A stretch of 64,000 nt of DNA from an uncultured Nitrososphaerota archaeon (lineage in GTDB: Archaea > Korarchaeota > Korarchaeia > Korarchaeales > Korarchaeaceae): assembly GCA_964594835.1 (NCBI GenBank), contig CAZQNA010000003.1, positions 96,001 to 160,000 of the forward strand. The letters are read 5' to 3'. The notes beneath the pieces are model-generated. The model was given only the letters and a program-made list of their open reading frames with translations. It was not told the DNA's origin and did no database searches. Within the stretch, counting starts at the first letter, position 1, and each line of letters opens with the position of its first letter. Shown one piece after another: positions 1 to 64,000 of this stretch. Made by a program: the position numbers and the translations under genes.

Positions 1-2
1 TC

Positions 3-185
3 ATCGACCTGGGGGTGGCGGTGGGCTCCGCGGCGAAGCTGGCCTCCTCGCTGAACGTGGACAACAGGGTCATGTTCAGCGTCGGGGATGCCGCCATCTC
101 GCTGGGATCTCTTCCGGGGGCCACCTTGGCGCTTGGGATACCCCTCGCGGCCCGGGGAAAGAGTCCGTTCTTCGACAGGAGGTAG
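3..185 (+). CDS. 3' end of DUF2148-like (ferredoxin-domain) protein, truncated by window edge
   Basis: Own translation IDLGVAVGSAAKLASSLNVDNRVMFSVG...GIPLAARGKSPFFDRR*, matching the DLGxAxGSA/DNRxM/GIPL/FFDR pattern. Confidence 0.7.
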   Translation: MDLGVAVGSAAKLASSLNVDNRVMFSVGDAAISLGSLPGATLALGIPLAARGKSPFFDRR

Positions 186-253
186 GGATATTCTGTCATA
201 GTGAAATATTAAGTTATCTGTTCCAGCGGGCGGGATCTCCGCGGAGACCGCTG

Positions 254-658
254 ATGGCAAAGCGGGTGGCAGTCGTCGACTCCGGCCTGTGCGTCGGGTG
301 TGGAAGCTGCATGCTCGCGTGCAACCGGCGGTTCGCAGAGGTTGGCTACGGTAAGACGGCAATACACATCAAGAGCGCGGGCGGGATAGAGAGGGGCTTC
401 GTCGTCATAGTCTGCAGAGCGTGCGAGAATCCCCCCTGCGCAAAGGTCTGCCCGGAGGACGCCCTCCTGCCAAGGGAGGGGGGAGGGGTCAGGCTGCTCC
501 CGAACAGGTGCATAGGGTGCGGCTACTGCGTCGAGGCCTGTCCCTTCGGCGCAGTCCTGTGGGACCACGAGCTGGACAAGCCTGTCATCTGCACCTACTG
601 CGGCTACTGCGTCGATTACTGCCCCTACGGGGTTATCGAGATGAGGGAGGTGGGGTGA
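254..658 (+). CDS. 4Fe-4S dicluster electron-transfer subunit (DmsB/HydN-like)
   Basis: Four Cys clusters (CVGCGSC, CRACENPPCAKVCP, CIGCGYCVEACP, CTYCGYCVDYCP); abuts AOR gene. Confidence 0.92.
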   Translation: MAKRVAVVDSGLCVGCGSCMLACNRRFAEVGYGKTAIHIKSAGGIERGFVVIVCRACENPPCAKVCPEDALLPREGGGVRLLPNRCIGCGYCVEACPFGAVLWDHELDKPVICTYCGYCVDYCPYGVIEMREVG

Positions 659-2425
659 GTGGCATCTAAGCTGCCCGTGAACCTGTCCAAGGTCCTCTAC
701 GTCGACCTCACGAGGAAGAGGTCGTGGGTCGAGGACAGGAGGGACCTAGTTGACGAGTACCTCGGCGGGGTGGGCCTGGCGGTGGCCCTCGCCAGGGAGG
801 AGGGGATGGACAGGGCGGGCCCGCTGGAGCCCGAGAGCACGGTGGTGTTCGCGGTGGGCCCCTTCAACGGCGCCTACCCCATGGGCTCCAAGACAGTAGC
901 GGTGTTCAGGAGCCCGCTCACCGGGAACCTCGGCGAAAGCTACGCCGGCGGCAGGAGCAGCCTGGCCATAAAGTTCGCCGGCTACGCGGCCATCGTGATC
1001 AGGGGGGCCAGCGACTCCCCGGTCTACCTGGCCATTCACGAGGACGAGGTCAAGTTCAGGGACGCCAGCGCCCTTTGGGGCATGACGAGCAGCGAGACCG
1101 TGGGGAGGGTGATCCGCGAGAGGGAGCCCAACCCGGGCTTCAGGACGATCATGAGGATCGGCCTCGCCGGGGAGAGGCTCGTCAGGTACGCCTGCGTCAT
1201 CACGGAGACCTACAGGCACTTCGGGAGGCTCGGGCTGGGGGCGGTGTTCGGGGCCAAGAGGCTGAAGGCGCTCGTGGTCTCGGGCCGGAGGTCCCTGGAG
1301 GTGCCGGACAGGAGGGGCTACAGGGAGGTGTTCGACGAGCTGTACGAACTCTCCACCAAGTCCAACCTCATGAAGAAGTACCACGACCTGGGCACGCCGA
1401 TGAACGTGCTCCCCCTGAACGAGATCGGGGCCCTGCCCACGAGGAACCTGAAGTCGGGCAGGTTCGAGATGGCGGAGGAGATCTCGGGGGAGCGCATGGC
1501 CGAGAACTACCTCATACGCAGGGTGGCCTGCTCCGGCTGTCCCGTCGCCTGCATCCACCTGGCGGGGATAAGGGAGCCATACCCCCACGAGAAGTACTTC
1601 TACAAGACCACGGTAGTCTCCTACGACTACGAGCCCACCTACTCTCTCGGGAGCATGCTGGGCGTCGGAGACGCCGAGTGGCTCCTCAGGCTCATCCACG
1701 AGGTGGAGAGGGTGGGCCTCGACGCCATGAGCACCGGGGTGGCGCTGGCCTGGGCCACCGAGGCGCTGGAGCGCGGGCTGATCCTGGAGGAGGACGCCGT
1801 CGTGAGGCTTGAGTGGGGGGCCGCCGAGACGTACCTCAGGGCAATCTCCCTGCTGGTTGAGCAGCCGAACGAGTTCTACTCGACCCTCGCCCTGGGTGTC
1901 GAGGCGGCGGCGAGGAGGTATGGGGGGCTCGAGTTCGCCATGGCCTTCGGCGGGAACGAGATGCCCGGCTACCACACGGGCCCGTCCGCCCACATCGGCT
2001 TCCTGATAGGCGGGAGGCACAGCCACCTGGACAACGCCGGCTACTCCTACGACCAGAAGAGGACGGAGCTGCCGGACCCCGAGAGGGTCGTCGACGACCT
2101 GATGGAGGAGGAGGCCTGGAGGATGGTCCTCAACAGCCTGGTGGTCTGTCTGTTCGCCAGGGGAATCTACAGGCCGGAGACGGTGTCGAGGGCCCTTGCC
2201 CCGCTGGGGATAAGGCTCTCGCCCGAGGAGCTCAGGGGGCTCGGGTGGAGGATCTACGCCGAGAGGATGAGGCTGAAGGTGGACATGGGCTTTGACCCGG
2301 CCGGCCTTAGGGTCCCCGAGAGGATATACGAGACCGAAAGCCCGCACGGCGCCATAACCCCGGAGTTCATGTCCAGGGCTCTGAGAAGGTTCAGAGAGAG
2401 GCTCGAGGAGCTCGCGCAGCGGTGA
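659..2425 (+). CDS. Aldehyde:ferredoxin oxidoreductase family (W/Mo-pterin)
   Basis: LYVDLT, YLGGVGLA, RSPLTG..GES.AGG, GRLGLGAVFGAKRLKA, CSGCPVAC, GLDAMSTG, VCLF. Confidence 0.92.
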   Translation: MASKLPVNLSKVLYVDLTRKRSWVEDRRDLVDEYLGGVGLAVALAREEGMDRAGPLEPESTVVFAVGPFNGAYPMGSKTVAVFRSPLTGNLGESYAGGRSSLAIKFAGYAAIVIRGASDSPVYLAIHEDEVKFRDASALWGMTSSETVGRVIREREPNPGFRTIMRIGLAGERLVRYACVITETYRHFGRLGLGAVFGAKRLKALVVSGRRSLEVPDRRGYREVFDELYELSTKSNLMKKYHDLGTPMNVLPLNEIGALPTRNLKSGRFEMAEEISGERMAENYLIRRVACSGCPVACIHLAGIREPYPHEKYFYKTTVVSYDYEPTYSLGSMLGVGDAEWLLRLIHEVERVGLDAMSTGVALAWATEALERGLILEEDAVVRLEWGAAETYLRAISLLVEQPNEFYSTLALGVEAAARRYGGLEFAMAFGGNEMPGYHTGPSAHIGFLIGGRHSHLDNAGYSYDQKRTELPDPERVVDDLMEEEAWRMVLNSLVVCLFARGIYRPETVSRALAPLGIRLSPEELRGLGWRIYAERMRLKVDMGFDPAGLRVPERIYETESPHGAITPEFMSRALRRFRERLEELAQR

Positions 2426-2549
2426 GGGGATCGCCGTATCGCAATAGTTGAAGAGTCATAAATCTATAGGTGTTTCTCAATGTTTATACATTAGGCCAGC
2501 CCTGGCGGTTCGCTCCCGCGCAGGAGGCGGGAGGAGGTGGTGCGAGGGC

Positions 2550-3743
2550 ATGGGAGAGACAAGAGTGTTGATCTTGGGAGGAGGGGCAGTCGGGACCATG
2601 GTGGCCAACAAGCTGGCCAGGGATCTCAGGGCGGAGATCGCCAGGGGCGAGGTGAGCGTGACCGCCCTGGACAAGAGCCCGACGGCGGTGAACCAGGCGG
2701 GCTTCACCTTCGTCCCCTTCGGCTACTACACCGAGGAGGACCTGGTCAGGCCCAGGGCCCTGATCCTGAGCCCGAGGGTGAGGGCGTACCTGGGAGAGCA
2801 CGGGGAGATCGCGAGGGTGGACCTGGCCAACCGGGAGGTGGAGGTTAAGACCGGGAGGAAGTTCTCGTACGACTACCTCCTGATTGCCACGGGGTGCACC
2901 GTCGACCCCGGGGCTGTCCCAGGGCTGGAGAGAGACTTCAACTCGTTCTACACCTCTATTGAGGACGCCAAGAAGCTCGGAGAGAAGATCAGGGAGATGA
3001 AGGGCGGGAAGATCGTGGTCATGACCCCGAAGATGCCCATCGCCTGTCCCGGAGCCCCCGGCAAGTTCACCGTACTCCTAGACGACTACCTGAGGGGCGT
3101 GAAGGAGAGCAGGGACGACTTCGACATCACCTTCCTCTGGCCCGTCCCCAGCGTCGGCCCGCCGGCCTACAACGAGAACATCACCGCGAACTTCAAGGAG
3201 AGGGGGATAGAGGACGTCAGGGAGTTCAAGCTCGAGAGGGTGGACGAGGGCAAGAAGGAGGTCGTGGCCGAGGGCGGGGAGAGGTACAAGTACGATCTCC
3301 TGGTCACGGTCCCGCCCCACAAGGGTGTGAAGGCCCTGAAGGACTCCGGCATAACCGACGAAGACGGCTGGGTCCCCTCGGACAAGTACACGCTCCAGTA
3401 CAGGGGGCCGGCCGGGAGCTACGACGAGGTCTTCGTGGCCGGCGACGCGGGCCCGAAGGAGATCCCCAAGATGGGCGTGACGTCCCACTTCCAGGCCTTC
3501 GTCGTCGGGGAGAACATACTGCGGGCGATAAGGGGGATCGGCGACATGGTGATCTACAGGGGGCACATGGGCTGCCCGTACGTCGGGGGCGCCCCGACTC
3601 CCGCCAGCAGGGGACTGGCCACGCTGGCAGTGTGGAAGTACGGAGTGCCGCTGGGACCGTTCAAGCCGGCCAGGCTCGGCTGGAGGGTGTACAGGATGTA
3701 CTACTACATCTTCTGGGACTCGACCCTGAAGGCCCTGATGTGA
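2550..3743 (+). CDS. Sulfide:quinone oxidoreductase-like FAD-dependent oxidoreductase
   Basis: ILGGGAVG FAD motif, YDYLLIATG, CPGAP, PPH, VAGD, C-terminal Cys; ATG 2550 after GGAGGTGG; paired with DUF1641. Confidence 0.8.
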   Translation: MGETRVLILGGGAVGTMVANKLARDLRAEIARGEVSVTALDKSPTAVNQAGFTFVPFGYYTEEDLVRPRALILSPRVRAYLGEHGEIARVDLANREVEVKTGRKFSYDYLLIATGCTVDPGAVPGLERDFNSFYTSIEDAKKLGEKIREMKGGKIVVMTPKMPIACPGAPGKFTVLLDDYLRGVKESRDDFDITFLWPVPSVGPPAYNENITANFKERGIEDVREFKLERVDEGKKEVVAEGGERYKYDLLVTVPPHKGVKALKDSGITDEDGWVPSDKYTLQYRGPAGSYDEVFVAGDAGPKEIPKMGVTSHFQAFVVGENILRAIRGIGDMVIYRGHMGCPYVGGAPTPASRGLATLAVWKYGVPLGPFKPARLGWRVYRMYYYIFWDSTLKALM

Positions 3744-3752
3744 TTTTGGGAG

Positions 3753-4136
3753 GTGGTTGTGGTGGGAGAGCACGTGGAGGAGGTACTGGCCCTGAGCAAG
3801 GAGGATTTGGAGGCCCTCTCTGACCTGCTGGGAGTCTACAGAATGATGATGGACATGATGACCGATCAGCTGATCAGCGAGTTCAGCAAGATCGCCTCTA
3901 CCCTGTTCAAGCTGCTGAACGGCCTGGTGAGCACCGACCTGGTGGACGTGCTTGAGAGGGCCCTTCAGGATCCCGGGCTGGACAGGGCCCTCATGAACCC
4001 GCCGAAGGTCGGCCTGGGCGGGCTGATGGGCGCGATGCGGGACGAGGACTTCCAGAGAGGGCTCGGGGTCATGGTGGAGCTCCTCAAGGCCCTGGGCCGG
4101 GCGGCTAGGGAGGTCTCCTCCATAAAGAGCGGGTAG
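3753..4136 (+). CDS. DUF1641 domain protein
   Basis: PPKVGLGGLMGAMRDEDFQRGLG motif; typical SQR neighbour. Confidence 0.8.
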   Translation: MVVVGEHVEEVLALSKEDLEALSDLLGVYRMMMDMMTDQLISEFSKIASTLFKLLNGLVSTDLVDVLERALQDPGLDRALMNPPKVGLGGLMGAMRDEDFQRGLGVMVELLKALGRAAREVSSIKSG

Positions 4137-4299
4137 GCGCCGTCAGCCGGCGCCCCCTGGCCTCCACTTTTTCTGATCGAAGCGCGCGGGTGGGCGGAAG
4201 GCGCCGCCGTCTCACGGGATCGACGACCCCACCGGGCGCGGTCCCTCACCCTGTCACCCGCGAGGACTGCAAGAAAGTGTGGTGAGGGCGGATGGGCCC

Positions 4300-6303
4300 T
4301 CACAGGAACAGAGGGGCGAAGGTCAGAGCCACTATGGTGATCAGCTTCACGAAGATGTGGAGCGAAGGTCCAGCGGTGTCCTTGAGTGGGTCTCCAACAG
4401 TGTCCCCGACCACTGCGGCCTTGTGGGGATCCGACCCCTTCCCGCCGTGGAGTCCAGACTCTATGAGCTTCTTGGCGTTGTCCAGGGCACCGCCCGCGTT
4501 GATCATGTAGACGGCGAGCAGGCCGCCCACCACGGTGCCGCCCACTATGAAGGCCCCCAGGGGCTTGACCCCGAAGGCCGCCCCCACGACTATCGGGGCG
4601 GCGAGGGTGATGAGTGTCGGCGGGATCATCTCCTTCAGGGCGTGCCTCGTCGAGATGTCGACCGCCCTGGCGTAGTCAGGCTTGGCCTTCCCCTCGAGGA
4701 GGCCAGGTATCTCCCTGAACTGCCTCCTGACCTCAGCCACCATCTCGCTCGCCGTCCTGCCGACGGCCCTGATCGCCATGGCGGAGAACAGGAACGCCAG
4801 GGTCCCGCCGAGGATCAGCCCCACCAGGATGTAGGGCTCCCCTATGTCTATGGCCACGCCCCCTCCGACGGAAATCGACTGGAGGTAGGCGGCGAAGAGG
4901 ACGAAGGCGGAGAGTACGGCGCAGGCCATGGCGTATCCCTTGGTGATGGCCTTGGTGGTGTTGCCCACGGCGTCCAGCACGTCGAGGCTGGACCTGATCT
5001 CATCGCTGAGCCCGCTCATCTCCGCTATCCCGGCGGCGTTGTCGCTTATGGGGCCGAACGTGTCGGAGGCCATGATTATGCCGGTGGTGGAGAGGATGCC
5101 CACCGTGGCGGCGGCGATGCCGTAGAGCCCGGCCAGGAAGTAGGCCGCCGCAACGACGACGGAGATCACTATCAGGGGCAGGAAGGCGCTCTCGAGGCCA
5201 ACCGCAAGGCCTGTGATGACGTTGAGCGCCGGCCCGAACCTGCTGGCGTCGGCTATGTCCCTCACGGGCCTGTACCCAGTCCCGGTGTAGTACTGAACTA
5301 TGAGCCCGACGAAGAGGCTGGCCGCGAGCCCGAGGAGGGCGGACTCGAAGAGCCTCGGATCCCCGAGCATCCTGTCCGCCAGAAAGTAGAAGGCGACGGC
5401 GTTCAGCACTCCCGCGGAGAGGAGGGCCAGGTTGATGGTCTTGACCGGGTTGTCCGTCTCCTCCCTGATCAGGAGGATGGCCACGATCGTGGAGAGGACG
5501 CCGAGGGACTCGGCCAGGAGCGGGAACAGGACGCCGGCCTCCCCGTACCTGGCCATGAACGCCAGGCCGAGGATCATCATGCCGATTATGTTGTCGGAGA
5601 AGGACTCGAACAGGTCCGCGCCACGCCCGGCGCAGTCCCCGACGTTGTCACCCACCTGGTCCGCGATGACCGCCGGGTTCCTGGGATCGTCCTCGGGTAT
5701 GCCCACCTCCACCTTCCCCACGAGGTCCGCGCCTATGTCGGCGGCCTTGGTGTAGATCCCCCCTCCGAGCTGGGCGAACAGGGCGGCCAGGCTCGCGCCG
5801 AGCCCGAAGGGGACTATCGCCTCCAGGGCCGCCTCCTCCGCCCCGCCGAGGAGGGCCTTGAAGGCCGCGTAGAGCCCCCCTATCCCCAGCACGCTCAGGC
5901 CGACTATGGCGACGCCCATGACGGCCCCGCCCCAGAAGGCTATCTTGAGCGCCTTGCCGGGAGACTTCACGGCCGCGGCGGCGGTCCTGACGTTGGCCCT
6001 CGTGGCGGCGGTCATGCCTATGTAGGCCGCGAGCAGGGAGAGGCCCGACCCTATGAGGAAGGACAGCGCGGCCAGGCTCCCCCTGGCGACTCCGATGACG
6101 ACCGCGAGCGCGAGGATGAAGTAGGCTATCGTGGTGTACTGCCTCCTCATGTAGGCGCTGGCCCCCTCCTGGATGTAGGCGGCGATCTCCCTCATCCGCT
6201 CGGTGCCCGCGTCCTCCCTGTTGACGCTGTAGTACAGGAACTGGACGAAGGCTAGAGCTACAACTCCAATTACCACCGGGAGCAACTCTATCATTTCGGG
6301 CAC
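4300..6303 (-). CDS. hppA: Membrane H+-translocating pyrophosphatase, predicted K+-independent
   Basis: [42 protein letters not shown] (Lys at the K+-dependence position), [14 protein letters not shown]. Confidence 0.96.
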
Positions 6304-6435
6304 CGCTCCGCCCTCTCAGAGCCCAATTTAACGTTATATGAGTCAGCGCGACGCGGACGGTTGCGCGGCCGAACCTAACCGGCAGACTTGCCTTCCGAGA
6401 GAGGTCCGGAGCTGCACGACGTGATCGGCGTTCCA

Positions 6436-7101
6436 CTAGGCCGGTGCGGCCCCGCTGACCTCCTGACCGAGCCCCCTCCCCAGGATGAGCTGGATAAGCC
6501 TCCTGAGCGGAGCCTCCACATTCTCCCCTCTGAGGGCGGATGTGCCGAAAACCTCCAGCTCCTCCAGACCCGTGAGATCCCTCACCTCATGAGGAGAGAG
6601 CGCCCCCTCCAGGTCCTGCTTGTTGGCCACTAACACCACCGGGATCTCAGGCAGGACGACGCGGATCTCGTGGTAGACGACCCCCGCCTCCCCCACCTGG
6701 TCAGGCCTGGAGGAGTCCACCATGAGTACGACGCCGTGAGCGCCCCTGACAAGGGCCTCTCTGACCAACCTGAACCTCTCCTGACCCGGTGTACTGACGA
6801 GTTGAATCTCTATGACCATCGGAGATGGCCTATCTCGGCCAAACAGTCGACCAAAGAACCCTACTCCTCTTCTCTTGGCCTCATCGCGCCTCATGATCTC
6901 TCCACTCTGCGGATCCACGGCCACGAACCCGACGTCCATTCCGATGGTCCTACCGGACTTGTCGACCATCAGGACGGCCCTGTCATCCAGGGACCGGAGG
7001 TACGTGGTCTTGCCCACCCCCGACGGCCCCATTATGACTATCTTCATCCTCCCGCGCCCGGGAACCGAGGATTCTCCTCCCGAGGAGTTCCCATCCTCCA
7101 T
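6436..7101 (-). CDS. MglA/Rup-type small GTPase
   Basis: G1 GPSGVGKT, G2 TIGMD, G3 STPGQERF, G4 NKQD, G5 TSAL. Confidence 0.9.
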   Translation of the reverse strand: MEDGNSSGGESSVPGRGRMKIVIMGPSGVGKTTYLRSLDDRAVLMVDKSGRTIGMDVGFVAVDPQSGEIMRRDEAKRRGVGFFGRLFGRDRPSPMVIEIQLVSTPGQERFRLVREALVRGAHGVVLMVDSSRPDQVGEAGVVYHEIRVVLPEIPVVLVANKQDLEGALSPHEVRDLTGLEELEVFGTSALRGENVEAPLRRLIQLILGRGLGQEVSGAAPA

Positions 7102-7134
7102 CCTACACCCCCTGGCCCCACCTCTGACCCGAGA

Positions 7135-7689
7135 TCAGACTCCGCTGAACACAACCTCGCAGTAGGGGTCCCCCATCGCCACGCACTTCACCTCATCAGC
7201 GTCTAGGTCGCCGGTGAAGCCTACCTCGGAGAGCACGACCTTCAGAACACCCGCAAGCAGCCACTTCATGGGGTAGCAGATGGGGCTCTCGGAGGAGGTT
7301 ATGCCCGTGGCCTCCACGTAGGGTCTGGAGATCCTCACGACGATCCTCGGGGGGTCCTCACTCATCTCCACGAGTTGAAACTCCCCCCAACCCATCTCAG
7401 GCATTATCTGCTCCACTATCACCTTGACCATCTTCCAAGGATCCTCGATTCCCCTCTCAACGAGCAATTCGTGGACGTTCGCCCCGCAGGCTATCCCCGC
7501 CCGGTAGGCAGCCTCCCTGAAGGCGGCGTCGGCGCCGTGATGGCCGAACAGCCTCTCGATCACGGCGCCCAGCATCCCCAGGAGGAGGGCCGGAGCTATC
7601 ACGACCCTGCTCCCTCCAAGGAGCAGGCCAGCCTCCTCCCGCCTGATCATGAAGATCAGATCATCTCCCCTCGATCCGTCCGCTGACAA
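7135..7689 (-). CDS. V4R domain protein
   Basis: GWGEF, PICY...AG, EVKCVAMGDPYCEVVF. Confidence 0.88.
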   Translation of the reverse strand: MSADGSRGDDLIFMIRREEAGLLLGGSRVVIAPALLLGMLGAVIERLFGHHGADAAFREAAYRAGIACGANVHELLVERGIEDPWKMVKVIVEQIMPEMGWGEFQLVEMSEDPPRIVVRISRPYVEATGITSSESPICYPMKWLLAGVLKVVLSEVGFTGDLDADEVKCVAMGDPYCEVVFSGV

Positions 7690-7713
7690 GGCCTACACCC
7701 ACCTCCAAAGGGC

Positions 7714-8100
7714 TCACTTGGCACTGAGGGCCTCGCCAATCTCGCCGGAAAGCCTGTCAAGCTCTATCAGCACGAGTCCCAGGTTGGCGTCCCTGCCGAT
7801 CAGCACTCCAATTATGTAGTCGCCCGCCCGCCTCACCACGAGGCTTCCCTCGTCAGCCTCAACGGTCGATGTCCGCAGGCCGCCAAGGCCAAGCTGGGAG
7901 ACTATTCTATTCTGAGCCGACACGATGGCCGCCAGTTGAGCGGAGAGCATCCTGGCGTCGACCTCTGAGCCCACAGCCACGGCTATGGGGAGCCCCCTTG
8001 GAGTGGCCACGGCGGCGCCTGTGACGTCAGGGGAATTGACCCTCACGAACTCTCGCAGGATGGACTCCACCCTCCTGCCCCTGCTTGACAGAAACTCCAC
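7714..8100 (-). CDS. Roadblock/LC7 (MglB-like) protein
   Basis: GAAVATPRGLPIA...LGLGGL...ANLGLVL pattern; start uncertain (GTG 8100). Confidence 0.88.
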   Translation of the reverse strand: MEFLSSRGRRVESILREFVRVNSPDVTGAAVATPRGLPIAVAVGSEVDARMLSAQLAAIVSAQNRIVSQLGLGGLRTSTVEADEGSLVVRRAGDYIIGVLIGRDANLGLVLIELDRLSGEIGEALSAK

Positions 8101-8241
8101 CCCTGAGGGTCTCTTAAAGGGAATACTTAGTAAAAAAGTTACTTGCGTCGATCCATGTTGCGTCAAGCATCCGGACCGCTGCCCGACTCACCGCCTGCCC
8201 TCGCGCCTCCAAGGCCCTGGGCCTCGGGGGCGGGGCCCCGC

Positions 8242-8925
8242 TCAGGGAGCCTCGCCGGGTAGGCTGAGCCTCACCACCAGCACCGATAAGACGTCCGTGG
8301 CGTCCTCGCAGAGGTCGGCGGCGTACTCCACCTCGTTGATCACGTCGTTCAGCAGTATGGCGGACCTCACCGACCCCGACTCGGGCAGCCTGGCCTTGGC
8401 CTCGTAGTAGAGGAGGTCTATCTCGTGCTCTATCGACTCCACCCTGTCTATCTGGCTCTTCGCATCCTCGAGGGAGGTCGTTGCCGACCTTATGGCCGAG
8501 GCCACCGCCTCAGTCTCCCTCGCGAGCCTCGACGTCATCTCCCTGAGGACCTCCTCCAGCCCGGAGGGGACCTCCTCCCCACCCTCCACAGCCACCCTGA
8601 TGGCCAGGGCGGTGTTCTTGATCTGATCGATTATCAGGTCGGTCCTCCTGGCCAGCCTGGCCAGCATCTCCGCATCTCTCGCTGGCACCTCGGACCGAGA
8701 GAGCCTGGCGAGGATCTGCCTCCTGAGCGAGTCCCCCTCCTCCTCTATCGAGGCTATCCTGGATATGCCGTCCTCCACGGCCGAGGACCCCGACGACCCC
8801 AGCCTCTCCACAACTCTGGACAGCTCCATGGCGGCGTCCCTGGCCTTGAGGGCCAGGTCGGCGATCGACTCCAGGATCGACGAGGAGGCGCTCCTCCTGA
8901 AGTACTCCAGGTACCTGTCGGCCAT
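8242..8925 (-). CDS. DUF47 (PhoU-like) phosphate transport regulator
   Basis: IEEEGDSLRR, D.IID, IEHEID, EYAADLCED. Confidence 0.85.
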   Translation of the reverse strand: MADRYLEYFRRSASSSILESIADLALKARDAAMELSRVVERLGSSGSSAVEDGISRIASIEEEGDSLRRQILARLSRSEVPARDAEMLARLARRTDLIIDQIKNTALAIRVAVEGGEEVPSGLEEVLREMTSRLARETEAVASAIRSATTSLEDAKSQIDRVESIEHEIDLLYYEAKARLPESGSVRSAILLNDVINEVEYAADLCEDATDVLSVLVVRLSLPGEAP

Positions 8926-8979
8926 CCCCACCACCCATCCAGACCCATGGATTAAAGCCTGCGCAGGGGGCGCAGGGCC

Positions 8980-10041
8980 TCACTCCAGGGCGATGGCCCT
9001 AGTCAGGCCCTCCCTTGGGTACGGGAACACCCTGTACCTCCCCACGGAGAGCCTGACGCGGTCGCCCTCCGACAGGCCCGGGTCGCCTGGCAAAACCGCC
9101 CTGACGACGTCTCCCCCCGAGAGGACGACCTCGAGCCTGTACATCCCGCCCAGGTAGCTCCTCAGCTTCACCCTTCCCTCCAGGGGGCCCCCGTCCAGCT
9201 GGACCTCCTCAGGCCTGAAGCCGACCACCACCAGGTCCCCCTCCCTCAGCGTGGACCCCGGCGGGAGGTCCACCTCCCCGCCCGCGTGGAGCTCCACTCT
9301 CCCCAGCCTGACGTAGCCCACGAGGAAGTTCGCCTCCCCAACGAAGTTCATGACGAAGGGGGTCCTCGGATTCTCGTAGAGCTCCCTGGGGGTCCCCACC
9401 TGCTCGATCCTCCCGGCCCTCATGACGGCCACCCTGTCGGCCACTACCATGGCCTCCTCCTGATCGTGGGTGACGTGGAGCGCCGTGAGACCCCTGGACT
9501 TCACCAGGTCCCTGAGCCTGGCCCTCAGCTCCACAGCCGCCTTGGCGTCCAGGGCCGAGAGGGGCTCGTCCAGCAGGAGCACCCTAGCGTCCGAGGCGAG
9601 GGCCCTGGCGAGCGCCACCTCCTGCATCTCCCCCATGCTCATCTCGTCCGGCCTGTCCCCCGGCCTGGCCCTCGCCCTGACCGACCTCAGCGCCTCCAGC
9701 CCCTCCCTCCTGGCCTCAGACGGCGGCAGCCCCCTAACCCGCGGGGAGTAGGACGCATTCCCCAGGGCCGTCATGTGGGGGAAGAGGGCGATGTTTTGGA
9801 AGACCAGGGCCACTCCCCTCTCCTCCGGTGGGAGGTGGAGGACAGACTCCCCGTCGAAGAGCACGTCCCCCTCGTCTGGGAGCTCTATCCCCGAGACCAG
9901 GCGGAACATCGTGGACTTCCCGCACCCGCTCGGACCTATGATCCCCACGTACTCGCCGTCTCCCACCCCCAGGTCGACGCCGTCCACGGCTGTGACCCTG
10001 CCGTACCGCTTGACCAGGCCGACGAGCCTGACCTCAGGCAC
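8980..10041 (-). CDS. ABC transporter ATPase (MalK/PotA/CysA-type) with degenerate signature
   Basis: GPSGCGKS, VFQNIALFPHM, MSMGEMQ in place of LSGG, LLLDEPLSALD, HVTHD, C-terminal TOBE-like region. Confidence 0.92.
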   Translation of the reverse strand: MPEVRLVGLVKRYGRVTAVDGVDLGVGDGEYVGIIGPSGCGKSTMFRLVSGIELPDEGDVLFDGESVLHLPPEERGVALVFQNIALFPHMTALGNASYSPRVRGLPPSEARREGLEALRSVRARARPGDRPDEMSMGEMQEVALARALASDARVLLLDEPLSALDAKAAVELRARLRDLVKSRGLTALHVTHDQEEAMVVADRVAVMRAGRIEQVGTPRELYENPRTPFVMNFVGEANFLVGYVRLGRVELHAGGEVDLPPGSTLREGDLVVVGFRPEEVQLDGGPLEGRVKLRSYLGGMYRLEVVLSGGDVVRAVLPGDPGLSEGDRVRLSVGRYRVFPYPREGLTRAIALE

Positions 10042-11134
10042 CCTCCAGCACCTCCCTCACCTCTGGAAACCTCTCCAGCTCGGTCAAGTCGAACAGGAGG
10101 ACGTGCTCCGGCGAGACGTCGACGACGACCCGGTCTCCCTCCGAGACGACCCCCAGCAGGGTTGTGGGGGACTCCGCCAGAAGCTCGACGCCCCCAGCCG
10201 ACAGCCTCAGCCTCGTGACCCTGCCGAGGAACCTGACCTCCTCGACCCTCGCCTCGAACCCCCTGGACGCCGACCTGGGCCTGGAGACCCTGACCAGCCT
10301 CGACCTGATCACGACGACGACCTCTCCCGAAGCCTGGGCGGACGAGGTGAGCTCCAGGTCTCCCAGCCTGACGACGGTCCTCTCGCCCGAGGGCTCGGCC
10401 CTCCCGATCGCCATGGTGCTCTCCCCGACGAAGTACGCGGTGAAGAGGGTCCTGGGCCTCTCGTACAGGTCCTCGGGCGTGCCCACCTCCACGACCTCGC
10501 CCCCTCTCAGGAGGACGATCCTGTCGGCCACGCTCAGGGCCTCCTCGTAGTCGTGGGTGACGTGGACCGTGGTCATCCCGAGGGCCCTGGCCATCTCCCT
10601 GACCTCGTACCTCAGCCTCAGCCTGAGGAGGGCGTCCAGGGCCCTGAGCGGCTCGTCCAGCAGAAGCACCCTCGGGGAGCTCGCCAGGGCCCTGGCGAGA
10701 GACACCCTCTGCTGCATCCCCCCGCTGAGCTCCCCCGGCAGGGCGTCGGCCCTCTCCAGGAGGCCGACCGACTCAAGCATCTGCCTCCCGACCCTGACCA
10801 CGTCCTCCCTGGGCCAACCCCTCACCCGGGGCCCGAAGGTCACATTCTCCCAGGCCGTCATGTGGGGGAAGAGGGCGTAGCCCTGGGGCATGTAGCCAAC
10901 TCCCCTCTCCTCCGGGGGGAGCGCGGTCACGTCCTCGCCCCCTATCAGGACCCTGCCGGAGTCTGGCCTCACCACGCCAGCCACGACGTTGAGGAGGGTC
11001 GTCTTTCCTGCTCCCGTCGGGCCCAGCAGGCACAGGTACTCGCCCTCCTCGACCCTGAGCGTGACGTCCCTCAGAGCCTGGACCGGCCCAAAGCGCTTGC
11101 TGACGCCGACCAGCTCGAGCCCCGCCATCGTCAC
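10034..11134 (-). CDS. ABC transporter ATPase
   Basis: GPTGAGKT, LSGGMQQR, LLLDEPL, HVTHD. Confidence 0.93.
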   Translation of the reverse strand: MTMAGLELVGVSKRFGPVQALRDVTLRVEEGEYLCLLGPTGAGKTTLLNVVAGVVRPDSGRVLIGGEDVTALPPEERGVGYMPQGYALFPHMTAWENVTFGPRVRGWPREDVVRVGRQMLESVGLLERADALPGELSGGMQQRVSLARALASSPRVLLLDEPLRALDALLRLRLRYEVREMARALGMTTVHVTHDYEEALSVADRIVLLRGGEVVEVGTPEDLYERPRTLFTAYFVGESTMAIGRAEPSGERTVVRLGDLELTSSAQASGEVVVVIRSRLVRVSRPRSASRGFEARVEEVRFLGRVTRLRLSAGGVELLAESPTTLLGVVSEGDRVVVDVSPEHVLLFDLTELERFPEVREVLEGA

Positions 11135-12720
11135 CTCACCCTAGCGGCCTTCCTCAGCGCGTAGATCACCCCGAACGAGACCCCGCCGAGGAGGAGCGTC
11201 GCCAGCCCGGCCAGGTCCATCCTCCCCGCCTTGACCAGCCCGACTATGTACACCGGGGCGGTTATCGCCTCCGGATAGACCGCGAGCGTTGCCCCGGTCT
11301 CGTTGAGGCTCCTGGCGAAGGCCAGCACAGCCCCGGCCGCGACGGACGGCTTGATGACCGGGAGGACCACGCGCCTGAAGGTCACCGCCCCGTCGGCCCC
11401 CAGCGTCCTCGCCGCCGCCTCCAGCCCGGGGTCCATGGAGTGGAGGGCGGCTATCAGGTTCCTCGCCACCAGGGAGAAGGTGAAGCTCACGTGGGCCAGG
11501 CCGACCAGCAGCAGGCCGGGGGCGCCAGGCATCAGGGCGGTCCAGAAGAGGCCGAGGCTGAAACCCAGCGCGGCCGTGGGCACCAGGAGCGGGACGTCGA
11601 CGAGGCTGTCCAGGAGCCTGGATGCGGGTCCCGGGAGCTTCCTGGTCACGAGGATGGCGAGGGGGAAGGCGAAGGCCAGGTCAAGGGCGGTGACCCCGGC
11701 GGCCACCAGGAATGACCTGGCCACCGAGAGCCAGAAGTCCAGGGGCACCCCGACCAGCGTGGCCGAGGCCGCCACGAAGAAGGAGGGGAGGATGAAGGCG
11801 GTGAGGGCGAAGGATCCAGAGACCAGGTCCCTCAGGTCGGGGAAGGGTGGGCAGCTGAGCCTCGCCTCCAGGGAACGCATGACTCGGCCCTCCGGCAGGT
11901 TTAGCCTCATTCCAACCTCCTTGAAGGCGTAGAGGATCAGGAGGGACGAGGCCATCATGAGGAAGCTCAGGAAGGCTGCGGCCGGGAGGAGGGTGGGGGC
12001 CAGGGAGGGGTCCTGCTTCATGAGGGACTTCCAGTAACCTATGAGGACGGAGGCGTTCTTCTGCTCGAGGCCGAGCGTCAGCAGGAGGACGGTGGCCCCT
12101 CCAGTCTCGCTCAGGGCCTGGGCGAAGGAGAGGACCGATCCCGCGACTATCCCGGCCCTGGCCAGGGGGATCGTCACGGTCCTGGTGGCGGTGAGGGGGA
12201 CCGCCCCGAGGGTCCTCGCGGCCACCTCGTACGTGTAGTCAACCTCCTCCAGGGCCGAGGAGATGCTCCTGACCATGTAGGGGAAGGTTATCGCCACCTG
12301 GAGCGCCGTCAGCCCGAGGAGCGGGTCGGCGAGGTGGGCCAGCGTCATCCAGTACAGGGCGACCGAGAGGCCCCTGGCGGAGGTCGGGACCGACATGGGT
12401 ATGTCCAGCAGCGTGTTGACCACCCTCTTGCCCGGGAATGGCCTCTTCACCAGGGCCCAGGCCAGGGGGAGCCCGAACGCGAGGTCCACTAGAGTGGTGA
12501 GGGTCGCGACCTTGTAGGAGAGAGCCACGGCGTACCTCACCTGAGAGGCTATCTCCGGCCTGGACATGACGTCCCTGATCGCCGACCACCCCGAGACCAC
12601 GTACCCAAAGACGTAGGTGGGAGGAAGCAGGACGACGAGGGCGAAGAAGGCCAGGGCGGCGGCGTACCATGCCCAGCGGAGGGGCGCCGACCGCGACAGC
12701 CTCGAGAGGGCCGAGCTCAT
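11131..12720 (-). CDS. Fused two-domain ABC permease (ModB/WtpB/CysTW-like)
   Basis: Two EAA loops (EVAARTLGA, EAAARTLGA), two ETGA/ETGG motifs, many TM segments; ATG 12720. Confidence 0.88.
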   Translation of the reverse strand: MSSALSRLSRSAPLRWAWYAAALAFFALVVLLPPTYVFGYVVSGWSAIRDVMSRPEIASQVRYAVALSYKVATLTTLVDLAFGLPLAWALVKRPFPGKRVVNTLLDIPMSVPTSARGLSVALYWMTLAHLADPLLGLTALQVAITFPYMVRSISSALEEVDYTYEVAARTLGAVPLTATRTVTIPLARAGIVAGSVLSFAQALSETGGATVLLLTLGLEQKNASVLIGYWKSLMKQDPSLAPTLLPAAAFLSFLMMASSLLILYAFKEVGMRLNLPEGRVMRSLEARLSCPPFPDLRDLVSGSFALTAFILPSFFVAASATLVGVPLDFWLSVARSFLVAAGVTALDLAFAFPLAILVTRKLPGPASRLLDSLVDVPLLVPTAALGFSLGLFWTALMPGAPGLLLVGLAHVSFTFSLVARNLIAALHSMDPGLEAAARTLGADGAVTFRRVVLPVIKPSVAAGAVLAFARSLNETGATLAVYPEAITAPVYIVGLVKAGRMDLAGLATLLLGGVSFGVIYALRKAARVR

Positions 12721-12859
12721 CTCTACCGTCGCCGTCCCATCCGCCCAGGTAAAAACGATTAACCTGCACACCCCACGGCGCTGGTATTGTATGGAGAACA
12801 TGTAGCCGGCGCCTCGCGCCTTTTTCAGCTCCCCCCCGCGCCGCCCGGTGGGTGATAGG

Positions 12860-13150
12860 TTGCTGGGAGAGAACCCCATCAAGCTGCCCCCGGGCAGGAA
12901 GCTGACCAGGGGAGAGCTGGCGCAGGCCCTCAGACTGGCGGTGATAGCCGAGCTGGACGCGATAAACCTCTACCTGCAGCTGGCGTCGGCCTGCGAGGAC
13001 GAGGGTATCAAGAGACTCTTCGTAGACGTCGCCAAGGAGGAGAAGACCCACGTCGGGGAGTTCCTGGAGGCCCTGCTGAGGCTCGACCCCGAGCAGGTCA
13101 AGGAGCTCGAGGAGGGCAGGAAGGAGCTCGAGGAGATCCTGGGAGGGTGA
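12860..13150 (+). CDS. Ferritin-like (EncFtn/Flp, rubrerythrin-type) protein
   Basis: ALRLAVIAELDAINLY and EEKTHVGEF di-iron motifs; TTG after GGTGA. Confidence 0.85.
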   Translation: MLGENPIKLPPGRKLTRGELAQALRLAVIAELDAINLYLQLASACEDEGIKRLFVDVAKEEKTHVGEFLEALLRLDPEQVKELEEGRKELEEILGG

Positions 13151-13171
13151 GCGGCCGGCCCCCATCCTATC

Positions 13172-14176
13172 CTACCCCAGGAGGTCGACGGTCACCTCGG
13201 CCACGTCGGAGCCGTACTCCGCGACCCTTCGCAGGCTCTCCAGCGTGAGGCCCAGCCTTACCCTCCTCCCCCTGAAGGCGTCCGAGACGATTATCTCCTC
13301 GAGCACGCGGTCGGCGAGTGAGGAGGCCTCCCCCGCCCGGTTCAGGGCCTCGCTCGCCTTCGCCATGTCGAGCGACGTCAGGGAGTCCGTGGCCAGCCTG
13401 ACTATCTCCGTGCCCATCTCGGCCAGCCTCCTCATTCCATCCAGCCCCTGGATGGGGGCCCCGAACTTCAGCGCCGACCTGGCAACGTTGGAGGCGTGAT
13501 CTCCGATCCTCTCAACGGCCTTGGCGGCGAGCCTGTAGCCCAGTGCGTCGACCGCCCACCTGAGCCCGACGTCCTCCGGGTCCAGGCGCCCCGACACAAC
13601 CGCCGAGGCCTGCCTCCCGATGAGGAAGTAGAACTTGTCGACCTCCTCGTCCCTGGCCACGATCTCCTCGGCGAGCTCGACGTCACCCTCGAGGAGGGCC
13701 TCCGTGGCGTCCATCACCATGTCGGCGGCGAGGGAGCTCATCCTCGCGAAGGCCCTGGGGGCGGGAAAGTCGGAGTACGTCCTCATGCACTGGAAGGTCA
13801 GGGTCCCGCCCTTCTCGGCCACGACCTCCACCCCGACGAGCTTGGCCCTTATCGCCGACTTCAGGTCCCTGGCCCAGGCGGACTTCCCGCCCAGGTCGAC
13901 CGTTATCAGGTCCCTGCCGGCAAGGTAGGCGGATATCACCCTCATGGTCAGGGACCTCAGGTCGTCCCTCGGCTCGGCCCTGACGACGACCTCCTGGAAC
14001 TCCTCCCTGGACCGGCCGAGTGGGATTAGCTTCAGGCTCTGGTCCGGTAGGATCCTTATCTCGACGAGGTCGTCCTTTGTGAGGCCTATTCCCCTGGCCC
14101 ACGACTTGGGGAGGGTCACCGACAGCGAGGACCTGCCGAGCATCTGGACCTTCCTTATCTCCTTCCCGGGGGGCAT
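13172..14176 (-). CDS. phoU: AbrB-PhoU phosphate uptake regulator
   Basis: RKVQ..G.SSL.VTLPKSW AbrB domain, DEEVDKFY, ERIGDHA, RRVAEY..DVAE. Confidence 0.9.
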   Translation of the reverse strand: MPPGKEIRKVQMLGRSSLSVTLPKSWARGIGLTKDDLVEIRILPDQSLKLIPLGRSREEFQEVVVRAEPRDDLRSLTMRVISAYLAGRDLITVDLGGKSAWARDLKSAIRAKLVGVEVVAEKGGTLTFQCMRTYSDFPAPRAFARMSSLAADMVMDATEALLEGDVELAEEIVARDEEVDKFYFLIGRQASAVVSGRLDPEDVGLRWAVDALGYRLAAKAVERIGDHASNVARSALKFGAPIQGLDGMRRLAEMGTEIVRLATDSLTSLDMAKASEALNRAGEASSLADRVLEEIIVSDAFRGRRVRLGLTLESLRRVAEYGSDVAEVTVDLLG

Positions 14177-14188
14177 CCGTGATCAGGC

Positions 14189-14215
14189 GTAAGTAAAGCA
14201 AATACATATACTTAC
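14189..14215. promoter_or_regulatory. Inverted repeat GTAAGTA-N13-TACTTAC over the phoU promoter (candidate operator)
   Basis: Perfect 7-bp arms in an AT-rich patch just upstream of the phoU ATG. Confidence 0.5.
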
Positions 14216-14349
14216 ACGGCCCCGCCGGTCCGAGCGTGTAATTAGGGCGCGGGGCGGATCCCCGAGGTGCCCCGCCAAGCTCTCGGGGGAGGGAGGGGAC
14301 GTCAGACCCGGCCGGGCTGATCTGGGGTTCGCCGACCGGCCGGCCCCCA

Positions 14350-15051
14350 TCACTCCGAAGGGAAGAGGCGATCGACCGCCATCCCCGCCAGGTTGAAGCA
14401 GGCGTGGGCAACGACCGCGGGGGCGAGCGACCCGCTGACGGCCCTGAAGTATCCCGCCAGCACCCCGAGGACCAGCGCGGCGGCAAGCACGGACCCCAGG
14501 TATCCCCTGGGCGCCCCCGAGAAGGGGGCCACGTGGACCAGAGAGAAGAGGACGGCCGGGATGGCGATAGCCACCCACAGGACGCCGGGGGAGGAGCCCA
14601 GGGTCGAGAGCAGGCGGCCCTCGAGGAGCCCCCTGAAGAGCAGCTCCTCGCCGATCGGGGCCAGCGCCAGGGCCAGGATCGCGCCTCTGATTGGGTCCTC
14701 AGGCTCGAAGGGGGGCCTGTATCCCCGGGAGAACCTCGCCGCCGGGATCGACAGGGTCGCCGCAAGAGGTAGGGATACCGCCAGCGACCTGAGCGACGAG
14801 TCCAGGTCGATGGTGAGGCCCATCGCCGACCGGCCGCCCGCGAGGCTCGCCAGGGCAAGCGACACGAGCGCGAAGGTCAGCTGGGACGCGGAGGCGAGCT
14901 TCCAGTCCTCCTCCGATCCGAGGAGCCTGGCGAGGGCCGAGGTCACGACCACGCCGGACGCGAGGGCCAGGGCCCAGAGCCCCAGGGCCTCGAGTATCGC
15001 CCCCAGCACGCCGGTCCCGGGGAGTCCCCCAGCAAAAAGATTTCCGCCCAA
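14350..15051 (-). CDS. CPBP/Abi (CAAX) intramembrane metalloprotease
   Basis: APIGEELLFRG, FSLVH, HACFN; start uncertain. Confidence 0.9.
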   Translation of the reverse strand: MGGNLFAGGLPGTGVLGAILEALGLWALALASGVVVTSALARLLGSEEDWKLASASQLTFALVSLALASLAGGRSAMGLTIDLDSSLRSLAVSLPLAATLSIPAARFSRGYRPPFEPEDPIRGAILALALAPIGEELLFRGLLEGRLLSTLGSSPGVLWVAIAIPAVLFSLVHVAPFSGAPRGYLGSVLAAALVLGVLAGYFRAVSGSLAPAVVAHACFNLAGMAVDRLFPSE

Positions 15052-15265
15052 GGCCCCGGAGCCGGGGCCTGGACCGGAACTCGAGCGCCTCCACCGCGAA
15101 CAAGTGATTAGGCCTCCTAGCCGACGCGGGCTCGTGGAGGACCTGTTGGACGGGCTCGGAGGTCTTCAGGGCCACAGGGAAGGGGCGCTTTCTCATTTCG
15201 GATCGAGGGTCCAGGAGAGCCGAGTCCTCTGGGCGAATGCGACTTCTCGGTTAGCTGACCAAAGC

Positions 15266-15946
15266 TCAGATCGACGCGGACTTCTCGGGATCCCGACCGA
15301 GCACCACGATCAGGTCCGACCACCTCATTCCGCCCGCCGCCTCCGCGTATGCCGGAAACTCCAGCATCTCGGCTACGATCCCCTCGGGAACGCTCAGCCT
15401 CCTCCACAGGCTCACCGCCTCCCTGGCGATCCTCTTCGCCTCCTCCCTGGGGATAGGAGAAGGCTGGGCCACCTTCCCCGCCACCTCCACGGCAAATCCG
15501 CAGGACTCCAAGAGGCCCCTCCAGTACCCCAGCGGCCTGTACTCCTCGAACCTCCCGACGCTCTCCATGGCCCCCCTCCAGAGCTCTGAGAACCTTCGAA
15601 AAGCCGGGCAGCCCTCGGGAGACGGCTCCACCACTAGGACCCTGAGTGCCACCTCGCGGGCGATCGCGAGGACGTCGCGGTGCCTCTCGGGGTCGACCTC
15701 GTGGAGGGAGAAGTGGAAGACCGCTAGGTCGGCGAACCTGCGCCTGAAGGGGAGGTTCAGGAAGTCGCAGGCCACCACGGGGACGCCAGCGTCGGCTAAC
15801 TCCCTGAGCCTCTCTACGTCGCGGTCGACGGCCACGACATCCGCGCCCATCTGGAGGAGTCGCCAGGTGGACTCTCCGGCGCCGAAGTCGACTACCCTCA
15901 AGCCGCTGAAGTCCAGGACGGACCAGGGGTCCTCCACATCCACCAC
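15266..15946 (-). CDS. Class I SAM-dependent methyltransferase
   Basis: VVDFGAG, AVDRD, CDFLNLPF, SLHE. Confidence 0.82.
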   Translation of the reverse strand: MVDVEDPWSVLDFSGLRVVDFGAGESTWRLLQMGADVVAVDRDVERLRELADAGVPVVACDFLNLPFRRRFADLAVFHFSLHEVDPERHRDVLAIAREVALRVLVVEPSPEGCPAFRRFSELWRGAMESVGRFEEYRPLGYWRGLLESCGFAVEVAGKVAQPSPIPREEAKRIAREAVSLWRRLSVPEGIVAEMLEFPAYAEAAGGMRWSDLIVVLGRDPEKSASI

Positions 15947-16053
15947 CTGAACCGTGCCAGCGGAGGGATTACGGGGGTCACTCCTCTAGGAGTCCGAATA
16001 TCTCTACCCCTGGGGCCTCTAGTGTTGAGGTGTGGGCCGGGCCACGTCGCCTG

Positions 16054-16668
16054 TCAGACCGCCTCCACCCTGACCCCCCTCGACTCTGCGTAGCCTACCA
16101 CCTCTCGCGGGATCCAGGTTCCGGAGAGGACTGGTATGACCCTCATTCCCGCGTACTCCCTCCTCAGCGCCTCGACCTTGTCCAGCAGGTCGTCCACGCC
16201 CCTCCTGCCTGGCCTTATCTTCACCTCAACGGCGTAGACCTCTCCCTCCCCCACAACCAGCAGGTCCACCCCCCTGTCGCCGACCATCACGCCCCTCCTG
16301 ACCTCCCTGACGGACCCACCCCTCTCCTCCAGAGACCTCCTGATGGTCTCCTCCACCCTCCAGGAGAAGAAAGCCTCCGTCAGGGCCCCCAGGTCCATCC
16401 TGTTGAGCTCGATGAGCCGCCTCATGTCCCTAATCTCGCTCACGATCTCGTTGAACTTGCGGTCGTGCGCCTCCAGCCTTCGCGTGTGCTCCTCCAGTAT
16501 CTCCCTGTGGGTCCTGAGCTCCTCAAGTATCTCGTTGAACTTCCTATCGTGCGCCTCCAGCCTGTCGAGGATGTCTCTGTATCCGAGGAGGACGGCCACT
16601 GTGTACCTGAACTCCTTATCTTCCCTCAGCAGGTTGAACAGCCTCTCCTTGAGTTCTGCCTCACTCAT
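16054..16668 (-). CDS. Coiled-coil repeat plus PD-(D/E)XK nuclease-like protein (archaeal paREP/DUF3782-type)
   Basis: LREDKEFRY.VA N-terminus, RLEAHDRKFNEI twice, VDLL...AVEVK. Confidence 0.75.
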   Translation of the reverse strand: MSEAELKERLFNLLREDKEFRYTVAVLLGYRDILDRLEAHDRKFNEILEELRTHREILEEHTRRLEAHDRKFNEIVSEIRDMRRLIELNRMDLGALTEAFFSWRVEETIRRSLEERGGSVREVRRGVMVGDRGVDLLVVGEGEVYAVEVKIRPGRRGVDDLLDKVEALRREYAGMRVIPVLSGTWIPREVVGYAESRGVRVEAV

Positions 16669-16894
16669 CCTCCGAGTCCTCCTTTCTCGAATCAATTTAT
16701 CGGGCCCCGATTGAAAAAGTTGCCTGGCGTGGCTTGATCTCCCGCTAAGGCTCTGGACTTCCAGCCGAAGGTATTTCACCCGGGCACACGGTTAGCCCTG
16801 CAGCTTCTGAGAGCACGGAGCGGCTCAATTTGTCACCTAGGCAGCCCTCCAAGAGGGTGCTAAGCTTAATTTATCACATTGAGACAAAATCACA

Positions 16895-17131
16895 ATGTAC
16901 AAAACCGTGAGGGTGAGGGAGGACACCTACAGGAGGCTCAACGAGCTGGCGGCCAGACTGAGGGAGAGGCTGGGAAGGCCCGTGAGCATGGACGAGGTCA
17001 TCAGGAGGCTCCTGCTGTCCAAGAGGCCCAGCGAGTTGGCTGGCGCCTGGAAGATGTCAGAGGAAGAGGAGGAAGCAGTCAGGGAGGCTATCGGGAGGCT
17101 GAGGTCAAGGTGGAGGCCTCGTACTGCCTAG
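16895..17131 (+). CDS. vapB: VapB-type antitoxin
   Basis: KTVRVREDTYRRL...SMDEVIRRLL...AGAW; overlaps PIN gene. Confidence 0.8.
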   Translation: MYKTVRVREDTYRRLNELAARLRERLGRPVSMDEVIRRLLLSKRPSELAGAWKMSEEEEEAVREAIGRLRSRWRPRTA

Positions 17132-17529
17132 ACACGGACGTGCTGGTCGACCTCCTCAGGGGCAGGCGACCCTCCGTTGAGGCGGTCAAGATCCTCGAGG
17201 ACTCGCTGGTCGAGCTCGCGACCACCGCCGTAACTGCCTTCGAGCTCTACTACGGGGCCCTCAAGTCCGCCAGGGTTCGGGAGAACTTGAACGTGGTTCG
17301 GGAGCTGCTCGACGGGCTGGAGGTGATCGAGCTGGACGAGGCCGTCGCCGAGCTGGCGGCCCGGCAACTGGCGAGGCTGGAGTCTCTAGGGCAGCCAATA
17401 GAGCTGGCGGACCTCTTCATCGGTTGCGCGGCCCTCAGCAGGGGGATGACGCTGGTCGCTTGGAACGTCGGGCACTTCAGGAGGATCGAGGGGCTAAGGG
17501 TCGTGACGCCGAGAGAGATCCTTGAATAG
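17110..17529 (+). CDS. vapC: VapC PIN-domain toxin
   Basis: CLDTDVLVD, TAFEL, DLFIG, N..HF..IEGL; GTG 17110. Confidence 0.9.
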   Translation: MEASYCLDTDVLVDLLRGRRPSVEAVKILEDSLVELATTAVTAFELYYGALKSARVRENLNVVRELLDGLEVIELDEAVAELAARQLARLESLGQPIELADLFIGCAALSRGMTLVAWNVGHFRRIEGLRVVTPREILE

Positions 17530-17642
17530 GCCCCGCAATTCTCGATGGTCCAGCGGATCTACGATTTTAATCACCCGCCGGCCTACCAGCGCTGCCCGAG
17601 CCGGCCGGAGTGGGATGTTTTCAGACCTACTGGGTGGGTGAA

Positions 17643-18572
17643 TTGAGCAGCGACGAAGCGACGGGGGCGTTCAAGCGCGTGGAGAGAGTGATCCGGCCCG
17701 CAGCCCCCTACTCCATAACTCCTCACCTCTCCCTGTTCACGTTGGAGGGAAGGCCCGTCCCGGCCATCTACGAGAGGGGGCGCCTCAGGGTGCTCGCCTA
17801 TAATAGGGGACGGTACACCCCGCTGAACGTGATCATCGTCGGGGAACCTTGGGAACCCGAGATAAGGTTCTACGGACCGGAAGATCTCGTCAGGAAGATG
17901 CTCAGAACGGATTTTGACTACGGTAAGTTTCTGGAGAGCCTTCTGGAGTATCCGGAGTTGAGGGGGCTGGCCGAGAGGCACGTCGGCCTGAGGCCAACTA
18001 GGAGCCTCAGCCTGTACTCGGCCTTACTAGAGAGCGTGGTGAAGCAGAGGATCTCCCTGAAAGCCGCCCTGAGGATCCAGTCCCGGATAATCTTGGCTCT
18101 GGGTGAGGTCGCCCACGTGGAGGGGGAGGCGTACTACGGGCACCCTCCCCCCGGGAGCCTGTTGGACCCAGAGAGGTTGAGAGGCTTTGGGCTGACCAAA
18201 ATGAAGGCGGTAGCCATATCTGAAGTTGCTAGAGCCGAGCTGGAGGGGAGGCTACCGAGTTTGAGAGAGGTTGAGGAGTCTCCCAAGTCCGTCATCGAGG
18301 AGCTACAGGAGATCAGCGGAATAGGACCTTGGACGGCGGAGCTGGCTGTGGCCATGATATCCAGAGGCTTTGAGGTGGGGCCAGCATCCGACCTGGCCGT
18401 CAGGAGAGGCCTTTCCAGGGCGCTGGGAGTGGAGCCTGAGGGGAGGGAGGTCGAGAGAGCGCTGAGAGACCTGAGGGAGTACGCTGGGCTGATAATGTAC
18501 CTAGCGAGCTTGGACTACGAGGTGAGCAGTGCTAGATCTAAGAAGGGGCGTAGGTCGCGCGGGCAGGCTTGA
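17643..18572 (+). CDS. alkA: AlkA-type 3-methyladenine DNA glycosylase (HhH-GPD)
   Basis: SVVKQRIS, ISGIGPWTAE, PASDLAVRR. Confidence 0.85.
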   Translation: MSSDEATGAFKRVERVIRPAAPYSITPHLSLFTLEGRPVPAIYERGRLRVLAYNRGRYTPLNVIIVGEPWEPEIRFYGPEDLVRKMLRTDFDYGKFLESLLEYPELRGLAERHVGLRPTRSLSLYSALLESVVKQRISLKAALRIQSRIILALGEVAHVEGEAYYGHPPPGSLLDPERLRGFGLTKMKAVAISEVARAELEGRLPSLREVEESPKSVIEELQEISGIGPWTAELAVAMISRGFEVGPASDLAVRRGLSRALGVEPEGREVERALRDLREYAGLIMYLASLDYEVSSARSKKGRRSRGQA

Positions 18573-18720
18573 ATTCCTCGGAGAGCTATCTGAGTGGAGA
18601 GAGAAAAGCGGACAGGCGGGTTAACATAGCTGATAGCCCTGGGCCGACACGCGACCAAAAATCCTGAGGTAGAGCCGCCTGCACCCCGCGGGCCTCTACC
18701 TGCCGACGGTGGCTAGGCGA

Positions 18721-18915
18721 TCACCCTACCATAGACTCCAGCCTATCAAGCCTCCTCTTGATCTCTTCTATCTCTCTCCGGAGATCCTCCGAGAGTGTCT
18801 CCTTGATCAGCTGGCCCTCCTCCCTGACGGCGGCCTCGACCCTGTCTATCCCGTCTCTCACGTCCAAGAGTATCGGGATGGCCCTCCCCCAGTGCTCCAT
18901 CTGAAACGCGGACAT
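18721..18915 (-). pseudogene. Probable 3' gene fragment (short coiled coil)
   Basis: Host-like codon usage, EIEEIKRRLDRLE tail, no promoter space, head-to-head overlap with the next ORF. Confidence 0.35.
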
Positions 18916-19492
18916 GGTCCTCTCTATCGGCGGAGTGAGAAGCTTGGAAAAGTTGGGCTACGTGGTAAGGCGCGAGGGGGGAACCTATAGCCTGCATCAC
19001 AGGGAGTACGCCAGGCTGCTCCTCTTGGCGGCGGACGGAGACGAGACGTTCTTGTACAGGGAGAGGGGAGATGTCCGGGAGTTCGTGAAGAGCGTGTGGA
19101 GGAGGGCGCTGGAGGATAGACCGGAGTTGGGTGGGTTGCTGGCTCACCAGGCTCGCTTCGATCACGGGGACCTGTCTCTATGCCTCTGCCTCTGCGGATT
19201 TGACTTGGAGGGGGGAGAGGCTTACCTGAGGTTTTGGGAGGAGGGATCGCCGTGCTGTCTACCGGCAGAACTGGCTGCGGCCTTGCTGGGTCGGCTCACT
19301 AGAGAGGACAGGGAGGCCTTCCTGGGGGAGCTTGCCAAGCACGTGGGCGCGTGGAATGCGGCGTTCCTGCTGGACCGGCTCGAGGGCGAGGACAGGGAGG
19401 CCTTTCTGAGGAGCCTTTTAGAGAACTCCTGCTCCCGAATTCTGTCGCGAAATTCCTCTTTCATTTCACGACCAAAACCTATCACGCAGTAG
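18914..19492 (+). pseudogene. Probable internal gene fragment with short helical repeats
   Basis: LLGRLTREDREAFL / LLDRLEGEDREAFL repeat; starts at an apparent junction. Confidence 0.4.
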
Positions 19493-19504
19493 TGTTCGGT
19501 AAAC

Positions 19505-19753
19505 TTGGCAGGAGGAGGTCACGTCGATCAGGCTGGACGAGAACATCCCGAGGGACTGGAGGAGACCGTCGAGGCAGGGAGGATCGTCGGGGCGACCGTT
19601 CGAAGGCCGACGGAAATGGCCGGGCTCACCTACAGGGAGATGCTTAGAGAACTCAGGGGGAGGAACGTTCCGTTCCCACAGTCTAGGGAGGAGCTGGGGA
19701 TGAATGACATCACCGGGATGCTCGGTGACGCGATGCTGCCTCTGACCTCATGA
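19505..19753 (+). pseudogene. Degraded UPF0175-like antitoxin fragment
   Basis: TV.R..EMAGLTYREMLREL..RNVPF..S.EEL resembles the UPF0175 C-terminus. Confidence 0.4.
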
Positions 19754-20122
19754 AGTCTAAGGGGGGTTCTCCGCTCCCGCGGACAACTCAGGACCGCCTC
19801 TGTCCCCTCAAGGAGCCTGGCCTCGCTTCGGGGAATGATGATTCCCATAACCACCATTCCCATAATGTAGGTTCCTTTAATTCGCCGGTCAGGGTGCGGG
19901 GAGGGAGGCACGTTCCTTTATCGCGAGTGAGGCGAGGGGCCTTTAAACTCATAGATTTGCGTTTCGCTATATCTCATATGTGAGGGACCGAGGCTGATCT
20001 GAGCGACGGATGGGCGCAGCCTCGCTGGCCATGATTCGCTTGAGAGGCTGATGGGTCGTCCGCTTCTACCTCTAAAGCGTCGCCGAACTCCCTACCGGCG
20101 ACTGCCTCCCCCGGCTGGGGGA

Positions 20123-20147
20123 AGGGGTCGGGGGACCCCCGACCCCT
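20123..20147. repeat. Perfect 12-bp inverted repeat with 1-nt centre
   Basis: AGGGGTCGGGGG-A-CCCCCGACCCCT, directly at the stop of the 20147 gene. Confidence 0.85.
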
Positions 20148-21781
20148 CAGTACGTCAACCTGGCCTTCTCGTCACCTTGTGGGGGAGGGGATCCCCTCGA
20201 TCTGCTCCTTGACGCCGCCCAGACGGCCAGGGCCACCACCGCCGCCCCGGCCACCGCGCCCAAGGCTGCGGCCAAGGGGGTCGAGAGCCAGCCTCCCCCT
20301 TGAGGGCCAGTCGGCGTCGTGGCGGGGGACTGCGGGGGCTCGGTCGTCGGGGCCTGTGTGGGCGGCTGTGTGGTGGTTGGGGCAGGCGTTGAAGTTGGAG
20401 TTGGAGTTGGAGTCTCGCCCCCAGCCGAGACTATGACCGTGGCGCTCACCTCCTTCCTCTTTGAGCCAGCAACGCAGGTCAGGGTGACGGTGTACTCGCC
20501 TGGCTCAATCCCCTGGCTGGTCTGGAGCTGAACCGACTCGCTCAGGGACCCGTCCGCAGGCAGGTGCACGGGTTCAGAGGGGGCCCCCAGGGACAGGTGT
20601 GCGGTGGAGGGTGAGACGGTCCACCCGATCAACACGTCGGACTCGAACCCGCCGACGGACGTCAGCGTCAGCGTCAGCTCCGCCGACTCTCCCGCGCTCA
20701 GCTCGACCCTATCGGGGGTCAGCTCCGCCGAGAGATCCTCCGCCACCGCCGGCGCGCCGCCGGCCTCGGCGGCGTGATCGAAGAGGTTCAGGAGTATCCT
20801 CTCGCGGTCTGCGGAGCCTAGATAGAAGGACCACCAGAGTGACGCCCCTATCGCCAGCACCCCGCCGTCCCCCGCCTCGGAGAAGGCGATCATCCCCTCG
20901 GTGGGAGAGGATCCCGGGTAGCTGGCGATCACGGTGGCCTCGGTCGACACGACCTCCACCGGAACCGGGCGGAACAGCTCAATGGTGGACACCCCATCGG
21001 TCAGCCAGTGGTCGGCAAGCTCGTCGGCGGCCACGTGGAAGCCGAGCTCCTCGTCTCTGAACCTCAGCCCGAGGTCCTCGACGACCTGATTTGCCAGATC
21101 GACCTGGCCCATCCACGACGAACTCGCGAAGACAACTAGGTAGCCGCCCGACCTGACGTAGTTCACCAGCCTCTCGGGGCTTATGGCCGAGAAGCCTCTG
21201 TCCACCAAGATCACGACGTCAAACTGGTCGAGGGAGCCCGAGACCCGGTGCCAGTCCAAGGTATCTAGGTAACTGACGTTGGCACCCGCGGACGCCATGA
21301 ACTCCGTCACCGGCTCGAGATGAGTCGCGTTCGAGGTGGATCCCCCGTGGAACGGGGTCTCGTAGACGAGGACGCTCACCCTGGGCTCGGGGGACTCCTT
21401 GACGGTCGCCGACACGGGTATGGATACGTCCCCGGAGTCGGTCTCGACCACTATAACCCCGCTCAGGCTCGCCGGAGCGGAGGTGTCTATCCCCAGAACG
21501 ACTGTCCCCTTTCCCCCGGCGTGAGGATCGTCGGCGTCGAGGTGGATAATCCTCACCCACGTCGGGGCGGACTTTATGCTCGACATCTCGGTGCCCACGA
21601 TCCAGAAGCTTCCCTCCACGAGGGAGCCAACGTACACGTCCCCAAAGTTGAGCGCTGGCGGATAGGCCCCGGGTGGGGGCGTGGAGGACGCTGCCGCGGG
21701 AACTCCCCCCAGCGGGAGGGGGAGGGACAAGGTCAAGAGTAGGGAGAGAGGGAGGAAAACGACCGAGGGACGAGACTTCAT
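20147..21781 (-). CDS. Secreted, C-terminally anchored surface protein (Ig-like, GATase/ThuA-like and Ig-like regions, Thr/Pro linker)
   Basis: Signal peptide, FDVVIL..YVRSGG.LVV region, TPTPTP linker, C-terminal TM followed by basic residues. Confidence 0.75.
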   Translation of the reverse strand: MKSRPSVVFLPLSLLLTLSLPLPLGGVPAAASSTPPPGAYPPALNFGDVYVGSLVEGSFWIVGTEMSSIKSAPTWVRIIHLDADDPHAGGKGTVVLGIDTSAPASLSGVIVVETDSGDVSIPVSATVKESPEPRVSVLVYETPFHGGSTSNATHLEPVTEFMASAGANVSYLDTLDWHRVSGSLDQFDVVILVDRGFSAISPERLVNYVRSGGYLVVFASSSWMGQVDLANQVVEDLGLRFRDEELGFHVAADELADHWLTDGVSTIELFRPVPVEVVSTEATVIASYPGSSPTEGMIAFSEAGDGGVLAIGASLWWSFYLGSADRERILLNLFDHAAEAGGAPAVAEDLSAELTPDRVELSAGESAELTLTLTSVGGFESDVLIGWTVSPSTAHLSLGAPSEPVHLPADGSLSESVQLQTSQGIEPGEYTVTLTCVAGSKRKEVSATVIVSAGGETPTPTPTSTPAPTTTQPPTQAPTTEPPQSPATTPTGPQGGGWLSTPLAAALGAVAGAAVVALAVWAASRSRSRGSPPPQGDEKARLTY

Positions 21782-22044
21782 CTGAGAACTTCATCTCCCT
21801 TCAGTGGGCCCACCGACCTCGTGAAGAAGGTTCACACCCAAGGGCATGAGGCCGGCTTCAGAGGCCAGAGGACCTACTCATCCATGGATCTTCAGCATTT
21901 AAAGCCGCGCCATCCCCGCCTCTCGTTAAACTTTCGAACATTCCAAATTGTTAACTTTATCCTCAATTCTCGCATCGACAAAAGATAGAAAGAGTGGCCA
22001 AGATTTGGGACAGGTAGAATTAATAAAGATTCGGTTAAAGCCGT

Positions 22045-22290
22045 TCAGCCCGACCTGAGGGCCAGCACCTTGGACTTCAGCGAGGCCCAAGCCTCGTTTA
22101 TCTCCTCCCAATTCATCCCTCGGTGCTTCTTCGGGTCGTACTTCGACCTCCCGACCTTCTCCACGACCTTGACATAAAACGCCTCGACCTCCTTGGGGGT
22201 CAGCTCGAGGACCGAGCCTGAAGGCTTGCTGACAACCTGCTGATAACTTGCGGATAACCCGACGTCTTGCTTACAACTCGTTATCAGCAT
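22045..22290 (-). CDS. Small hypothetical protein or fragment
   Basis: Coding-like C-terminal part (LELTPKEVEAFY...NWEEINEAW); start dubious. Confidence 0.4.
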   Translation of the reverse strand: MLITSCKQDVGLSASYQQVVSKPSGSVLELTPKEVEAFYVKVVEKVGRSKYDPKKHRGMNWEEINEAWASLKSKVLALRSG

Positions 22291-22405
22291 GGGGGGAGGG
22301 GAGACCCCCGTCCCCGACGCGCGGACCTCAACTCAATCCGTGGGCATGCCGACCCGATCGGGGCGGGGGAGTGACCGGAGTCGCGCGCTCCAAACTCAAA
22401 TCCGG

Positions 22406-23230
22406 CTACTGCGAACTCGCTGGCATCAACTTAGATTCAAGGGTCAACGCCGGTAAGTGCTCTGAAATCCTGACCAGTAGCGTCAACCCCTCCTCCGTCT
22501 CCGGGTCTGCGGAGGCGGCCCTCCTCAACAAATCGGCCGCGGGCTTTGGCACCGTCAAGAATGCCCTTTCGTGCCTCCTCAACCCCTTGGCGATCGCGAT
22601 TTTGAACAGGGTCCATAGCGGCGCGTCAGCCGGACCTTCGAGGAGTCGCCAACCCCTCCACCTTTCCACGAAGGGAATGCGGAGCACGTAGGAATCCCCT
22701 CTCCTGAGGAATTCGACGAAGGGCCACGGACCGTCGGCCGCCGGTCTCCTCCACGGCTTGCACCCTCTGGGGATCGCCGCGAACTCTCGCCCAATCGGGA
22801 GTTCGGGTGTGGATCCTCCTCTGAGCCTCTTTGTCAGTTGCAGGAGTACCCTGTCAATCTCCGCCCCCCTTCCCAGCCTGGCCGTCCTGAGAAACGCGCC
22901 CCGCGGGGTCAACTCATTCAATTCCTTGATCGCGGAGTTCAGAGTCGGGAAGTCCCCGCGCCTGACGGCTTTGATTGCCTTCCTGAGAACGTCCGCCGCC
23001 TCTCCGGTAAAGGTGATCCTCGCGGCCGGCAAATTCGGATCCAGCCCCAGCCTGAAGGCGATGTCGAGTATCGAGGCGGCCAGGAGGCGCTCCGGGGAGC
23101 CGGGGATCTGGGCGGTGTGCCATTCGTCCGAGTCGGGGGACTTGACCCACCACGTCTCTCCAACTCTTACCAAGTTCAGGGTGACCGTGCGGGTCTCGGC
23201 GCGCACCTTCAACCGAATGTAGAGCCGCAC
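22406..23230 (-). CDS. Hypothetical protein with internal two-fold repeat
   Basis: 274-aa ORF; repeats ending AADVLRKA and AADLLRRA. Confidence 0.65.
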   Translation of the reverse strand: MRLYIRLKVRAETRTVTLNLVRVGETWWVKSPDSDEWHTAQIPGSPERLLAASILDIAFRLGLDPNLPAARITFTGEAADVLRKAIKAVRRGDFPTLNSAIKELNELTPRGAFLRTARLGRGAEIDRVLLQLTKRLRGGSTPELPIGREFAAIPRGCKPWRRPAADGPWPFVEFLRRGDSYVLRIPFVERWRGWRLLEGPADAPLWTLFKIAIAKGLRRHERAFLTVPKPAADLLRRAASADPETEEGLTLLVRISEHLPALTLESKLMPASSQ

Positions 23231-23322
23231 CCCTATTAACTCGTCCCCCGCCCGGGCCCCCTCCGCTGGAAGCCCAGGCGGGGCGCTCGAGAATGCTCCG
23301 GATACGAAGGAGATGCGATCGT

Positions 23323-23751
23323 CTATTCGGTCCCCTCCTTCTGCGAGGCGCGCGCTATCGCATCCAGCTCTTGAATGAATGCTTCCACTCGAGAGATGAA
23401 TTCCTTGACATCCTCTTCCGAAATTGTTCTCTTAGATGGGAGTTCCTCCCCTGCGTCGTGAATCTTTACGAAGCGGTCATAGAGGTAGTTTTCTCGGTAG
23501 TTGAGAGCCTCTCGGAATTCTCCGAAGAGGTTGCGTGAAATTGACTCGTTGCGGCTAAGGCCGTCTCCTGAAAGCACCGCGACCTTCGAAACGGAGCCAC
23601 CCTGCGACTCTATGAATTCCTCTACCTTCGCTCGGGCGGCGGACAGAGCAAAGTAGACGGCGTTAAAGTAGTCCCCTGACTCCAAGAATCTCTTGGCGTT
23701 GTCGAGCCAGTATTCGATTCCCACACTGTCATCATTCTCCCGATCTGGCAT
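23323..23751 (-). CDS. HEPN-domain protein
   Basis: WLDNAKRFLESGDYFNAVYFA, R-x4-Y (RENYLY), SEEDVKEFISRVEAFI. Confidence 0.72.
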   Translation of the reverse strand: MPDRENDDSVGIEYWLDNAKRFLESGDYFNAVYFALSAARAKVEEFIESQGGSVSKVAVLSGDGLSRNESISRNLFGEFREALNYRENYLYDRFVKIHDAGEELPSKRTISEEDVKEFISRVEAFIQELDAIARASQKEGTE

Positions 23752-23999
23752 ACTCCATTTACCGACCGAGACATAAAAATAGTGAGTGCCTGGGAAATTT
23801 CCTGAGTATTTTTATTCCTCTATTTATAAGGCGCGGATTCCTCTCGTTTTTAACAGACTGATGAGTTCGAGGACTCCGCATTGTCCCGGCTGAACCCTGT
23901 AATGCTTTCCGGATCTCCTCGCGCTCTCAACAACTTCCGCGTGGAACGTGCGCGAACGCAGACTTATGAAAAACGGCGGAATATTGGCGTTGAGCGGGG

Positions 24000-24629
24000 T
24001 TGACCGCCAGAACTTGGAGTGAGGAACTCGTGGCCGAGTGGCTTCGTTTGAGAGGGTATTTCGTCGAGACGAACGTTCCCGTGGGCACGGGAGAGAAGGG
24101 CGGACGCAAAGAGGCCGACATCGTCGGGTTCAGGTTTGTGGAAGGTAAGCCTGAGATCCTGCACATCGAGATCACGGGGAGTTCAGAGGGGAGAGAGGAT
24201 ATGCTGAAGATAGCGCGTTCGAGGTTCGAAAGGAAGCGGGTTGAGACCCTGATCTCGAGGATCGAGTCCGCCGCCGGCGTCAGGGTCGATCCGAGGAATT
24301 ACTGGAAGGTGTTCGTTACCCTTTACCTGAGCATCGGCCCGCGCGCCAGGGTCTTCTGGGAAATCAAGGACGAACTCGCCAAAGAGGGGATCAAGGTCGT
24401 CCACATGGCGGAGTTGCTCCCGTGCATAATCTCAGAAGTTAAGGATAGGGTCGTGACCGAGGAGGGCCACAGAACCCTCCCCCAGAGTTGGTCCACGCTC
24501 AAAGTGATCGAGTACCTGGTGGCGGAGCAGATCGTTTCGTTGAACAGGTCCTGCTCGCTTGACGTTGACGATCTCCTCGGCGCCTCAAATCGGGGGCGGG
24601 GCGATTCACCTAATCCTCAACTCGCTTAA
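24000..24629 (+). CDS. PD-(D/E)XK restriction-endonuclease-like protein
   Basis: EELVAEWL...GY.VETNV...EADIVG...HIEIT. Confidence 0.72.
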   Translation: MTARTWSEELVAEWLRLRGYFVETNVPVGTGEKGGRKEADIVGFRFVEGKPEILHIEITGSSEGREDMLKIARSRFERKRVETLISRIESAAGVRVDPRNYWKVFVTLYLSIGPRARVFWEIKDELAKEGIKVVHMAELLPCIISEVKDRVVTEEGHRTLPQSWSTLKVIEYLVAEQIVSLNRSCSLDVDDLLGASNRGRGDSPNPQLA

Positions 24630-24653
24630 CTTGCCGTGGGGCGTAATGCAGAT

Positions 24654-25511
24654 TCAAGGGTCGAACTTCGATCTCAACCGCGACAAAAGACCGGAACTCC
24701 GCGCTTTGAGGTAAGAACACTTGCCGGGGAAGGACGGCACGCCTTCGAGCGCTTTGAGCATCCTGACAAGCCTCTCGTATGTCTCGTCGAGTTTGGAGTA
24801 CTCGGACATCAACTCTGAGAATTTCGATCGAAGATATTTATCCGACATCAAGCCTTCCAATGCGCTCTTGAGTTCCCTGACCGCCTCCTCCGTCCCTTCT
24901 TTCGTCGCCAAGTTGTCGCCGCCCCACCACACCCCGCCCTCTCGAAGTTCGGGGTTGCCGAGCAACTCGCGCGCGGCCTCTTCCCCAACCGCGGCGGTCT
25001 CCTCCAAGAAGCGAATCAACCTCTGGCAAATCGATGCGATTGAAGGTTCACGATAAGCCCCGACCAGGGGGCCAAGCGTTTCGTCAACCCTCCGCCTCAC
25101 GAGTTCCCTCGCCTCGCCCGACTTCCGCACGTAATCCCTTAACTCCTCCAGGTACTCGCTCCAAATCCTCTCTAAATCACTCTTGGGGTTGAACTTCTCC
25201 CCTCCGCCCATTTCGAGGGGCAAATTGGGCAGGTGTTTGTCGAGGAGGTCCGCCAGCATGGGCTCTTCTCGCTTTAACTCTTCCAGGGATTTAGGGTATT
25301 CTCTGGCTCTGTACGGCTCAACTGGCTTTGGTAGGATCTCTTTTTCCTTCTTAGCAATCCCTCTCAAACTCTCGTAGTGAGCCTTCTTTGCCTCCGCCTC
25401 CACGGCGGCCTCTCTCGCGCGTCTCTTTCCGAGGTAGTATCCGACTCCCAAGCTGATCAGAACAGGAAGTACTTCATTGAGCAAATCCAAGATTTGAGGC
25501 GGTAGATCCAA
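24654..25511 (-). CDS. N-terminally membrane-anchored helical hypothetical protein
   Basis: VLPVLISLGVGYYLG then KRR and a charged helical body. Confidence 0.7.
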   Translation of the reverse strand: MDLPPQILDLLNEVLPVLISLGVGYYLGKRRAREAAVEAEAKKAHYESLRGIAKKEKEILPKPVEPYRAREYPKSLEELKREEPMLADLLDKHLPNLPLEMGGGEKFNPKSDLERIWSEYLEELRDYVRKSGEARELVRRRVDETLGPLVGAYREPSIASICQRLIRFLEETAAVGEEAARELLGNPELREGGVWWGGDNLATKEGTEEAVRELKSALEGLMSDKYLRSKFSELMSEYSKLDETYERLVRMLKALEGVPSFPGKCSYLKARSSGLLSRLRSKFDP

Positions 25512-25562
25512 TTGACAGACACCTCATCTTGTTGCGCGAGGGAACCTTGAAAGATTTGTCGC

Positions 25563-25883
25563 ATGGGAGGGAGGGGGTACGACTTCGCTGTGACTGCCAG
25601 CGGAGGGGAATTCTATGTCAACTTCAAGGCCGAGGTCGCAACCGGCAGGATGCTGGAGACTCTGTGGCTGATGTCCTACTCGGTCTACAAGAAGCTCTCG
25701 AACATGCTGGATAGGCTGTACGTTCTGCACCTAGAGTACCTCTTGGAGGAGTCGAGGGTGAGGGCCAGGAGGGTCTCGTGGGCTGGCCCGGTGTCCTCGC
25801 TGGAGGTGGTGGTGTACGACGAGAACTCTGCCTCCGGGTTCATCCTGAGGCCGGACGGAGGGAGCCCCTGCGGCCGGGAGTGA
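25563..25883 (+). pseudogene. Possible fragment of a PD-(D/E)XK nuclease
   Basis: YDFAV...FYVNFK; short with a degenerate-looking end. Confidence 0.4.
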
Positions 25884-26057
25884 GGGCCAGGACTGACTTC
25901 AACGGGAGGCACGCGCACATGTTTGGCGGGAACTGCGTACAAGCTGGGACTCTCGCCATCAATAGGCTACAATTCGTGGTTATCGACACGCGCGATGCCC
26001 CTAATCATCGGGCGGGGGCGATTTTGAATCAAAAAAAGCTAGAGAGGAGACCGAGCA

Positions 26058-29033
26058 TTAACTAAGCCTCTTTAGCGCTTCAAACTCGTTACACATAGCG
26101 TCATAGAGGTCCTCGAGGAGATCTTGGGCCTCTCTAGCTGAAAATCCCAAGACCTCTAGGATAGTCCTATCAATTTCAACTCTGTACTGGAACCTCTCCT
26201 CTATCTGCTCCCAGACGCTCGGGAACTCGACACGGGCCGTCCTGTCGAATAGGTTCAGGAGAGCATCCCTCTCCTCCTCGCTCAATGTGCGGGGATCCAA
26301 AGTTAGGAAGTCCAGCAGGGCGTATTTGTTGACGTCTATCCAGATGTCCTGGATTTTCGTTACGAGAATCTGCGAAAGGTTGAGCGTGCTGTTCATCCAA
26401 AGTACGGTGATCTTGTGCAGCTTTGGTCCCCCGCCAGGAACGCTCCAGACTGTCCCGTAAGGGACTAGCGGGGTTGCGGAATAGAAGCTAACGTGGCGGA
26501 GTCCTGGGGCTATTGGAGAGTATCGGAAGCCTATGAGCAGACTCGCGAGCCTTCTCCTGATGTATCGCTTCCATCTGTCTAAGGCCGACCCGATCATCTC
26601 CAACCTCCTGTTGGGAAGGAACCTCTCTATCCCTGGGAATGTCTCCACCACCACGTAGTCGTGCTCGTGCTCCCTTATCTCCATGGTCGGGAAATCGCTG
26701 TACGTTATCAGCGCGGGTAAGAGGCTCTGCTTCGGTATGCTCACACACTCTCCTGTGGACCTGTCCTTGGCGACGATCTCCTCAGGGAGGTCCTCCTCGA
26801 CGACCCAGCGATAACCCGCCCGGGGCAGCCTCGACTCAGATCTCCCTATAGCCATCTCGCTTGCTACGATTGGGGGGGCTCGGGAGCGAGTCCCCTCGAC
26901 AACATCCATTTCCTGCGACTGCAGGAGGTCCCCGAAGCGGACGAGCTTTCGCGACCCCCTCCTTATCACTTCACCCCATATATGCCTGATTCTTGGGTCG
27001 TACACTGCGATATATTTGAACCAATTGTCCAATGAATTTTCAAGATCTGCATGACTCACGGATAGTATGTAAAATGGTTCTGTTGAAATTTCGGCTCCGC
27101 TTTCGGCTAGCCTACTCTCCCTAATCTCCTCCGCCATTCTAATTGCGTCGGATGGATTCTCAGGGAGCCTCCTTAACGTAACTATGTTGCAGGGCCTTGA
27201 CCCTCTTCGTCCTTCAGGACTCGCTTTCTGAGCGACTAGGAGGATCTCCCTGATCCAAGCAGATTCAGAAAAGGCCAACCTTTCCCACGCGGTGATTATG
27301 TACTCTATAACGTAGCGTTCTGCCAGGAGCCTGCGTATCCCCTCTGCGCTAGGCACTCTGAGCATCGAGGCTGGGAGCACCAGCGCAAGTCTCCCTCCAT
27401 CCTTCAGGAATCTGTCCGCCAGAAAGATGAAGTAGCCGAAATAACCCATCCTCCCGTCGAAATAGTCGGAGTACTCTAGGAACCTCTGGTCTAGGACGGC
27501 CTTGTATTCCTGAGGGAGCCTCTCCTGCCTAGTGAAGGGCGGATTCATCATGATGATGTCATAGGTCTCAAGCCTGATAGGCCTCCCGCCAGGCCCCTCC
27601 GGCGATAGAACTCCCTTCTCCGGCCTAGTTTCATCTTCCTCCACCCCTAAGTACTGGGAGAGTCTCGGAATCCCGAGGACATCCTCCATCCTTGCCAGCG
27701 ACGGGATTTCCCTTCCAGGGCTCAGCTCTGTGCTATCCCACACTGCCACATTGACGTGGTTCGTTGGCCACTTGGGGGCTTGGGAGGCCAGGTTGATCAC
27801 GGCCAGGTGGGCCGCCAAGGGCATGACGTCGACGCCGAGGAGGTCCTCCTCGACGAACCTCCTGTGATCCTCGGCTGTGAAGAGTTGCTCCTCTGGATAT
27901 CCTCTCTTCCTACGCTCCTCCTCTAGGAGATACTTCTTCCTTCTGTAGGCCGCTACCAAGAGACCTCCGCTTCCACAGGCCAAGTCTGCAACCTTTGCCT
28001 CTGGGTCCTCTATCGCCAGGTGCGCTAAGAATTCCGCCCTCAAGGGGTTCGTGTAGAAGGCCGCAACGTGCTTCCTGACCTCTATTGGTATCAGATCGTG
28101 AAATATCGTACCTATCAGGTCGGGACCGGCTTTCTCTGGGCCTATGGCTTTGACGGCCGCGACGGCGGCCTTTACTCCGTTTAAGTACCGACGTGGCACT
28201 AAGCTCGCGATGTCATAAGCGAAGAGGATCCTGTAGTTTATGTCAAGAACCCTTGAGAAATATTCATTTAGATCAGAGGGCCTCGTTAGAGAGTCTTCGT
28301 CTATCTCAGGAAGTTTCTCCGGGTGAAACCTGGAGAGAATGTGGTAAAACAAGATTTGATCCATGAGAATGAAGGCGGCGGCTTCCCTCATGGCCCCGAC
28401 GGGATACCGTCCCTCCTCATACTGGAGGACGTATTCGAATACCTGCCTTCCTCCGAAGATCCCCTCTATATCCCTGCCTCCCAACCCCCTGAGGCCAGCT
28501 GAGATCTCCTTGGCGGCGGCCCTCAGGACCCCTATGACGTAGTTCAGCGGGATCTCGGGCTTCTCCGGGGGCATCAGGACATGCTCCGCTATGAAGTCCG
28601 CGACCGCGTCTGGCCGGCCCTTGGCGACCTGGAGGGGCCTGGCGTCCTCCGGCGGGAAGATCGCCAGGCAGGTGAACTCGCTGGCCATAACCTCGTCCCT
28701 GAGCCTGTCCAGGGAAATCGGCCTCGCCAGCCTCTCGGGGTAGAGCACCGCAAAGCCCCCGCCGAGCGCGGGCGGGCCTATCAACTTGTGGTGCTTCACG
28801 TAATCGTTGTAGATCTTCTGAATGGCCTTGGGGAAGTCTCTCTCCCTGAACTTGGCCTCAACCACGTATAGCAGGGAGTCCTGGCAGACGATGTCTGGCT
28901 TCCTAGTCCCTACGGGCGTCTTTAGACTCATGTACGGCTGAGCGTGGACGCCCCTGGCCCTGAGTTCCTCCGTGAGGATTGTGGTGAGGGTATCTTCAGT
29001 GGGCTTAGGGAGGGACACATTTGGGACTTGCAC
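26058..29033 (-). CDS. Type IIG-like fused restriction endonuclease / N6-adenine methyltransferase
   Basis: KPDI...VEAK nuclease motif, AFYT, DLACGSGGLL (motif I), NPPF (motif IV), C-terminal TRD-like region. Confidence 0.88.
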   Translation of the reverse strand: MQVPNVSLPKPTEDTLTTILTEELRARGVHAQPYMSLKTPVGTRKPDIVCQDSLLYVVEAKFRERDFPKAIQKIYNDYVKHHKLIGPPALGGGFAVLYPERLARPISLDRLRDEVMASEFTCLAIFPPEDARPLQVAKGRPDAVADFIAEHVLMPPEKPEIPLNYVIGVLRAAAKEISAGLRGLGGRDIEGIFGGRQVFEYVLQYEEGRYPVGAMREAAAFILMDQILFYHILSRFHPEKLPEIDEDSLTRPSDLNEYFSRVLDINYRILFAYDIASLVPRRYLNGVKAAVAAVKAIGPEKAGPDLIGTIFHDLIPIEVRKHVAAFYTNPLRAEFLAHLAIEDPEAKVADLACGSGGLLVAAYRRKKYLLEEERRKRGYPEEQLFTAEDHRRFVEEDLLGVDVMPLAAHLAVINLASQAPKWPTNHVNVAVWDSTELSPGREIPSLARMEDVLGIPRLSQYLGVEEDETRPEKGVLSPEGPGGRPIRLETYDIIMMNPPFTRQERLPQEYKAVLDQRFLEYSDYFDGRMGYFGYFIFLADRFLKDGGRLALVLPASMLRVPSAEGIRRLLAERYVIEYIITAWERLAFSESAWIREILLVAQKASPEGRRGSRPCNIVTLRRLPENPSDAIRMAEEIRESRLAESGAEISTEPFYILSVSHADLENSLDNWFKYIAVYDPRIRHIWGEVIRRGSRKLVRFGDLLQSQEMDVVEGTRSRAPPIVASEMAIGRSESRLPRAGYRWVVEEDLPEEIVAKDRSTGECVSIPKQSLLPALITYSDFPTMEIREHEHDYVVVETFPGIERFLPNRRLEMIGSALDRWKRYIRRRLASLLIGFRYSPIAPGLRHVSFYSATPLVPYGTVWSVPGGGPKLHKITVLWMNSTLNLSQILVTKIQDIWIDVNKYALLDFLTLDPRTLSEEERDALLNLFDRTARVEFPSVWEQIEERFQYRVEIDRTILEVLGFSAREAQDLLEDLYDAMCNEFEALKRLS

Positions 29034-29134
29034 GTGAAACTTAAATGCGCCGCGAGTGAGGGCGTTTTCACACCTGCCAGTTTGTCCTGGCCTTGCAGGC
29101 CAGCCTGACTAGCCCGTCGATGAAATACGCGCGG

Positions 29135-29518
29135 TCAGATGAGCCCCGCGCGCCTGAGCCAGCGCTTCAGCGTCCCGGAGCCCAATCGACCCAACCTCCC
29201 CTCCCGCCCGGGCCAGACCCAGATCCAGGCCCCGCGGCCTTCAATCAAAGCCTCCGGCCTCTTGGGATACCCCAAAACCCCGATCACGCAAAACGGCTCC
29301 GGGTGCTCCCTCTTGAACGCCTCCCTGACCCTCCACGCCAGCGAATCGTGGTCCCGCGAGCCCCTAACCTCGACGAAGGCCCTGCGGCCGCCGCGAACGA
29401 GTTCAAGGTCGTAATGGGCGTGGTCCGACTGGACTGCGATCCTCACGTCCGGCAGGTTCAGCCAGGCGAGTAGGATCTCCAAAGCCCCGGCCACGACCCT
29501 TTCGAGCCTCCGGCCCAT
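29135..29518 (-). CDS. Small PD-(D/E)XK-like protein
   Basis: GRRLERVV...YDLEL...FVEVR. Confidence 0.55.
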   Translation of the reverse strand: MGRRLERVVAGALEILLAWLNLPDVRIAVQSDHAHYDLELVRGGRRAFVEVRGSRDHDSLAWRVREAFKREHPEPFCVIGVLGYPKRPEALIEGRGAWIWVWPGREGRLGRLGSGTLKRWLRRAGLI

Positions 29519-29757
29519 CCTCTTGTTGTACCCGCTCAGGGCGGACCTGCGGGACGCGCGTGTCACGTGCCGACCCCTCCGAGTCGATCCCCAAATTGTT
29601 CAAAATTTGGCGGATATGGTCTCCGAGATCGATTTACGTTTGGGGAAGCGTGCCCGGTGATGACGAAAAATCACGTCAGGTGGCGGAGGGGGCGGCACGC
29701 GACGGGTTTGTGCGTGGGTGTTTGTCGGCCCGGGGAAGTTGCGAGCGGGGGTGTGGG

Positions 29758-31389
29758 TCATTTCCTGCCTCCGGGTGCCGACATCTTCCTCAGGACCCTG
29801 TCGTATTTTGACTCGTTGGCCTCCATGTGGGCGACGAACCTGGGGACGTCGAGGGTCACGCCCAGGTTGCCCTCGGTGTCCCTGTAGAACCTGAAGCCGG
29901 CTATGCGGAGTTGGGCCCTCTTCTTCCTCGAGCGCACCATCAACTCGATCTTGCTCGGGGCCACCTGGAGGTATGCCTCCCGGCCCCACAGCTGCCTCGC
30001 CCAGTTGCAGATCTGGGGGACGGACAGGTCCAAGACCTCGCGGCCGTCGAGTGGGGCCTTCAGCCAGACCGACTTCATGAAGATCGCGAGTTTTTGGGGT
30101 ATCTTGTTGAGTATCACCGTCTCCGGAGGCGGGAGTTCGACCTCCAACTCGTCGACCTCGTCCTCCTTGCCCCTCCCCACGTACCTGGCCCTGGCCAGCC
30201 AGAACCTGTAACGCCTCCTGGCCTCCTCGAACTCCCCTTTGACTTCGCGCCTGGGGACGAGTTCGACGTACATCTTGCTGAGCCTGGCGGCGTCCTCGGG
30301 GCCCTTGGGCTCCGGCATCCTCAGGCTCATGGGCGGGGGGGACGTCACGAGTTCGGCGTGGCCGCCCTTCGAGATGAAGATCCACTTCCCGGGGACCATC
30401 CTGCGCATGGGCGCGACCGCGCGCATCACGGGCTCCGGGATCGGGAAGTACTTGGCCAACTCCTTCCTCTGCCTGTCCTCCTTCAGGTTCGTGGGGTGCA
30501 CGAAGACGGCCTGGGTGTTGTCGAGGAGAGTCTTCGGAATGCTCTGGACGTTCTGTACCTCGTAGAAAACCCGGGTCAGCGCGGTCCTCGTCTGCCTCAG
30601 CAGGGTCACGAAGTTCTCGATCCTCTCGCGCAGGTGCCAGGTGGAGCCCATGGCCCCAACCCGAGGGGCCACCTCCCTCAGTTCCCTGAAGTGCACGATG
30701 ATCCTGGCGTCCTCTATGGCCTGGACCAGGTGGCCCATGAGGTTGTCGAGGACGACGTTGAGGGCGAACCTGCCGAGGTCCCGCACGGACGGCTTGAAGT
30801 AGGCGTTGCTGAGCACGGTGAAGTCCCTCCTCTGGATTATCCCGACGAGTTTGCCGGGCTCCAGCGGGCTCTCGTCCTCGATGAACCCCGACGTCAGCAA
30901 CGCCAGCAACCTGGGGCTGACCTTGTCCCCCCGCTTCCTGATCAGGGCCTCCAGCACGTCCTCGATTTTGGCCTCGGGCCCCCCGGCGGAGTAGTAGGCG
31001 TCAAACAGGTCCCTTGCCTCTGAGGGGCTCAGGAACCCGCCCAGGGTCCGGAAGTGCCCGAACGAGAGCATCCTCACGCTGAGCGGCGCGAGCCTGAACC
31101 TCGTGGGTATGGCCTCCATGGCCAGCGGGAAGTTGAACGTGAGGTATTCCACGTCCCAGCCCCGGGGCTCGAGGCCCGCGGCCTTCAACCTCCTGGCCTG
31201 CAACCCGCGGGCTGGCAGGTGGAGGGTCTCGTCCTCTCCCTTCACGTCGATGATGAGGGAGTGCCAGCCCCTGCCCCTCAGCAATTCGAGCAGGAGTTGG
31301 CCCAGCCAGGACTTCCCCACGCCCCTGATGCCCACGATCGCTATGCAAGCCGTCCTCTCGGCCAATATCTGCTCCAGGTAGTCGGTCAT
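29758..31389 (-). CDS. Divergent HerA/FtsK/VirB4-superfamily ATPase
   Basis: GIRGVGKS, IIDVKGE, atypical Walker B HFRELREVAP, RQTR, YEVQN...LLDNT. Confidence 0.75.
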   Translation of the reverse strand: MTDYLEQILAERTACIAIVGIRGVGKSWLGQLLLELLRGRGWHSLIIDVKGEDETLHLPARGLQARRLKAAGLEPRGWDVEYLTFNFPLAMEAIPTRFRLAPLSVRMLSFGHFRTLGGFLSPSEARDLFDAYYSAGGPEAKIEDVLEALIRKRGDKVSPRLLALLTSGFIEDESPLEPGKLVGIIQRRDFTVLSNAYFKPSVRDLGRFALNVVLDNLMGHLVQAIEDARIIVHFRELREVAPRVGAMGSTWHLRERIENFVTLLRQTRTALTRVFYEVQNVQSIPKTLLDNTQAVFVHPTNLKEDRQRKELAKYFPIPEPVMRAVAPMRRMVPGKWIFISKGGHAELVTSPPPMSLRMPEPKGPEDAARLSKMYVELVPRREVKGEFEEARRRYRFWLARARYVGRGKEDEVDELEVELPPPETVILNKIPQKLAIFMKSVWLKAPLDGREVLDLSVPQICNWARQLWGREAYLQVAPSKIELMVRSRKKRAQLRIAGFRFYRDTEGNLGVTLDVPRFVAHMEANESKYDRVLRKMSAPGGRK

Positions 31390-32327
31390 CCCTCTTCACT
31401 CCCTTCCTCCTCACTCCCCTCCTCTTCTCCCGCTTCCTCCGGCAGACCCGCCGCCAACTTCGAGAGGGAGGACTTCGGGAGTTTGCCGATCGACCTAGCG
31501 GCCAGGTTCACGGCGTTCCGTAAGACATCCGGGTACGTCCCGGCTATCTTCTGGACCGCGTAGTTCATGAATCCCAACAGAGTCTCCTCGATGGCCGCCA
31601 AACCGAGGTAGACCCCGTTGACGTAACCCCCCGAGGAGCCCGAGTTTTGGGCCCCGAGCCAACCCCGGAAAGCCTCCTCCGGCGTGTATATCGCCAGCCT
31701 TTCCTTCCCGTCCTCGGTCTCTATCGTGAACACCCTGAACGGCTTCACCTTCCTCGGATCTCCGACCTCGATCCCCGCCAGCCTGACCAGGGGAAGCAGG
31801 TTCAGCATGAACACGACCAACTTGTGCCTGAACTCGTAGAAGTCGAAATATTGTGCCAGCATCTTCGCCAGCGCGTCCCTCAGAGGGCCGGGCAACTTCT
31901 CCCTCGGCACGTCGAACGGCGCGGCGACGACCACGTGGGACGCGTGCCTCTCGAACGTCTCCTTGGGCATCACCCTCCAAAAGCCTTTGAACGACGCCAC
32001 CACGAAGCCGTCGTACTTCCCGCCGGAGATCTCCAGCGCGGGTACTCTCACCCCGTTGATCGTCGCCTCGAGGCGCCTGATCCGGTTTGCGTTCAAGATC
32101 TCCCAAACCTCCGCCATCATCTCCTCGAGACCGTTGATCGCCCACCCGCCGTCCTCGAACCTCACCAACTCCGGAAGCCTCGCCTTCAGCTCCTTGATCC
32201 TCTCCTCCCTCTCCCTGAGTTCGCGTTTCAACTCCTCCAACTCCATCTCTTTGGATTGGAGCTGCATCCGCAGTATCCTGACTTCGATCTCCAGATCCTT
32301 CTCACTCACATACCTAACCTCGTACAT
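31386..32327 (-). CDS. Hypothetical protein with N-terminal coiled coil and acidic tail
   Basis: GGAGG RBS before ATG 32327; ATGA overlap with ATPase. Confidence 0.75.
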   Translation of the reverse strand: MYEVRYVSEKDLEIEVRILRMQLQSKEMELEELKRELREREERIKELKARLPELVRFEDGGWAINGLEEMMAEVWEILNANRIRRLEATINGVRVPALEISGGKYDGFVVASFKGFWRVMPKETFERHASHVVVAAPFDVPREKLPGPLRDALAKMLAQYFDFYEFRHKLVVFMLNLLPLVRLAGIEVGDPRKVKPFRVFTIETEDGKERLAIYTPEEAFRGWLGAQNSGSSGGYVNGVYLGLAAIEETLLGFMNYAVQKIAGTYPDVLRNAVNLAARSIGKLPKSSLSKLAAGLPEEAGEEEGSEEEGSEEG

Positions 32328-32444
32328 CTCGTTACCTCCCCGGGCGGTTGGACGCCCCGCCATCTCGGGGCCGGGCCGCCCGTGCGCCCCCACCGGGTCG
32401 CCCGGTGGCTTGGGTGAAAGAAAGAGGGAAAGGGAGAGGGCGGA

Positions 32445-33080
32445 TCAGACCTCGACGGGTTCACCCCTCACCCACCTCCTTGCAATGGGGTCGTATCGGT
32501 AGCCCAACTCGTAGAGCCTCCTCTGGACCGTCTTCGCGGACACGCCCAACGCCTTCCCGATCACGGTCGTGCCCAGGCCCCTCTCCGCAAGTTCGACCAG
32601 CCTCTCCTCGTCGATCGGAATCTTGGGCCTGTGGCAGATAACGCCCCGAGCCTCGGCCCTCCTCCTGCCGGCCTCCAGCCTCTCCCTGATCAGCTTCCTC
32701 TCGAACTCCGCAATCGCGGCCAGTATCTGGAGGAGGAGTTCGCCCTCGGGCGTCGTGGTGTCGATCGGCTGGTCTATGGCCCTGAACTGAACGCCCAGCT
32801 CCCTCAGCCTGTTGATCGCGTTGAGCAGGTGGACGGTCGAGCGGGCAAAGCGGTCGATCTTGGTGACGAGGACGACGTCGAACTTTCCGGCCTCGGCGTC
32901 CCTCATGAGCCTCCTGAGTTGGGGCCTGTCACCCAATGCGCCAGAGATGCCGGCGTCGCGGTAGACCCTGACGACCTTCCACCCTTGCATTTTGCAGAAT
33001 TGCCGAAGCCTCTCCTCCTGGGCCTTCAGGCTCTCCTCCTGCTTGAGCGTGGACGTGCGTATGTAGAGGGCGGCCCTCAT
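32445..33080 (-). CDS. Serine recombinase (resolvase/invertase)
   Basis: YIRTST, DAGISG, RPQL, KIDRFARS, AEFER..I.ER, C-terminal HTH. Confidence 0.95.
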   Translation of the reverse strand: MRAALYIRTSTLKQEESLKAQEERLRQFCKMQGWKVVRVYRDAGISGALGDRPQLRRLMRDAEAGKFDVVLVTKIDRFARSTVHLLNAINRLRELGVQFRAIDQPIDTTTPEGELLLQILAAIAEFERKLIRERLEAGRRRAEARGVICHRPKIPIDEERLVELAERGLGTTVIGKALGVSAKTVQRRLYELGYRYDPIARRWVRGEPVEV

Positions 33081-33514
33081 CCCGGACCCTCCCCAGAAGA
33101 TTGCGTCTTCCGGCCCGTCAATGCGTCAGAAGTCGAGTGAGTCGTCCATGGGTCGGAACTTGGCACTTCCGTCCAAGAGTCGCCTCCGAGGCCCTCCCCG
33201 TCGTCCTCTTCTTCTCCCTCGTCCTCGGGGTCCTCGGGTAAGGGTGGCGCCCCGAGCGGCAGCACGTCGGGGTGGTCCGACGGGTCCCCGTCCCCGGCCT
33301 CGGGGCGCGTCACCCCGCCTGGGTTGGCATCGCGGTCCCCCGCCCATCCGTCGTCGGGCTCCCACCGCGGGTCGACCCTTTCGGGGGCATGCCCCCGCGG
33401 GGTGGGAGATCCCTCTTCAGGGTCGTTCGGTTCGGCCGGGGACCAACCCGGCGGCCATCGAGGCCCCACTTCCCCGACGTCGAACGGTAGATCCCACGTC
33501 GGACGGGCGATCAT
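33077..33514 (-). CDS. Pro/acidic, probably disordered hypothetical protein
   Basis: ATGA overlaps at both ends (33511-33514, 33077-33080). Confidence 0.55.
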   Translation of the reverse strand: MIARPTWDLPFDVGEVGPRWPPGWSPAEPNDPEEGSPTPRGHAPERVDPRWEPDDGWAGDRDANPGGVTRPEAGDGDPSDHPDVLPLGAPPLPEDPEDEGEEEDDGEGLGGDSWTEVPSSDPWTTHSTSDALTGRKTQSSGEGPG

Positions 33515-33735
33515 CCGATCCCCACCTCCCTCATGGCGAGCCAAGCCGCGATCTCCGGGCTGGCGGCCCTGATCTTCATGACGAGGTCGTAGAGCGGGTT
33601 GCCGCCGAAGGGAACTTTGACGTAGTAAACCCCGCCGCGCGCGTAGATCTCGAAGCCCCACCCGTCCACCTCGACCGTAGCGAGGTGCCTCGCGCCCCGG
33701 GGCAACCTCGCGACGTAGACCACCGGATCGGCCAT
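33511..33735 (-). CDS. Small hypothetical protein
   Basis: TGATG coupling with upstream ORF; globular-looking sequence. Confidence 0.65.
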   Translation of the reverse strand: MADPVVYVARLPRGARHLATVEVDGWGFEIYARGGVYYVKVPFGGNPLYDLVMKIRAASPEIAAWLAMREVGIG

Positions 33736-33959
33736 CACGAATCCCTCCCGAGCCACTCGGAGAACTGTCTGGCCCTGATTTTGGCGACCGCCAGGTGCCA
33801 GAGGATCTCGCGGATCTTCCTCTCCGCCTGCGCGTCACCGGCCCCGACGGTCCGCTCGAGGCATTGCCGGAGGATTTCCTCCGCCCCCTCCATCAGCCCC
33901 ACCGCGGAGTCGAGCCGGCCCTCGAGCCCCGAGCGGGCCTCAGCCGACCTCACCTTCAC
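33735..33959 (-). CDS. Small helical hypothetical protein
   Basis: Coupled within the operon. Confidence 0.55.
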   Translation of the reverse strand: MKVRSAEARSGLEGRLDSAVGLMEGAEEILRQCLERTVGAGDAQAERKIREILWHLAVAKIRARQFSEWLGRDS

Positions 33960-34302
33960 CCTCGACCACCTCCGCGAGGACCTCCGCCTCGAGCACGGCG
34001 GATTTCAGGAGGCAGATGCCCTCGTGGCGCCTCTCCTTGCCCTCCAGCGTGCGGCCGAAGACGAGAACGAGGTACTCCGGCGACTCCTTCGCCAGCCAGC
34101 CGACGTACTCGAGTTTGATCGGCTTGGCCAAAGTCTCGTCGATGTCCTCTTCCTCCTCGAAACTGTAATGATCCAAAACGACGATCCTGACGAGAGATCC
34201 CGGCCTGAGCCGGGGCAGGGAGGGAGATCCAGCCCCACCCGCGGCGGGGTCGGGCCCTCCCTCCTCGCGGGCGATCTCACCAGACGTAATCAATCTCACC
34301 AC
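33940..34302 (-). CDS. Small beta-rich hypothetical protein (virus-like)
   Basis: LVRIVVLDH...YVGWLAKESPEYLVL; GGAGG upstream. Confidence 0.6.
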   Translation of the reverse strand: MVRLITSGEIAREEGGPDPAAGGAGSPSLPRLRPGSLVRIVVLDHYSFEEEEDIDETLAKPIKLEYVGWLAKESPEYLVLVFGRTLEGKERRHEGICLLKSAVLEAEVLAEVVEGEGEVG

Positions 34303-34888
34303 TCTCCACCTCCCAATCCGACTTCGGGCGCCCAAGGCGGGCGGCCCCGTCCAAACCGGCGGGCCGGCGCCCCCGCCTGGACAGGTAATCGGCAAGCCAT
34401 TCCGCCTCGGGGAATGACAGTCTGAGCACGTCGACCGCGCGGGCCTGCAGGTCGGCGGGCGGGCCCAGCGTCGAGAGCAGGCGGTGGCCGATCAGGAGGG
34501 TCGTCGGGTCCCCGACCGGGAACAGTTTGGCGCGCTCCCCGTCGGGCGATATGCCGAACGTCCCCGCCTCCCCGATCATGGCCGCAAATTCGGAGAGTTC
34601 CGGGAGGATCAGGTAGGCGGTCTTTGCCTTCTTTCGCTTCCGCGCGACCCGCTTAGCATCGACGAGGATCAGGATCGCGATCGGCAGGTAGAAGCCGAGC
34701 CTGACCTGGAACCTGTCGTAGTCGAGCCACCTGGCGGAGTTCTCGTCGTAGATTACGGGGAACTCGTCCCCGTCGTCTGCTATGAAGATCATGGCGTCAC
34801 CGGGTGTCAATACCCTGACCGCCCTGCCCGACAGGTGCCTCCTGAGGTCCACGACCGCGAACTCGGGTTCGACGAGCCTGACGCTCAC
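34277..34888 (-). CDS. Hypothetical protein
   Basis: GTGA overlap with the rep gene stop. Confidence 0.65.
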   Translation of the reverse strand: MSVRLVEPEFAVVDLRRHLSGRAVRVLTPGDAMIFIADDGDEFPVIYDENSARWLDYDRFQVRLGFYLPIAILILVDAKRVARKRKKAKTAYLILPELSEFAAMIGEAGTFGISPDGERAKLFPVGDPTTLLIGHRLLSTLGPPADLQARAVDVLRLSFPEAEWLADYLSRRGRRPAGLDGAARLGRPKSDWEVESGEIDYVW

Positions 34889-37800
34889 TCCTCACCACCC
34901 CCCTCCTCTCTCTCGGGCTTCACGCGGTAGCGCACCCTCACGACGGCGCCCCTCTCGCCGCACATCTCGCAGATTCCGCCCGGCCTCTGCCCGGTGAAGT
35001 GAACCTCGACGCTCTGGTCCTCCTGGAGGTTCTTGAGGCAGACGTGGCAGACGTCGACCAATTCGAAGTCTGGGAAGGGCCCTCTCGGTGAAAGGGGCTC
35101 AGTTGGACATTCCCCGGTGGGTCCCCCGAACGGGGCCCTCCCCTGCTTTTTCGGCCCCGCGGTCGGAATTGAAATGGGCCCTCTCCTCGCCCCTCCTGGC
35201 CCGTTGGACATCTCTGGACAATTCTCTACAACGGGGCCCTCCACGGGCCCATCATTACTGTGATATTGTCCAACTGAGCCGATCAGTGAACTGGCAATCC
35301 CTTCTCGAGCCTCACTCTCGATTTCGGGCCCTCTCGTGGGCCTTAGATTTTGTCCAACAGGACCCCCATTCCAAGATGTGGGTGGGGCGGCGGCGCCGGG
35401 CGCCCCTATGTTGGAAGGTGTCCCCGTTGGACAAATTGGACAAACCCTCTCCTCGCTTCTTTCTCCCTTTTGGTCGTCGAGAAGTCTTGTCAGTGGGTCG
35501 ATCGGCTCAGTTGGACATTCTTTGATATCAGAGGGGCCACCACCTTCGCCAACTCCGATGCTTTGTCCAAAGTAGGATTGCCACAACTCGTCGACCGTTA
35601 TATCACGGCCATCATGGGACAGGATAGTGACGGCCTCCCCGCGCGCCTCTGCGGCCTGGACGATGGCCCTGAAGTCTTCCTCCAGATCCTCCTTCGTGAA
35701 ACTCCTGACCGCCTCTCTCATCTCCTCGATGAAGGGCGGAATGAGATCCTCCCTTACCATCCTCCAGAGGTACGAACCCCTCCGCTCGGGGTTCTCGCGC
35801 CTCTCGACGGCTTTGACATCCAAAAGTTTGCGAAGGTAGTAATCGGCCGACGAGCGGGGGTATCCGAGTTCGGTGGACACCTCCGTGAGCGTAAACTCGC
35901 TTGATCCGAACCTCTCCTTGAGTTTCTTGAAGAATTGAACCGTGTTCTCGCTGAGCCCGGTCATCGCGGTCTCGAGCGTGCTCTCGTAGACGCGAAGGGC
36001 GGTCTCGAAGTCTTTTGGCAAGACGATGATGCTCTCCGCGTCCCCAACCTTCAGCGTCGGCCTGGCGAAGACGTTGGTAGCCGCGACGGCCTGCACCAGC
36101 GTCAAGAAAGCCTTGATATCCCTCATATGACGTCCTTTATCCGCGGGAAACGCTCTGGCGATCTGGTTCCTGAAGGGAATCCAGAAGAACGATTGTCCTG
36201 GCTTTACGAGTTTCTTCCTCCTGTTGAGTTCCCTAAGGACGAGCGTCAGCCTCGCGCGGACCTCCTCCAGCTCTTTGGTCTGGTACTTCGCCTCGAACGC
36301 TGGTCCAGGGAGTCCGAACCGGTCGCTGGACAGCGCATTGGCCTCCCGGTACTTCTCCGGGCCGGTCTGCGGGCTGATCGTGAGGAATCGCGTGCGGATC
36401 TGGTCTTCCAACCACCTCGGAAACTCTTCCTCTTCAGTTTTGCAGAAGATGACGACCGGCCAGCCCCGGATGAGGATCTTCTCCGTTCTGAGGCGGCCTC
36501 CCTTCTTCTCGACAAATCTGTATTCAGTTTCATAGGCGTCCCGGCTTAAGTGGGGCCTTAAACGGGCTAAGAGGGCATCATCGGGCTTTTCAAGGAACAG
36601 GAGGATCTTTCCGTCGAGGTCGACGAGGCGCCTGGAGTGCGAAAGTAGGTCGACGAATTCCCTGGTCAGGGCCTCCTTTTCGCTCTTGTCCTTCGTCGCG
36701 TCGATGCGAGCCCGGAGGGCGGCGATCTGATCCGCGATTGGCCTGCCCTCTTCGTCCACCAACTCTCCGTGATCGTAGATGAACGAGCGCTCAGAGGCCC
36801 CTATGAGGATCAGAATTTTGTCCCGCGGGTAGAGTTCCGCGACGGAGAGGATAGGGTAGGTCTTCCCCTCAGAGGAGGGTGCGACGTTGGCCATGTTGAG
36901 CGGGGAGGGCAACTCGCTGGAGAGCATCGTGGCGTGGGCGTAGATCACGCTCCGCGCATCCTTCTTGACGAGCCGGCTTGCCGCCTTAACTACTCGGCTC
37001 CAGAGGTCTTCGTGGGCCAATTCCGCCTTCAGTTCGTCCGGGTCGATGTCGAACTCCCAATCGAACCCGCGTTCCTCCTCTTCAGGCCGCTTGGGAAGGG
37101 CCCTCCTGATCGCCTCGACCGTTTCCTCGTCCAATAGTTCCCGGAGCCCGGAAAGGCCCTTGACCTCGTTCAAGGGCTTTTCATAGGTGTCCCTGACGAA
37201 TCGGAGCCTATCCTCGACTTCCTCGTCGCCAGCGAGCAGGGCTATCGCCTTAACGATGAACTCCGCCTCCTCCTGGGGGATTCCCCTTTTGCGCAAATAG
37301 CCCGCGAGCGGACCCGCGAGGTGGTGGCGCTGGCTCGGCGTCCAAGCCGGAACGACGGCCTCGACGAACCTCTTCCACCACCTCGCCATCTCCACCTTCT
37401 TTAGAAGTCTCTGAAGCGCCTCCTCGTCCACGCGCCCGATCGGCGTCCTTTCGGGGTCGCTCAGCCACGTATACGGGCGTCCCGACGGGTGAATCGATGG
37501 AGGGGCCGTCACCAGGAGGCCATTCGTGCGGATCTCAACCCAACCCTCAACCTTGACGGGCTTGCAACTCCGCGGGAGCCTCAGGTAGACGTGATAGCCC
37601 TTCCCGGTCTTCACGACCCATGTAAATTGTGCTATCTCCTCGATTGAGCCATTGAAGAAAAGGGAGAAGGGTTCGGGCCCCTCGAGGTCGACGACCGCTA
37701 CTCCCCCGGGGATTACGAGGCCGATTCCGACCTCTTCAGGGCTTTTACCAGCGAACCAAGTCTCCAACTCCTCGTCCGTCGGCAATCGCTCCCGCGCGGG

Positions 37801-37956
37801 CTCCCAAGTCGGCCGACCGTCCTCCTTGAGCCAGCCGACGGCCGCTAGGAGTTTGCCGTGGGGCCTCTTCTCCCTTGGACGAAGCGGAATTACCGGGAAG
37901 CCGCGCGAAACGTATAATTGAGCCCATCCGAGAACGCTCCGCTGTTTAGTCTCCAC
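34885..37956 (-). CDS. Replication protein: Prim-Pol + PriCT-like + MCM-like AAA+ helicase + wHTH + C-terminal Zn finger
   Basis: GFPVIPL..K.P, VVDLE, KTGKGYHVY, APPSIHPSG..Y.W; APSSEGKT; RTRF; RHMRD; FTLTEVSTELG; CHVC...CEMC. Confidence 0.88.
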   Translation of the reverse strand: METKQRSVLGWAQLYVSRGFPVIPLRPREKRPHGKLLAAVGWLKEDGRPTWEPARERLPTDEELETWFAGKSPEEVGIGLVIPGGVAVVDLEGPEPFSLFFNGSIEEIAQFTWVVKTGKGYHVYLRLPRSCKPVKVEGWVEIRTNGLLVTAPPSIHPSGRPYTWLSDPERTPIGRVDEEALQRLLKKVEMARWWKRFVEAVVPAWTPSQRHHLAGPLAGYLRKRGIPQEEAEFIVKAIALLAGDEEVEDRLRFVRDTYEKPLNEVKGLSGLRELLDEETVEAIRRALPKRPEEEERGFDWEFDIDPDELKAELAHEDLWSRVVKAASRLVKKDARSVIYAHATMLSSELPSPLNMANVAPSSEGKTYPILSVAELYPRDKILILIGASERSFIYDHGELVDEEGRPIADQIAALRARIDATKDKSEKEALTREFVDLLSHSRRLVDLDGKILLFLEKPDDALLARLRPHLSRDAYETEYRFVEKKGGRLRTEKILIRGWPVVIFCKTEEEEFPRWLEDQIRTRFLTISPQTGPEKYREANALSSDRFGLPGPAFEAKYQTKELEEVRARLTLVLRELNRRKKLVKPGQSFFWIPFRNQIARAFPADKGRHMRDIKAFLTLVQAVAATNVFARPTLKVGDAESIIVLPKDFETALRVYESTLETAMTGLSENTVQFFKKLKERFGSSEFTLTEVSTELGYPRSSADYYLRKLLDVKAVERRENPERRGSYLWRMVREDLIPPFIEEMREAVRSFTKEDLEEDFRAIVQAAEARGEAVTILSHDGRDITVDELWQSYFGQSIGVGEGGGPSDIKECPTEPIDPLTRLLDDQKGERSEERVCPICPTGTPSNIGAPGAAAPPTSWNGGPVGQNLRPTRGPEIESEAREGIASSLIGSVGQYHSNDGPVEGPVVENCPEMSNGPGGARRGPISIPTAGPKKQGRAPFGGPTGECPTEPLSPRGPFPDFELVDVCHVCLKNLQEDQSVEVHFTGQRPGGICEMCGERGAVVRVRYRVKPEREEGGGEE
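35074..35570. repeat. Iteron-like cluster (TTGGACA/TGTCCAA x8, GGGCCCTC x5) inside rep gene; candidate origin
   Basis: Heptamer at 35103, 35204, 35267, 35351, 35427, 35436, 35511, 35564; GGCTCAGTTGGACA three times, one inverted. Confidence 0.75.
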
Positions 37957-38293
37957 AATCCCCCACCTCGCTCAATTGGACCCAACCACCCGCAATGACG
38001 AAGCCCTTGGCCTCCAGGAACTTCCTAGCCTCCTCGTAGGCTTTCTTGAAGGCGGCGAAGGTTCTCTGATGATCCTGAAGATCTCGTGGGCGAGGACGGA
38101 ACTCGCGAGAAAAACAGACGACGATTCCGCCCGGGCAGACGACGTAGAAACGGAGCGTGGCACACCCCAGGAGCCGTAGCCGCCAGTTCACTGGCGGCCA
38201 CGAGGCGTCAACTGCAACCTTGGCCCCGTTCAGCTCTTCGACCAGTCTAAGGAAGGCCTCAAGGCTGTCAACGGCGACGATCACGCCCATCAC
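37946..38293 (-). CDS. Hypothetical protein
   Basis: Overlaps the rep start; coupled with upstream ORF. Confidence 0.65.
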   Translation of the reverse strand: MMGVIVAVDSLEAFLRLVEELNGAKVAVDASWPPVNWRLRLLGCATLRFYVVCPGGIVVCFSREFRPRPRDLQDHQRTFAAFKKAYEEARKFLEAKGFVIAGGWVQLSEVGDCGD

Positions 38294-38526
38294 TCTCCCC
38301 TCCTATCCTCTGGCTTTTCGGCTGACGCTGACGCTTGTAGGAGAAGTCCAACGAATTTGGCTTCTATGGGTCCGAGGACTGAGCGCAAGGCCTGACGAAG
38401 CGCCTCGTCGTTCCTGAGTTCGTTCGCGAGGCTCCTGGCCCGATCCACAACGTTTAAATCGACCAACCGCCGGTGATACCGGCGGGGAGGCGGGTCCGGG
38501 TGGGAATGCGCGCACGGGTGGCTCAT
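38290..38526 (-). CDS. Small hypothetical protein
   Basis: ATG 38526 directly after the RHH stop, strong RBS. Confidence 0.55.
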   Translation of the reverse strand: MSHPCAHSHPDPPPRRYHRRLVDLNVVDRARSLANELRNDEALRQALRSVLGPIEAKFVGLLLQASASAEKPEDRRGE

Positions 38527-38527
38527 C

Positions 38528-38719
38528 TCACCCCTCCCCTCCCCCGCTCCCGTCCTTCTCCGTGAATAAGCCAAGACGGCGAAGCTCTCGCCGAACGGCC
38601 GCTCGGACTAATTCGGAAATCGAGAAGTAGTAGCCAGCCCCGATCGCTTGTTTCACGGCCTCGTCTAGCGATTTAGGCACGAGTATGTCCCACCGACCAA
38701 CCAACCTCTTCCTCCCCAA
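38528..38719 (-). CDS. CopG-like ribbon-helix-helix regulator
   Basis: ILVPKSLDEAV..AI..GYY.SISELVR.AVR. Confidence 0.85.
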   Translation of the reverse strand: MGRKRLVGRWDILVPKSLDEAVKQAIGAGYYFSISELVRAAVRRELRRLGLFTEKDGSGGGEG

Positions 38720-38751
38720 CTTCAGACAACCTCCCGAGGCCCCGCCAAGGG

Positions 38752-39130
38752 GCCCGGGATCCTCCCGGGCGTGGAGTTTTTTTCCTTTTCTGTTATCACA
38801 TCCATACCGTAACTTAAACGAAGTTTATTAAATCAAAGAGGCTTATTAATTTATTAAATGGAGTTGAATATCACAAATTTTGACGCGCCCTTCGCCCGTT
38901 CCGACGTTACGCACAGGGCCGTTTTACAATATCTCAACATGTAAGAAATTTAGGAAACAGATTCACTAATTTCGTTGAAAGAATGGCAATAACCGCCAAA
39001 CTTCCCGAAATCAAAATGATTTAGATAACTGAGGTTTTCTCGAAAAAATGTTGATGATTTTGTGGAAATTTTGGCGCCACGGCGCCAATATGTCGGCGAC
39101 GGCGCGCCGAAAAAATCGCCGAGTTGTATG
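38752..39130. promoter_or_regulatory. AT-rich control region of the element
   Basis: TTTATTAAAT at 38824 and 38850, hairpin 38752-38770 with T-run, palindrome TTGGCGCC-AC-GGCGCCAA at 39071-39088. Confidence 0.6.
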
Positions 39131-39155
39131 TAAATGTTCCGGGTGCTGATCCGAT

Positions 39156-40304
39156 TCAGTCTTGGGACCCCTCCCCCCGGGTCAGGGCCTCGAGGAGGGC
39201 TTCCCTCACCTTCGGGTCGTTCAGGAGGGCCACGATCAGCTCGTTCAACTCCTTCCTCTTCTCCGCGACCCTCCTCCTGGCCCCCTCGGTCAGCGGATAG
39301 CCGCACCTCAGGCAGAATTCTGCGTCTCTCGGGTTCACGTAACCGCAGTTCGGGCATGCCTCTGGCCTCAGGGGGCTCTCCTCGACGCGCTCCTCCTCGG
39401 GCTCGATGTGGTGAACCTTCCTCAATATCGACTCCTCCACGTCCCTCCCGCTCAGGTGGACGTAGACCGCGGCCATGTCGGACGACTGGGTCCAGCCCGC
39501 GAACACTTTCAACTCCTGCTCGGTGAGTTCCCGGGCGAGTTCGGTCAGCCTCGTGTGCCTGAGCATGTGGGGGTGGACCCTCTTCCCGAGCCCCGCCTTC
39601 TCCCCCGCCCTCCTCACCATCTGGTAGAGGGCCGCCCTGGTCAGAGGACTCCCCGCCCTGTCCAGGAAGAGGGGGGCGTCGGGGTCCCCGGGCCTTGGGT
39701 GCACCTGGAGCCAGGCCCGAAGGTAGGGGGCGGAGTCGTGGAGGGGAATGGTCCTGACCCCCGTCTTCCCCCTCACCCTGATCCTGAACCCGTAATCCGT
39801 GAACTCCAAATCTCGCATCCTCAGCGAGCACAGCTCACTCGCCCGCAGGGCGCCCTCGTAGAGCACGGCCATCGCCGCCTTGTGCATCGGGCTCCTGCCA
39901 GCCTTCACCAAAGCCCTGACCTCCTCCGGGCTGAGGACCTTGTCCCTCAGGTCGGTCCTCTTCGGGACCCTGAGCCTGACCTCCCCCCACGCCTCGGGGG
40001 GCTTGCCACCGTTCTTCCACCTCACGAGCGCGCTCAGGCGGGCGTGGTACTGCCAGGCGGTCCTCTCGCTCCTCCCTCCCGCCTTCAACTCCGAGAGGAA
40101 CCTCCTTATCGTCTCCGAGTCGGCTTCCCACGGCGCGGTCCGGGTGATCCGCCACCAGGCGAGGGCCGCGTTCAGCAGGTTGACCTGAGAGTCCAGGGAC
40201 AGGCTCCTCTCCAGCGAATAGGCTCTGATGGCATCTGAGATCTCCTCGGGGAGTTCCCTGAGCCTCCGCTCCACCCTCCCCGACAGGCCCGTTTCCCCGC
40301 CCAT
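39156..40304 (-). CDS. Tyrosine recombinase/integrase with C-terminal Zn ribbon
   Basis: YEGALRASEL, GKTG.R, HPHMLRH, GW...S.M..VY, CPNCG...CLRCG. Confidence 0.94.
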   Translation of the reverse strand: MGGETGLSGRVERRLRELPEEISDAIRAYSLERSLSLDSQVNLLNAALAWWRITRTAPWEADSETIRRFLSELKAGGRSERTAWQYHARLSALVRWKNGGKPPEAWGEVRLRVPKRTDLRDKVLSPEEVRALVKAGRSPMHKAAMAVLYEGALRASELCSLRMRDLEFTDYGFRIRVRGKTGVRTIPLHDSAPYLRAWLQVHPRPGDPDAPLFLDRAGSPLTRAALYQMVRRAGEKAGLGKRVHPHMLRHTRLTELARELTEQELKVFAGWTQSSDMAAVYVHLSGRDVEESILRKVHHIEPEEERVEESPLRPEACPNCGYVNPRDAEFCLRCGYPLTEGARRRVAEKRKELNELIVALLNDPKVREALLEALTRGEGSQD

Positions 40305-40539
40305 CGGGCGGGGCGTCGGACCCCTCCGTTATTAAGGTTGTGGTAACATTAACAATTGGTAGCAATTAACTTTCTAACCTTCAGACTAGGCACTCGCGGT
40401 CGAAGGGCCGACTGGGGCCCTCGCCGAGGTGGGTCGAAAAACTCTCGATCTTATCCCGACGGGCTCCCACACCGAGTTCATGGGCGGCTAAGACGGGCGC
40501 GGACAGGGAGAAGGATGAGAAAAAGGGGAGGAGGCGGCA

Positions 40540-42147
40540 CTACGGCCGCTTCGCCCCACCGGGGGAGGGCGGGCAGGGCGGGCACTCCTCGCACGTGCAG
40601 CACTCCTCAGAGATCACCGCGTTCAGATAGGCCTCCACCCCGGCGGTCACCTGCGTCAGGCTTTCGAGGGCAGCCTCCGCGGACGCCGCAGCCTGCGTCG
40701 CCGCCTGGGCCTGCGCCCATGCCATCGATATCGCCTCGGCGGCCGCCTCCATCGAGGTCGTGGCACTTGCAATGGCCTGCGCGTGTGCCTCCGCCTCCGC
40801 GCTGGCCTCCACAGCCGCAGAGGCCTCCACCCACGCCCTCATGGCCGCGTTCAGGAAGGCGCTCAGGTCCGATGCGGAGACCGTGAAGAAGTGCCTCCCG
40901 CCCACCACCTCGTGGGACTGGACGTGAGCCGTCGCCTCCGCCCAGGCCTCGGCCGCGGCCTCCGCGTGGGCTGATGCCCGCGCGCTGGCCTCCGCTATCG
41001 CCTCCGCGGCCGCCTGGGCGTCGGCGAGGGCTCGCGCCATCGCGGAGACGGCGGACTGTGCCTCAGCCCCGGCAGACGCCAGAGCCTGGTCGGCAGCCTC
41101 CGCCTGAGAACGAACGTAGCCGAACGCGCTCGCCAGGGCCTCGGCCATGCTCCGGGACGCGAACTCCACTGTGTAACACTCGGTGGTCTCCGAGAGGTTT
41201 GTGATGGCTTCCGCGCGGGCCTCGGCCATAGAGGACCGGTTCGCGACGGCTCGAGCCATAGCCATGGCCTCAGCGCGCATATCCCCGATCGCGGAGGCGT
41301 TGGCCTGGGCCCGCCTTAGCTCCTCGGAGATGGCCCGGGCGGCAGCTCTGGCCTCCGACATCCTCCTCTCCGCCGCCTCGGCCGCCCTGTTCGCCACCTC
41401 GGGCGGCACCTCGTCCATCACTATCTCCACCGCCTGGCCGGCGCCTGAGAAGGCGCCCACGCCGTACAGGTAGTCCTCAACCTCCCCCTCCCGGAACTCG
41501 CCGCTCCCGTCCCAGCCGCCCACGTCCGCGAAGGCCGACTCGTCGACGGGCTCGCTGGTGAGGGCTATCCTCATCCAGGCCGGGGGGAACGGGGGAGGCA
41601 CGTTGAGCTCCACCTCCTGCGAGGCGCCGGGCGTCAGGTTCAGCACCTGGTTCCTGACGAACCACTCGTCCCTCCACTCGCCGTCGTGGTTGACGTCGAC
41701 CAGGACGTTGAGGTACCAGGTGGTCCTCCCCGCGCCGGGTCTCAGGCTGACGTTCAGGTAAAGGGGAAGGGGCCGATCCACGGATAGTCCGTCGTCGTAG
41801 GCGTCGTCGTCCACCATGTTGTGCATGCCGTCCGGATCTCCCGGGTCCAGGGCCCCCCTCTCGGAGCTCACCCGCAGGCCGAGGGTGGCGGCGCCGGGGT
41901 TGAGCACCACGATGCCGTGCCCCCCGACCCGGCTGTTCGGGGTGTCGTACCTGGTCGGGAACCTGCCCACCACATCGCCGTAGGGGCGGGCGTACCCGGC
42001 GAGGAAGCCGTCTGGAGCGTCTCCGTAGTCCCCAGACGGTGGGCCAAAAGCGCGCGCGGGGTTGACAGCGGAGCCTAGGAGGAGACCGCTCAGGAGACCC
42101 AGGACTCCGACGAGCCCCAGCAGGGCTTGGGTTGACAGGCTCTTCAT
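40540..42147 (-). CDS. Secreted GEVED-domain protein with Ala-rich helical stalk and Cys-rich tail
   Basis: Signal peptide, DYGDAP, DVNHDGEW, GEVEDY, long Ala-rich region, ECCTCEECPPCPP. Confidence 0.75.
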   Translation of the reverse strand: MKSLSTQALLGLVGVLGLLSGLLLGSAVNPARAFGPPSGDYGDAPDGFLAGYARPYGDVVGRFPTRYDTPNSRVGGHGIVVLNPGAATLGLRVSSERGALDPGDPDGMHNMVDDDAYDDGLSVDRPLPLYLNVSLRPGAGRTTWYLNVLVDVNHDGEWRDEWFVRNQVLNLTPGASQEVELNVPPPFPPAWMRIALTSEPVDESAFADVGGWDGSGEFREGEVEDYLYGVGAFSGAGQAVEIVMDEVPPEVANRAAEAAERRMSEARAAARAISEELRRAQANASAIGDMRAEAMAMARAVANRSSMAEARAEAITNLSETTECYTVEFASRSMAEALASAFGYVRSQAEAADQALASAGAEAQSAVSAMARALADAQAAAEAIAEASARASAHAEAAAEAWAEATAHVQSHEVVGGRHFFTVSASDLSAFLNAAMRAWVEASAAVEASAEAEAHAQAIASATTSMEAAAEAISMAWAQAQAATQAAASAEAALESLTQVTAGVEAYLNAVISEECCTCEECPPCPPSPGGAKRP

Positions 42148-42283
42148 TAAAGATCGGTTTTCTTAAGGGTTTCTTATAACCCTACACGCGCGGAGGTTCA
42201 GGCACCTAACCCCAGAGTCCCGCGAGCCTCCTGCCACGTTGCGTTTCCAGGGGCCTGCCCCATAGGTATGCGCAAACCACCGG

Positions 42284-42907
42284 TCAGTCAACCCCGGAAC
42301 CGCCGACCGCTGCCCTCGTGAGTTCGATGGCCACGTCCACAGCCCTCCTAAGCGTGGCCCCCGGTAGGCTCGGAACCTCCCTGTCCATCCTTGAGGCCAC
42401 CTCTGAGGAGTAGGGGACGTGGATGAACCCCGCGGGGGATCTCAGCCCGAGCGCGTCGATCTCTCTCATGACGAGGTAGGCGATGTAGTTGCACAGGAAC
42501 GTGCCGGCGTGGTGGGACAGCCTGGCCGGGATGCTCTCCCCCCTCAGGACCCTCACGATCTCTCCCGCGGGGAGCGTCAGCCGATAGGCTAGAGGTCCAT
42601 CCGGATCTATGGGCTCGTCCCAGGGGGTAGCTCCGTCTGAGTCCGGGGCCTCCGTGTGGGCCACGTTCAGGGCTATCCTCTCGACCCTGATGAGGGCGCT
42701 CCTCGGGGCGAGGCCGAGGGAAATGACCGCGTCTGGCCTCTCCGACCTGATCAGCCCCCTGATCACCTCGCCGGCCCTCCGGTAGGAGACCGGAAGCACG
42801 ATCCCAATCACGTCGCCCTCGGCCGCGTCCGCCTCCCTGACGAGGGCTTCGGTCGGATTCTCCGGGACGTCGTCCCAACTCTCGAAACCCGTGAGGAGTA
42901 TCCTCAT
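42284..42907 (-). CDS. pcp: Pyroglutamyl peptidase I
   Basis: ILLTGFE, NPT, ERIALN, AGTFLCN, GFIHVP. Confidence 0.93.
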   Translation of the reverse strand: MRILLTGFESWDDVPENPTEALVREADAAEGDVIGIVLPVSYRRAGEVIRGLIRSERPDAVISLGLAPRSALIRVERIALNVAHTEAPDSDGATPWDEPIDPDGPLAYRLTLPAGEIVRVLRGESIPARLSHHAGTFLCNYIAYLVMREIDALGLRSPAGFIHVPYSSEVASRMDREVPSLPGATLRRAVDVAIELTRAAVGGSGVD

Positions 42908-43034
42908 GGCCTTCCCTCCGGATCGAGCGCCGGGCAGACCTAATGAGCCTTCCGGAGGGCCGGGCCAGGGCGCCCGCCCCACCAACTTACCTGGGGACGG
43001 ATCCGTCTCAGAGGGGTCCGCGACCGCGTCGGCG

Positions 43035-43619
43035 TCACCTGGGCAGCCTCGGGTCGAACTCGAACCCGAGAACCGCCAGCAGGGCGGGCTGATGTCGGCC
43101 CCTGGAGTCGCCAGAACCGCCCCCCTTCTCGCCAACGGCCGCGAGGAAGCTCGTGAGGTCGATCCTCGGGAGGGTGCCCCTCCTGGCCCTGTCTATAAGC
43201 GACCCCCGGATGAACCTGGGTAGGAAGGCCCACGCGAGCTTCCCCTCGTCGTCGGCGGCCACCACCCCCCACCTCATGGCGAACGCCCTGAACCTGCCGA
43301 GGTTGACGGAGGCGACCACGTGCGACAGGAGGAGCCTAAGCTCCCTGTAGGGCAGCCACTGAACCCTGAGAATCCTCTTGTTCACGTACACGCGCACGGA
43401 GCTCCCGACCGGCGGAGTCACCTTCCAGGCGCCGAGCCCCGGCAGGTCCCACAGGGATATCTCCATGAGTTCCCCGCTCTGAATGACCTGGACGGACCGC
43501 TGATAGTTCAGTATCCGAAGGCGGGCCAGCTTTATCTCCCCGACGTATCGGTACCCTCCCACGGGCCTGAAGCGTCGGAGTGAGTCCCTGAATCTCTGGT
43601 CGTAGGGCATCACTATCAT
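43035..43619 (-). CDS. Hypothetical protein
   Basis: 194-aa ORF with host codon usage and an upstream TATA-like element. Confidence 0.6.
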   Translation of the reverse strand: MIVMPYDQRFRDSLRRFRPVGGYRYVGEIKLARLRILNYQRSVQVIQSGELMEISLWDLPGLGAWKVTPPVGSSVRVYVNKRILRVQWLPYRELRLLLSHVVASVNLGRFRAFAMRWGVVAADDEGKLAWAFLPRFIRGSLIDRARRGTLPRIDLTSFLAAVGEKGGGSGDSRGRHQPALLAVLGFEFDPRLPR

Positions 43620-43846
43620 GCCCGTGACCCCGGCGGCGCGGAAACTGCTTGTTGTTTAAGTGATCGGTTGGCACAATCTATGTAGGGTAACGGCCATATA
43701 ATTTACTAAACTTCTTCAAATGGGTGGACGGCACGTGAGGGCATATAAGAAAGGCTCGAATTACATTTCCCGATACAAATCAAATGATCAAAATTGGCAA
43801 GATCAACCCTCTAAAACTTCTGTTAAAGTCGAGCTAAGCGCTGAAT

Positions 43847-44692
43847 TTGAGTCAACATTGGGGGGATGGCTTGAACTCCGCGGAGTGGAACCGCGGGGGC
43901 AGCACTTATAGAGGCCCGCGGGCCAGGCAGGAGGGCACCCTGAAGATCGGGAGGATTGAAGGCAGGGTCCCGTGCACTGGTTCTCTCGTTCCAGTCTCCC
44001 TTGAGAAGCTTTGGACGCGCGCGAGAGAAATTGAGAGCAGGCTAATACTCGCCATAGACTTCCTGCGGCCGTCAGGCGGCGTGAAACGAGCCGCCAGAGA
44101 CCTTCTCAGGGAAGTGGCCGAGTTTGCGGCCGGGGTGAAGGTCGGCCTGCCCCTCTCCCTAGAGGTGGGCTGGAACGGGGTGGCCCGGCTGGTCTCCGAG
44201 TTCACCGAGGTGTACTGGCTGGCCGACCTGAAGCTCGCCGACATCCCCGCCGTGGAGGCCAGAGTCGTCCAGAGGCTGGCTGAGATGGGCTTCGACGGGG
44301 CGATCGTGCACCTCTTCCCCATGGGGCTGGGCGAGGTGGTGGACTCGGCGGCCGAGGCGGGCCTCGACGTCGTGGGCGTCGCGGCGATGAGCCACGCGGG
44401 ATCCAGGCTGTTCGAGGAGAACCTCGAGGCGCTGATCTCCCACGCAAGAGAGGTCGACATCCGCGGGATCGTCGTCGGGGCCACCAGGCCCGAGCTCGTC
44501 TGGGCCGTCAGGAGACTGCACCCACTCGCGACGATCCTGTCGCCCGGAGTCGGGGTGCAGGGGGCGAGGCCGGGGGATGGGCTCAGGGCCGGGGCGGACT
44601 TCGAGATAGTCGGCAGGGCGATAACGCTCGCAGAGGATCCCAGGGCGGCGGCGAAATCCGTGGTCGAGGCCCAGAGGGGGTGGGTGTGTTGA
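43847..44692 (+). CDS. pyrF: Orotidine 5'-phosphate decarboxylase (start uncertain; ORF limit given)
   Basis: RLILAID, KVG, DLKLADIP, MSH, VGAT, PGVG.QG, IVGRAI. Confidence 0.93.
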   Translation: MSQHWGDGLNSAEWNRGGSTYRGPRARQEGTLKIGRIEGRVPCTGSLVPVSLEKLWTRAREIESRLILAIDFLRPSGGVKRAARDLLREVAEFAAGVKVGLPLSLEVGWNGVARLVSEFTEVYWLADLKLADIPAVEARVVQRLAEMGFDGAIVHLFPMGLGEVVDSAAEAGLDVVGVAAMSHAGSRLFEENLEALISHAREVDIRGIVVGATRPELVWAVRRLHPLATILSPGVGVQGARPGDGLRAGADFEIVGRAITLAEDPRAAAKSVVEAQRGWVC

Positions 44693-45252
44693 CGCTGGCC
44701 GAAGAGATCGTGAGGCTCGGCCTCCTGAGGTTCGGCAGGTTCAGGCTCTCGTCGGGCATGGAGAGCCCTGTCTACGTGGACCTTAGGGGCGCCTGCTCCC
44801 ACCCTCCCCTATTCAGGGCCATGGTGAGATCCCTCTCCGACCTCGTGAGGCGGGGCCGACACGACGCCGTGTGCGGGGTCGCGGTCTCCGGCCTCCCCCT
44901 GGCGACCGGGGTTGCCCTCGAGCTGGGGCTCCCTCTGCTGTACTGGAGGCCCAGGAGGAAGGACCACGGGACCATGGCCGAGCTCGAGGGGATCGCCGAG
45001 GAGGGGTGGGACGTCGCCGTGGTGGACGACGTCTCCACCACCGGCTCGTCCATACTCCGGGCGGTCTGGGCGCTGAGGCGCGCCGGTGTAAGGGTGCGCT
45101 CGGCCTACGTAGTCGTGGACAGGGGGGAGGGGGCCGAGGAGAGGCTAGGCTCGGAGGGGGTCAGGCTGAGGTGGATCCTGAGGCTGGACGATCTCCTGGA
45201 GAGGGTTTCTCCGGGGGCCCCGGCCGGTCCGGCTCCCGAGGGGGGTGAGTGA
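44680..45252 (+). CDS. pyrE: Orotate phosphoribosyltransferase
   Basis: F.LSSG.ESP.YVDLR, KDHG, VVDDVSTTG.S, VDR. Confidence 0.94.
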   Translation: MGVLTLAEEIVRLGLLRFGRFRLSSGMESPVYVDLRGACSHPPLFRAMVRSLSDLVRRGRHDAVCGVAVSGLPLATGVALELGLPLLYWRPRRKDHGTMAELEGIAEEGWDVAVVDDVSTTGSSILRAVWALRRAGVRVRSAYVVVDRGEGAEERLGSEGVRLRWILRLDDLLERVSPGAPAGPAPEGGE

Positions 45253-46021
45253 CGTGCACAGGCCGGCGGAGGTCAGGGAGGCGGTGAGGCTCACGGACCG
45301 GGTGAACCTCTACGTCCTGGAGCTGGAGGAGCCGCTGGGGTCTGACCCGGGCCAGTTCGTCATGGTCTGGCTACCAGGAGCAGGGGAGATCCCGATAAGC
45401 GTCGCGAGGGAGGTTGGACGCCGAGTCTGGCTCCTGATCGCCAGGGTCGGTGGGGTGACGGGGGAGATCCACGGGTCGGTGGGGTCCGGGTCGAGGCTCT
45501 GGGTGAGGGGGCCGTACGGCAGGGGCTTCAGCGTTGGACCGGGAAGGAGGCTGCTGGTGGGGGGAGGGTACGGGGCCGCCCCCCTGCTCAGGCTGGCGGA
45601 CGCCCTCCGGGGGCTTGGGAGCGGGGTGGAGCTGACCGTCGCCCTGGGTTTCAGGGCGGCCCGGGACGCCCTCCTGATCGAGGAGTTCCGGGAGTTGGCC
45701 GATCGGGTGGTGGTCACCACGGAGGACGGATCCGCCGGCCTGAGGGGGCTCGTCACCGACTTTCTGGATCTGGATCGGGTGGACCTGGTCCAGGCGTCCG
45801 GCCCCGAGCCGATGCTGAGGGCGCTCGCTGGGCTCTGCCTGCCGAGGGGGGTCAGGCTCGAGGTGAGCCTGGAGAGGAGGGTCAGGTGCGGCCTGGGGCT
45901 CTGCGGCGCCTGCGAGGTCGGATCCACCGGGCTGAGGGTCTGCAGGGATGGCCCGGTGTTCGACGCCCGGCTGCTGGGCGCCGACTGGCTCTCGGGTCGG
46001 CTGGTGGAGGTGTGGGCTTGA
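45245..46021 (+). CDS. pyrK: Dihydroorotate dehydrogenase electron transfer subunit
   Basis: PGQFVMVW, RGPYG, GGGYG.AP, GPEPM, CGLGLCGAC...VC.DGPVF. Confidence 0.92.
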   Translation: MSDVHRPAEVREAVRLTDRVNLYVLELEEPLGSDPGQFVMVWLPGAGEIPISVAREVGRRVWLLIARVGGVTGEIHGSVGSGSRLWVRGPYGRGFSVGPGRRLLVGGGYGAAPLLRLADALRGLGSGVELTVALGFRAARDALLIEEFRELADRVVVTTEDGSAGLRGLVTDFLDLDRVDLVQASGPEPMLRALAGLCLPRGVRLEVSLERRVRCGLGLCGACEVGSTGLRVCRDGPVFDARLLGADWLSGRLVEVWA

Positions 46022-47001
46022 GGCCAGCGAGCCCGATCGAGGACTCGGCCCTGAACCGAGCCAAGGGTGTGCGAGCAGGCGCCGGGCTGGAGGTCAGGCT
46101 CGCGGGCCTGAGGCTCGTCAGCCCGGCTGTTCTAACCTCGGGGGTGCTCGGAAACTCGGCGGCGCTGCTCACGAGGGCGGCGAGGTCGGGGGCCGGGGCC
46201 GTGACCACGAAGACGCTGACCCGCCGCCCGAGGGAGGGAAACCCAAACCCGGTGGTCGTCCGGCTGGACGTGGGTCTGCTCAACTCAATGGGCCTCCCCA
46301 ACCCCGGGATCGAGCCCTTCATGGGCGAGATCAGACGCTACAAGTCCCTGAACCTCGGGAGCCCGCTCATCGTGAGCATCTGGTCCGAGGACCCCTCGGA
46401 GGCCGCCGAGATGGCCTCCATGGCCCAGGAGGCCGGCGCCGACGCCCTGGAGGTGAACGTGTCCTGTCCGAACGTCCCCTCCAGGAGGATCAGCTCGGAG
46501 TTCGCCGAGGGGGCGGTCAGGGAGCTGGTCGGCTCGGTGAGCGGGGCGACCCGCCTCCCCGTCTTCGTCAAGCTGCCTCCCCTCCACTGGGGGCTCCCAA
46601 GGCTCGCCGTCGCGGCCGTGGAGGCAGGGGCGGAGGTCCTCGTGGCCACCAACACCCTTCGGGGGATGACCATCGACGTTTACGCGAGGCGCCCCATCCT
46701 GTCCAGCGGGATAGGGGGGCTCTCAGGCCCGGCCCTGAAGCCGGTAGCCCTGAGGGCAGTGTACGAGCTCTACGAGGAGTTCGGCGGATCGGTGCAGATC
46801 GTGGGTGTCGGAGGGGTCGGCGGCTGGAGAGACGCTGTGGAGTACCTCCTGGCCGGGGCCTCATGCGTCGGGATCGGAACGGCGATCCTCTCGAGGGGAC
46901 TGGGGGTGTTCAGGGATGTCGCCGCCGGAATAGAGAGGTACGTGAGGGAGGAGGGCCTCTCCTCGATCTCTGACCTGGTCGGCGCCGCCCACAGGCGCTG
47001 A
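46018..47001 (+). CDS. pyrD: Dihydroorotate dehydrogenase 1B catalytic subunit
   Basis: TKT, GNP.P, NSMGLPNPG, NVSCPN, KL.P, NT, GGLSG. Confidence 0.94.
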   Translation: MRPASPIEDSALNRAKGVRAGAGLEVRLAGLRLVSPAVLTSGVLGNSAALLTRAARSGAGAVTTKTLTRRPREGNPNPVVVRLDVGLLNSMGLPNPGIEPFMGEIRRYKSLNLGSPLIVSIWSEDPSEAAEMASMAQEAGADALEVNVSCPNVPSRRISSEFAEGAVRELVGSVSGATRLPVFVKLPPLHWGLPRLAVAAVEAGAEVLVATNTLRGMTIDVYARRPILSSGIGGLSGPALKPVALRAVYELYEEFGGSVQIVGVGGVGGWRDAVEYLLAGASCVGIGTAILSRGLGVFRDVAAGIERYVREEGLSSISDLVGAAHRR

Positions 47002-47088
47002 CGCGAGTCGGCGAGGCCTTCGAAAGAGGAACAAGAAAGTCGGCCGGGGAGGCCCCCGGCCGAGCGACGGCCCAGCAGACCCGCGGGC

Positions 47089-47748
47089 TCAGGAGACCTT
47101 CTTGTGGCAGAGCCACCAGTCGAAGCACTCGATCTTCCCGGTCTTGGCCTCCTCGAGCCTCTTCTTGGCGGTCTCCTCGTCGGAGGCGGGCGGGACGATC
47201 ACATGGTCGCCGACCAGCTCGTTCTCGGGCCAGTTGGCGGGAATGGCCACGCCGTGCTTGTCGGACACCTGGAACCCCCTGATCATCCTCAGTATCTCGT
47301 CCATGTTCCTTCCGAGCTCCTGCGGGTAGTAGAGGATCGCCCTGATGATGCCCTTGGGGTCTACTATGAAGACGGCCCTGACGGTGTTGGTCCCCTTGCC
47401 GGGGTGGATCAGGCCGAGGGCGCTGGAGACCTTGCCCAGGTCGTCCGCTATTATCGGGAACTTGATTTCGACCCCCAGATTCTCCTTGATCCACTCGACC
47501 CACTTGATGTGGCTGAAGACCTGGTCGATGCTGAGTCCGATGAGCTCGGTGTTGAGCTCCTTGAACTTCTCGTACCTCTTCTGGAAGGCGACGAACTCGG
47601 TGGTGCAGACTGGCGTGAAGTCGGCGGGGTGACTGAACAGGATGAACCACTTGCCCGCGAAGTGGTCGGGGAGCTTGATCTTGCCGTGGGTCGTCTGGAC
47701 CTCTAGGGTCGGGAACTTCTCACCCAGTAGTGGAATCCTTCCCTCCAT
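47089..47748 (-). CDS. Peroxiredoxin (Prx6 / archaeal TPx type)
   Basis: [33 protein letters not shown]. Confidence 0.96.
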
Positions 47749-47922
47749 GATACCACCTGCTAACCCCCTAGGTTATGATATTATAAGTATTGCCTTCGCC
47801 GTCCTAACTGACGGAGGGCCACGGGACCGTTTCGGGGAAATGGGTCCACCTTCGATCTCTTTCTCAGGAATAGCGTGAACGTTTATCCCTAGAGAAGGGA
47901 AAAAGAGAAAAATTAGGGGGGC

Positions 47923-49149
47923 CTAATCGCTCTCTCCAAGTTCCTCAACAACCTCCCCCTGGGTGGCCGGGGGCCTCTCGGCCCCCTCCCCCGACACGGC
48001 GACGTAGATCAGGGCCCCGACAGCCACCAGGAGCGGTGCGAGGGCTGCACCCGTTATGACGTACAGGCTCGGAAGGTTGGTGAGGGGGTTGACGGCCTCG
48101 GTCGACAGGGCGTCGACCATCCAGCCCGGTAGCATGTTTAGGAGGTCAGGCCTGGCTATGAAGTAGGGCAGCTGGCTGTACATGTTCAGGAACTCCCCGG
48201 TTATCACGGCCCCGAGGGCTGAGGGCCCGAGCGTGACGATCCACCTCATGGAGTCCTCGTTGAGGGATCCCCGCCTGATCAGCGACCTCAAGGTGATCAG
48301 TATCACGGCGAACTGAGCGGCCACGAACCCCATCTTCACTAAGAAAAGCCAGGAGAAGTCCTTTGCCGGCTCCGCACCGAGGAACCTTCCGAAGATGTTG
48401 ACGAACTTGTACTGGGAGACGGAGAGCAGGCTGAGGGTGTACCAGAAGCCGAAGATCAGCATCAGGAAGAGGGATAGGGCCCCGCACGGGAGCAGGGCCC
48501 CCACGACCTCGGCGTACCTGTCCCTCAGCTCCCCCTCGCTGGCGGCGTGCCTCCAGGCGTAAGCGGAGGCGACCACGAACGCACCGGTGGCCAGGGCGCC
48601 GAACACGCTCTTCAGGTACAGCGGCATCAGGGTCGGGTTGGAGAGGGCCTCTCCCAGGACGAGGTGGAGCTTGGGCTGGAGCCTGAGCCCGAAGGGCGCG
48701 TTGAGGAACGCGAAGACGGCTCTGAACCCCAGGGGTATCAGCAAGCCAGTGGCGGCCATCGCGGCCCCTATGAGCAGGTGGACCCCCTTCGAGACCCGGT
48801 CCCAGAGGTACCAGTAGCCCGCGACGGACAGGAACCTCAGCGCGATGAGCAGCACGGCGAGGCCGAATGGCACCCAGGTCAGGTGACCCGCCAGGCCTAT
48901 GAACGCCGGGTAGAAGGCCAGGAGGGCCACGGTGAAGGCCGTCCCGAAGACCCCCGCAACCGCGTAGGTCATTGCGTAGTACCTCATGAGGCCCCTGGCC
49001 CTCTCGACCAGGAACTCGTCCTCCCTGCGCTCCCCCAGCCACTTCATGACGGGTATGAGGGTGGCCAGTCCGATGTCGAGGTTCACCAGGGCTATGTGTA
49101 GGCCGAAGGCAAGCGAGAGGATGAAGACCACGGCGACCGGCTCCGGCAT
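47923..49149 (-). CDS. CydA'-type second subunit of a cytochrome bd-family oxidase
   Basis: CydA-like N-terminus (HIALVNL, YAVAGVFGT), GEFLNMYSQLPY; no CydB pattern. Confidence 0.75.
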   Translation of the reverse strand: MPEPVAVVFILSLAFGLHIALVNLDIGLATLIPVMKWLGERREDEFLVERARGLMRYYAMTYAVAGVFGTAFTVALLAFYPAFIGLAGHLTWVPFGLAVLLIALRFLSVAGYWYLWDRVSKGVHLLIGAAMAATGLLIPLGFRAVFAFLNAPFGLRLQPKLHLVLGEALSNPTLMPLYLKSVFGALATGAFVVASAYAWRHAASEGELRDRYAEVVGALLPCGALSLFLMLIFGFWYTLSLLSVSQYKFVNIFGRFLGAEPAKDFSWLFLVKMGFVAAQFAVILITLRSLIRRGSLNEDSMRWIVTLGPSALGAVITGEFLNMYSQLPYFIARPDLLNMLPGWMVDALSTEAVNPLTNLPSLYVITGAALAPLLVAVGALIYVAVSGEGAERPPATQGEVVEELGESD

Positions 49150-49157
49150 GGCTCAAC

Positions 49158-50786
49158 TCACCTCCTCCCCTCCTCCGCGGTCGCGGCCGCCCTCCTCCAC
49201 AGGTAGAGGTAGACCATCGAGAGCAGGAGGGCCAGCAGCGCGACCAGGTAAAGGGCGACCAGCGCCAGCTGCCAGGCGGGTGGCGGGTTCACCGTCACCT
49301 CCGTCTGGACGTCCATTATGCCGTAGATGGCCCAGGGCTTCCTCCCGATCTCCCTCACCGCCCACCCCAGGAAGCTGACGAGCTGGGCCAGGATGGGAGA
49401 CAGGGACGAGGCCCACAGGACCCACCTGGGGGGCTCGTCGGCCCTCCTCAGCTCGAGCGCCGCGGCCAGCGCTGTGAGGCCGAGCAGAACTCCGAGGCCG
49501 ACCTTCCCGTAGTAGAGATAGTGTACAACCAGCGGCGGCCTGAAGTCGGGGTGTATCAGGTCGTAGGAGGGCAGCACGGCGCTGGAGCTCCCGTAGGCGA
49601 GGAGCGGCATGAGCCTCCCGTGAACCAGGCCCTCCGCGTGGATAAGCTCCGGGAGGCTGGTTATCTGCTCGCTCGTCCCCTCCATGGCGGCGAGCTTCTC
49701 CGGGTTGAACTCAGCCACGGCGGCGCCCATGGCGTGGCCAGACCCGGTGCCCTGGATGGCCACTGCCACCAGGGCAGCAAGGGCCGCGAACCTGAAGGCC
49801 CTGAGGAAGTACTCCCTGTCCGGATCGTCCTCCGCCGTCCTTAGGAGCCTCAGCGCGTAGGCCCCCATGACCGTGAAGGCAGACACTGTGACGGCCGCCC
49901 CCACGGAGTGCACGAAAGTGGCGACGTAGGTGCCCGACTTGAACGTGATCGAGTAGACCCCGGCGTGCCTGACGGTGTTGGCGACTATCGAGTCGAGGAC
50001 ACTCTTGAGCGGGACGGAGGCGAGGGCCTGGGCCGCCTCTGGTCTGGCGACGGCCGCCAGGAGGCTGTCTCCCACCGTGTACCCCGCGAAGGCCTGAGAC
50101 ATGAGAGCCCTTACCAGCCCGGCCGGCAGGGAGACCAGGACGTAGTCGGCCCCGCTGTCGAGTATCCTCCCCCCGACCTCGGCGAGCCTCTGAGCGTCCA
50201 GGGCCTGGGCCACCTGTGTGGGGACGTAGAGGAGGACCTCCGGAGGGGCCCACGCCCCGGTGGACGGGTCGTAGTTGGCCAGGACGTTGGCGGGGGACTG
50301 CATGAAGGAGTTGACGCTCAGGATCATGGCCCCGGAGAACCAGGCGCCGGCCAGGGCAGCGACCCCCATGAGGAGGTGGACCCTGGGAGAGACCCTGCCG
50401 TCGGCGTAGAAGTAGAGGTAGATGAAGGCCACCTCCGTCATGAACGCGAAGATCTCCAGGTAGAGGGGGAAGTAGATGTACCTGCCCGCCGCCTCGGTCA
50501 GGTTGGGCCACAGCAGAATGAGGCCGAACTCCGAGGCGGTGCCGGAGGCGGCGCCGACCGCGAAGACCACGGTGAAGCCCTTCGCCAGATTCCGCGAGAG
50601 CCTCTTCCAGTACTCGTTCCCGGTCCTGAGCCAAATCGCCTCGGCAAAGACCGCCAGGAGCGGCAGCCCGAGGACGTACTGGAGTATCGCCCAGTGAACC
50701 TCTATCCCGACCAGGGACAGGAGCCGCTCGCGGCCCGCGGGATAGCCCCTCAGCCAGTCGAGAATCAGGTCGACGAGACCCGGCAT
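49158..50786 (-). CDS. cydA: Cytochrome bd-family oxidase subunit I
   Basis: H19-equivalent, FAVGAASG, E..AF..E, NSFMQSP, PEKLAAMEG, GW..REIGRKPW. Confidence 0.93.
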   Translation of the reverse strand: MPGLVDLILDWLRGYPAGRERLLSLVGIEVHWAILQYVLGLPLLAVFAEAIWLRTGNEYWKRLSRNLAKGFTVVFAVGAASGTASEFGLILLWPNLTEAAGRYIYFPLYLEIFAFMTEVAFIYLYFYADGRVSPRVHLLMGVAALAGAWFSGAMILSVNSFMQSPANVLANYDPSTGAWAPPEVLLYVPTQVAQALDAQRLAEVGGRILDSGADYVLVSLPAGLVRALMSQAFAGYTVGDSLLAAVARPEAAQALASVPLKSVLDSIVANTVRHAGVYSITFKSGTYVATFVHSVGAAVTVSAFTVMGAYALRLLRTAEDDPDREYFLRAFRFAALAALVAVAIQGTGSGHAMGAAVAEFNPEKLAAMEGTSEQITSLPELIHAEGLVHGRLMPLLAYGSSSAVLPSYDLIHPDFRPPLVVHYLYYGKVGLGVLLGLTALAAALELRRADEPPRWVLWASSLSPILAQLVSFLGWAVREIGRKPWAIYGIMDVQTEVTVNPPPAWQLALVALYLVALLALLLSMVYLYLWRRAAATAEEGRR

Positions 50787-50886
50787 CCCTCCTCTGAGGC
50801 GGTACCCCGTCGGTTTCTAATTTAAATATCGATAGTTTGGATTCAGAACTCAAGTGATGAGAAATCTCATCGAAGTCCTCGGAATG

Positions 50887-51180
50887 TCAACCGATGGATC
50901 TTGGGTTCGCGGGTCTGCCGACCCTGTAGAGGGCCAGGTACTCGTCCTCGCCTATCATCTCGACGGCCTCGACGACCACCTCCCCCCTCAGCCTGTCCCT
51001 GAGCCTCCAGGCGAGGTCGTCGAAGTAGTCGTAGAGGCCGCAAGAGGCGCAGAACGGCCCCCTCACCCTGACCACGCCGACCTCCCCCTCCACGTGAACC
51101 AGCTCCGCCACCGCCTCTGGGCTTCGCATCTCGTTGAACTCGTCGATTGACTCCTCGAAGATCCTCCTCAGGTCCCTCAT
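50887..51180 (-). CDS. Small CxxC protein (NifU-C-like)
   Basis: V.V.GPFCASCG.YDY. Confidence 0.65.
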   Translation of the reverse strand: MRDLRRIFEESIDEFNEMRSPEAVAELVHVEGEVGVVRVRGPFCASCGLYDYFDDLAWRLRDRLRGEVVVEAVEMIGEDEYLALYRVGRPANPRSIG

Positions 51181-51222
51181 CGGGCCTAGGGTGCGGCCGG
51201 GCTAAATAAGGCCCCCGCCCGC

Positions 51223-51909
51223 CTACACCTCAACGGGTACCGGCCCCGCTGGCTCGATGGACCTCCCCCTGAGCCTGAATCGGTGGGCGGCCAGCTCGAC
51301 CCCCTCCCGGGCCGCCCTCCTCAGGGCCCTCGCGAACTTCGGGTCGGTCTCCTCGTTGGGAGAGAGCCTCTCCGCGTCGGGCCTCATTATGAGGAAGAGG
51401 ACGAACGCCCTGAGTCCGGATCGGACGGCCCGGATGAGGTTGAGAACGTGCCTGGTTCCCCTCTCGGTGGGGGCGTCTGGGAAGAGGGCGAGCCCGTCGA
51501 CGACCAGCGTGCACCCCTTCACCTCCACAAGCGTGGGGGGCGAGGTCTCCAGGAGGAGGTCAACCCTGCTGTCCCCGAACCTCACCTCCCTCCTGAACCC
51601 CGCGGTCGGCGGGAGGCCCGGGACCCCTCCGGACCTTATGAGCTCGACCGCCAGGTCCGAGTGGAGGCCGGAGTTTACGACCGTCCACCACGCCCCCGAC
51701 CAGACCGCCAGGACCTCGCAGTCGGTCCTCCTCCCGGCCCCCTCTCTCTCGAGGAAGAGGGTCCTGGCGCCAGGCACGAGCAGCTCCCTGAGCCTCCCGG
51801 GATCGCGGAGGTGGCACCTCCTGATCCCACGAGACGTCTTCAGCAGCGCGGTGAACCGGTTTGGCCTCGACCTGAACAGCCCGAACCCGAGACGGCCCTC
51901 GATCCTCAA
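51223..51909 (-). CDS. sfsA: SfsA family nuclease / sugar fermentation stimulation protein
   Basis: RPNRF, H..DPGR, SRVDLL, VEVKGCTL, FPDAPT.RG.RH; TTG 51909. Confidence 0.93.
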   Translation of the reverse strand: MRIEGRLGFGLFRSRPNRFTALLKTSRGIRRCHLRDPGRLRELLVPGARTLFLEREGAGRRTDCEVLAVWSGAWWTVVNSGLHSDLAVELIRSGGVPGLPPTAGFRREVRFGDSRVDLLLETSPPTLVEVKGCTLVVDGLALFPDAPTERGTRHVLNLIRAVRSGLRAFVLFLIMRPDAERLSPNEETDPKFARALRRAAREGVELAAHRFRLRGRSIEPAGPVPVEV

Positions 51910-51970
51910 CGACTCCCATCCGGGTAGTTCAGGTTTTTCAGCTTTCCCCACCGGCAGGCTTGGTGGTAGC

Positions 51971-53155
51971 TTGAGCTGGGTCAGAGCGGAGGTCGCTCCC
52001 GGCGTAACCCTCGTCAGGATCCTGAACACGACCTTCGAGAGGTTTGAGAACTTCTGGCCCATTCCTAGGGGGACCTCCTACAACTTCTACGTGGTGAGGG
52101 GGTCTGACGGCGTCGCGCTAATAGATGGGGCCGACGAGAGGGTATCGGACGTCTTCTGGGAGGCCCTGGAGAGCGTGGTCGACCCGTCAGAGATAACCCT
52201 GGTGGTCTCCCAGCACACCGAGCCCGACCACTCCGGCACCCTCGCCGAGGTCCTGAGGAGGGCCCCGAGGGCGACGCTCGTCGGCACCAGCCAGGCAATC
52301 CAGATCGGGGCGTCCCTCTCCGGGTACCCCACGGACAGGTCGAGGCCGGTGGCCGACGGGGAGACCGTCAGCCTGGGGGACAGGACCCTGAGGTTCATCT
52401 CCGCCCCCTTCGTCCACTGGCCCGACACGATGATGACCCTGTTGGAGGAGGAGGGTATCCTGTTCACGTGCGACCTCTTCGGCTCCCACGGGGCCAGCAG
52501 GGCCGTCTACTACGACGAGGACCCCGACGGCTTCGAGCTGAGGGACTACTACTCCTCCATCCTGATGGTCTACTCGTCGATGGCGGCCAGGGCCGCCGCC
52601 AGGGCCCGGGAGCTCTCGCCCAGGGTGATTGCCCCCGGGCACGGTGCCCTCCACAGGGACGTCGACTGGATACTCGAGACCTACGAGAGGTGGACGTCCT
52701 GGAGGCCGCTCAAGAGGGCCCTGATAGTCCTGGGAAGTCAGTACGAGCGGACCCAGAGGCTGGCGGAGGCGGCTGCGGAGGGCCTTAGGGGAGAGGGGTT
52801 CGAGGTCGTCACGATGGACACGGCCGAGGCCGACTACGACGACCTGCTCTCTGAGACCCTGGAGTCGGCCGCCCTGATCATAGCGTCGAGCACGCACAAC
52901 GGCAGGCCCTTCCTGGGCGTCACCTTCTACCTGGACCTCCTCTCGGAGTACAAGCCGAAGAACAAGGTCGTTGCCCTGTTGGGGACGTACGGCTGGACCG
53001 GTGGGGCCCTCCGGGCCGTCAGGCAGGTGATCGAGGGGCTGAAGCTCCCGGTGGTGGGTGAGGTGTCCGTCAAGGGGACGCCGACCGGGGCAGACCTGGA
53101 GGCTGCCCGAGACCTCGGCAGGAGGCTTGCTGAAGAGGCCCTCAAGCTCCTGTGA
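51971..53155 (+). CDS. fprA: Flavodiiron protein (A-type flavoprotein)
   Basis: GTSYN, HTEPDH, HWPD, CDLFG, PGHG, flavodoxin domain GTYGW. Confidence 0.93.
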   Translation: MSWVRAEVAPGVTLVRILNTTFERFENFWPIPRGTSYNFYVVRGSDGVALIDGADERVSDVFWEALESVVDPSEITLVVSQHTEPDHSGTLAEVLRRAPRATLVGTSQAIQIGASLSGYPTDRSRPVADGETVSLGDRTLRFISAPFVHWPDTMMTLLEEEGILFTCDLFGSHGASRAVYYDEDPDGFELRDYYSSILMVYSSMAARAAARARELSPRVIAPGHGALHRDVDWILETYERWTSWRPLKRALIVLGSQYERTQRLAEAAAEGLRGEGFEVVTMDTAEADYDDLLSETLESAALIIASSTHNGRPFLGVTFYLDLLSEYKPKNKVVALLGTYGWTGGALRAVRQVIEGLKLPVVGEVSVKGTPTGADLEAARDLGRRLAEEALKLL

Positions 53156-53462
53156 GACCCTGACCCCGGTCTCGGTTCCGGCGAATCGACCGGCCTCGCT
53201 CCCAGATCGACTCGCCCCTCACCCTGACCTCCACGATCCTGTGCAGGGGGATGACGGTCCCGTCCGGGAGCACCATCCTGTCTGACCTCACCTCCAGAAG
53301 CTCGCTCCCCCTGACGGAGTCCAGGCCGGTCTCTGTGCCCCTCGAGATGTAGAGGATCTCGTAGTCCTCGGGCCTCTCCCCAGGCTTCCACAGCATGGCG
53401 CTGAGTATCTCCCTTATCTCGGCCTTTCCCTTCCCGGTCCTGGCCCGCCTGCGTCGAGTCAA
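53142..53462 (-). CDS. DUF504/MJ1316 RNA-repair-associated domain protein
   Basis: IREIL...W, I.Y..R, IPLHRI. Confidence 0.8.
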   Translation of the reverse strand: MTRRRRARTGKGKAEIREILSAMLWKPGERPEDYEILYISRGTETGLDSVRGSELLEVRSDRMVLPDGTVIPLHRIVEVRVRGESIWERGRSIRRNRDRGQGLTGA

Positions 53463-53492
53463 GTTGGGCCCGATCCCCCTAACTCCCCCACC

Positions 53493-53912
53493 TCAGAACA
53501 TGGAGACGATGATCGCCCCAGCCACTATCAGGAGGCTCCCGACCAGCTTCGGCAGCGTCAGCCTCTCTCCGAGCACGAGGGCCGCGAGCACGACCCCGAA
53601 GATTACGCTGGTCCTGTCGATGGGGATCACCCTCGACGCCTCGCCCACGCTGAGGGCCTTGAAGTAGGCCATCCACGAGGCCGCGCCGAAGAGTCCGGCT
53701 AGGGCTATGTATCCCAGGGCCCTCGCGTCCACCTTGCTGAGGTCCGTCCTCCCTATGGCCACGGCGAAGAGCGCCGACAGGATCGCCATGATCACGGCCC
53801 TGATGGCCGTGGCCGTTATGGGGTCCACCTCCTCGACCCCTATCTTGCCCACCACCCCGACGAGACCCGCGAACAGCGCGGAGAGGAGCGCGTAGAAGAG
53901 CCACGTGGCCAT
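53493..53912 (-). CDS. EamA/DMT small transporter
   Basis: YALLSALFAG...KIG, YFKAL..G.AS.V.PID..S, LGE. Confidence 0.9.
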   Translation of the reverse strand: MATWLFYALLSALFAGLVGVVGKIGVEEVDPITATAIRAVIMAILSALFAVAIGRTDLSKVDARALGYIALAGLFGAASWMAYFKALSVGEASRVIPIDRTSVIFGVVLAALVLGERLTLPKLVGSLLIVAGAIIVSMF

Positions 53913-53987
53913 CTAACCACCTCGCGACCCCTCCTGGGCTGGAGGACAAAAAGTCATGCGGCGGGGTCGGGGGCGAGTATCCTGCAC

Positions 53988-56684
53988 TCAGACGTCCAGC
54001 CTCCTCTGGGCCCCGGCCATCCTGCGCCAGGCCTCGCTGGGCCTCGCAGAGGCCTTGGCGGGGAATGCCTCCACCTCGACCCTCACCACGACTGGGAACG
54101 GGATGGGGCTGGCCATCCCCCATATGACCGCCTCGTGGTCTCTGAGCGAGGGAAGGAACCTCACGACGGCCTCCCCGGCCTCGGTGTACTTCGCGATGGC
54201 CTCCTGGTCGTTGCCGCTCTGCAGCCTGAACGCCGCCACGGTGTTGCACTGGCTGATGACGCCCTTCGAAACGTAGCTGGGCCTCTGGGTCACGACTATG
54301 AAGCCCAGGTTGTACCCGCCGGCCTGGCTCACGGCCTCGGTCAGGGCGGACGCGATCCCCGAGCCGTATGGGTCTCCGACCACCGGGGAGCCCCTCTCCG
54401 GCGCCAGGTACTGGGCCTCCTCGACCACCACTATGGCGGCGAAGTCGCCGGCCCTCCTCCTGCTGACGGCGTGGGAGACGAGCCTGCGTATGATCCTGCG
54501 GAGGGCGACGAACTGATCGTCGTAGTGGTTGTCCAGGCTCAAGTCCACGACGACGGCCGGGAAGTCCCCCAGGACCCTGACCACGTCGACGCCCTCCCCC
54601 CTCGACCTCTCTATGTCTCCCGCCGCCCTCCTGAGCCTGGCCTCGAGTCGGCGGAGCAGGGCCGTCCTGTCCCTGAGGGCCATCCTGGCGGCCAGGGTTC
54701 TGGCCCTGGAGATTATCCCGTCGACGGTCATGTCCCCGGCCTCGGCGGCCTCCTCGGCCGCCATGACGGTCAGCTCCCAGGCCCTCGTGCCGCGGTCGAT
54801 CCCGGCCCTCCTCGCCACGTCCTCAGGTCTCAGGGCCCCGGACGTCGGGAGGAACGCCCTGTACTCCATCACCACGCCGCCCAGGTCGGCCAGTCCCTCG
54901 TACTCCCCCCTCCTGTCCAGCACGAGGAACCTGGGGCCGGGGGCGGCCTCCATCCCCCTCCTGATCAGGTTCAGGGTGAAGCTGCTGTTGTGCACGAACG
55001 CCCCGTTGGCCAGGAAGTTCTCGTGCCTGTCGACGCTAAGGTCGTAGACCAGGTCCCCCTCGGCGTCCACCTCGATGACCGCCACGATCCTCTCGAACGT
55101 GACCTTCGCGTTGAGCACCCTGCTCACGAGCCTCAGGAGCCTCTCCAGGAGGGCCCTCTCACCTGGGTCCCTCGCCCTCTCCGCCGCCTCGACCAGCCTC
55201 TCCCTAGCCCTGATCAGCCTCTCCTTGTCTACGAGGTCCTCAGAGCCGATCATCCTCTTCGCCAGGAGCCTGAGCCTGCGCGGACCGTCCAGGGGAACCC
55301 TGAGGGTCGCGAGGCCCGCCCCGCTGAACCTCCCCGCGACCTCCTCCCTGAGGACCTTGAGGTCCCTCGAGTCCAGGACGAGGTAGTCATCCCCGAACTC
55401 GACGGTCCTGACCCCGGCCACCGCGGCAAGCGTGGAGGCGGCGGTCAGCTCCTGCCTGGACCTTGAGAGGAGGAAGAACTCCCCGTTGCCGTTGCAGCCC
55501 GTCCCCATGCAGCCAAGGGCTGAGGCGAGGGCGGCCCTGACGGTCCTCCCGTCGTACCTCAGCGCGAACGCCGGCCCCTCCCTCGCCGCCAGGTCGAGGA
55601 CTCCGTCTGCCTCTATCAGGAGGCTGGAGGGATCCCGGAGGTCCGTCCAGCCTACGCCCAGGGACATGAGGCTCAGCCTGAAGTCGTCGGGCGCGCCTAT
55701 CACGTAGATCTCCGACCTGTCCCTCCTGTGGCCCTGCGCGGCCACCACGCCGGCGACGGACGCGAGTTCTGGGTCCAGGGATCCCCTGCCCAGCTCCCCC
55801 CCTCCCCAGGGGACGACCAGGAAGTCCCTGCCGACCCTGACCGACTCCGGCCTGGCCGTCGCGACCCTCCCTCCCCTGAAAACGAGGAGGGAGTGATCTC
55901 CTGTGACCCTCAGCCTCCTTCCCGTCTCGGTGACGATCTCGTACATCCTCTGCGGTGAGGGGTGGGCCAGGATCGCCTTCACCGGGGCCCACTCCGGCTG
56001 GAGGGTCCTCCTGTTCAGGGCGAGGGTGAAGTACCTGACGCCCCCTACCTGCCCCCTCACCACCGCGAAGAAGTCCCCTATCGGGCCCAGCCACATCATG
56101 TCCTCGGCGACGTCGTATATGGCGATCACGGTGTCTCCGGAGACGCTCTTGCCCGACCTCGTCATTCCGGCCACGAACATGTGACCCCTGGCCACGGCGT
56201 CGAGGTCCAGGTGCAGGGGGGCCCCGAGGCCCCTCATCCCACCCACCCTGACCGGCGTCCCCCCGGTGGCGGTGTCGCCCACGAAGTGCGCCAGCTCCTC
56301 GGCCGTGGGCTCAACCACGGGGGTCATGGTGGAGGGTGGAGCCTCGAGCGGAGATATCTCGCCCGACAGCGGGTCTCTGTACCCCAGGACCTCAGACTCT
56401 GCGAGCAGGTACTCCAGCTCGCTCGGGTAATCAGGCACGAGGCCCGACGAAGACGCGAGGACCGCGGCCCTCCCGGACTCCATCTCCTCGTTGATCGCCG
56501 TGATCTCGTAGACCCTGACGAAGACCGTGGGCCCGTCAGGTCCGAAGAAGGGGTGCCTGAACCCGTAGTACCTACCGACGGCTACTCTCCTGTCTCTTCT
56601 TACCACGAAAGCCACTCTGGTGGGCGTGGATCCTGACATCACGTAGCCCACGATCCTCGCGTCCTCCAATCGAGCGCACCTCAC
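53988..56684 (-). CDS. herA: HerA-family DNA translocase with intein
   Basis: HAS-barrel-like N-terminus, H.FVAGMTRSGK/S, LDRRGEY, VVEEAQ.LAP, TQRPS...SQCNT. Confidence 0.9.
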   Translation of the reverse strand: MRCARLEDARIVGYVMSGSTPTRVAFVVRRDRRVAVGRYYGFRHPFFGPDGPTVFVRVYEITAINEEMESGRAAVLASSSGLVPDYPSELEYLLAESEVLGYRDPLSGEISPLEAPPSTMTPVVEPTAEELAHFVGDTATGGTPVRVGGMRGLGAPLHLDLDAVARGHMFVAGMTRSGKSVSGDTVIAIYDVAEDMMWLGPIGDFFAVVRGQVGGVRYFTLALNRRTLQPEWAPVKAILAHPSPQRMYEIVTETGRRLRVTGDHSLLVFRGGRVATARPESVRVGRDFLVVPWGGGELGRGSLDPELASVAGVVAAQGHRRDRSEIYVIGAPDDFRLSLMSLGVGWTDLRDPSSLLIEADGVLDLAAREGPAFALRYDGRTVRAALASALGCMGTGCNGNGEFFLLSRSRQELTAASTLAAVAGVRTVEFGDDYLVLDSRDLKVLREEVAGRFSGAGLATLRVPLDGPRRLRLLAKRMIGSEDLVDKERLIRARERLVEAAERARDPGERALLERLLRLVSRVLNAKVTFERIVAVIEVDAEGDLVYDLSVDRHENFLANGAFVHNSSFTLNLIRRGMEAAPGPRFLVLDRRGEYEGLADLGGVVMEYRAFLPTSGALRPEDVARRAGIDRGTRAWELTVMAAEEAAEAGDMTVDGIISRARTLAARMALRDRTALLRRLEARLRRAAGDIERSRGEGVDVVRVLGDFPAVVVDLSLDNHYDDQFVALRRIIRRLVSHAVSRRRAGDFAAIVVVEEAQYLAPERGSPVVGDPYGSGIASALTEAVSQAGGYNLGFIVVTQRPSYVSKGVISQCNTVAAFRLQSGNDQEAIAKYTEAGEAVVRFLPSLRDHEAVIWGMASPIPFPVVVRVEVEAFPAKASARPSEAWRRMAGAQRRLDV
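54987..56147 (-). mobile_element. Intein (387 aa) in HerA Walker A with degenerate LAGLIDADG region
   Basis: Block A SVSGDT, block B VTGDHSL, blocks F/G VYDLSV..HENFLANG..VHN/S; splicing restores GMTRSGKS. Confidence 0.92.
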
Positions 56685-57841
56685 GACTCACCGTGCTGAA
56701 GGGCCAGCAGGGTGAGTATGTCGACCCTCTCGGTCCCCAGCCTCGAGGCCAGGGTCGAGAACATCCGGCGGTGGAGCAGGGCGGCCTCACGGTTGGTCAC
56801 CCGCGTGAGGCGGTCCACCGCCACTATGGGGACGGGGAGGCCAGCCGGGGGAACCCTGAGAGAGTACAGCCTGCTGACCACCTCGTGCACCCTGTCGAGG
56901 GCGAACTCCGGGACGTCCAGTCTGTAGGACTGGCCCCCTGTCCCCGACCTCACGATCACGGAGTGGGGCCTCAGGCCCGAGGGGTCGACGTCGGCCTCCC
57001 TGAGGTGCCCGAGCAGGTCGGCCCACGCGGACTCCATTGGGAGCGGGGAGGTGTACTCTCCGGGGGACAGGCAGAGCGCCGCCAGGGCGGAGTCGCCCGT
57101 GGAATCGAGGCCTATCATTCTGGCGACGTGGGTGGACCTCACCCGCTTCACCACGCCCACGACCGGGACCCCCCTCTCCCTCGCCTCCTCGAGCAGGAGG
57201 GAGAGCGACCTCCAGGCGGACCAGTAAGCCCTCAGGTAGGTCCTGCCGTAGTGCCTACCCCTAGGGCCGTAGGCGCTCCTCCTGAGAACGAGCGGACCGT
57301 CGATCAGGATGCCGTCGCTGGACTCCTCCACGATCCTCCTAGCCAGCTCGAACTGCAGGTAGTATCCCACGAGCGTGGAGAGCTTCTTGGCCTCCTCCTC
57401 GTCCCCGTAGAGCCTCGGGAGCTTTGCCGTCGCGGACCTCGGTCCTGAGATCATGGTGGAGCCCCTGAAGGTCGCCCCGACAGCCGTCACGATCGGGTAG
57501 ACCCCGACGAGGAGGTCTCTGCCGTTGGCGCCAGCATCAACGGCCCCGAAGGTCGAGGAGGAGGGATCCACCGGCTCAACCCTCTGGATGCCCACCGAGG
57601 AGCGGAGGGCCGCCCTCAGGCGGCGTATCTTCTCGGCGAGCCTCATGGTCTCGTCGGCGTGCTCGACTGCCTGCTCGGCCAGCTCGGCCCTCAGCCTATC
57701 GTAAGGCACCAGCTTGTACTCCAGCGGAGCCTCGCCCAGGTAGGGCTCCAGCGGGCCGCGCCGGTCGACCCCGCGCCTGACGGCCTTGGCCAACTCGCAT
57801 CCCCGAGATCGCGTAAGTTTGACGATACTTTCCTCCTCCAT
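56681..57841 (-). CDS. nurA: NurA-family nuclease
   Basis: GAVDAG, LIDGPL, VGVVKR..S; GTGA overlap with herA. Confidence 0.85.
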   Translation of the reverse strand: MEEESIVKLTRSRGCELAKAVRRGVDRRGPLEPYLGEAPLEYKLVPYDRLRAELAEQAVEHADETMRLAEKIRRLRAALRSSVGIQRVEPVDPSSSTFGAVDAGANGRDLLVGVYPIVTAVGATFRGSTMISGPRSATAKLPRLYGDEEEAKKLSTLVGYYLQFELARRIVEESSDGILIDGPLVLRRSAYGPRGRHYGRTYLRAYWSAWRSLSLLLEEARERGVPVVGVVKRVRSTHVARMIGLDSTGDSALAALCLSPGEYTSPLPMESAWADLLGHLREADVDPSGLRPHSVIVRSGTGGQSYRLDVPEFALDRVHEVVSRLYSLRVPPAGLPVPIVAVDRLTRVTNREAALLHRRMFSTLASRLGTERVDILTLLALQHGES

Positions 57842-57950
57842 GTAGATAAATTATGATACTCAGCCTTCATGTGTAAATCCAAAACTTAACTTCAAAATGC
57901 GCGCGTGCCGCTTGAGGATCGCTTTGACGTTAGAAGACTTTTTTAGTTAT

Positions 57951-57964
57951 CAAAATTGATTTTG
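57951..57964. promoter_or_regulatory. Palindrome CAAAAT-TG-ATTTTG in the divergent nurA/regulator promoter
   Basis: Perfect 6-bp arms just downstream of a TATA-like element. Confidence 0.45.
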
Positions 57965-57982
57965 CAGCGGAAGGCGACCACC

Positions 57983-58744
57983 TTGGCCAGGGGCACGTAC
58001 CTGGTGTTGGCCGAGAACGGCTCGATTGAGGAGCTGACGGCGGTACACAGGAGGCTGCCCCCGAGGGTGGTCTACGGGCTCGTTCAGAGGGGATCGAGCG
58101 GGGACTCGGCGGTGAGGGAGTACTGCGACAGGGTCGGCCCCTTCGTCGAGAGGGTGGTCCTCCAGGAGGTCAACCTCTACGACCTCGACGAGGTCCTCGA
58201 CGTTGTCCAGCACGCCGCCCACGAGGCCGAGAGGGACGGGGCAGAGGTTTACCTTCTGCTCAACTCCGTATCTCCCGTCGTTCCCGCGGCCTTCCAGCTC
58301 GCCGCCTCCTTCTTCGGCCTGAGGGTGGTCGTCGCCTACGGGGACTCGGTCGACGAACTCCCAGTCCCGCCAGCCGGCGTGCTGGCGATGCCCAAGAGGG
58401 TCCTGGACATAGTTGAGGCCCTCGCGAAGAGCCCCGAGGGGATGAAGCTCAGCGAGCTCGCCTCCGCGGTGGAGCACAGGGAGAGGGTGAGGGGAAAGAG
58501 GAGCAAGACGGACGAGCTGAGGAGGAGGGTCGCGACGGTCGACTACTACATCAACAGGTACCTCAAGCCGCAGGGCCTCGTCGAGGTGGGCCCCGGCCAG
58601 GGTGAGGGGCGGGGGTTCAGGATAAGGCTGACCCAGAGGGGCAGGGTCGTGGCCAGGCGGGTCGAGTACTTCAAGGAGGCCATCTCAAGGCTAGAGGGCG
58701 CGAAGAAGCCTGAGGGCCCAGCTCTCGTGAGCGTGAGCGGGTGA
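57983..58744 (+). CDS. CARF-like + winged-helix regulator (Csa3/DUF6293-like)
   Basis: Rossmann-like N-domain (VNLYDLDEV...EVYLLLNS..P....QLAA), ELP linker, MKLSELA...GLVE...RLT.RG. Confidence 0.68.
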   Translation: MARGTYLVLAENGSIEELTAVHRRLPPRVVYGLVQRGSSGDSAVREYCDRVGPFVERVVLQEVNLYDLDEVLDVVQHAAHEAERDGAEVYLLLNSVSPVVPAAFQLAASFFGLRVVVAYGDSVDELPVPPAGVLAMPKRVLDIVEALAKSPEGMKLSELASAVEHRERVRGKRSKTDELRRRVATVDYYINRYLKPQGLVEVGPGQGEGRGFRIRLTQRGRVVARRVEYFKEAISRLEGAKKPEGPALVSVSG

Positions 58745-58763
58745 GGCCGGGGAGTCGGGGGGC

Positions 58764-60734
58764 TCAGTCAGCCCCCCTCTCCAGCTCGTACCTGAGGAGC
58801 CTCTCCAGGTCTCTCCTCACGATGGGCTCGATCCTCCTGTAGAGATCCGGGTTGATCTCCCTCAGCTGCTCGACCTTTATGGCGGCCTCGATTATCTGGT
58901 ACCTGCGTCCCTCGAGGGACGTCCTCTCGAGCTCCTCCCGCAGCGAGGAGACCACGGGCGTGAAGGCCCCCTCGAGTGACCTCAGCCCCCTCCCAGCCAG
59001 CCTCAGGAAGTCGTACCACACGTCCCTCAGCCTGAGCCCCACGAGGGCCTGCACCAGGTAGGCGGCGGCCAGCAGCAGAAGGACGGTCCCCAGCCTCTTC
59101 GTCACCCAGACTCCCAGGAACGCCTGGGCCAGCTGGACCCGCTCTATCACCACATAGGTCGTGAGGGTGAGGGTGGCCATGAAGAGGTTCACGCCGACTC
59201 CGAGCCTGAACACCGAGAAGATGAACCAGTTGAGGACGAGGAACATGATGCCGAGGATGAATGTCTGGGGCTCAATCAGATAGTAGGCCGTCAGGACGAT
59301 GAGGCAGGCGGCCGAGACGGTCAGGTCCCTGACCGTGCCCAGCGGGCCAATGGTTCCCCTCCTCAGCTGGAAGTCGGCCAGCGAGATCAGGGCGAGCGAG
59401 AGAAGTATGCCCACGTCAGCTATGCCTACGAGGGTGTTCGTCTCCAGGAGGCCCATTATCAGCGCCATGGCGAGGGTGAACATCCAAGAGTGCCTCGTTA
59501 TCGACTGGGGGATCAGCCCGTCCCTGCCCAGCTCCTCGAGGTGCCTCTTGGCGGCCATGTAGGAGGGGGTGAGGGTGGTCACGGCCGCCAGTAGGACCAG
59601 GGCGGAGTTGACCAGCACGGCCGTCTCCCCGATCCCGAAGGATATCTCCAGCGGGGGGATGTCCCCCGACAGGTCGAAGGGCGATATGACGATGGAGTAG
59701 GCGGCGAAGATCACCGTCGACAGGGCCACGGTGAGCATCATCACCCAGCCCACGTACCTCTCCCTCGGTACCCTGCCGACGAGCGGTATCGATATCTCCG
59801 GCCTGCTCTCCTCGAAGAGCGCCTGGACCTCTTGGAAGCCGAAGAGGACAAGGTAGATGTATCCGGCGTTGAACACGACGTCCCTCAGCGCGATCCCGCT
59901 CTCGGCGAGGACGTCGATCGGAGACGACGGGGAACTCTCAAGGAAGCTGGACAGGCTGATGAACAGGAGGGCGAGGAACGTTATGATCAGAACGGCCTGG
60001 ACCGCGGTGACCTCCCTCCTGTGCGTACCCTCGTACTTGAACAGGAGGGCCGCCCAGAGGAGGACCGCGCCGCCTATCCCCATGATCATGAGCTCGGCCC
60101 CCTCGCCCCAGAACCCCAGGGTGGAGAGCACCTCCGGGAGATAGGAGGCCAGGAACTTCACCGACATGACGAGGTTGAAGGCGGTGAGCGCCGTCGTCCC
60201 GACCCACATGCTGAGCCTGCTGAGGAAGTAGGACGCCCCGGGGCCGTAGGCCGACTTGACGAACGCGGGCCCACCTACGGACCTCTCCCCCCTGCCCGAG
60301 AGGAGCCTACCCATGGTGCCGTAGGCCTGCGCCAGCAGGAGAGAGATGGCCCCAGAGACGGCGATGGCCGCCAGGGTGGAGGCCACCGAGGAGGACCTTA
60401 TCGCGTAGGGGAGGACCGTGAGCATGGATATGCCCATGGTCGACCCCAGCCCAGCCACCAGGAGGGAGAGGAACCCGTAGATGGGCTCCGGCGCCGCCTC
60501 CCCCATCTTCAGCTCGAGGCCACCGACCAGCCTGCGGAATATCCCCCCGAGGAATATGAGCCCCCCGATGCCGTAGACCATGGCGAGGGTGGAGCCCAAG
60601 ATGAGGGAGACCGGGTTCCTGTCCCTGAAGAGCGCGAGCCCCACCAGGAGCGCCGCGGCCAGCATCAGGCTCAGCGCGCCGGCGAATAGCCTCACGACCA
60701 GCAGGGCCCTCTTGAGCTGATCGGTCACCACCAC
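58764..60734 (-). CDS. APC-superfamily amino acid permease with extra TMs and soluble tail
   Basis: GLGSTMG, GG...VK.AYG, FGFQ, R.L..L.RDG.IP; many TMs. Confidence 0.8.
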   Translation of the reverse strand: MVVTDQLKRALLVVRLFAGALSLMLAAALLVGLALFRDRNPVSLILGSTLAMVYGIGGLIFLGGIFRRLVGGLELKMGEAAPEPIYGFLSLLVAGLGSTMGISMLTVLPYAIRSSSVASTLAAIAVSGAISLLLAQAYGTMGRLLSGRGERSVGGPAFVKSAYGPGASYFLSRLSMWVGTTALTAFNLVMSVKFLASYLPEVLSTLGFWGEGAELMIMGIGGAVLLWAALLFKYEGTHRREVTAVQAVLIITFLALLFISLSSFLESSPSSPIDVLAESGIALRDVVFNAGYIYLVLFGFQEVQALFEESRPEISIPLVGRVPRERYVGWVMMLTVALSTVIFAAYSIVISPFDLSGDIPPLEISFGIGETAVLVNSALVLLAAVTTLTPSYMAAKRHLEELGRDGLIPQSITRHSWMFTLAMALIMGLLETNTLVGIADVGILLSLALISLADFQLRRGTIGPLGTVRDLTVSAACLIVLTAYYLIEPQTFILGIMFLVLNWFIFSVFRLGVGVNLFMATLTLTTYVVIERVQLAQAFLGVWVTKRLGTVLLLLAAAYLVQALVGLRLRDVWYDFLRLAGRGLRSLEGAFTPVVSSLREELERTSLEGRRYQIIEAAIKVEQLREINPDLYRRIEPIVRRDLERLLRYELERGAD

Positions 60735-60740
60735 GGGTGA

Positions 60741-61166
60741 TCATCCCTCCTCCATCACGCCCAGACCCTGCATCACCTCACCGGCGTTCGAGAGGCTGTT
60801 GACGCACATGACCAAGAGGGCGAGGCCCACGAGGAAGGTGAGGAACCTTATGCCGGAGACGTTTGCTTGGGTCAGGAGGTCCAGGAACTGGTACATGGCC
60901 CCCTGAAACTCCTCCTCACTCGACGGTACCACCAGCAGCAGGCCGACCACGAGGAATATGGCCGACAGGAGGAACTGCATCAGCACGTATAGCAGGCCAA
61001 GGAACTTGCTACCGTAGAGTAGGGGGTGCCTTATCGCGAAAACCAGCCTCGAGAGGGCCGGGTCCCTCTCCATCCTCTTGATCAGGCTGGCGACCTCTGA
61101 AGGATCGTCGAGCCTCCCCCTGACCGCCTCAGCCAGCCTGTCAACGGTGTCGTCGCCTGAATCCAT
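60741..61166 (-). CDS. Two-TM hypothetical membrane protein
   Basis: Two hydrophobic segments; co-oriented with the permease. Confidence 0.65.
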   Translation of the reverse strand: MDSGDDTVDRLAEAVRGRLDDPSEVASLIKRMERDPALSRLVFAIRHPLLYGSKFLGLLYVLMQFLLSAIFLVVGLLLVVPSSEEEFQGAMYQFLDLLTQANVSGIRFLTFLVGLALLVMCVNSLSNAGEVMQGLGVMEEG

Positions 61167-61274
61167 CGGAAGTCGAAGGGGTCCCTCCGGTCACCGGATA
61201 AACGTTCTGCGGCGCGCGCCTCCCCCAGCCCGGAGTCCGTGAATATTTTTGACGTTGGGGTCGCATGTCAACCG

Positions 61275-62483
61275 ATGGGCCGCCCCGGCGGAGACAACGG
61301 CTCGGCAAGGTTCACGCTCTACTACCTGGCGTTCATCGTCACCCTGGCCCACGGGACCGTGACGACGCTCCTCTCCCTCTACCTCAACGCCATGGGCTAC
61401 GGGGGCTCACAGATAGGGCTCTTCAACGCCGGATTCACCGCCGCCTCCGCGCTGGCCTCCTGGGCCGCCGGCCGCGTGTCGGCGGCGAGGGGCTACGTGA
61501 CCGCGCTCCTCCTATCCCTCATCCCGCCCGCGGCCCTCGCCCCGCTGTTCCCGCTCGCCATGACGCCGGCGGTGACCCTGACGGCCGTGCTGGTCTACGG
61601 CCTGTCCAACGGATCCTTTGGGACGGCCGCCGTGGGCCTGCTCTCGGAGATTCCGGGGGAGAGAGGCGCTGCCGTCTCGTTCGGGGCGTTCTACACCGCG
61701 GTCGTCCTGGGGAAAACGGCCTCCGGCGTGCTGGCGGGGGCCATCGTGGAGGGGGCGGGCTACCCCCACCTGCTCCTGGCCGGGGGACTCCTGATGGCGG
61801 CCGCGGCCCCCTCGGTCGTCCTCCTCCAGGGCAAGGTGGGGAGCAGGGGGACGAGCCCCGTAAGGAGCCCGGCAGACAGAGCACCCCGCTCAGGCGGGGG
61901 AATCTCGCGCTCGATGGCGATCCTGCTCGTCGCCCTGTTCCTCCACACGATGGGGTTCATGGCGGTCAGCCCGTTCTTCTCCCTGTACGCCCTGAGAGAG
62001 CTGGGGCTCAGGGAGGGCCTCGTCGGAACCCTTATGTCCGTCCGGAGCTCGGGGGTCCTTCTCTTCGAGCTGGCCGCCGGGTACCTGGCAGCGCTCGCCG
62101 GCTCAACGGAGGTCTTGACCGCCCACGTCCTCCTGTCCTCGGTGGCCTGGTCGGCCTTCACACTCTCCCGGGGATTCTGGTCGGCCGCCGTCGTCCTCCT
62201 CTTCGGTGGCGTCGTGGGGGCGCTCGACATGCCAGCCAGGAGGTCCCTCATCTCCGAGCTGAGCGCCCCGGGGGAGGAGAGGGCCAGGTCCATGGGGCTC
62301 GTGGACTCCGTGACTGGAGTGGCCTCGGCCCTCGGATTCCTCGTGGGAGGCGCCCTGTGGGACGCGGTCGGTCCCAAGGCCCCCTTCTTGGTCGCCTCGG
62401 CGTACAACGCCGCGGCCGTCCCGCTCCTCATGTGGCTCAGGAGGAGGCGCCCTCGGGCGGCGCCGGGGCGGGACCAGTCCTGA
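61275..62483 (+). CDS. MFS transporter
   Basis: About 12 TMs, G.VS..RG motif, ERARSMG, GG.LW...G..APF. Confidence 0.9.
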   Translation: MGRPGGDNGSARFTLYYLAFIVTLAHGTVTTLLSLYLNAMGYGGSQIGLFNAGFTAASALASWAAGRVSAARGYVTALLLSLIPPAALAPLFPLAMTPAVTLTAVLVYGLSNGSFGTAAVGLLSEIPGERGAAVSFGAFYTAVVLGKTASGVLAGAIVEGAGYPHLLLAGGLLMAAAAPSVVLLQGKVGSRGTSPVRSPADRAPRSGGGISRSMAILLVALFLHTMGFMAVSPFFSLYALRELGLREGLVGTLMSVRSSGVLLFELAAGYLAALAGSTEVLTAHVLLSSVAWSAFTLSRGFWSAAVVLLFGGVVGALDMPARRSLISELSAPGEERARSMGLVDSVTGVASALGFLVGGALWDAVGPKAPFLVASAYNAAAVPLLMWLRRRRPRAAPGRDQS

Positions 62484-62495
62484 GGGTGACGGGGG

Positions 62496-62942
62496 TCAGC
62501 GAGATCCTGCTCGGGTGAGGAACCTCTGGAGGGGATTGAGAGACCAGAGGAGGGAGTCCAAGAGGATCCAGGCCGCCAGGATGTCCCTCATTGGGGTGAG
62601 GTCGACCTCCACGGTACCCCCGGGGATCGCCGCGGCTGCCCTCCCCGGGGCCCGGAGGGCGAAGGCCGCGAAGTAGGCCCCGGCTGCCGCGGAGAGTACG
62701 GGGGACAGCGGCGTCTCCCTGAGGGCCCCCGACAGGAAGGAGATCACCGCGTAGACCGCAAGGTCGACCGTCAGAAGCTCGGTCAGGGGAGGGAGGCTCG
62801 GCCCGAGCCCCTCCCCCGGGGCCGGGAGGAGGGACGCCAGGAGGCTAAGGGTCAGCCAGAAGGCCGCGGCCAGGAGCGCCCTCCTGGCGCCCTCCCTCAG
62901 GTCGACCGGTCGTCCCCCGCTCAGCCCCCTCTCAGGCTCCAC
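62496..62942 (-). CDS. Hypothetical membrane protein
   Basis: About 4 hydrophobic segments; overlapping operon. Confidence 0.6.
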   Translation of the reverse strand: MEPERGLSGGRPVDLREGARRALLAAAFWLTLSLLASLLPAPGEGLGPSLPPLTELLTVDLAVYAVISFLSGALRETPLSPVLSAAAGAYFAAFALRAPGRAAAAIPGGTVEVDLTPMRDILAAWILLDSLLWSLNPLQRFLTRAGSR

Positions 62943-63271
62943 CTGGCCCTCACCTCCACCACGCCCATGGATCTGAGGACCATCTCGGCCCCGTCGGCCG
63001 CCGCCAGTAGAGCGGGGTCCAGCTCAACCCCTCGGCTGCTGCCCGGGGGGAGCGTCATCTCTACGGCGCCCACTAGGTCCCGATCCGAGTAGAAGGCGAG
63101 CCGGATCTCCACCTCCATCGGTGAGGAGTTCCTGACGACGAGGCCGCCTGACGGGGATGGCTCGATCGCTATGTCGCCCTCGTAGAGGGAGTACGCCAGC
63201 AGCAGCCACGGGACGAGGTAGAGCAGGAAGAGAGCCCCTGCAGCCAGTCTAAGGGGAGTAGACGGATTCAC
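62921..63271 (-). CDS. Membrane-anchored small beta-domain protein
   Basis: GTGA overlap; N-terminal TM then V.N.S..EV..R beta pattern. Confidence 0.6.
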   Translation of the reverse strand: MNPSTPLRLAAGALFLLYLVPWLLLAYSLYEGDIAIEPSPSGGLVVRNSSPMEVEIRLAFYSDRDLVGAVEMTLPPGSSRGVELDPALLAAADGAEMVLRSMGVVEVRARWSLRGG

Positions 63272-63534
63272 GACCCCTCCTCCCCCTCCCTCAGCTTGAG
63301 GAGTCCCCAGAGTCCCCTGTCTAGCAGGTAACCACCGGCGGTCATTCCGACGGCGAGCGGGACGAGCCTGATTATGGTCGACACGAGGGTGGAAAGTCCG
63401 CTCTCCAGGTCCCCGCTGGGAGGGGGCGAAGAGAACATCTGAACGCTGTAGTAGAAGCCCGCCACGACCATTCCGATCCCGAGGAGGGCTGACACCGTGG
63501 CCACCACCAGCGCGAGCCTCGAGGGAGTCACCAT
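63268..63534 (-). CDS. Two-TM hypothetical protein
   Basis: GGAGGTGG RBS, two TMs. Confidence 0.65.
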   Translation of the reverse strand: MVTPSRLALVVATVSALLGIGMVVAGFYYSVQMFSSPPPSGDLESGLSTLVSTIIRLVPLAVGMTAGGYLLDRGLWGLLKLREGEEGS

Positions 63535-63605
63535 CGTCCCACCTCCCGTGCAGATTCGTCACCGGTCGAGGGTCGGCTCCTTTTATCTACCTGACCCCCG
63601 CGGGC

Positions 63606-64000
63606 CTGCGGGGTAGGGAGACGTCGCGGAGGGCCCTGGTCGCGCTGATGGCCTGCTCGCTGCTGCTCCTCACGGCGGTCGAGGGGGTGCGAAGGACAGC
63701 GCGACCACGAGCCGGCAGCCCCCGTGGGGAGGCCGCCCTCCTGGACTCCCTGGCCATAGAGTTCCCCAACCCCCAGCTGGAGGGGGAGATCCGCGAGGCC
63801 CTTGGGCGGGTCAACCTCTCCCTGGACGTTTACACCCACTGGAACGTCTCGGTCGACCTGTATCGGAGGCTCCCCACTCTGGGCTACAGGCTCGTGGTCT
63901 TCCGCGTCCACACGGCGGCCTACTACCGGGAGGGCGTGCCTGTTCACGTCGCCCTCGGGACCGGGGAGCCGTACTCCCCCGGCAGGTACGTGGACCTGCA
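63606..64000 (+). CDS. 5' part of membrane-anchored/secreted hypothetical protein (runs off window)
   Basis: Own translation ...AALLDSLAIEFPNP...VSVDLYRRLPTLGYRLVVFRVH...; start CTG 63606 or ATG 63648. Confidence 0.6.
   Translation, partial: MRGRETSRRALVALMACSLLLLTAVEGVRRTARPRAGSPRGEAALLDSLAIEFPNPQLEGEIREALGRVNLSLDVYTHWNVSVDLYRRLPTLGYRLVVFRVHTAAYYREGVPVHVALGTGEPYSPGRYVDL

Follow-up and report, generated by a model that had tools for sequence, protein, structure and literature searches.

The window analysed here is a 64,000-nucleotide stretch of a hydrothermal-vent korarchaeon chromosome (GCA_964594835.1, contig CAZQNA010000003.1, positions 96,001 to 160,000 of the forward strand), and all coordinates below are window positions. 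It holds E1, an element of ~18.5 kb with estimated limits of ~21926–40382 and a GC content of 0.60 against 0.66 in its flanks. The E1 gene train lies on the minus strand and runs from a tyrosine integrase through an AT-rich gap, an RHH gene, two small ORFs, a PrimPol-helicase, five coupled orphans, a serine resolvase, a coiled-coil orphan, a P-loop ATPase and o143 to cargo. A preliminary description of this DNA had set out the train on one strand from integrase to ATPase within limits of 21900..40380; every gene it named was found on the minus strand, its limits agree with our estimate, and the four-base start/stop overlaps it reported are real, with GTGA at o94/o115 and PrimPol/o203 and ATGA at o146/resolvase and o335/ATPase. 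The features of E1 are as follows.

40366–40382, unstranded: tentative attR core, TTAACTTTCTAACCTTC, an imperfect repeat of 21926–21943
39156–40304, minus: tyrosine integrase, 382 aa, with a C-terminal zinc ribbon (PF00589, E = 1.3e-26; Zn_Ribbon_1, 7.5e-7; phrog_1 integrase, 1.8e-32)
38720–39155, unstranded: AT-rich intergenic control region, 436 nt (GC 0.44 against 0.60 for E1 and 0.66 for the flanks)
38528–38719, minus: small RHH (CopG/ParD-like) regulator, 63 aa (NCBIfam TIGR02606, E = 1.6e-4, under the curated cut-off)
38290–38574, minus: o94, small orphan, 94 aa, overlapping o115
37946–38293, minus: o115, small orphan, 115 aa, overlapping o94
34885–37956, minus: replicase, 1023 aa (PF09250, E = 1.3e-21; TrmB wHTH, 7.9e-4)
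34277–34888, minus: o203, coupled orphan, 203 aa, overlapping PrimPol; relatives in E3 and E4
33940–34395, minus: o151, coupled orphan, 151 aa; relative in E3
33735–33959, minus: o74, coupled orphan, 74 aa, translationally coupled
33511–33756, minus: o81, coupled orphan, 81 aa; relatives in E2, E4 and L030
33077–33517, minus: o146, coupled orphan, 146 aa, overlapping the resolvase; relative in E2
32445–33080, minus: serine resolvase/invertase, 211 aa (PF00239, E = 2.6e-49)
31386–32393, minus: o335, coiled-coil protein, 335 aa (probably 313 aa, with its start at 32327), overlapping the ATPase; relatives in E2, E3, E4 and L016
29758–31389, minus: HerA/VirB4-type P-loop ATPase, 543 aa, with a C-terminal winged-helix-like domain (predicted)
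29135–29566, minus: o143, small PD-(D/E)xK-like (NOV_C) protein, 143 aa, partner of the ATPase, with PF13020 matches in its family
26058–29033, minus: cargo, type IIG restriction-modification enzyme (methylase-nuclease), 991 aa (N6_Mtase, 9.5e-12; Eco57I, 3.8e-11; PADLOC mad2, 2.1e-18, and REase_MTase_IIG, 4.8e-15), with an N-terminal PD...EAK motif read from the translation
22045–25883, unstranded: further cargo and terminal genes, with one weak HEPN hit (0.0089) as the sole family match
24654–25511, minus: o285, cargo region
24000–24629, plus: o209, cargo region
23323–23751, minus: HEPN-like gene, bearing the weak match
22406–23230, minus: o274, cargo region
22045–22290, minus: o81b, terminal gene; an o81b-like gene is also last in E2 (88% DNA identity)
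21926–21943, unstranded: tentative attL core, TTAAACTTTCGAACATTC, a repeat of the attR site

E1 is an insertion and not a chance arrangement of genes, because homologues of its flanking genes lie only a few hundred bases apart in two same-genus genomes of sister species (G001 and G004) and the PrimPol gene was found in none of the four same-genus genomes. This empty site in relatives, a comparison that the preliminary description had proposed, and an assembled contig that skips the element bear out its claim of an integrated mobile element. The skipping contig, from run X1 (the probable source sample), omits 21931–40590: its left part stops at 21930 and its right part resumes at 40591, 208 nt beyond the proposed attR, and the two parts share no letters where they join. 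E1 is carried by part of the population only. The expected step in depth was found in X1, with 9–12 across 22734–39408 against ~19–21 on the flanks; the expected circular junction was not seen in the assembled contigs of that run. A further X1 contig break at 40397 points to a branch k-mer at 40368–40397. The proposed att sites form a short, imperfect repeat whose 15-nt part is identical at 13 of 15 positions, a circular count since the pattern was derived from these same two sites. The integrase-side arm of E1 is homologous to that of a second element in the same genome, E2, up to ...ATTAA, and the o81b-side arm is homologous to the corresponding E2 arm; in G004 an o81b-like gene stands 1.3 kb from an integrase fragment.

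The replicase combines a PrimPol domain with a middle part resembling P-loop helicases, a winged helix and, at its C terminus, a zinc ribbon. It matches pRN1 ORF904 (1rni, E = 0.015) and the RepA proteins of small archaeal plasmids (24–33% identity over its N-terminal 16–27%), and the plasmids closest to its PrimPol domain are cryptic plasmids of Saccharolobus (4967 bp), Sulfolobus (9689 bp) and Thermococcus (7674 bp), all rated non-mobilizable. Neither o94 nor o115 has a family in Pfam, PHROGs, PADLOC or NCBIfam, the five coupled orphans (33077–34888) are likewise without family matches, and 13 E1 proteins in all are without a family in these four libraries. The AT-rich gap possibly holds promoters or an origin, and the serine resolvase probably resolves multimers.

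Downstream of the resolvase stand the coiled-coil protein, the ATPase and o143. The preliminary description had read an orphan plus an ATPase followed directly by cargo; both genes are present, but the ATPase belongs to a conserved three-gene module and the 143-aa gene is backbone, not cargo. Fold prediction, suggested earlier for all ORFs, was carried out with AF2 for two of the ~19 E1 proteins. The ATPase model (pLDDT 74, pTM 0.64) matched HerA 7wrw in Foldseek (E = 4.9e-7) and gave VIA-align Z-scores of 14.0 with S. solfataricus HerA, 13.8 with D. radiodurans HerA, 13.7 with VirB4, 9.1 with TrwB and 8.1 with STIV2 B204; its residues ~420–540 are similar to winged helices of the Cdc6/ORC and MarR types (Z 6–7). 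The predicted fold of the ATPase is thus of HerA/VirB4 type, an assignment new here. By sequence the protein scores 18.2 bits against Pfam DUF87, below the cut-off of 23.2, and weakly matches a large terminase in PHROGs (25.7 bits, residues 259–320, with no stretch passing alone). The o335 model (pLDDT 74) combines a long helix with a small beta domain and an alpha/beta one, and showed no fold match, in particular none to a jelly-roll, HK97 or other viral fold. In the o143 family, PF13020 is matched by five of seven members (best E = 1.1e-5) but not by the window copy itself. The family conserves E22, D53 and E66-x-K68; in the window copy the nuclease-motif lysine is replaced by R68. The ATPase is followed by an o143 gene in eight of the nine loci with enough downstream DNA to judge.

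The set of integrase, replicase, recombinase, coiled coil, ATPase and nuclease recurs in E2 and in other Korarchaeota genomes. E2 spans the end of contig C8 and the start of C7, which overlap by 55 nt, and keeps the order of E1, with 78% identity in the integrase, 78% in the ATPase and 67% in o143; E3 (L014, integrase 54% identical) and E4 (L029) share the gene order. The replicase varies among members, and the second recombinase is serine-type in E1, a small tyrosine recombinase in the same slot of E2, E4 and L016, and not apparent in E3; both genes are replaced by unrelated ones while the slot is kept. Defence or addiction genes lie nearby: E1 has its type IIG enzyme, E2 a ParE-like toxin and E4 DUF3800. 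The ATPase family comprises 21 clusters among 1.84 billion (1.84e9) representatives and occurs in seven of 43 Korarchaeota genomes. More distant relatives, mostly with o143, are found in six loci that we call type A (L022, L018, L021, L020, L032 and L015), where the neighbours of the ATPase include a protein of ~700–840 aa bearing both a signal peptide and a membrane anchor, together with small 2-TM proteins and others (~390–426 aa) that have three TM segments. E1 is without these membrane-protein genes, and hhalign detected no relationship between its type of coiled-coil protein and that of the type A loci (probability 31%, confined to the coiled coil).

The earlier failure to recognise a capsid, terminase, relaxase or multi-TM pore gene held up in searches of Pfam, PHROGs, NCBIfam and PADLOC, in a hydrophobicity scan and in the two predicted folds. 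The scan found at most one segment in each E1 protein and no 2-TM pattern of the kind shown by capsid proteins of spindle or pleomorphic viruses, and neither an oriT nor a relaxase was identified in E1. No helper virus was found in the host genome, and we know of none for E1. Two further checks that the preliminary description had put forward, CRISPR spacers and viromes, were negative: E1 is matched by none of the 241 spacers taken from the CRISPR arrays of its host, no clear spacer-like E1 match was found in 36 family genomes (G000 included), and E1 has no relatives in IMG/VR. Its suggestion of an undescribed family agrees with the database names, all "hypothetical protein", with the lack of ATPase matches in IMG/VR, the phage collection and PLSDB, and with a 2026 survey of 124 Korarchaeota genomes in which, in the part available to us, none is reported to carry a provirus.

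Among known systems, pRN-family plasmids of the Sulfolobales (pRN1, pIT3, pORA1) resemble E1 in having a small CopG/RHH regulator upstream of a large PrimPol-helicase-wHTH replicase with a similar PrimPol domain, and in having no structural genes; the family has integrative and satellite relatives in pSSVi, which has an integrase, and pSSVx. E1 differs in being two to four times larger, in its second recombinase, HerA/VirB4 ATPase-nuclease trio and defence bay, and in its host phylum and lack of a known helper virus, and the likeness is confined to the N-terminal 16–27% of the replicase. Krupovic et al. reportedly surveyed cryptic integrated elements of Thaumarchaeota in 2019. The "dark matter islands" of Makarova et al. 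(2014, PMC4158269) share with E1 a patchy distribution and mostly orphan genes, and integrase, wHTH regulators and HerA-like helicase are among the commonest genes in their Table 1; as far as the text available to us goes, that work lists gene families and not the element family of E1, whose ATPase falls under the DUF87 cut-off and forms its own family with a fixed nuclease partner. HerA-NurA, which acts in end resection, and the defence systems Sir2-HerA, DUF4297-HerA and TdpAB share their ATPase core fold with the E1 model (Z 10–14) and likewise have an adjoining nuclease-fold protein. In the model, however, the E1 ATPase aligns with S. solfataricus HerA from about residue 115, seems to miss the N-terminal barrel and has a C-terminal winged helix instead, and its partner is NOV_C-like where those machines have NurA, Sir2 or DUF4297.

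The trio could serve, on an otherwise minimal integrative plasmid, as a system that defends against or excludes viruses or plasmids, like Sir2-HerA, DUF4297-HerA or TdpAB, a reading that is compatible with a plasmid-like element, differs from it only in the role of the trio, and seems to us possible though on the unlikely side. Fold matches to DndH-C (Z 12.5), HerA-DUF (11.7), TdpAB (10.4) and Sir2-HerA (9.9), the nuclease-like partner and the defence or addiction neighbours in E1, E2 and E4 argue for it, and a published defence protein is said to use a DUF3883/NOV_C nuclease domain (PMC11232893). Defence cargo is usually variable, yet the trio occupies a fixed, ATGA-coupled place in every E1-type member, within the mobile-element backbone and ahead of the variable bay; PADLOC returned no match for the ATPase, o143 or o335, and the type A ATPase copies stand among membrane-protein genes. 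Those copies, and a predicted fold that ties HerA with VirB4 ahead of TrwB, would fit an integrative mobilizable element, in which the trio would replace relaxase and coupling protein and deliver E1 DNA to a transfer apparatus of the host or of a larger type A helper. Type A locus L022 also has a replicase 52% identical to that of E1, and type A locus L021 occurs with E1-type L016 in one metagenome. By analogy, E1 resembles mobilizable elements and the archaeal Ced/Ted systems in pairing its own integration module with a VirB4/HerA-class ATPase and no pore, and its trio would fit the proposal of Beltran et al. (2023, PMC9905601, in the sections available to us) that archaeal conjugation proceeds without relaxases, through HerA-nuclease machinery making the transferred DNA. 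We nevertheless consider this account doubtful: the queries used found no relaxase, oriT, pilin, VirB6-like or other type A protein in E1 or in its 97%-complete host genome, the type A proteins may instead be virion proteins, and the coiled-coil proteins of the two types show no detectable relation by hhalign.

Two viral explanations appear less probable still. As a virus satellite like the PICIs or pSSVi, E1 would remain integrated until infection by a helper virus, then excise, replicate and enter helper particles, with the ATPase or orphans redirecting packaging. The order of integrase, regulators, primase-type replicase and small orphans or accessory genes, the absence of structural genes, a size within the 10–20 kb of bacterial PICI/SaPI elements, the presence of E1 in part of the population and an ATPase superfamily that includes viral packaging motors such as STIV2 B204 are all consistent with this. 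Archaeal integrative and pRN-type plasmids, however, have this order of integrase, regulator and PrimPol just as well, and the PICI label of the preliminary description finds no support in an archaeal element whose genes all run one way without a divergent repressor pair and in which Pfam and PHROGs found no analogue of terS, cpm or ppi. No helper or Korarchaeota provirus was recognised, the spacer, IMG/VR and phage-record searches were empty, and the ATPase fold is nearer to HerA/VirB4 than to packaging ATPases; we judge a satellite very unlikely. Sequence searches often miss the virion proteins of archaeal viruses, and the 13 proteins without a family could include the capsid or envelope proteins of a provirus of unknown archaeal virus type. 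HerA-like ATPases of dark matter islands have been proposed as viral DNA pumps (PMC4158269, Table 1). We give a provirus little credence, since o335, the largest conserved orphan, has no viral fold match in its model, the capsid-type 2-TM pattern is missing, and E1 shows two traits of plasmids, a recombinase for dimer resolution and a pRN-like replicase.

E1 is probably an integrative plasmid-like element of a small, lineage-restricted and apparently undescribed family. An integrative plasmid was the other possibility in the preliminary description, and the integrase, RHH, PrimPol and resolvase backbone, with a PrimPol domain nearest to cryptic archaeal plasmids, makes it the best reading. In this plasmid-like element, the tyrosine integrase would insert and excise E1 at a short TTAA-containing site and not at a tRNA gene, the RHH protein, together with the small ORFs that follow the AT-rich region, would control one long operon, the PrimPol-helicase would copy the excised circle in the manner of pRN-type plasmids, and the serine resolvase would resolve multimers. 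The trio of coiled coil, HerA/VirB4-type translocase, whose winged helix would bind DNA, and small PD-(D/E)xK nuclease would handle DNA, and we infer that it may either process or pump the DNA of E1 for spread or attack competing DNA. Defence cargo, here the type IIG restriction enzyme, would sit in the variable bay that separates the nuclease gene from the last gene. Because E1 has no recognisable particle or mating-pore genes, its transfer would need something encoded elsewhere, or be rare, and dependence on a helper is possible because distant relatives of its ATPase adjoin membrane-protein genes missing from E1.

Element E1 of the window, spanning ~21926-40382, is an integrated, strain-variable element that combines an integrase, a plasmid-type replicase, a resolvase, an ATPase modelled with a HerA/VirB4 fold, a nuclease-like partner of this ATPase and restriction-enzyme cargo. 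Its host is a korarchaeal genome bin of 1.82 Mb in 24 contigs (97% complete), of which the window is C3:96001-160000, and the runs containing the window sequence are labelled hydrothermal vent metagenome. All long codon-biased ORFs at ~21.9-40.4 kb lie on the minus strand, and their translations have a high R, K and E content. Orphan proteins are named by their length in amino acids.

Genes of E1 and its flanks, with E1 read from right to left
42284-43135: pyroglutamyl peptidase, start of the right flank in the sister species G001, then pyrF/E/K/D
39156-40304, minus strand: tyrosine integrase with zinc ribbon, first gene
Between the integrase and RHH-like genes: gap of 436 nt, GC 0.44
Minus strand: RHH-like protein, 63 aa (E 1.6e-4, below the curated cut-off)
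Minus strand, between the RHH-like and PrimPol genes: two ORFs of 94 and 115 aa
Minus strand: PrimPol protein, 1023 aa, with P-loop middle part, weak winged-helix match and C-terminal zinc ribbon
Minus strand, after the PrimPol gene: five coupled orphans of 203, 151, 74, 81 and 146 aa
Minus strand, between the coupled orphans and o335: serine resolvase
Minus strand, before the ATPase: orphan o335, 335 aa, probably 313 aa
Minus strand, before the 143-aa gene: P-loop ATPase, 543 aa
Minus strand, directly after the ATPase gene: o143, 143 aa
After o143: type IIG restriction-methylase, 991 aa, cargo
22045-22290: 81-aa ORF (o81b), last of five further small genes
20147-21781: surface protein, left flank

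This arrangement bears out the order given in the preliminary description, from integrase through RHH, PrimPol, orphans, resolvase and the orphan-ATPase pair to cargo, together with its GTGA and ATGA overlaps and its one-strand backbone, every gene from the integrase to o143 lying on the minus strand. The PrimPol domain matches PF09250 (E 1.3e-21) and plasmid RepA proteins, its nearest matches being small cryptic archaeal plasmids that are non-mobilizable, and a Walker A motif can be read in the translated middle part of the protein. As in pRN-type plasmids, the replicase is preceded by a CopG/RHH-like gene, here with an RHH match below the curated cut-off. A separate protein of 1094 aa (P0042) joins an N-terminal PrimPol part, 79% identical to that of E1, to an MCM helicase domain instead, which further indicates shuffling of replicase modules in this group.

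Comparison with two sister species of the same genus supplied the empty-site check that the preliminary description had proposed, the flanks being joined without E1 in both. Homologues of window positions 21673 and 42317 lie ~400 nt apart in G001 (locus L008), and homologues of 21764 and 47068 lie ~230 nt apart in G004 (locus L009), where the right flank resumes at window 47068. The G004 site also lacks the pyroglutamyl peptidase and pyrF/pyrE/pyrK/pyrD genes (window 42284-47068) that G001 retains, and the locus is thus a rearrangement hotspot beyond E1 itself. The PrimPol gene is found in none of four genomes of the genus and, counting the host genome, in 3 of 41 relatives, and a pattern scan of species genomes found no close PrimPol relatives. 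Contigs from four public runs, drawn from two samples and two studies, cover E1, and one of the two samples may be the source sample of the bin. One contig of run X1 joins 21930 directly to 40591, skipping 21931-40590. Contig depths are sums and hence only suggestive, and they agree with a population where some cells are without E1: the summed depth in X1 is 9-12 over 22734-39408 versus ~19-21 on the flanks, that in X2 is ~5-8.5 over most of E1 versus 9-10.6 on the flanks, and X3 and X4 show no clear step at E1. No contig of the four runs joins E1 back onto itself as a circle and the E1-related contigs are fragments; because the runs are assembled contigs, rare forms of E1 would be lost from them.

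The sequence around E1 is itself variable. The neighbouring GEVED-domain gene (window 40540-42147) contains degenerate tandem repeats at 40774-41023, and alternative contig continuations at 40631, 40983 and 41015 in the sequencing runs indicate strain variation right beside E1. Further to the left, window 16429-16724, within an ORF at 16054-16779, matches 15 separate places in G001 and G004 at 68-84% identity and contains an internal 84-nt duplication; it may be a small repeat element or part of a multi-copy gene family. Past this ORF lies a PIN-domain gene at 16879-17529.

We place the ends of E1 tentatively at 21926-21943 and 40366-40382, from sequence similarity between the two end regions. 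Their best local match, AACTTTCGAACATTC (21929-21943) versus AACTTTCTAACCTTC (40368-40382), is imperfect at 13 of 15 positions, and 62 nt separate the integrase from the proposed attR (40366-40382). The window contains no tRNA or other Rfam RNA gene as an integration target, and the ends of E1 share no direct repeats of at least 14 nt. For G001 and G004 the intergenic DNA is too diverged to place the insertion point to the base, and a count of the att pattern is circular, as the pattern was derived from the same two sites. The pair gains some weight from three independent observations. On its left side, the skipping contig runs to 21930; an X1 contig ends at 40397, which implies an assembly-graph branch at 40368-40397; and E2, a second element in the same genome whose arms are homologous to those of E1 on both sides, has its own att-like pair, TTAAAGGTTT and TTAAGGTTT, at the corresponding places, an analogous TTAA(A)GGTTT pair. 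Against the pair stands the right side of the skipping contig, which falls at 40591, within the final 17 codons of the GEVED-domain gene, and the two sides have no letters in common where they meet; since the letters between the two sides of this contig are not given, the empty allele may differ there.

E1 belongs to a small family confined to one lineage. Its ATPase has 20 homologues of 50-100% identity among 5.8 billion clusters, all unnamed or 'hypothetical', and its relatives bear Korarchaeota, Korarchaeum or Thermoproteota names. An exhaustive search of 1.84 billion representatives with its profile gave a family of 21 clusters. Among 43 Korarchaeota genomes, seven encode this ATPase, all within one taxonomic family. 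E2 (~13.7 kb) occupies C8:~101100-101848 and C7:1-~13050, running from C7:~13050 down over the contig start into C8, and the end of C8 and the start of C7 overlap by 55 identical bases (locus L026 is C7:1-18000). E3 lies at locus L014 in a bin labelled Thermoproteota, and E4 at locus L029.

Gene content of loci related to E1, in order for E2-E4 (identities are to E1)
E2, start: integrase (78%), HTH_17 protein, wHTH protein, 723-aa protein without family
E2, middle: proteins of 95, 469 and 136 aa, o81-like, o146-like, 239-aa tyrosine recombinase
E2, end: 421-aa coiled-coil protein, ATPase (78%), o143-like (67%), ParE-like toxin, o81b-like
E3, first part: integrase (54%), replicase common only in the helicase part, o203-like
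E3, later part: o151-like, coiled-coil protein, ATPase (76%), o143-like (69%)
E4: 785-aa protein, o203-like, o81-like, small tyrosine recombinase, coiled-coil protein, ATPase, o143-like
L016, fragment: tyrosine recombinase, coiled coil, ATPase, o143
Type A loci: ~700-840-aa protein with signal peptide, beta-sandwich matches and C-terminal anchor
Type A loci: coiled-coil protein unrelated to that of E1; two proteins of ~120-140 aa
Type A loci: small 2-TM proteins; 390-426-aa protein with three TM segments

E2 has the same order as E1 with a different replicase and a tyrosine recombinase in place of the serine resolvase, and the gene orders of E1-E4 and L016 together define a fixed architecture in which the replicase and the second recombinase are swapped for non-homologous ones. 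Between o143 and o81b lies a variable bay, 7 kb with the restriction enzyme in E1 and ~1.5 kb with a toxin gene in E2, whose last gene, o81b-like, is 88% identical to that of E1 at the DNA level. In E4 the o143-like gene is followed by a chromosomal DNA ligase. G004 has an integrase fragment and, 1.3 kb away, an o81b-like gene, apparently a decayed copy. Just past the end of E3, an inverted 60-aa fragment (L014:12936-13109) matches part of the E3 replicase at 78% identity, perhaps left over from a previous insertion.

A conserved part of the element comprises a coiled-coil protein (o335 in E1), the ATPase and o143. The ATPase, modelled with AF2 from an alignment of 18 rows (pLDDT 74, pTM 0.64), is predicted to have the core fold of the HerA/VirB4 clade, with Walker A and B motifs. 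The best Foldseek match is HerA (E 4.9e-7), and VIA-align gave Z-scores of 14.0 for S. solfataricus HerA, 13.8 for D. radiodurans HerA, 13.7 for VirB4, 12.5 for DndH-C, 11.7 for HerA-DUF, 10.4 for TdpAB, 9.9 for Sir2-HerA, 9.1 for TrwB, 8.1 for the STIV2 packaging ATPase and 6.1 for FtsK, with 286-310 residues aligned to HerA/VirB4 at an rmsd of 4.5-5.5; matches no more than 1 Z unit apart count as ties, which leaves HerA and VirB4 inseparable. The ATPase scores 18.2 bits against Pfam DUF87 (cut-off 23.2), its residues ~420-540 resemble winged-helix domains (Z 6-7), and a weak large-terminase PHROG match of 25.7 bits contains no stretch that passes on its own. Profiles of the ATPase and o143 gave no match among PDB sequences. 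An o143 relative follows the ATPase in eight of the nine loci whose downstream sequence reaches 600 nt or more (E1-E4, L015, L016, L021 and L032, the exception being L022; L017, L018 and L020, which end too early, and the remnant L030 are left out of the count). Five of seven o143 family members match PF13020 (NOV_C, restriction-endonuclease-like; best E 1.1e-5, two above the cut-off); o143 of the window itself has no PF13020 match, and R68 replaces the conserved K of its E-x-K motif. A complex prediction for the ATPase and o143 scored 0.28 and 0.13, below the mark of 0.32, which speaks neither for nor against binding. The o335 model (6 rows, pLDDT 74, pTM 0.47) consists of a long helix, a small beta domain and an alpha/beta domain, and yielded nothing significant in the PDB (best Foldseek E 0.12; VIA Z up to 5.6, largely from the helix) or BFVD (best E 0.03). 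A homologue search for o335 returned only two proteins, its own record and one 90% relative, and the protein atlas gave a best score of 0.78 with recognition below the mark and no usable lead.

The same ATPase family occurs in a second kind of locus, rich in membrane proteins, which we call type A: L022, L018, L021 and L020 from metagenomes and L032 and L015 from genomes, with ATPases 34-58% identical to that of E1. Most also carry an o143-like nuclease gene, and L022 further encodes a PrimPol 52% identical to that of E1 and an integrase fragment. The type A membrane proteins are absent from E1-type elements in a hydrophobicity scan, the type A proteins have no PHROGs match, and the queries used detected none of the type A structural genes in the host. 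Homology between the E1-type and type A coiled-coil proteins was considered and set aside, as the alignment is confined to the coiled coil (probability 31%). Type A loci may represent an unrecognised korarchaeal virus or conjugative element.

How E1 spreads can be read in several ways. The preliminary description had likened its layout to that of bacterial phage satellites. PICI and other phage satellites carry packaging-hijack genes (terS, capsid-size and interference genes) and a divergent repressor/activator pair next to the integrase. Those satellite traits that could be tested are absent from E1: Pfam, PHROGs and NCBIfam assign none of 24 proteins to a packaging-hijack family, the only trace being the weak large-terminase PHROG match of the ATPase, and there is no divergent repressor/activator pair. 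We know of no helper virus for E1, and packaging of E1 as a satellite by such a virus is neither refuted nor supported. Profiles or sequences of the ATPase, PrimPol and integrase found nothing in IMG/VR, and the ATPase matched no phage or plasmid record. The preliminary description had pointed to CRISPR spacers as a test; the host genome has two arrays with the same 37-nt repeat (C8:28817-45039, 203 copies, and C8:52567-55194, 34 copies), and 0 of their 241 spacers match E1. Across 36 genomes of the taxonomic family, the host included, short matches of 81-96% over 25-50 nt fall in conserved genes and none is convincing as a spacer. The related loci likewise gave no match to the 241 host spacers except for spacer A142, which matches 36 of 43 nt with 2 mismatches at C7:13227-13262, in a XerA-like recombinase gene directly abutting the E2 integrase. 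A recombinase 59% identical to this target heads type A locus L021. In agreement with the preliminary description, no capsid, terminase or pore gene is recognisable in E1 by Pfam, PHROGs, NCBIfam, the hydrophobicity scan or the fold of o335: no virion protein was matched by sequence, o335 has no viral or capsid fold match and there are no small 2-TM proteins. A haloarchaeal pleolipovirus-like provirus, first considered because of the high GC, was dropped because the proteins are R/K/E-rich rather than acidic and the relatives are Korarchaeota. The multi-TM pore (VirB6-like) or pilin of a conjugative element is also missing from E1, with at most one hydrophobic segment per protein; multi-TM proteins do occur beside the ATPase in type A loci.

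We lean towards reading E1 as an integrative plasmid-like element, since its PrimPol is nearest to those of small cryptic plasmids and its family conserves a slot for a dimer-resolving recombinase, a plasmid trait. The role of each part, above all of the coiled-coil protein, ATPase and o143, we infer. A mobilizable role for these three proteins, argued by analogy, is attractive because one study proposes that archaeal conjugation does without relaxases and depends on HerA-nuclease machinery (PMC9905601). The coiled-coil protein, the HerA/VirB4-type translocase with its DNA-binding domain and the PD-(D/E)xK nuclease would then replace relaxase and coupling protein, and would feed E1 DNA into the transfer or particle apparatus of the larger type A elements. 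The ATPase-nuclease pair is common to both kinds of element. We scanned the host genome for a Ced/Ted-like system; it has seven DUF87 matches, two of them below cut-off, one of these being the ATPase of E1 itself, and none of the five above-cut-off neighbourhoods is clearly a transfer locus, one being a herA-rad50 operon. We consider it improbable that E1 and its relatives are at once the first family of mobile elements to be recognised in Korarchaeota and an archaeal equivalent of integrative mobilizable elements. A defence role for the same three proteins is equally possible. The ATPase, o143 and o335 have no PADLOC matches, and known HerA-based defence systems (Sir2-HerA, DUF4297-HerA, TdpAB and Dnd) have a specific effector partner, whereas the partner in E1 is NOV_C-like. 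HerA-like helicases and integrases are described as common in archaeal dark-matter islands in another study (PMC4158269). For E1 itself, the motor-nuclease pair may alternatively prove to be a new defence module.

To our knowledge, no plasmids, viruses or proviruses have been described in Korarchaeota. In the literature searched, the scope of which lies mostly outside subscription journals, we found no published description of such a Korarchaeota element, and a 2026 survey reports no provirus in 124 Korarchaeota genomes (PMC13573593). The constant pairing of a HerA/VirB4-type motor with a small nuclease on a mobile backbone bears on how relaxase-less archaeal elements prepare DNA for transfer. 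As a defined family whose ends are mapped, whose integrase and replicase look functional and which has two copies in one genome, the E1 family would open a first view on gene movement in Korarchaeota, a deep-branching and uncultured lineage for which E1 could yield vector parts.
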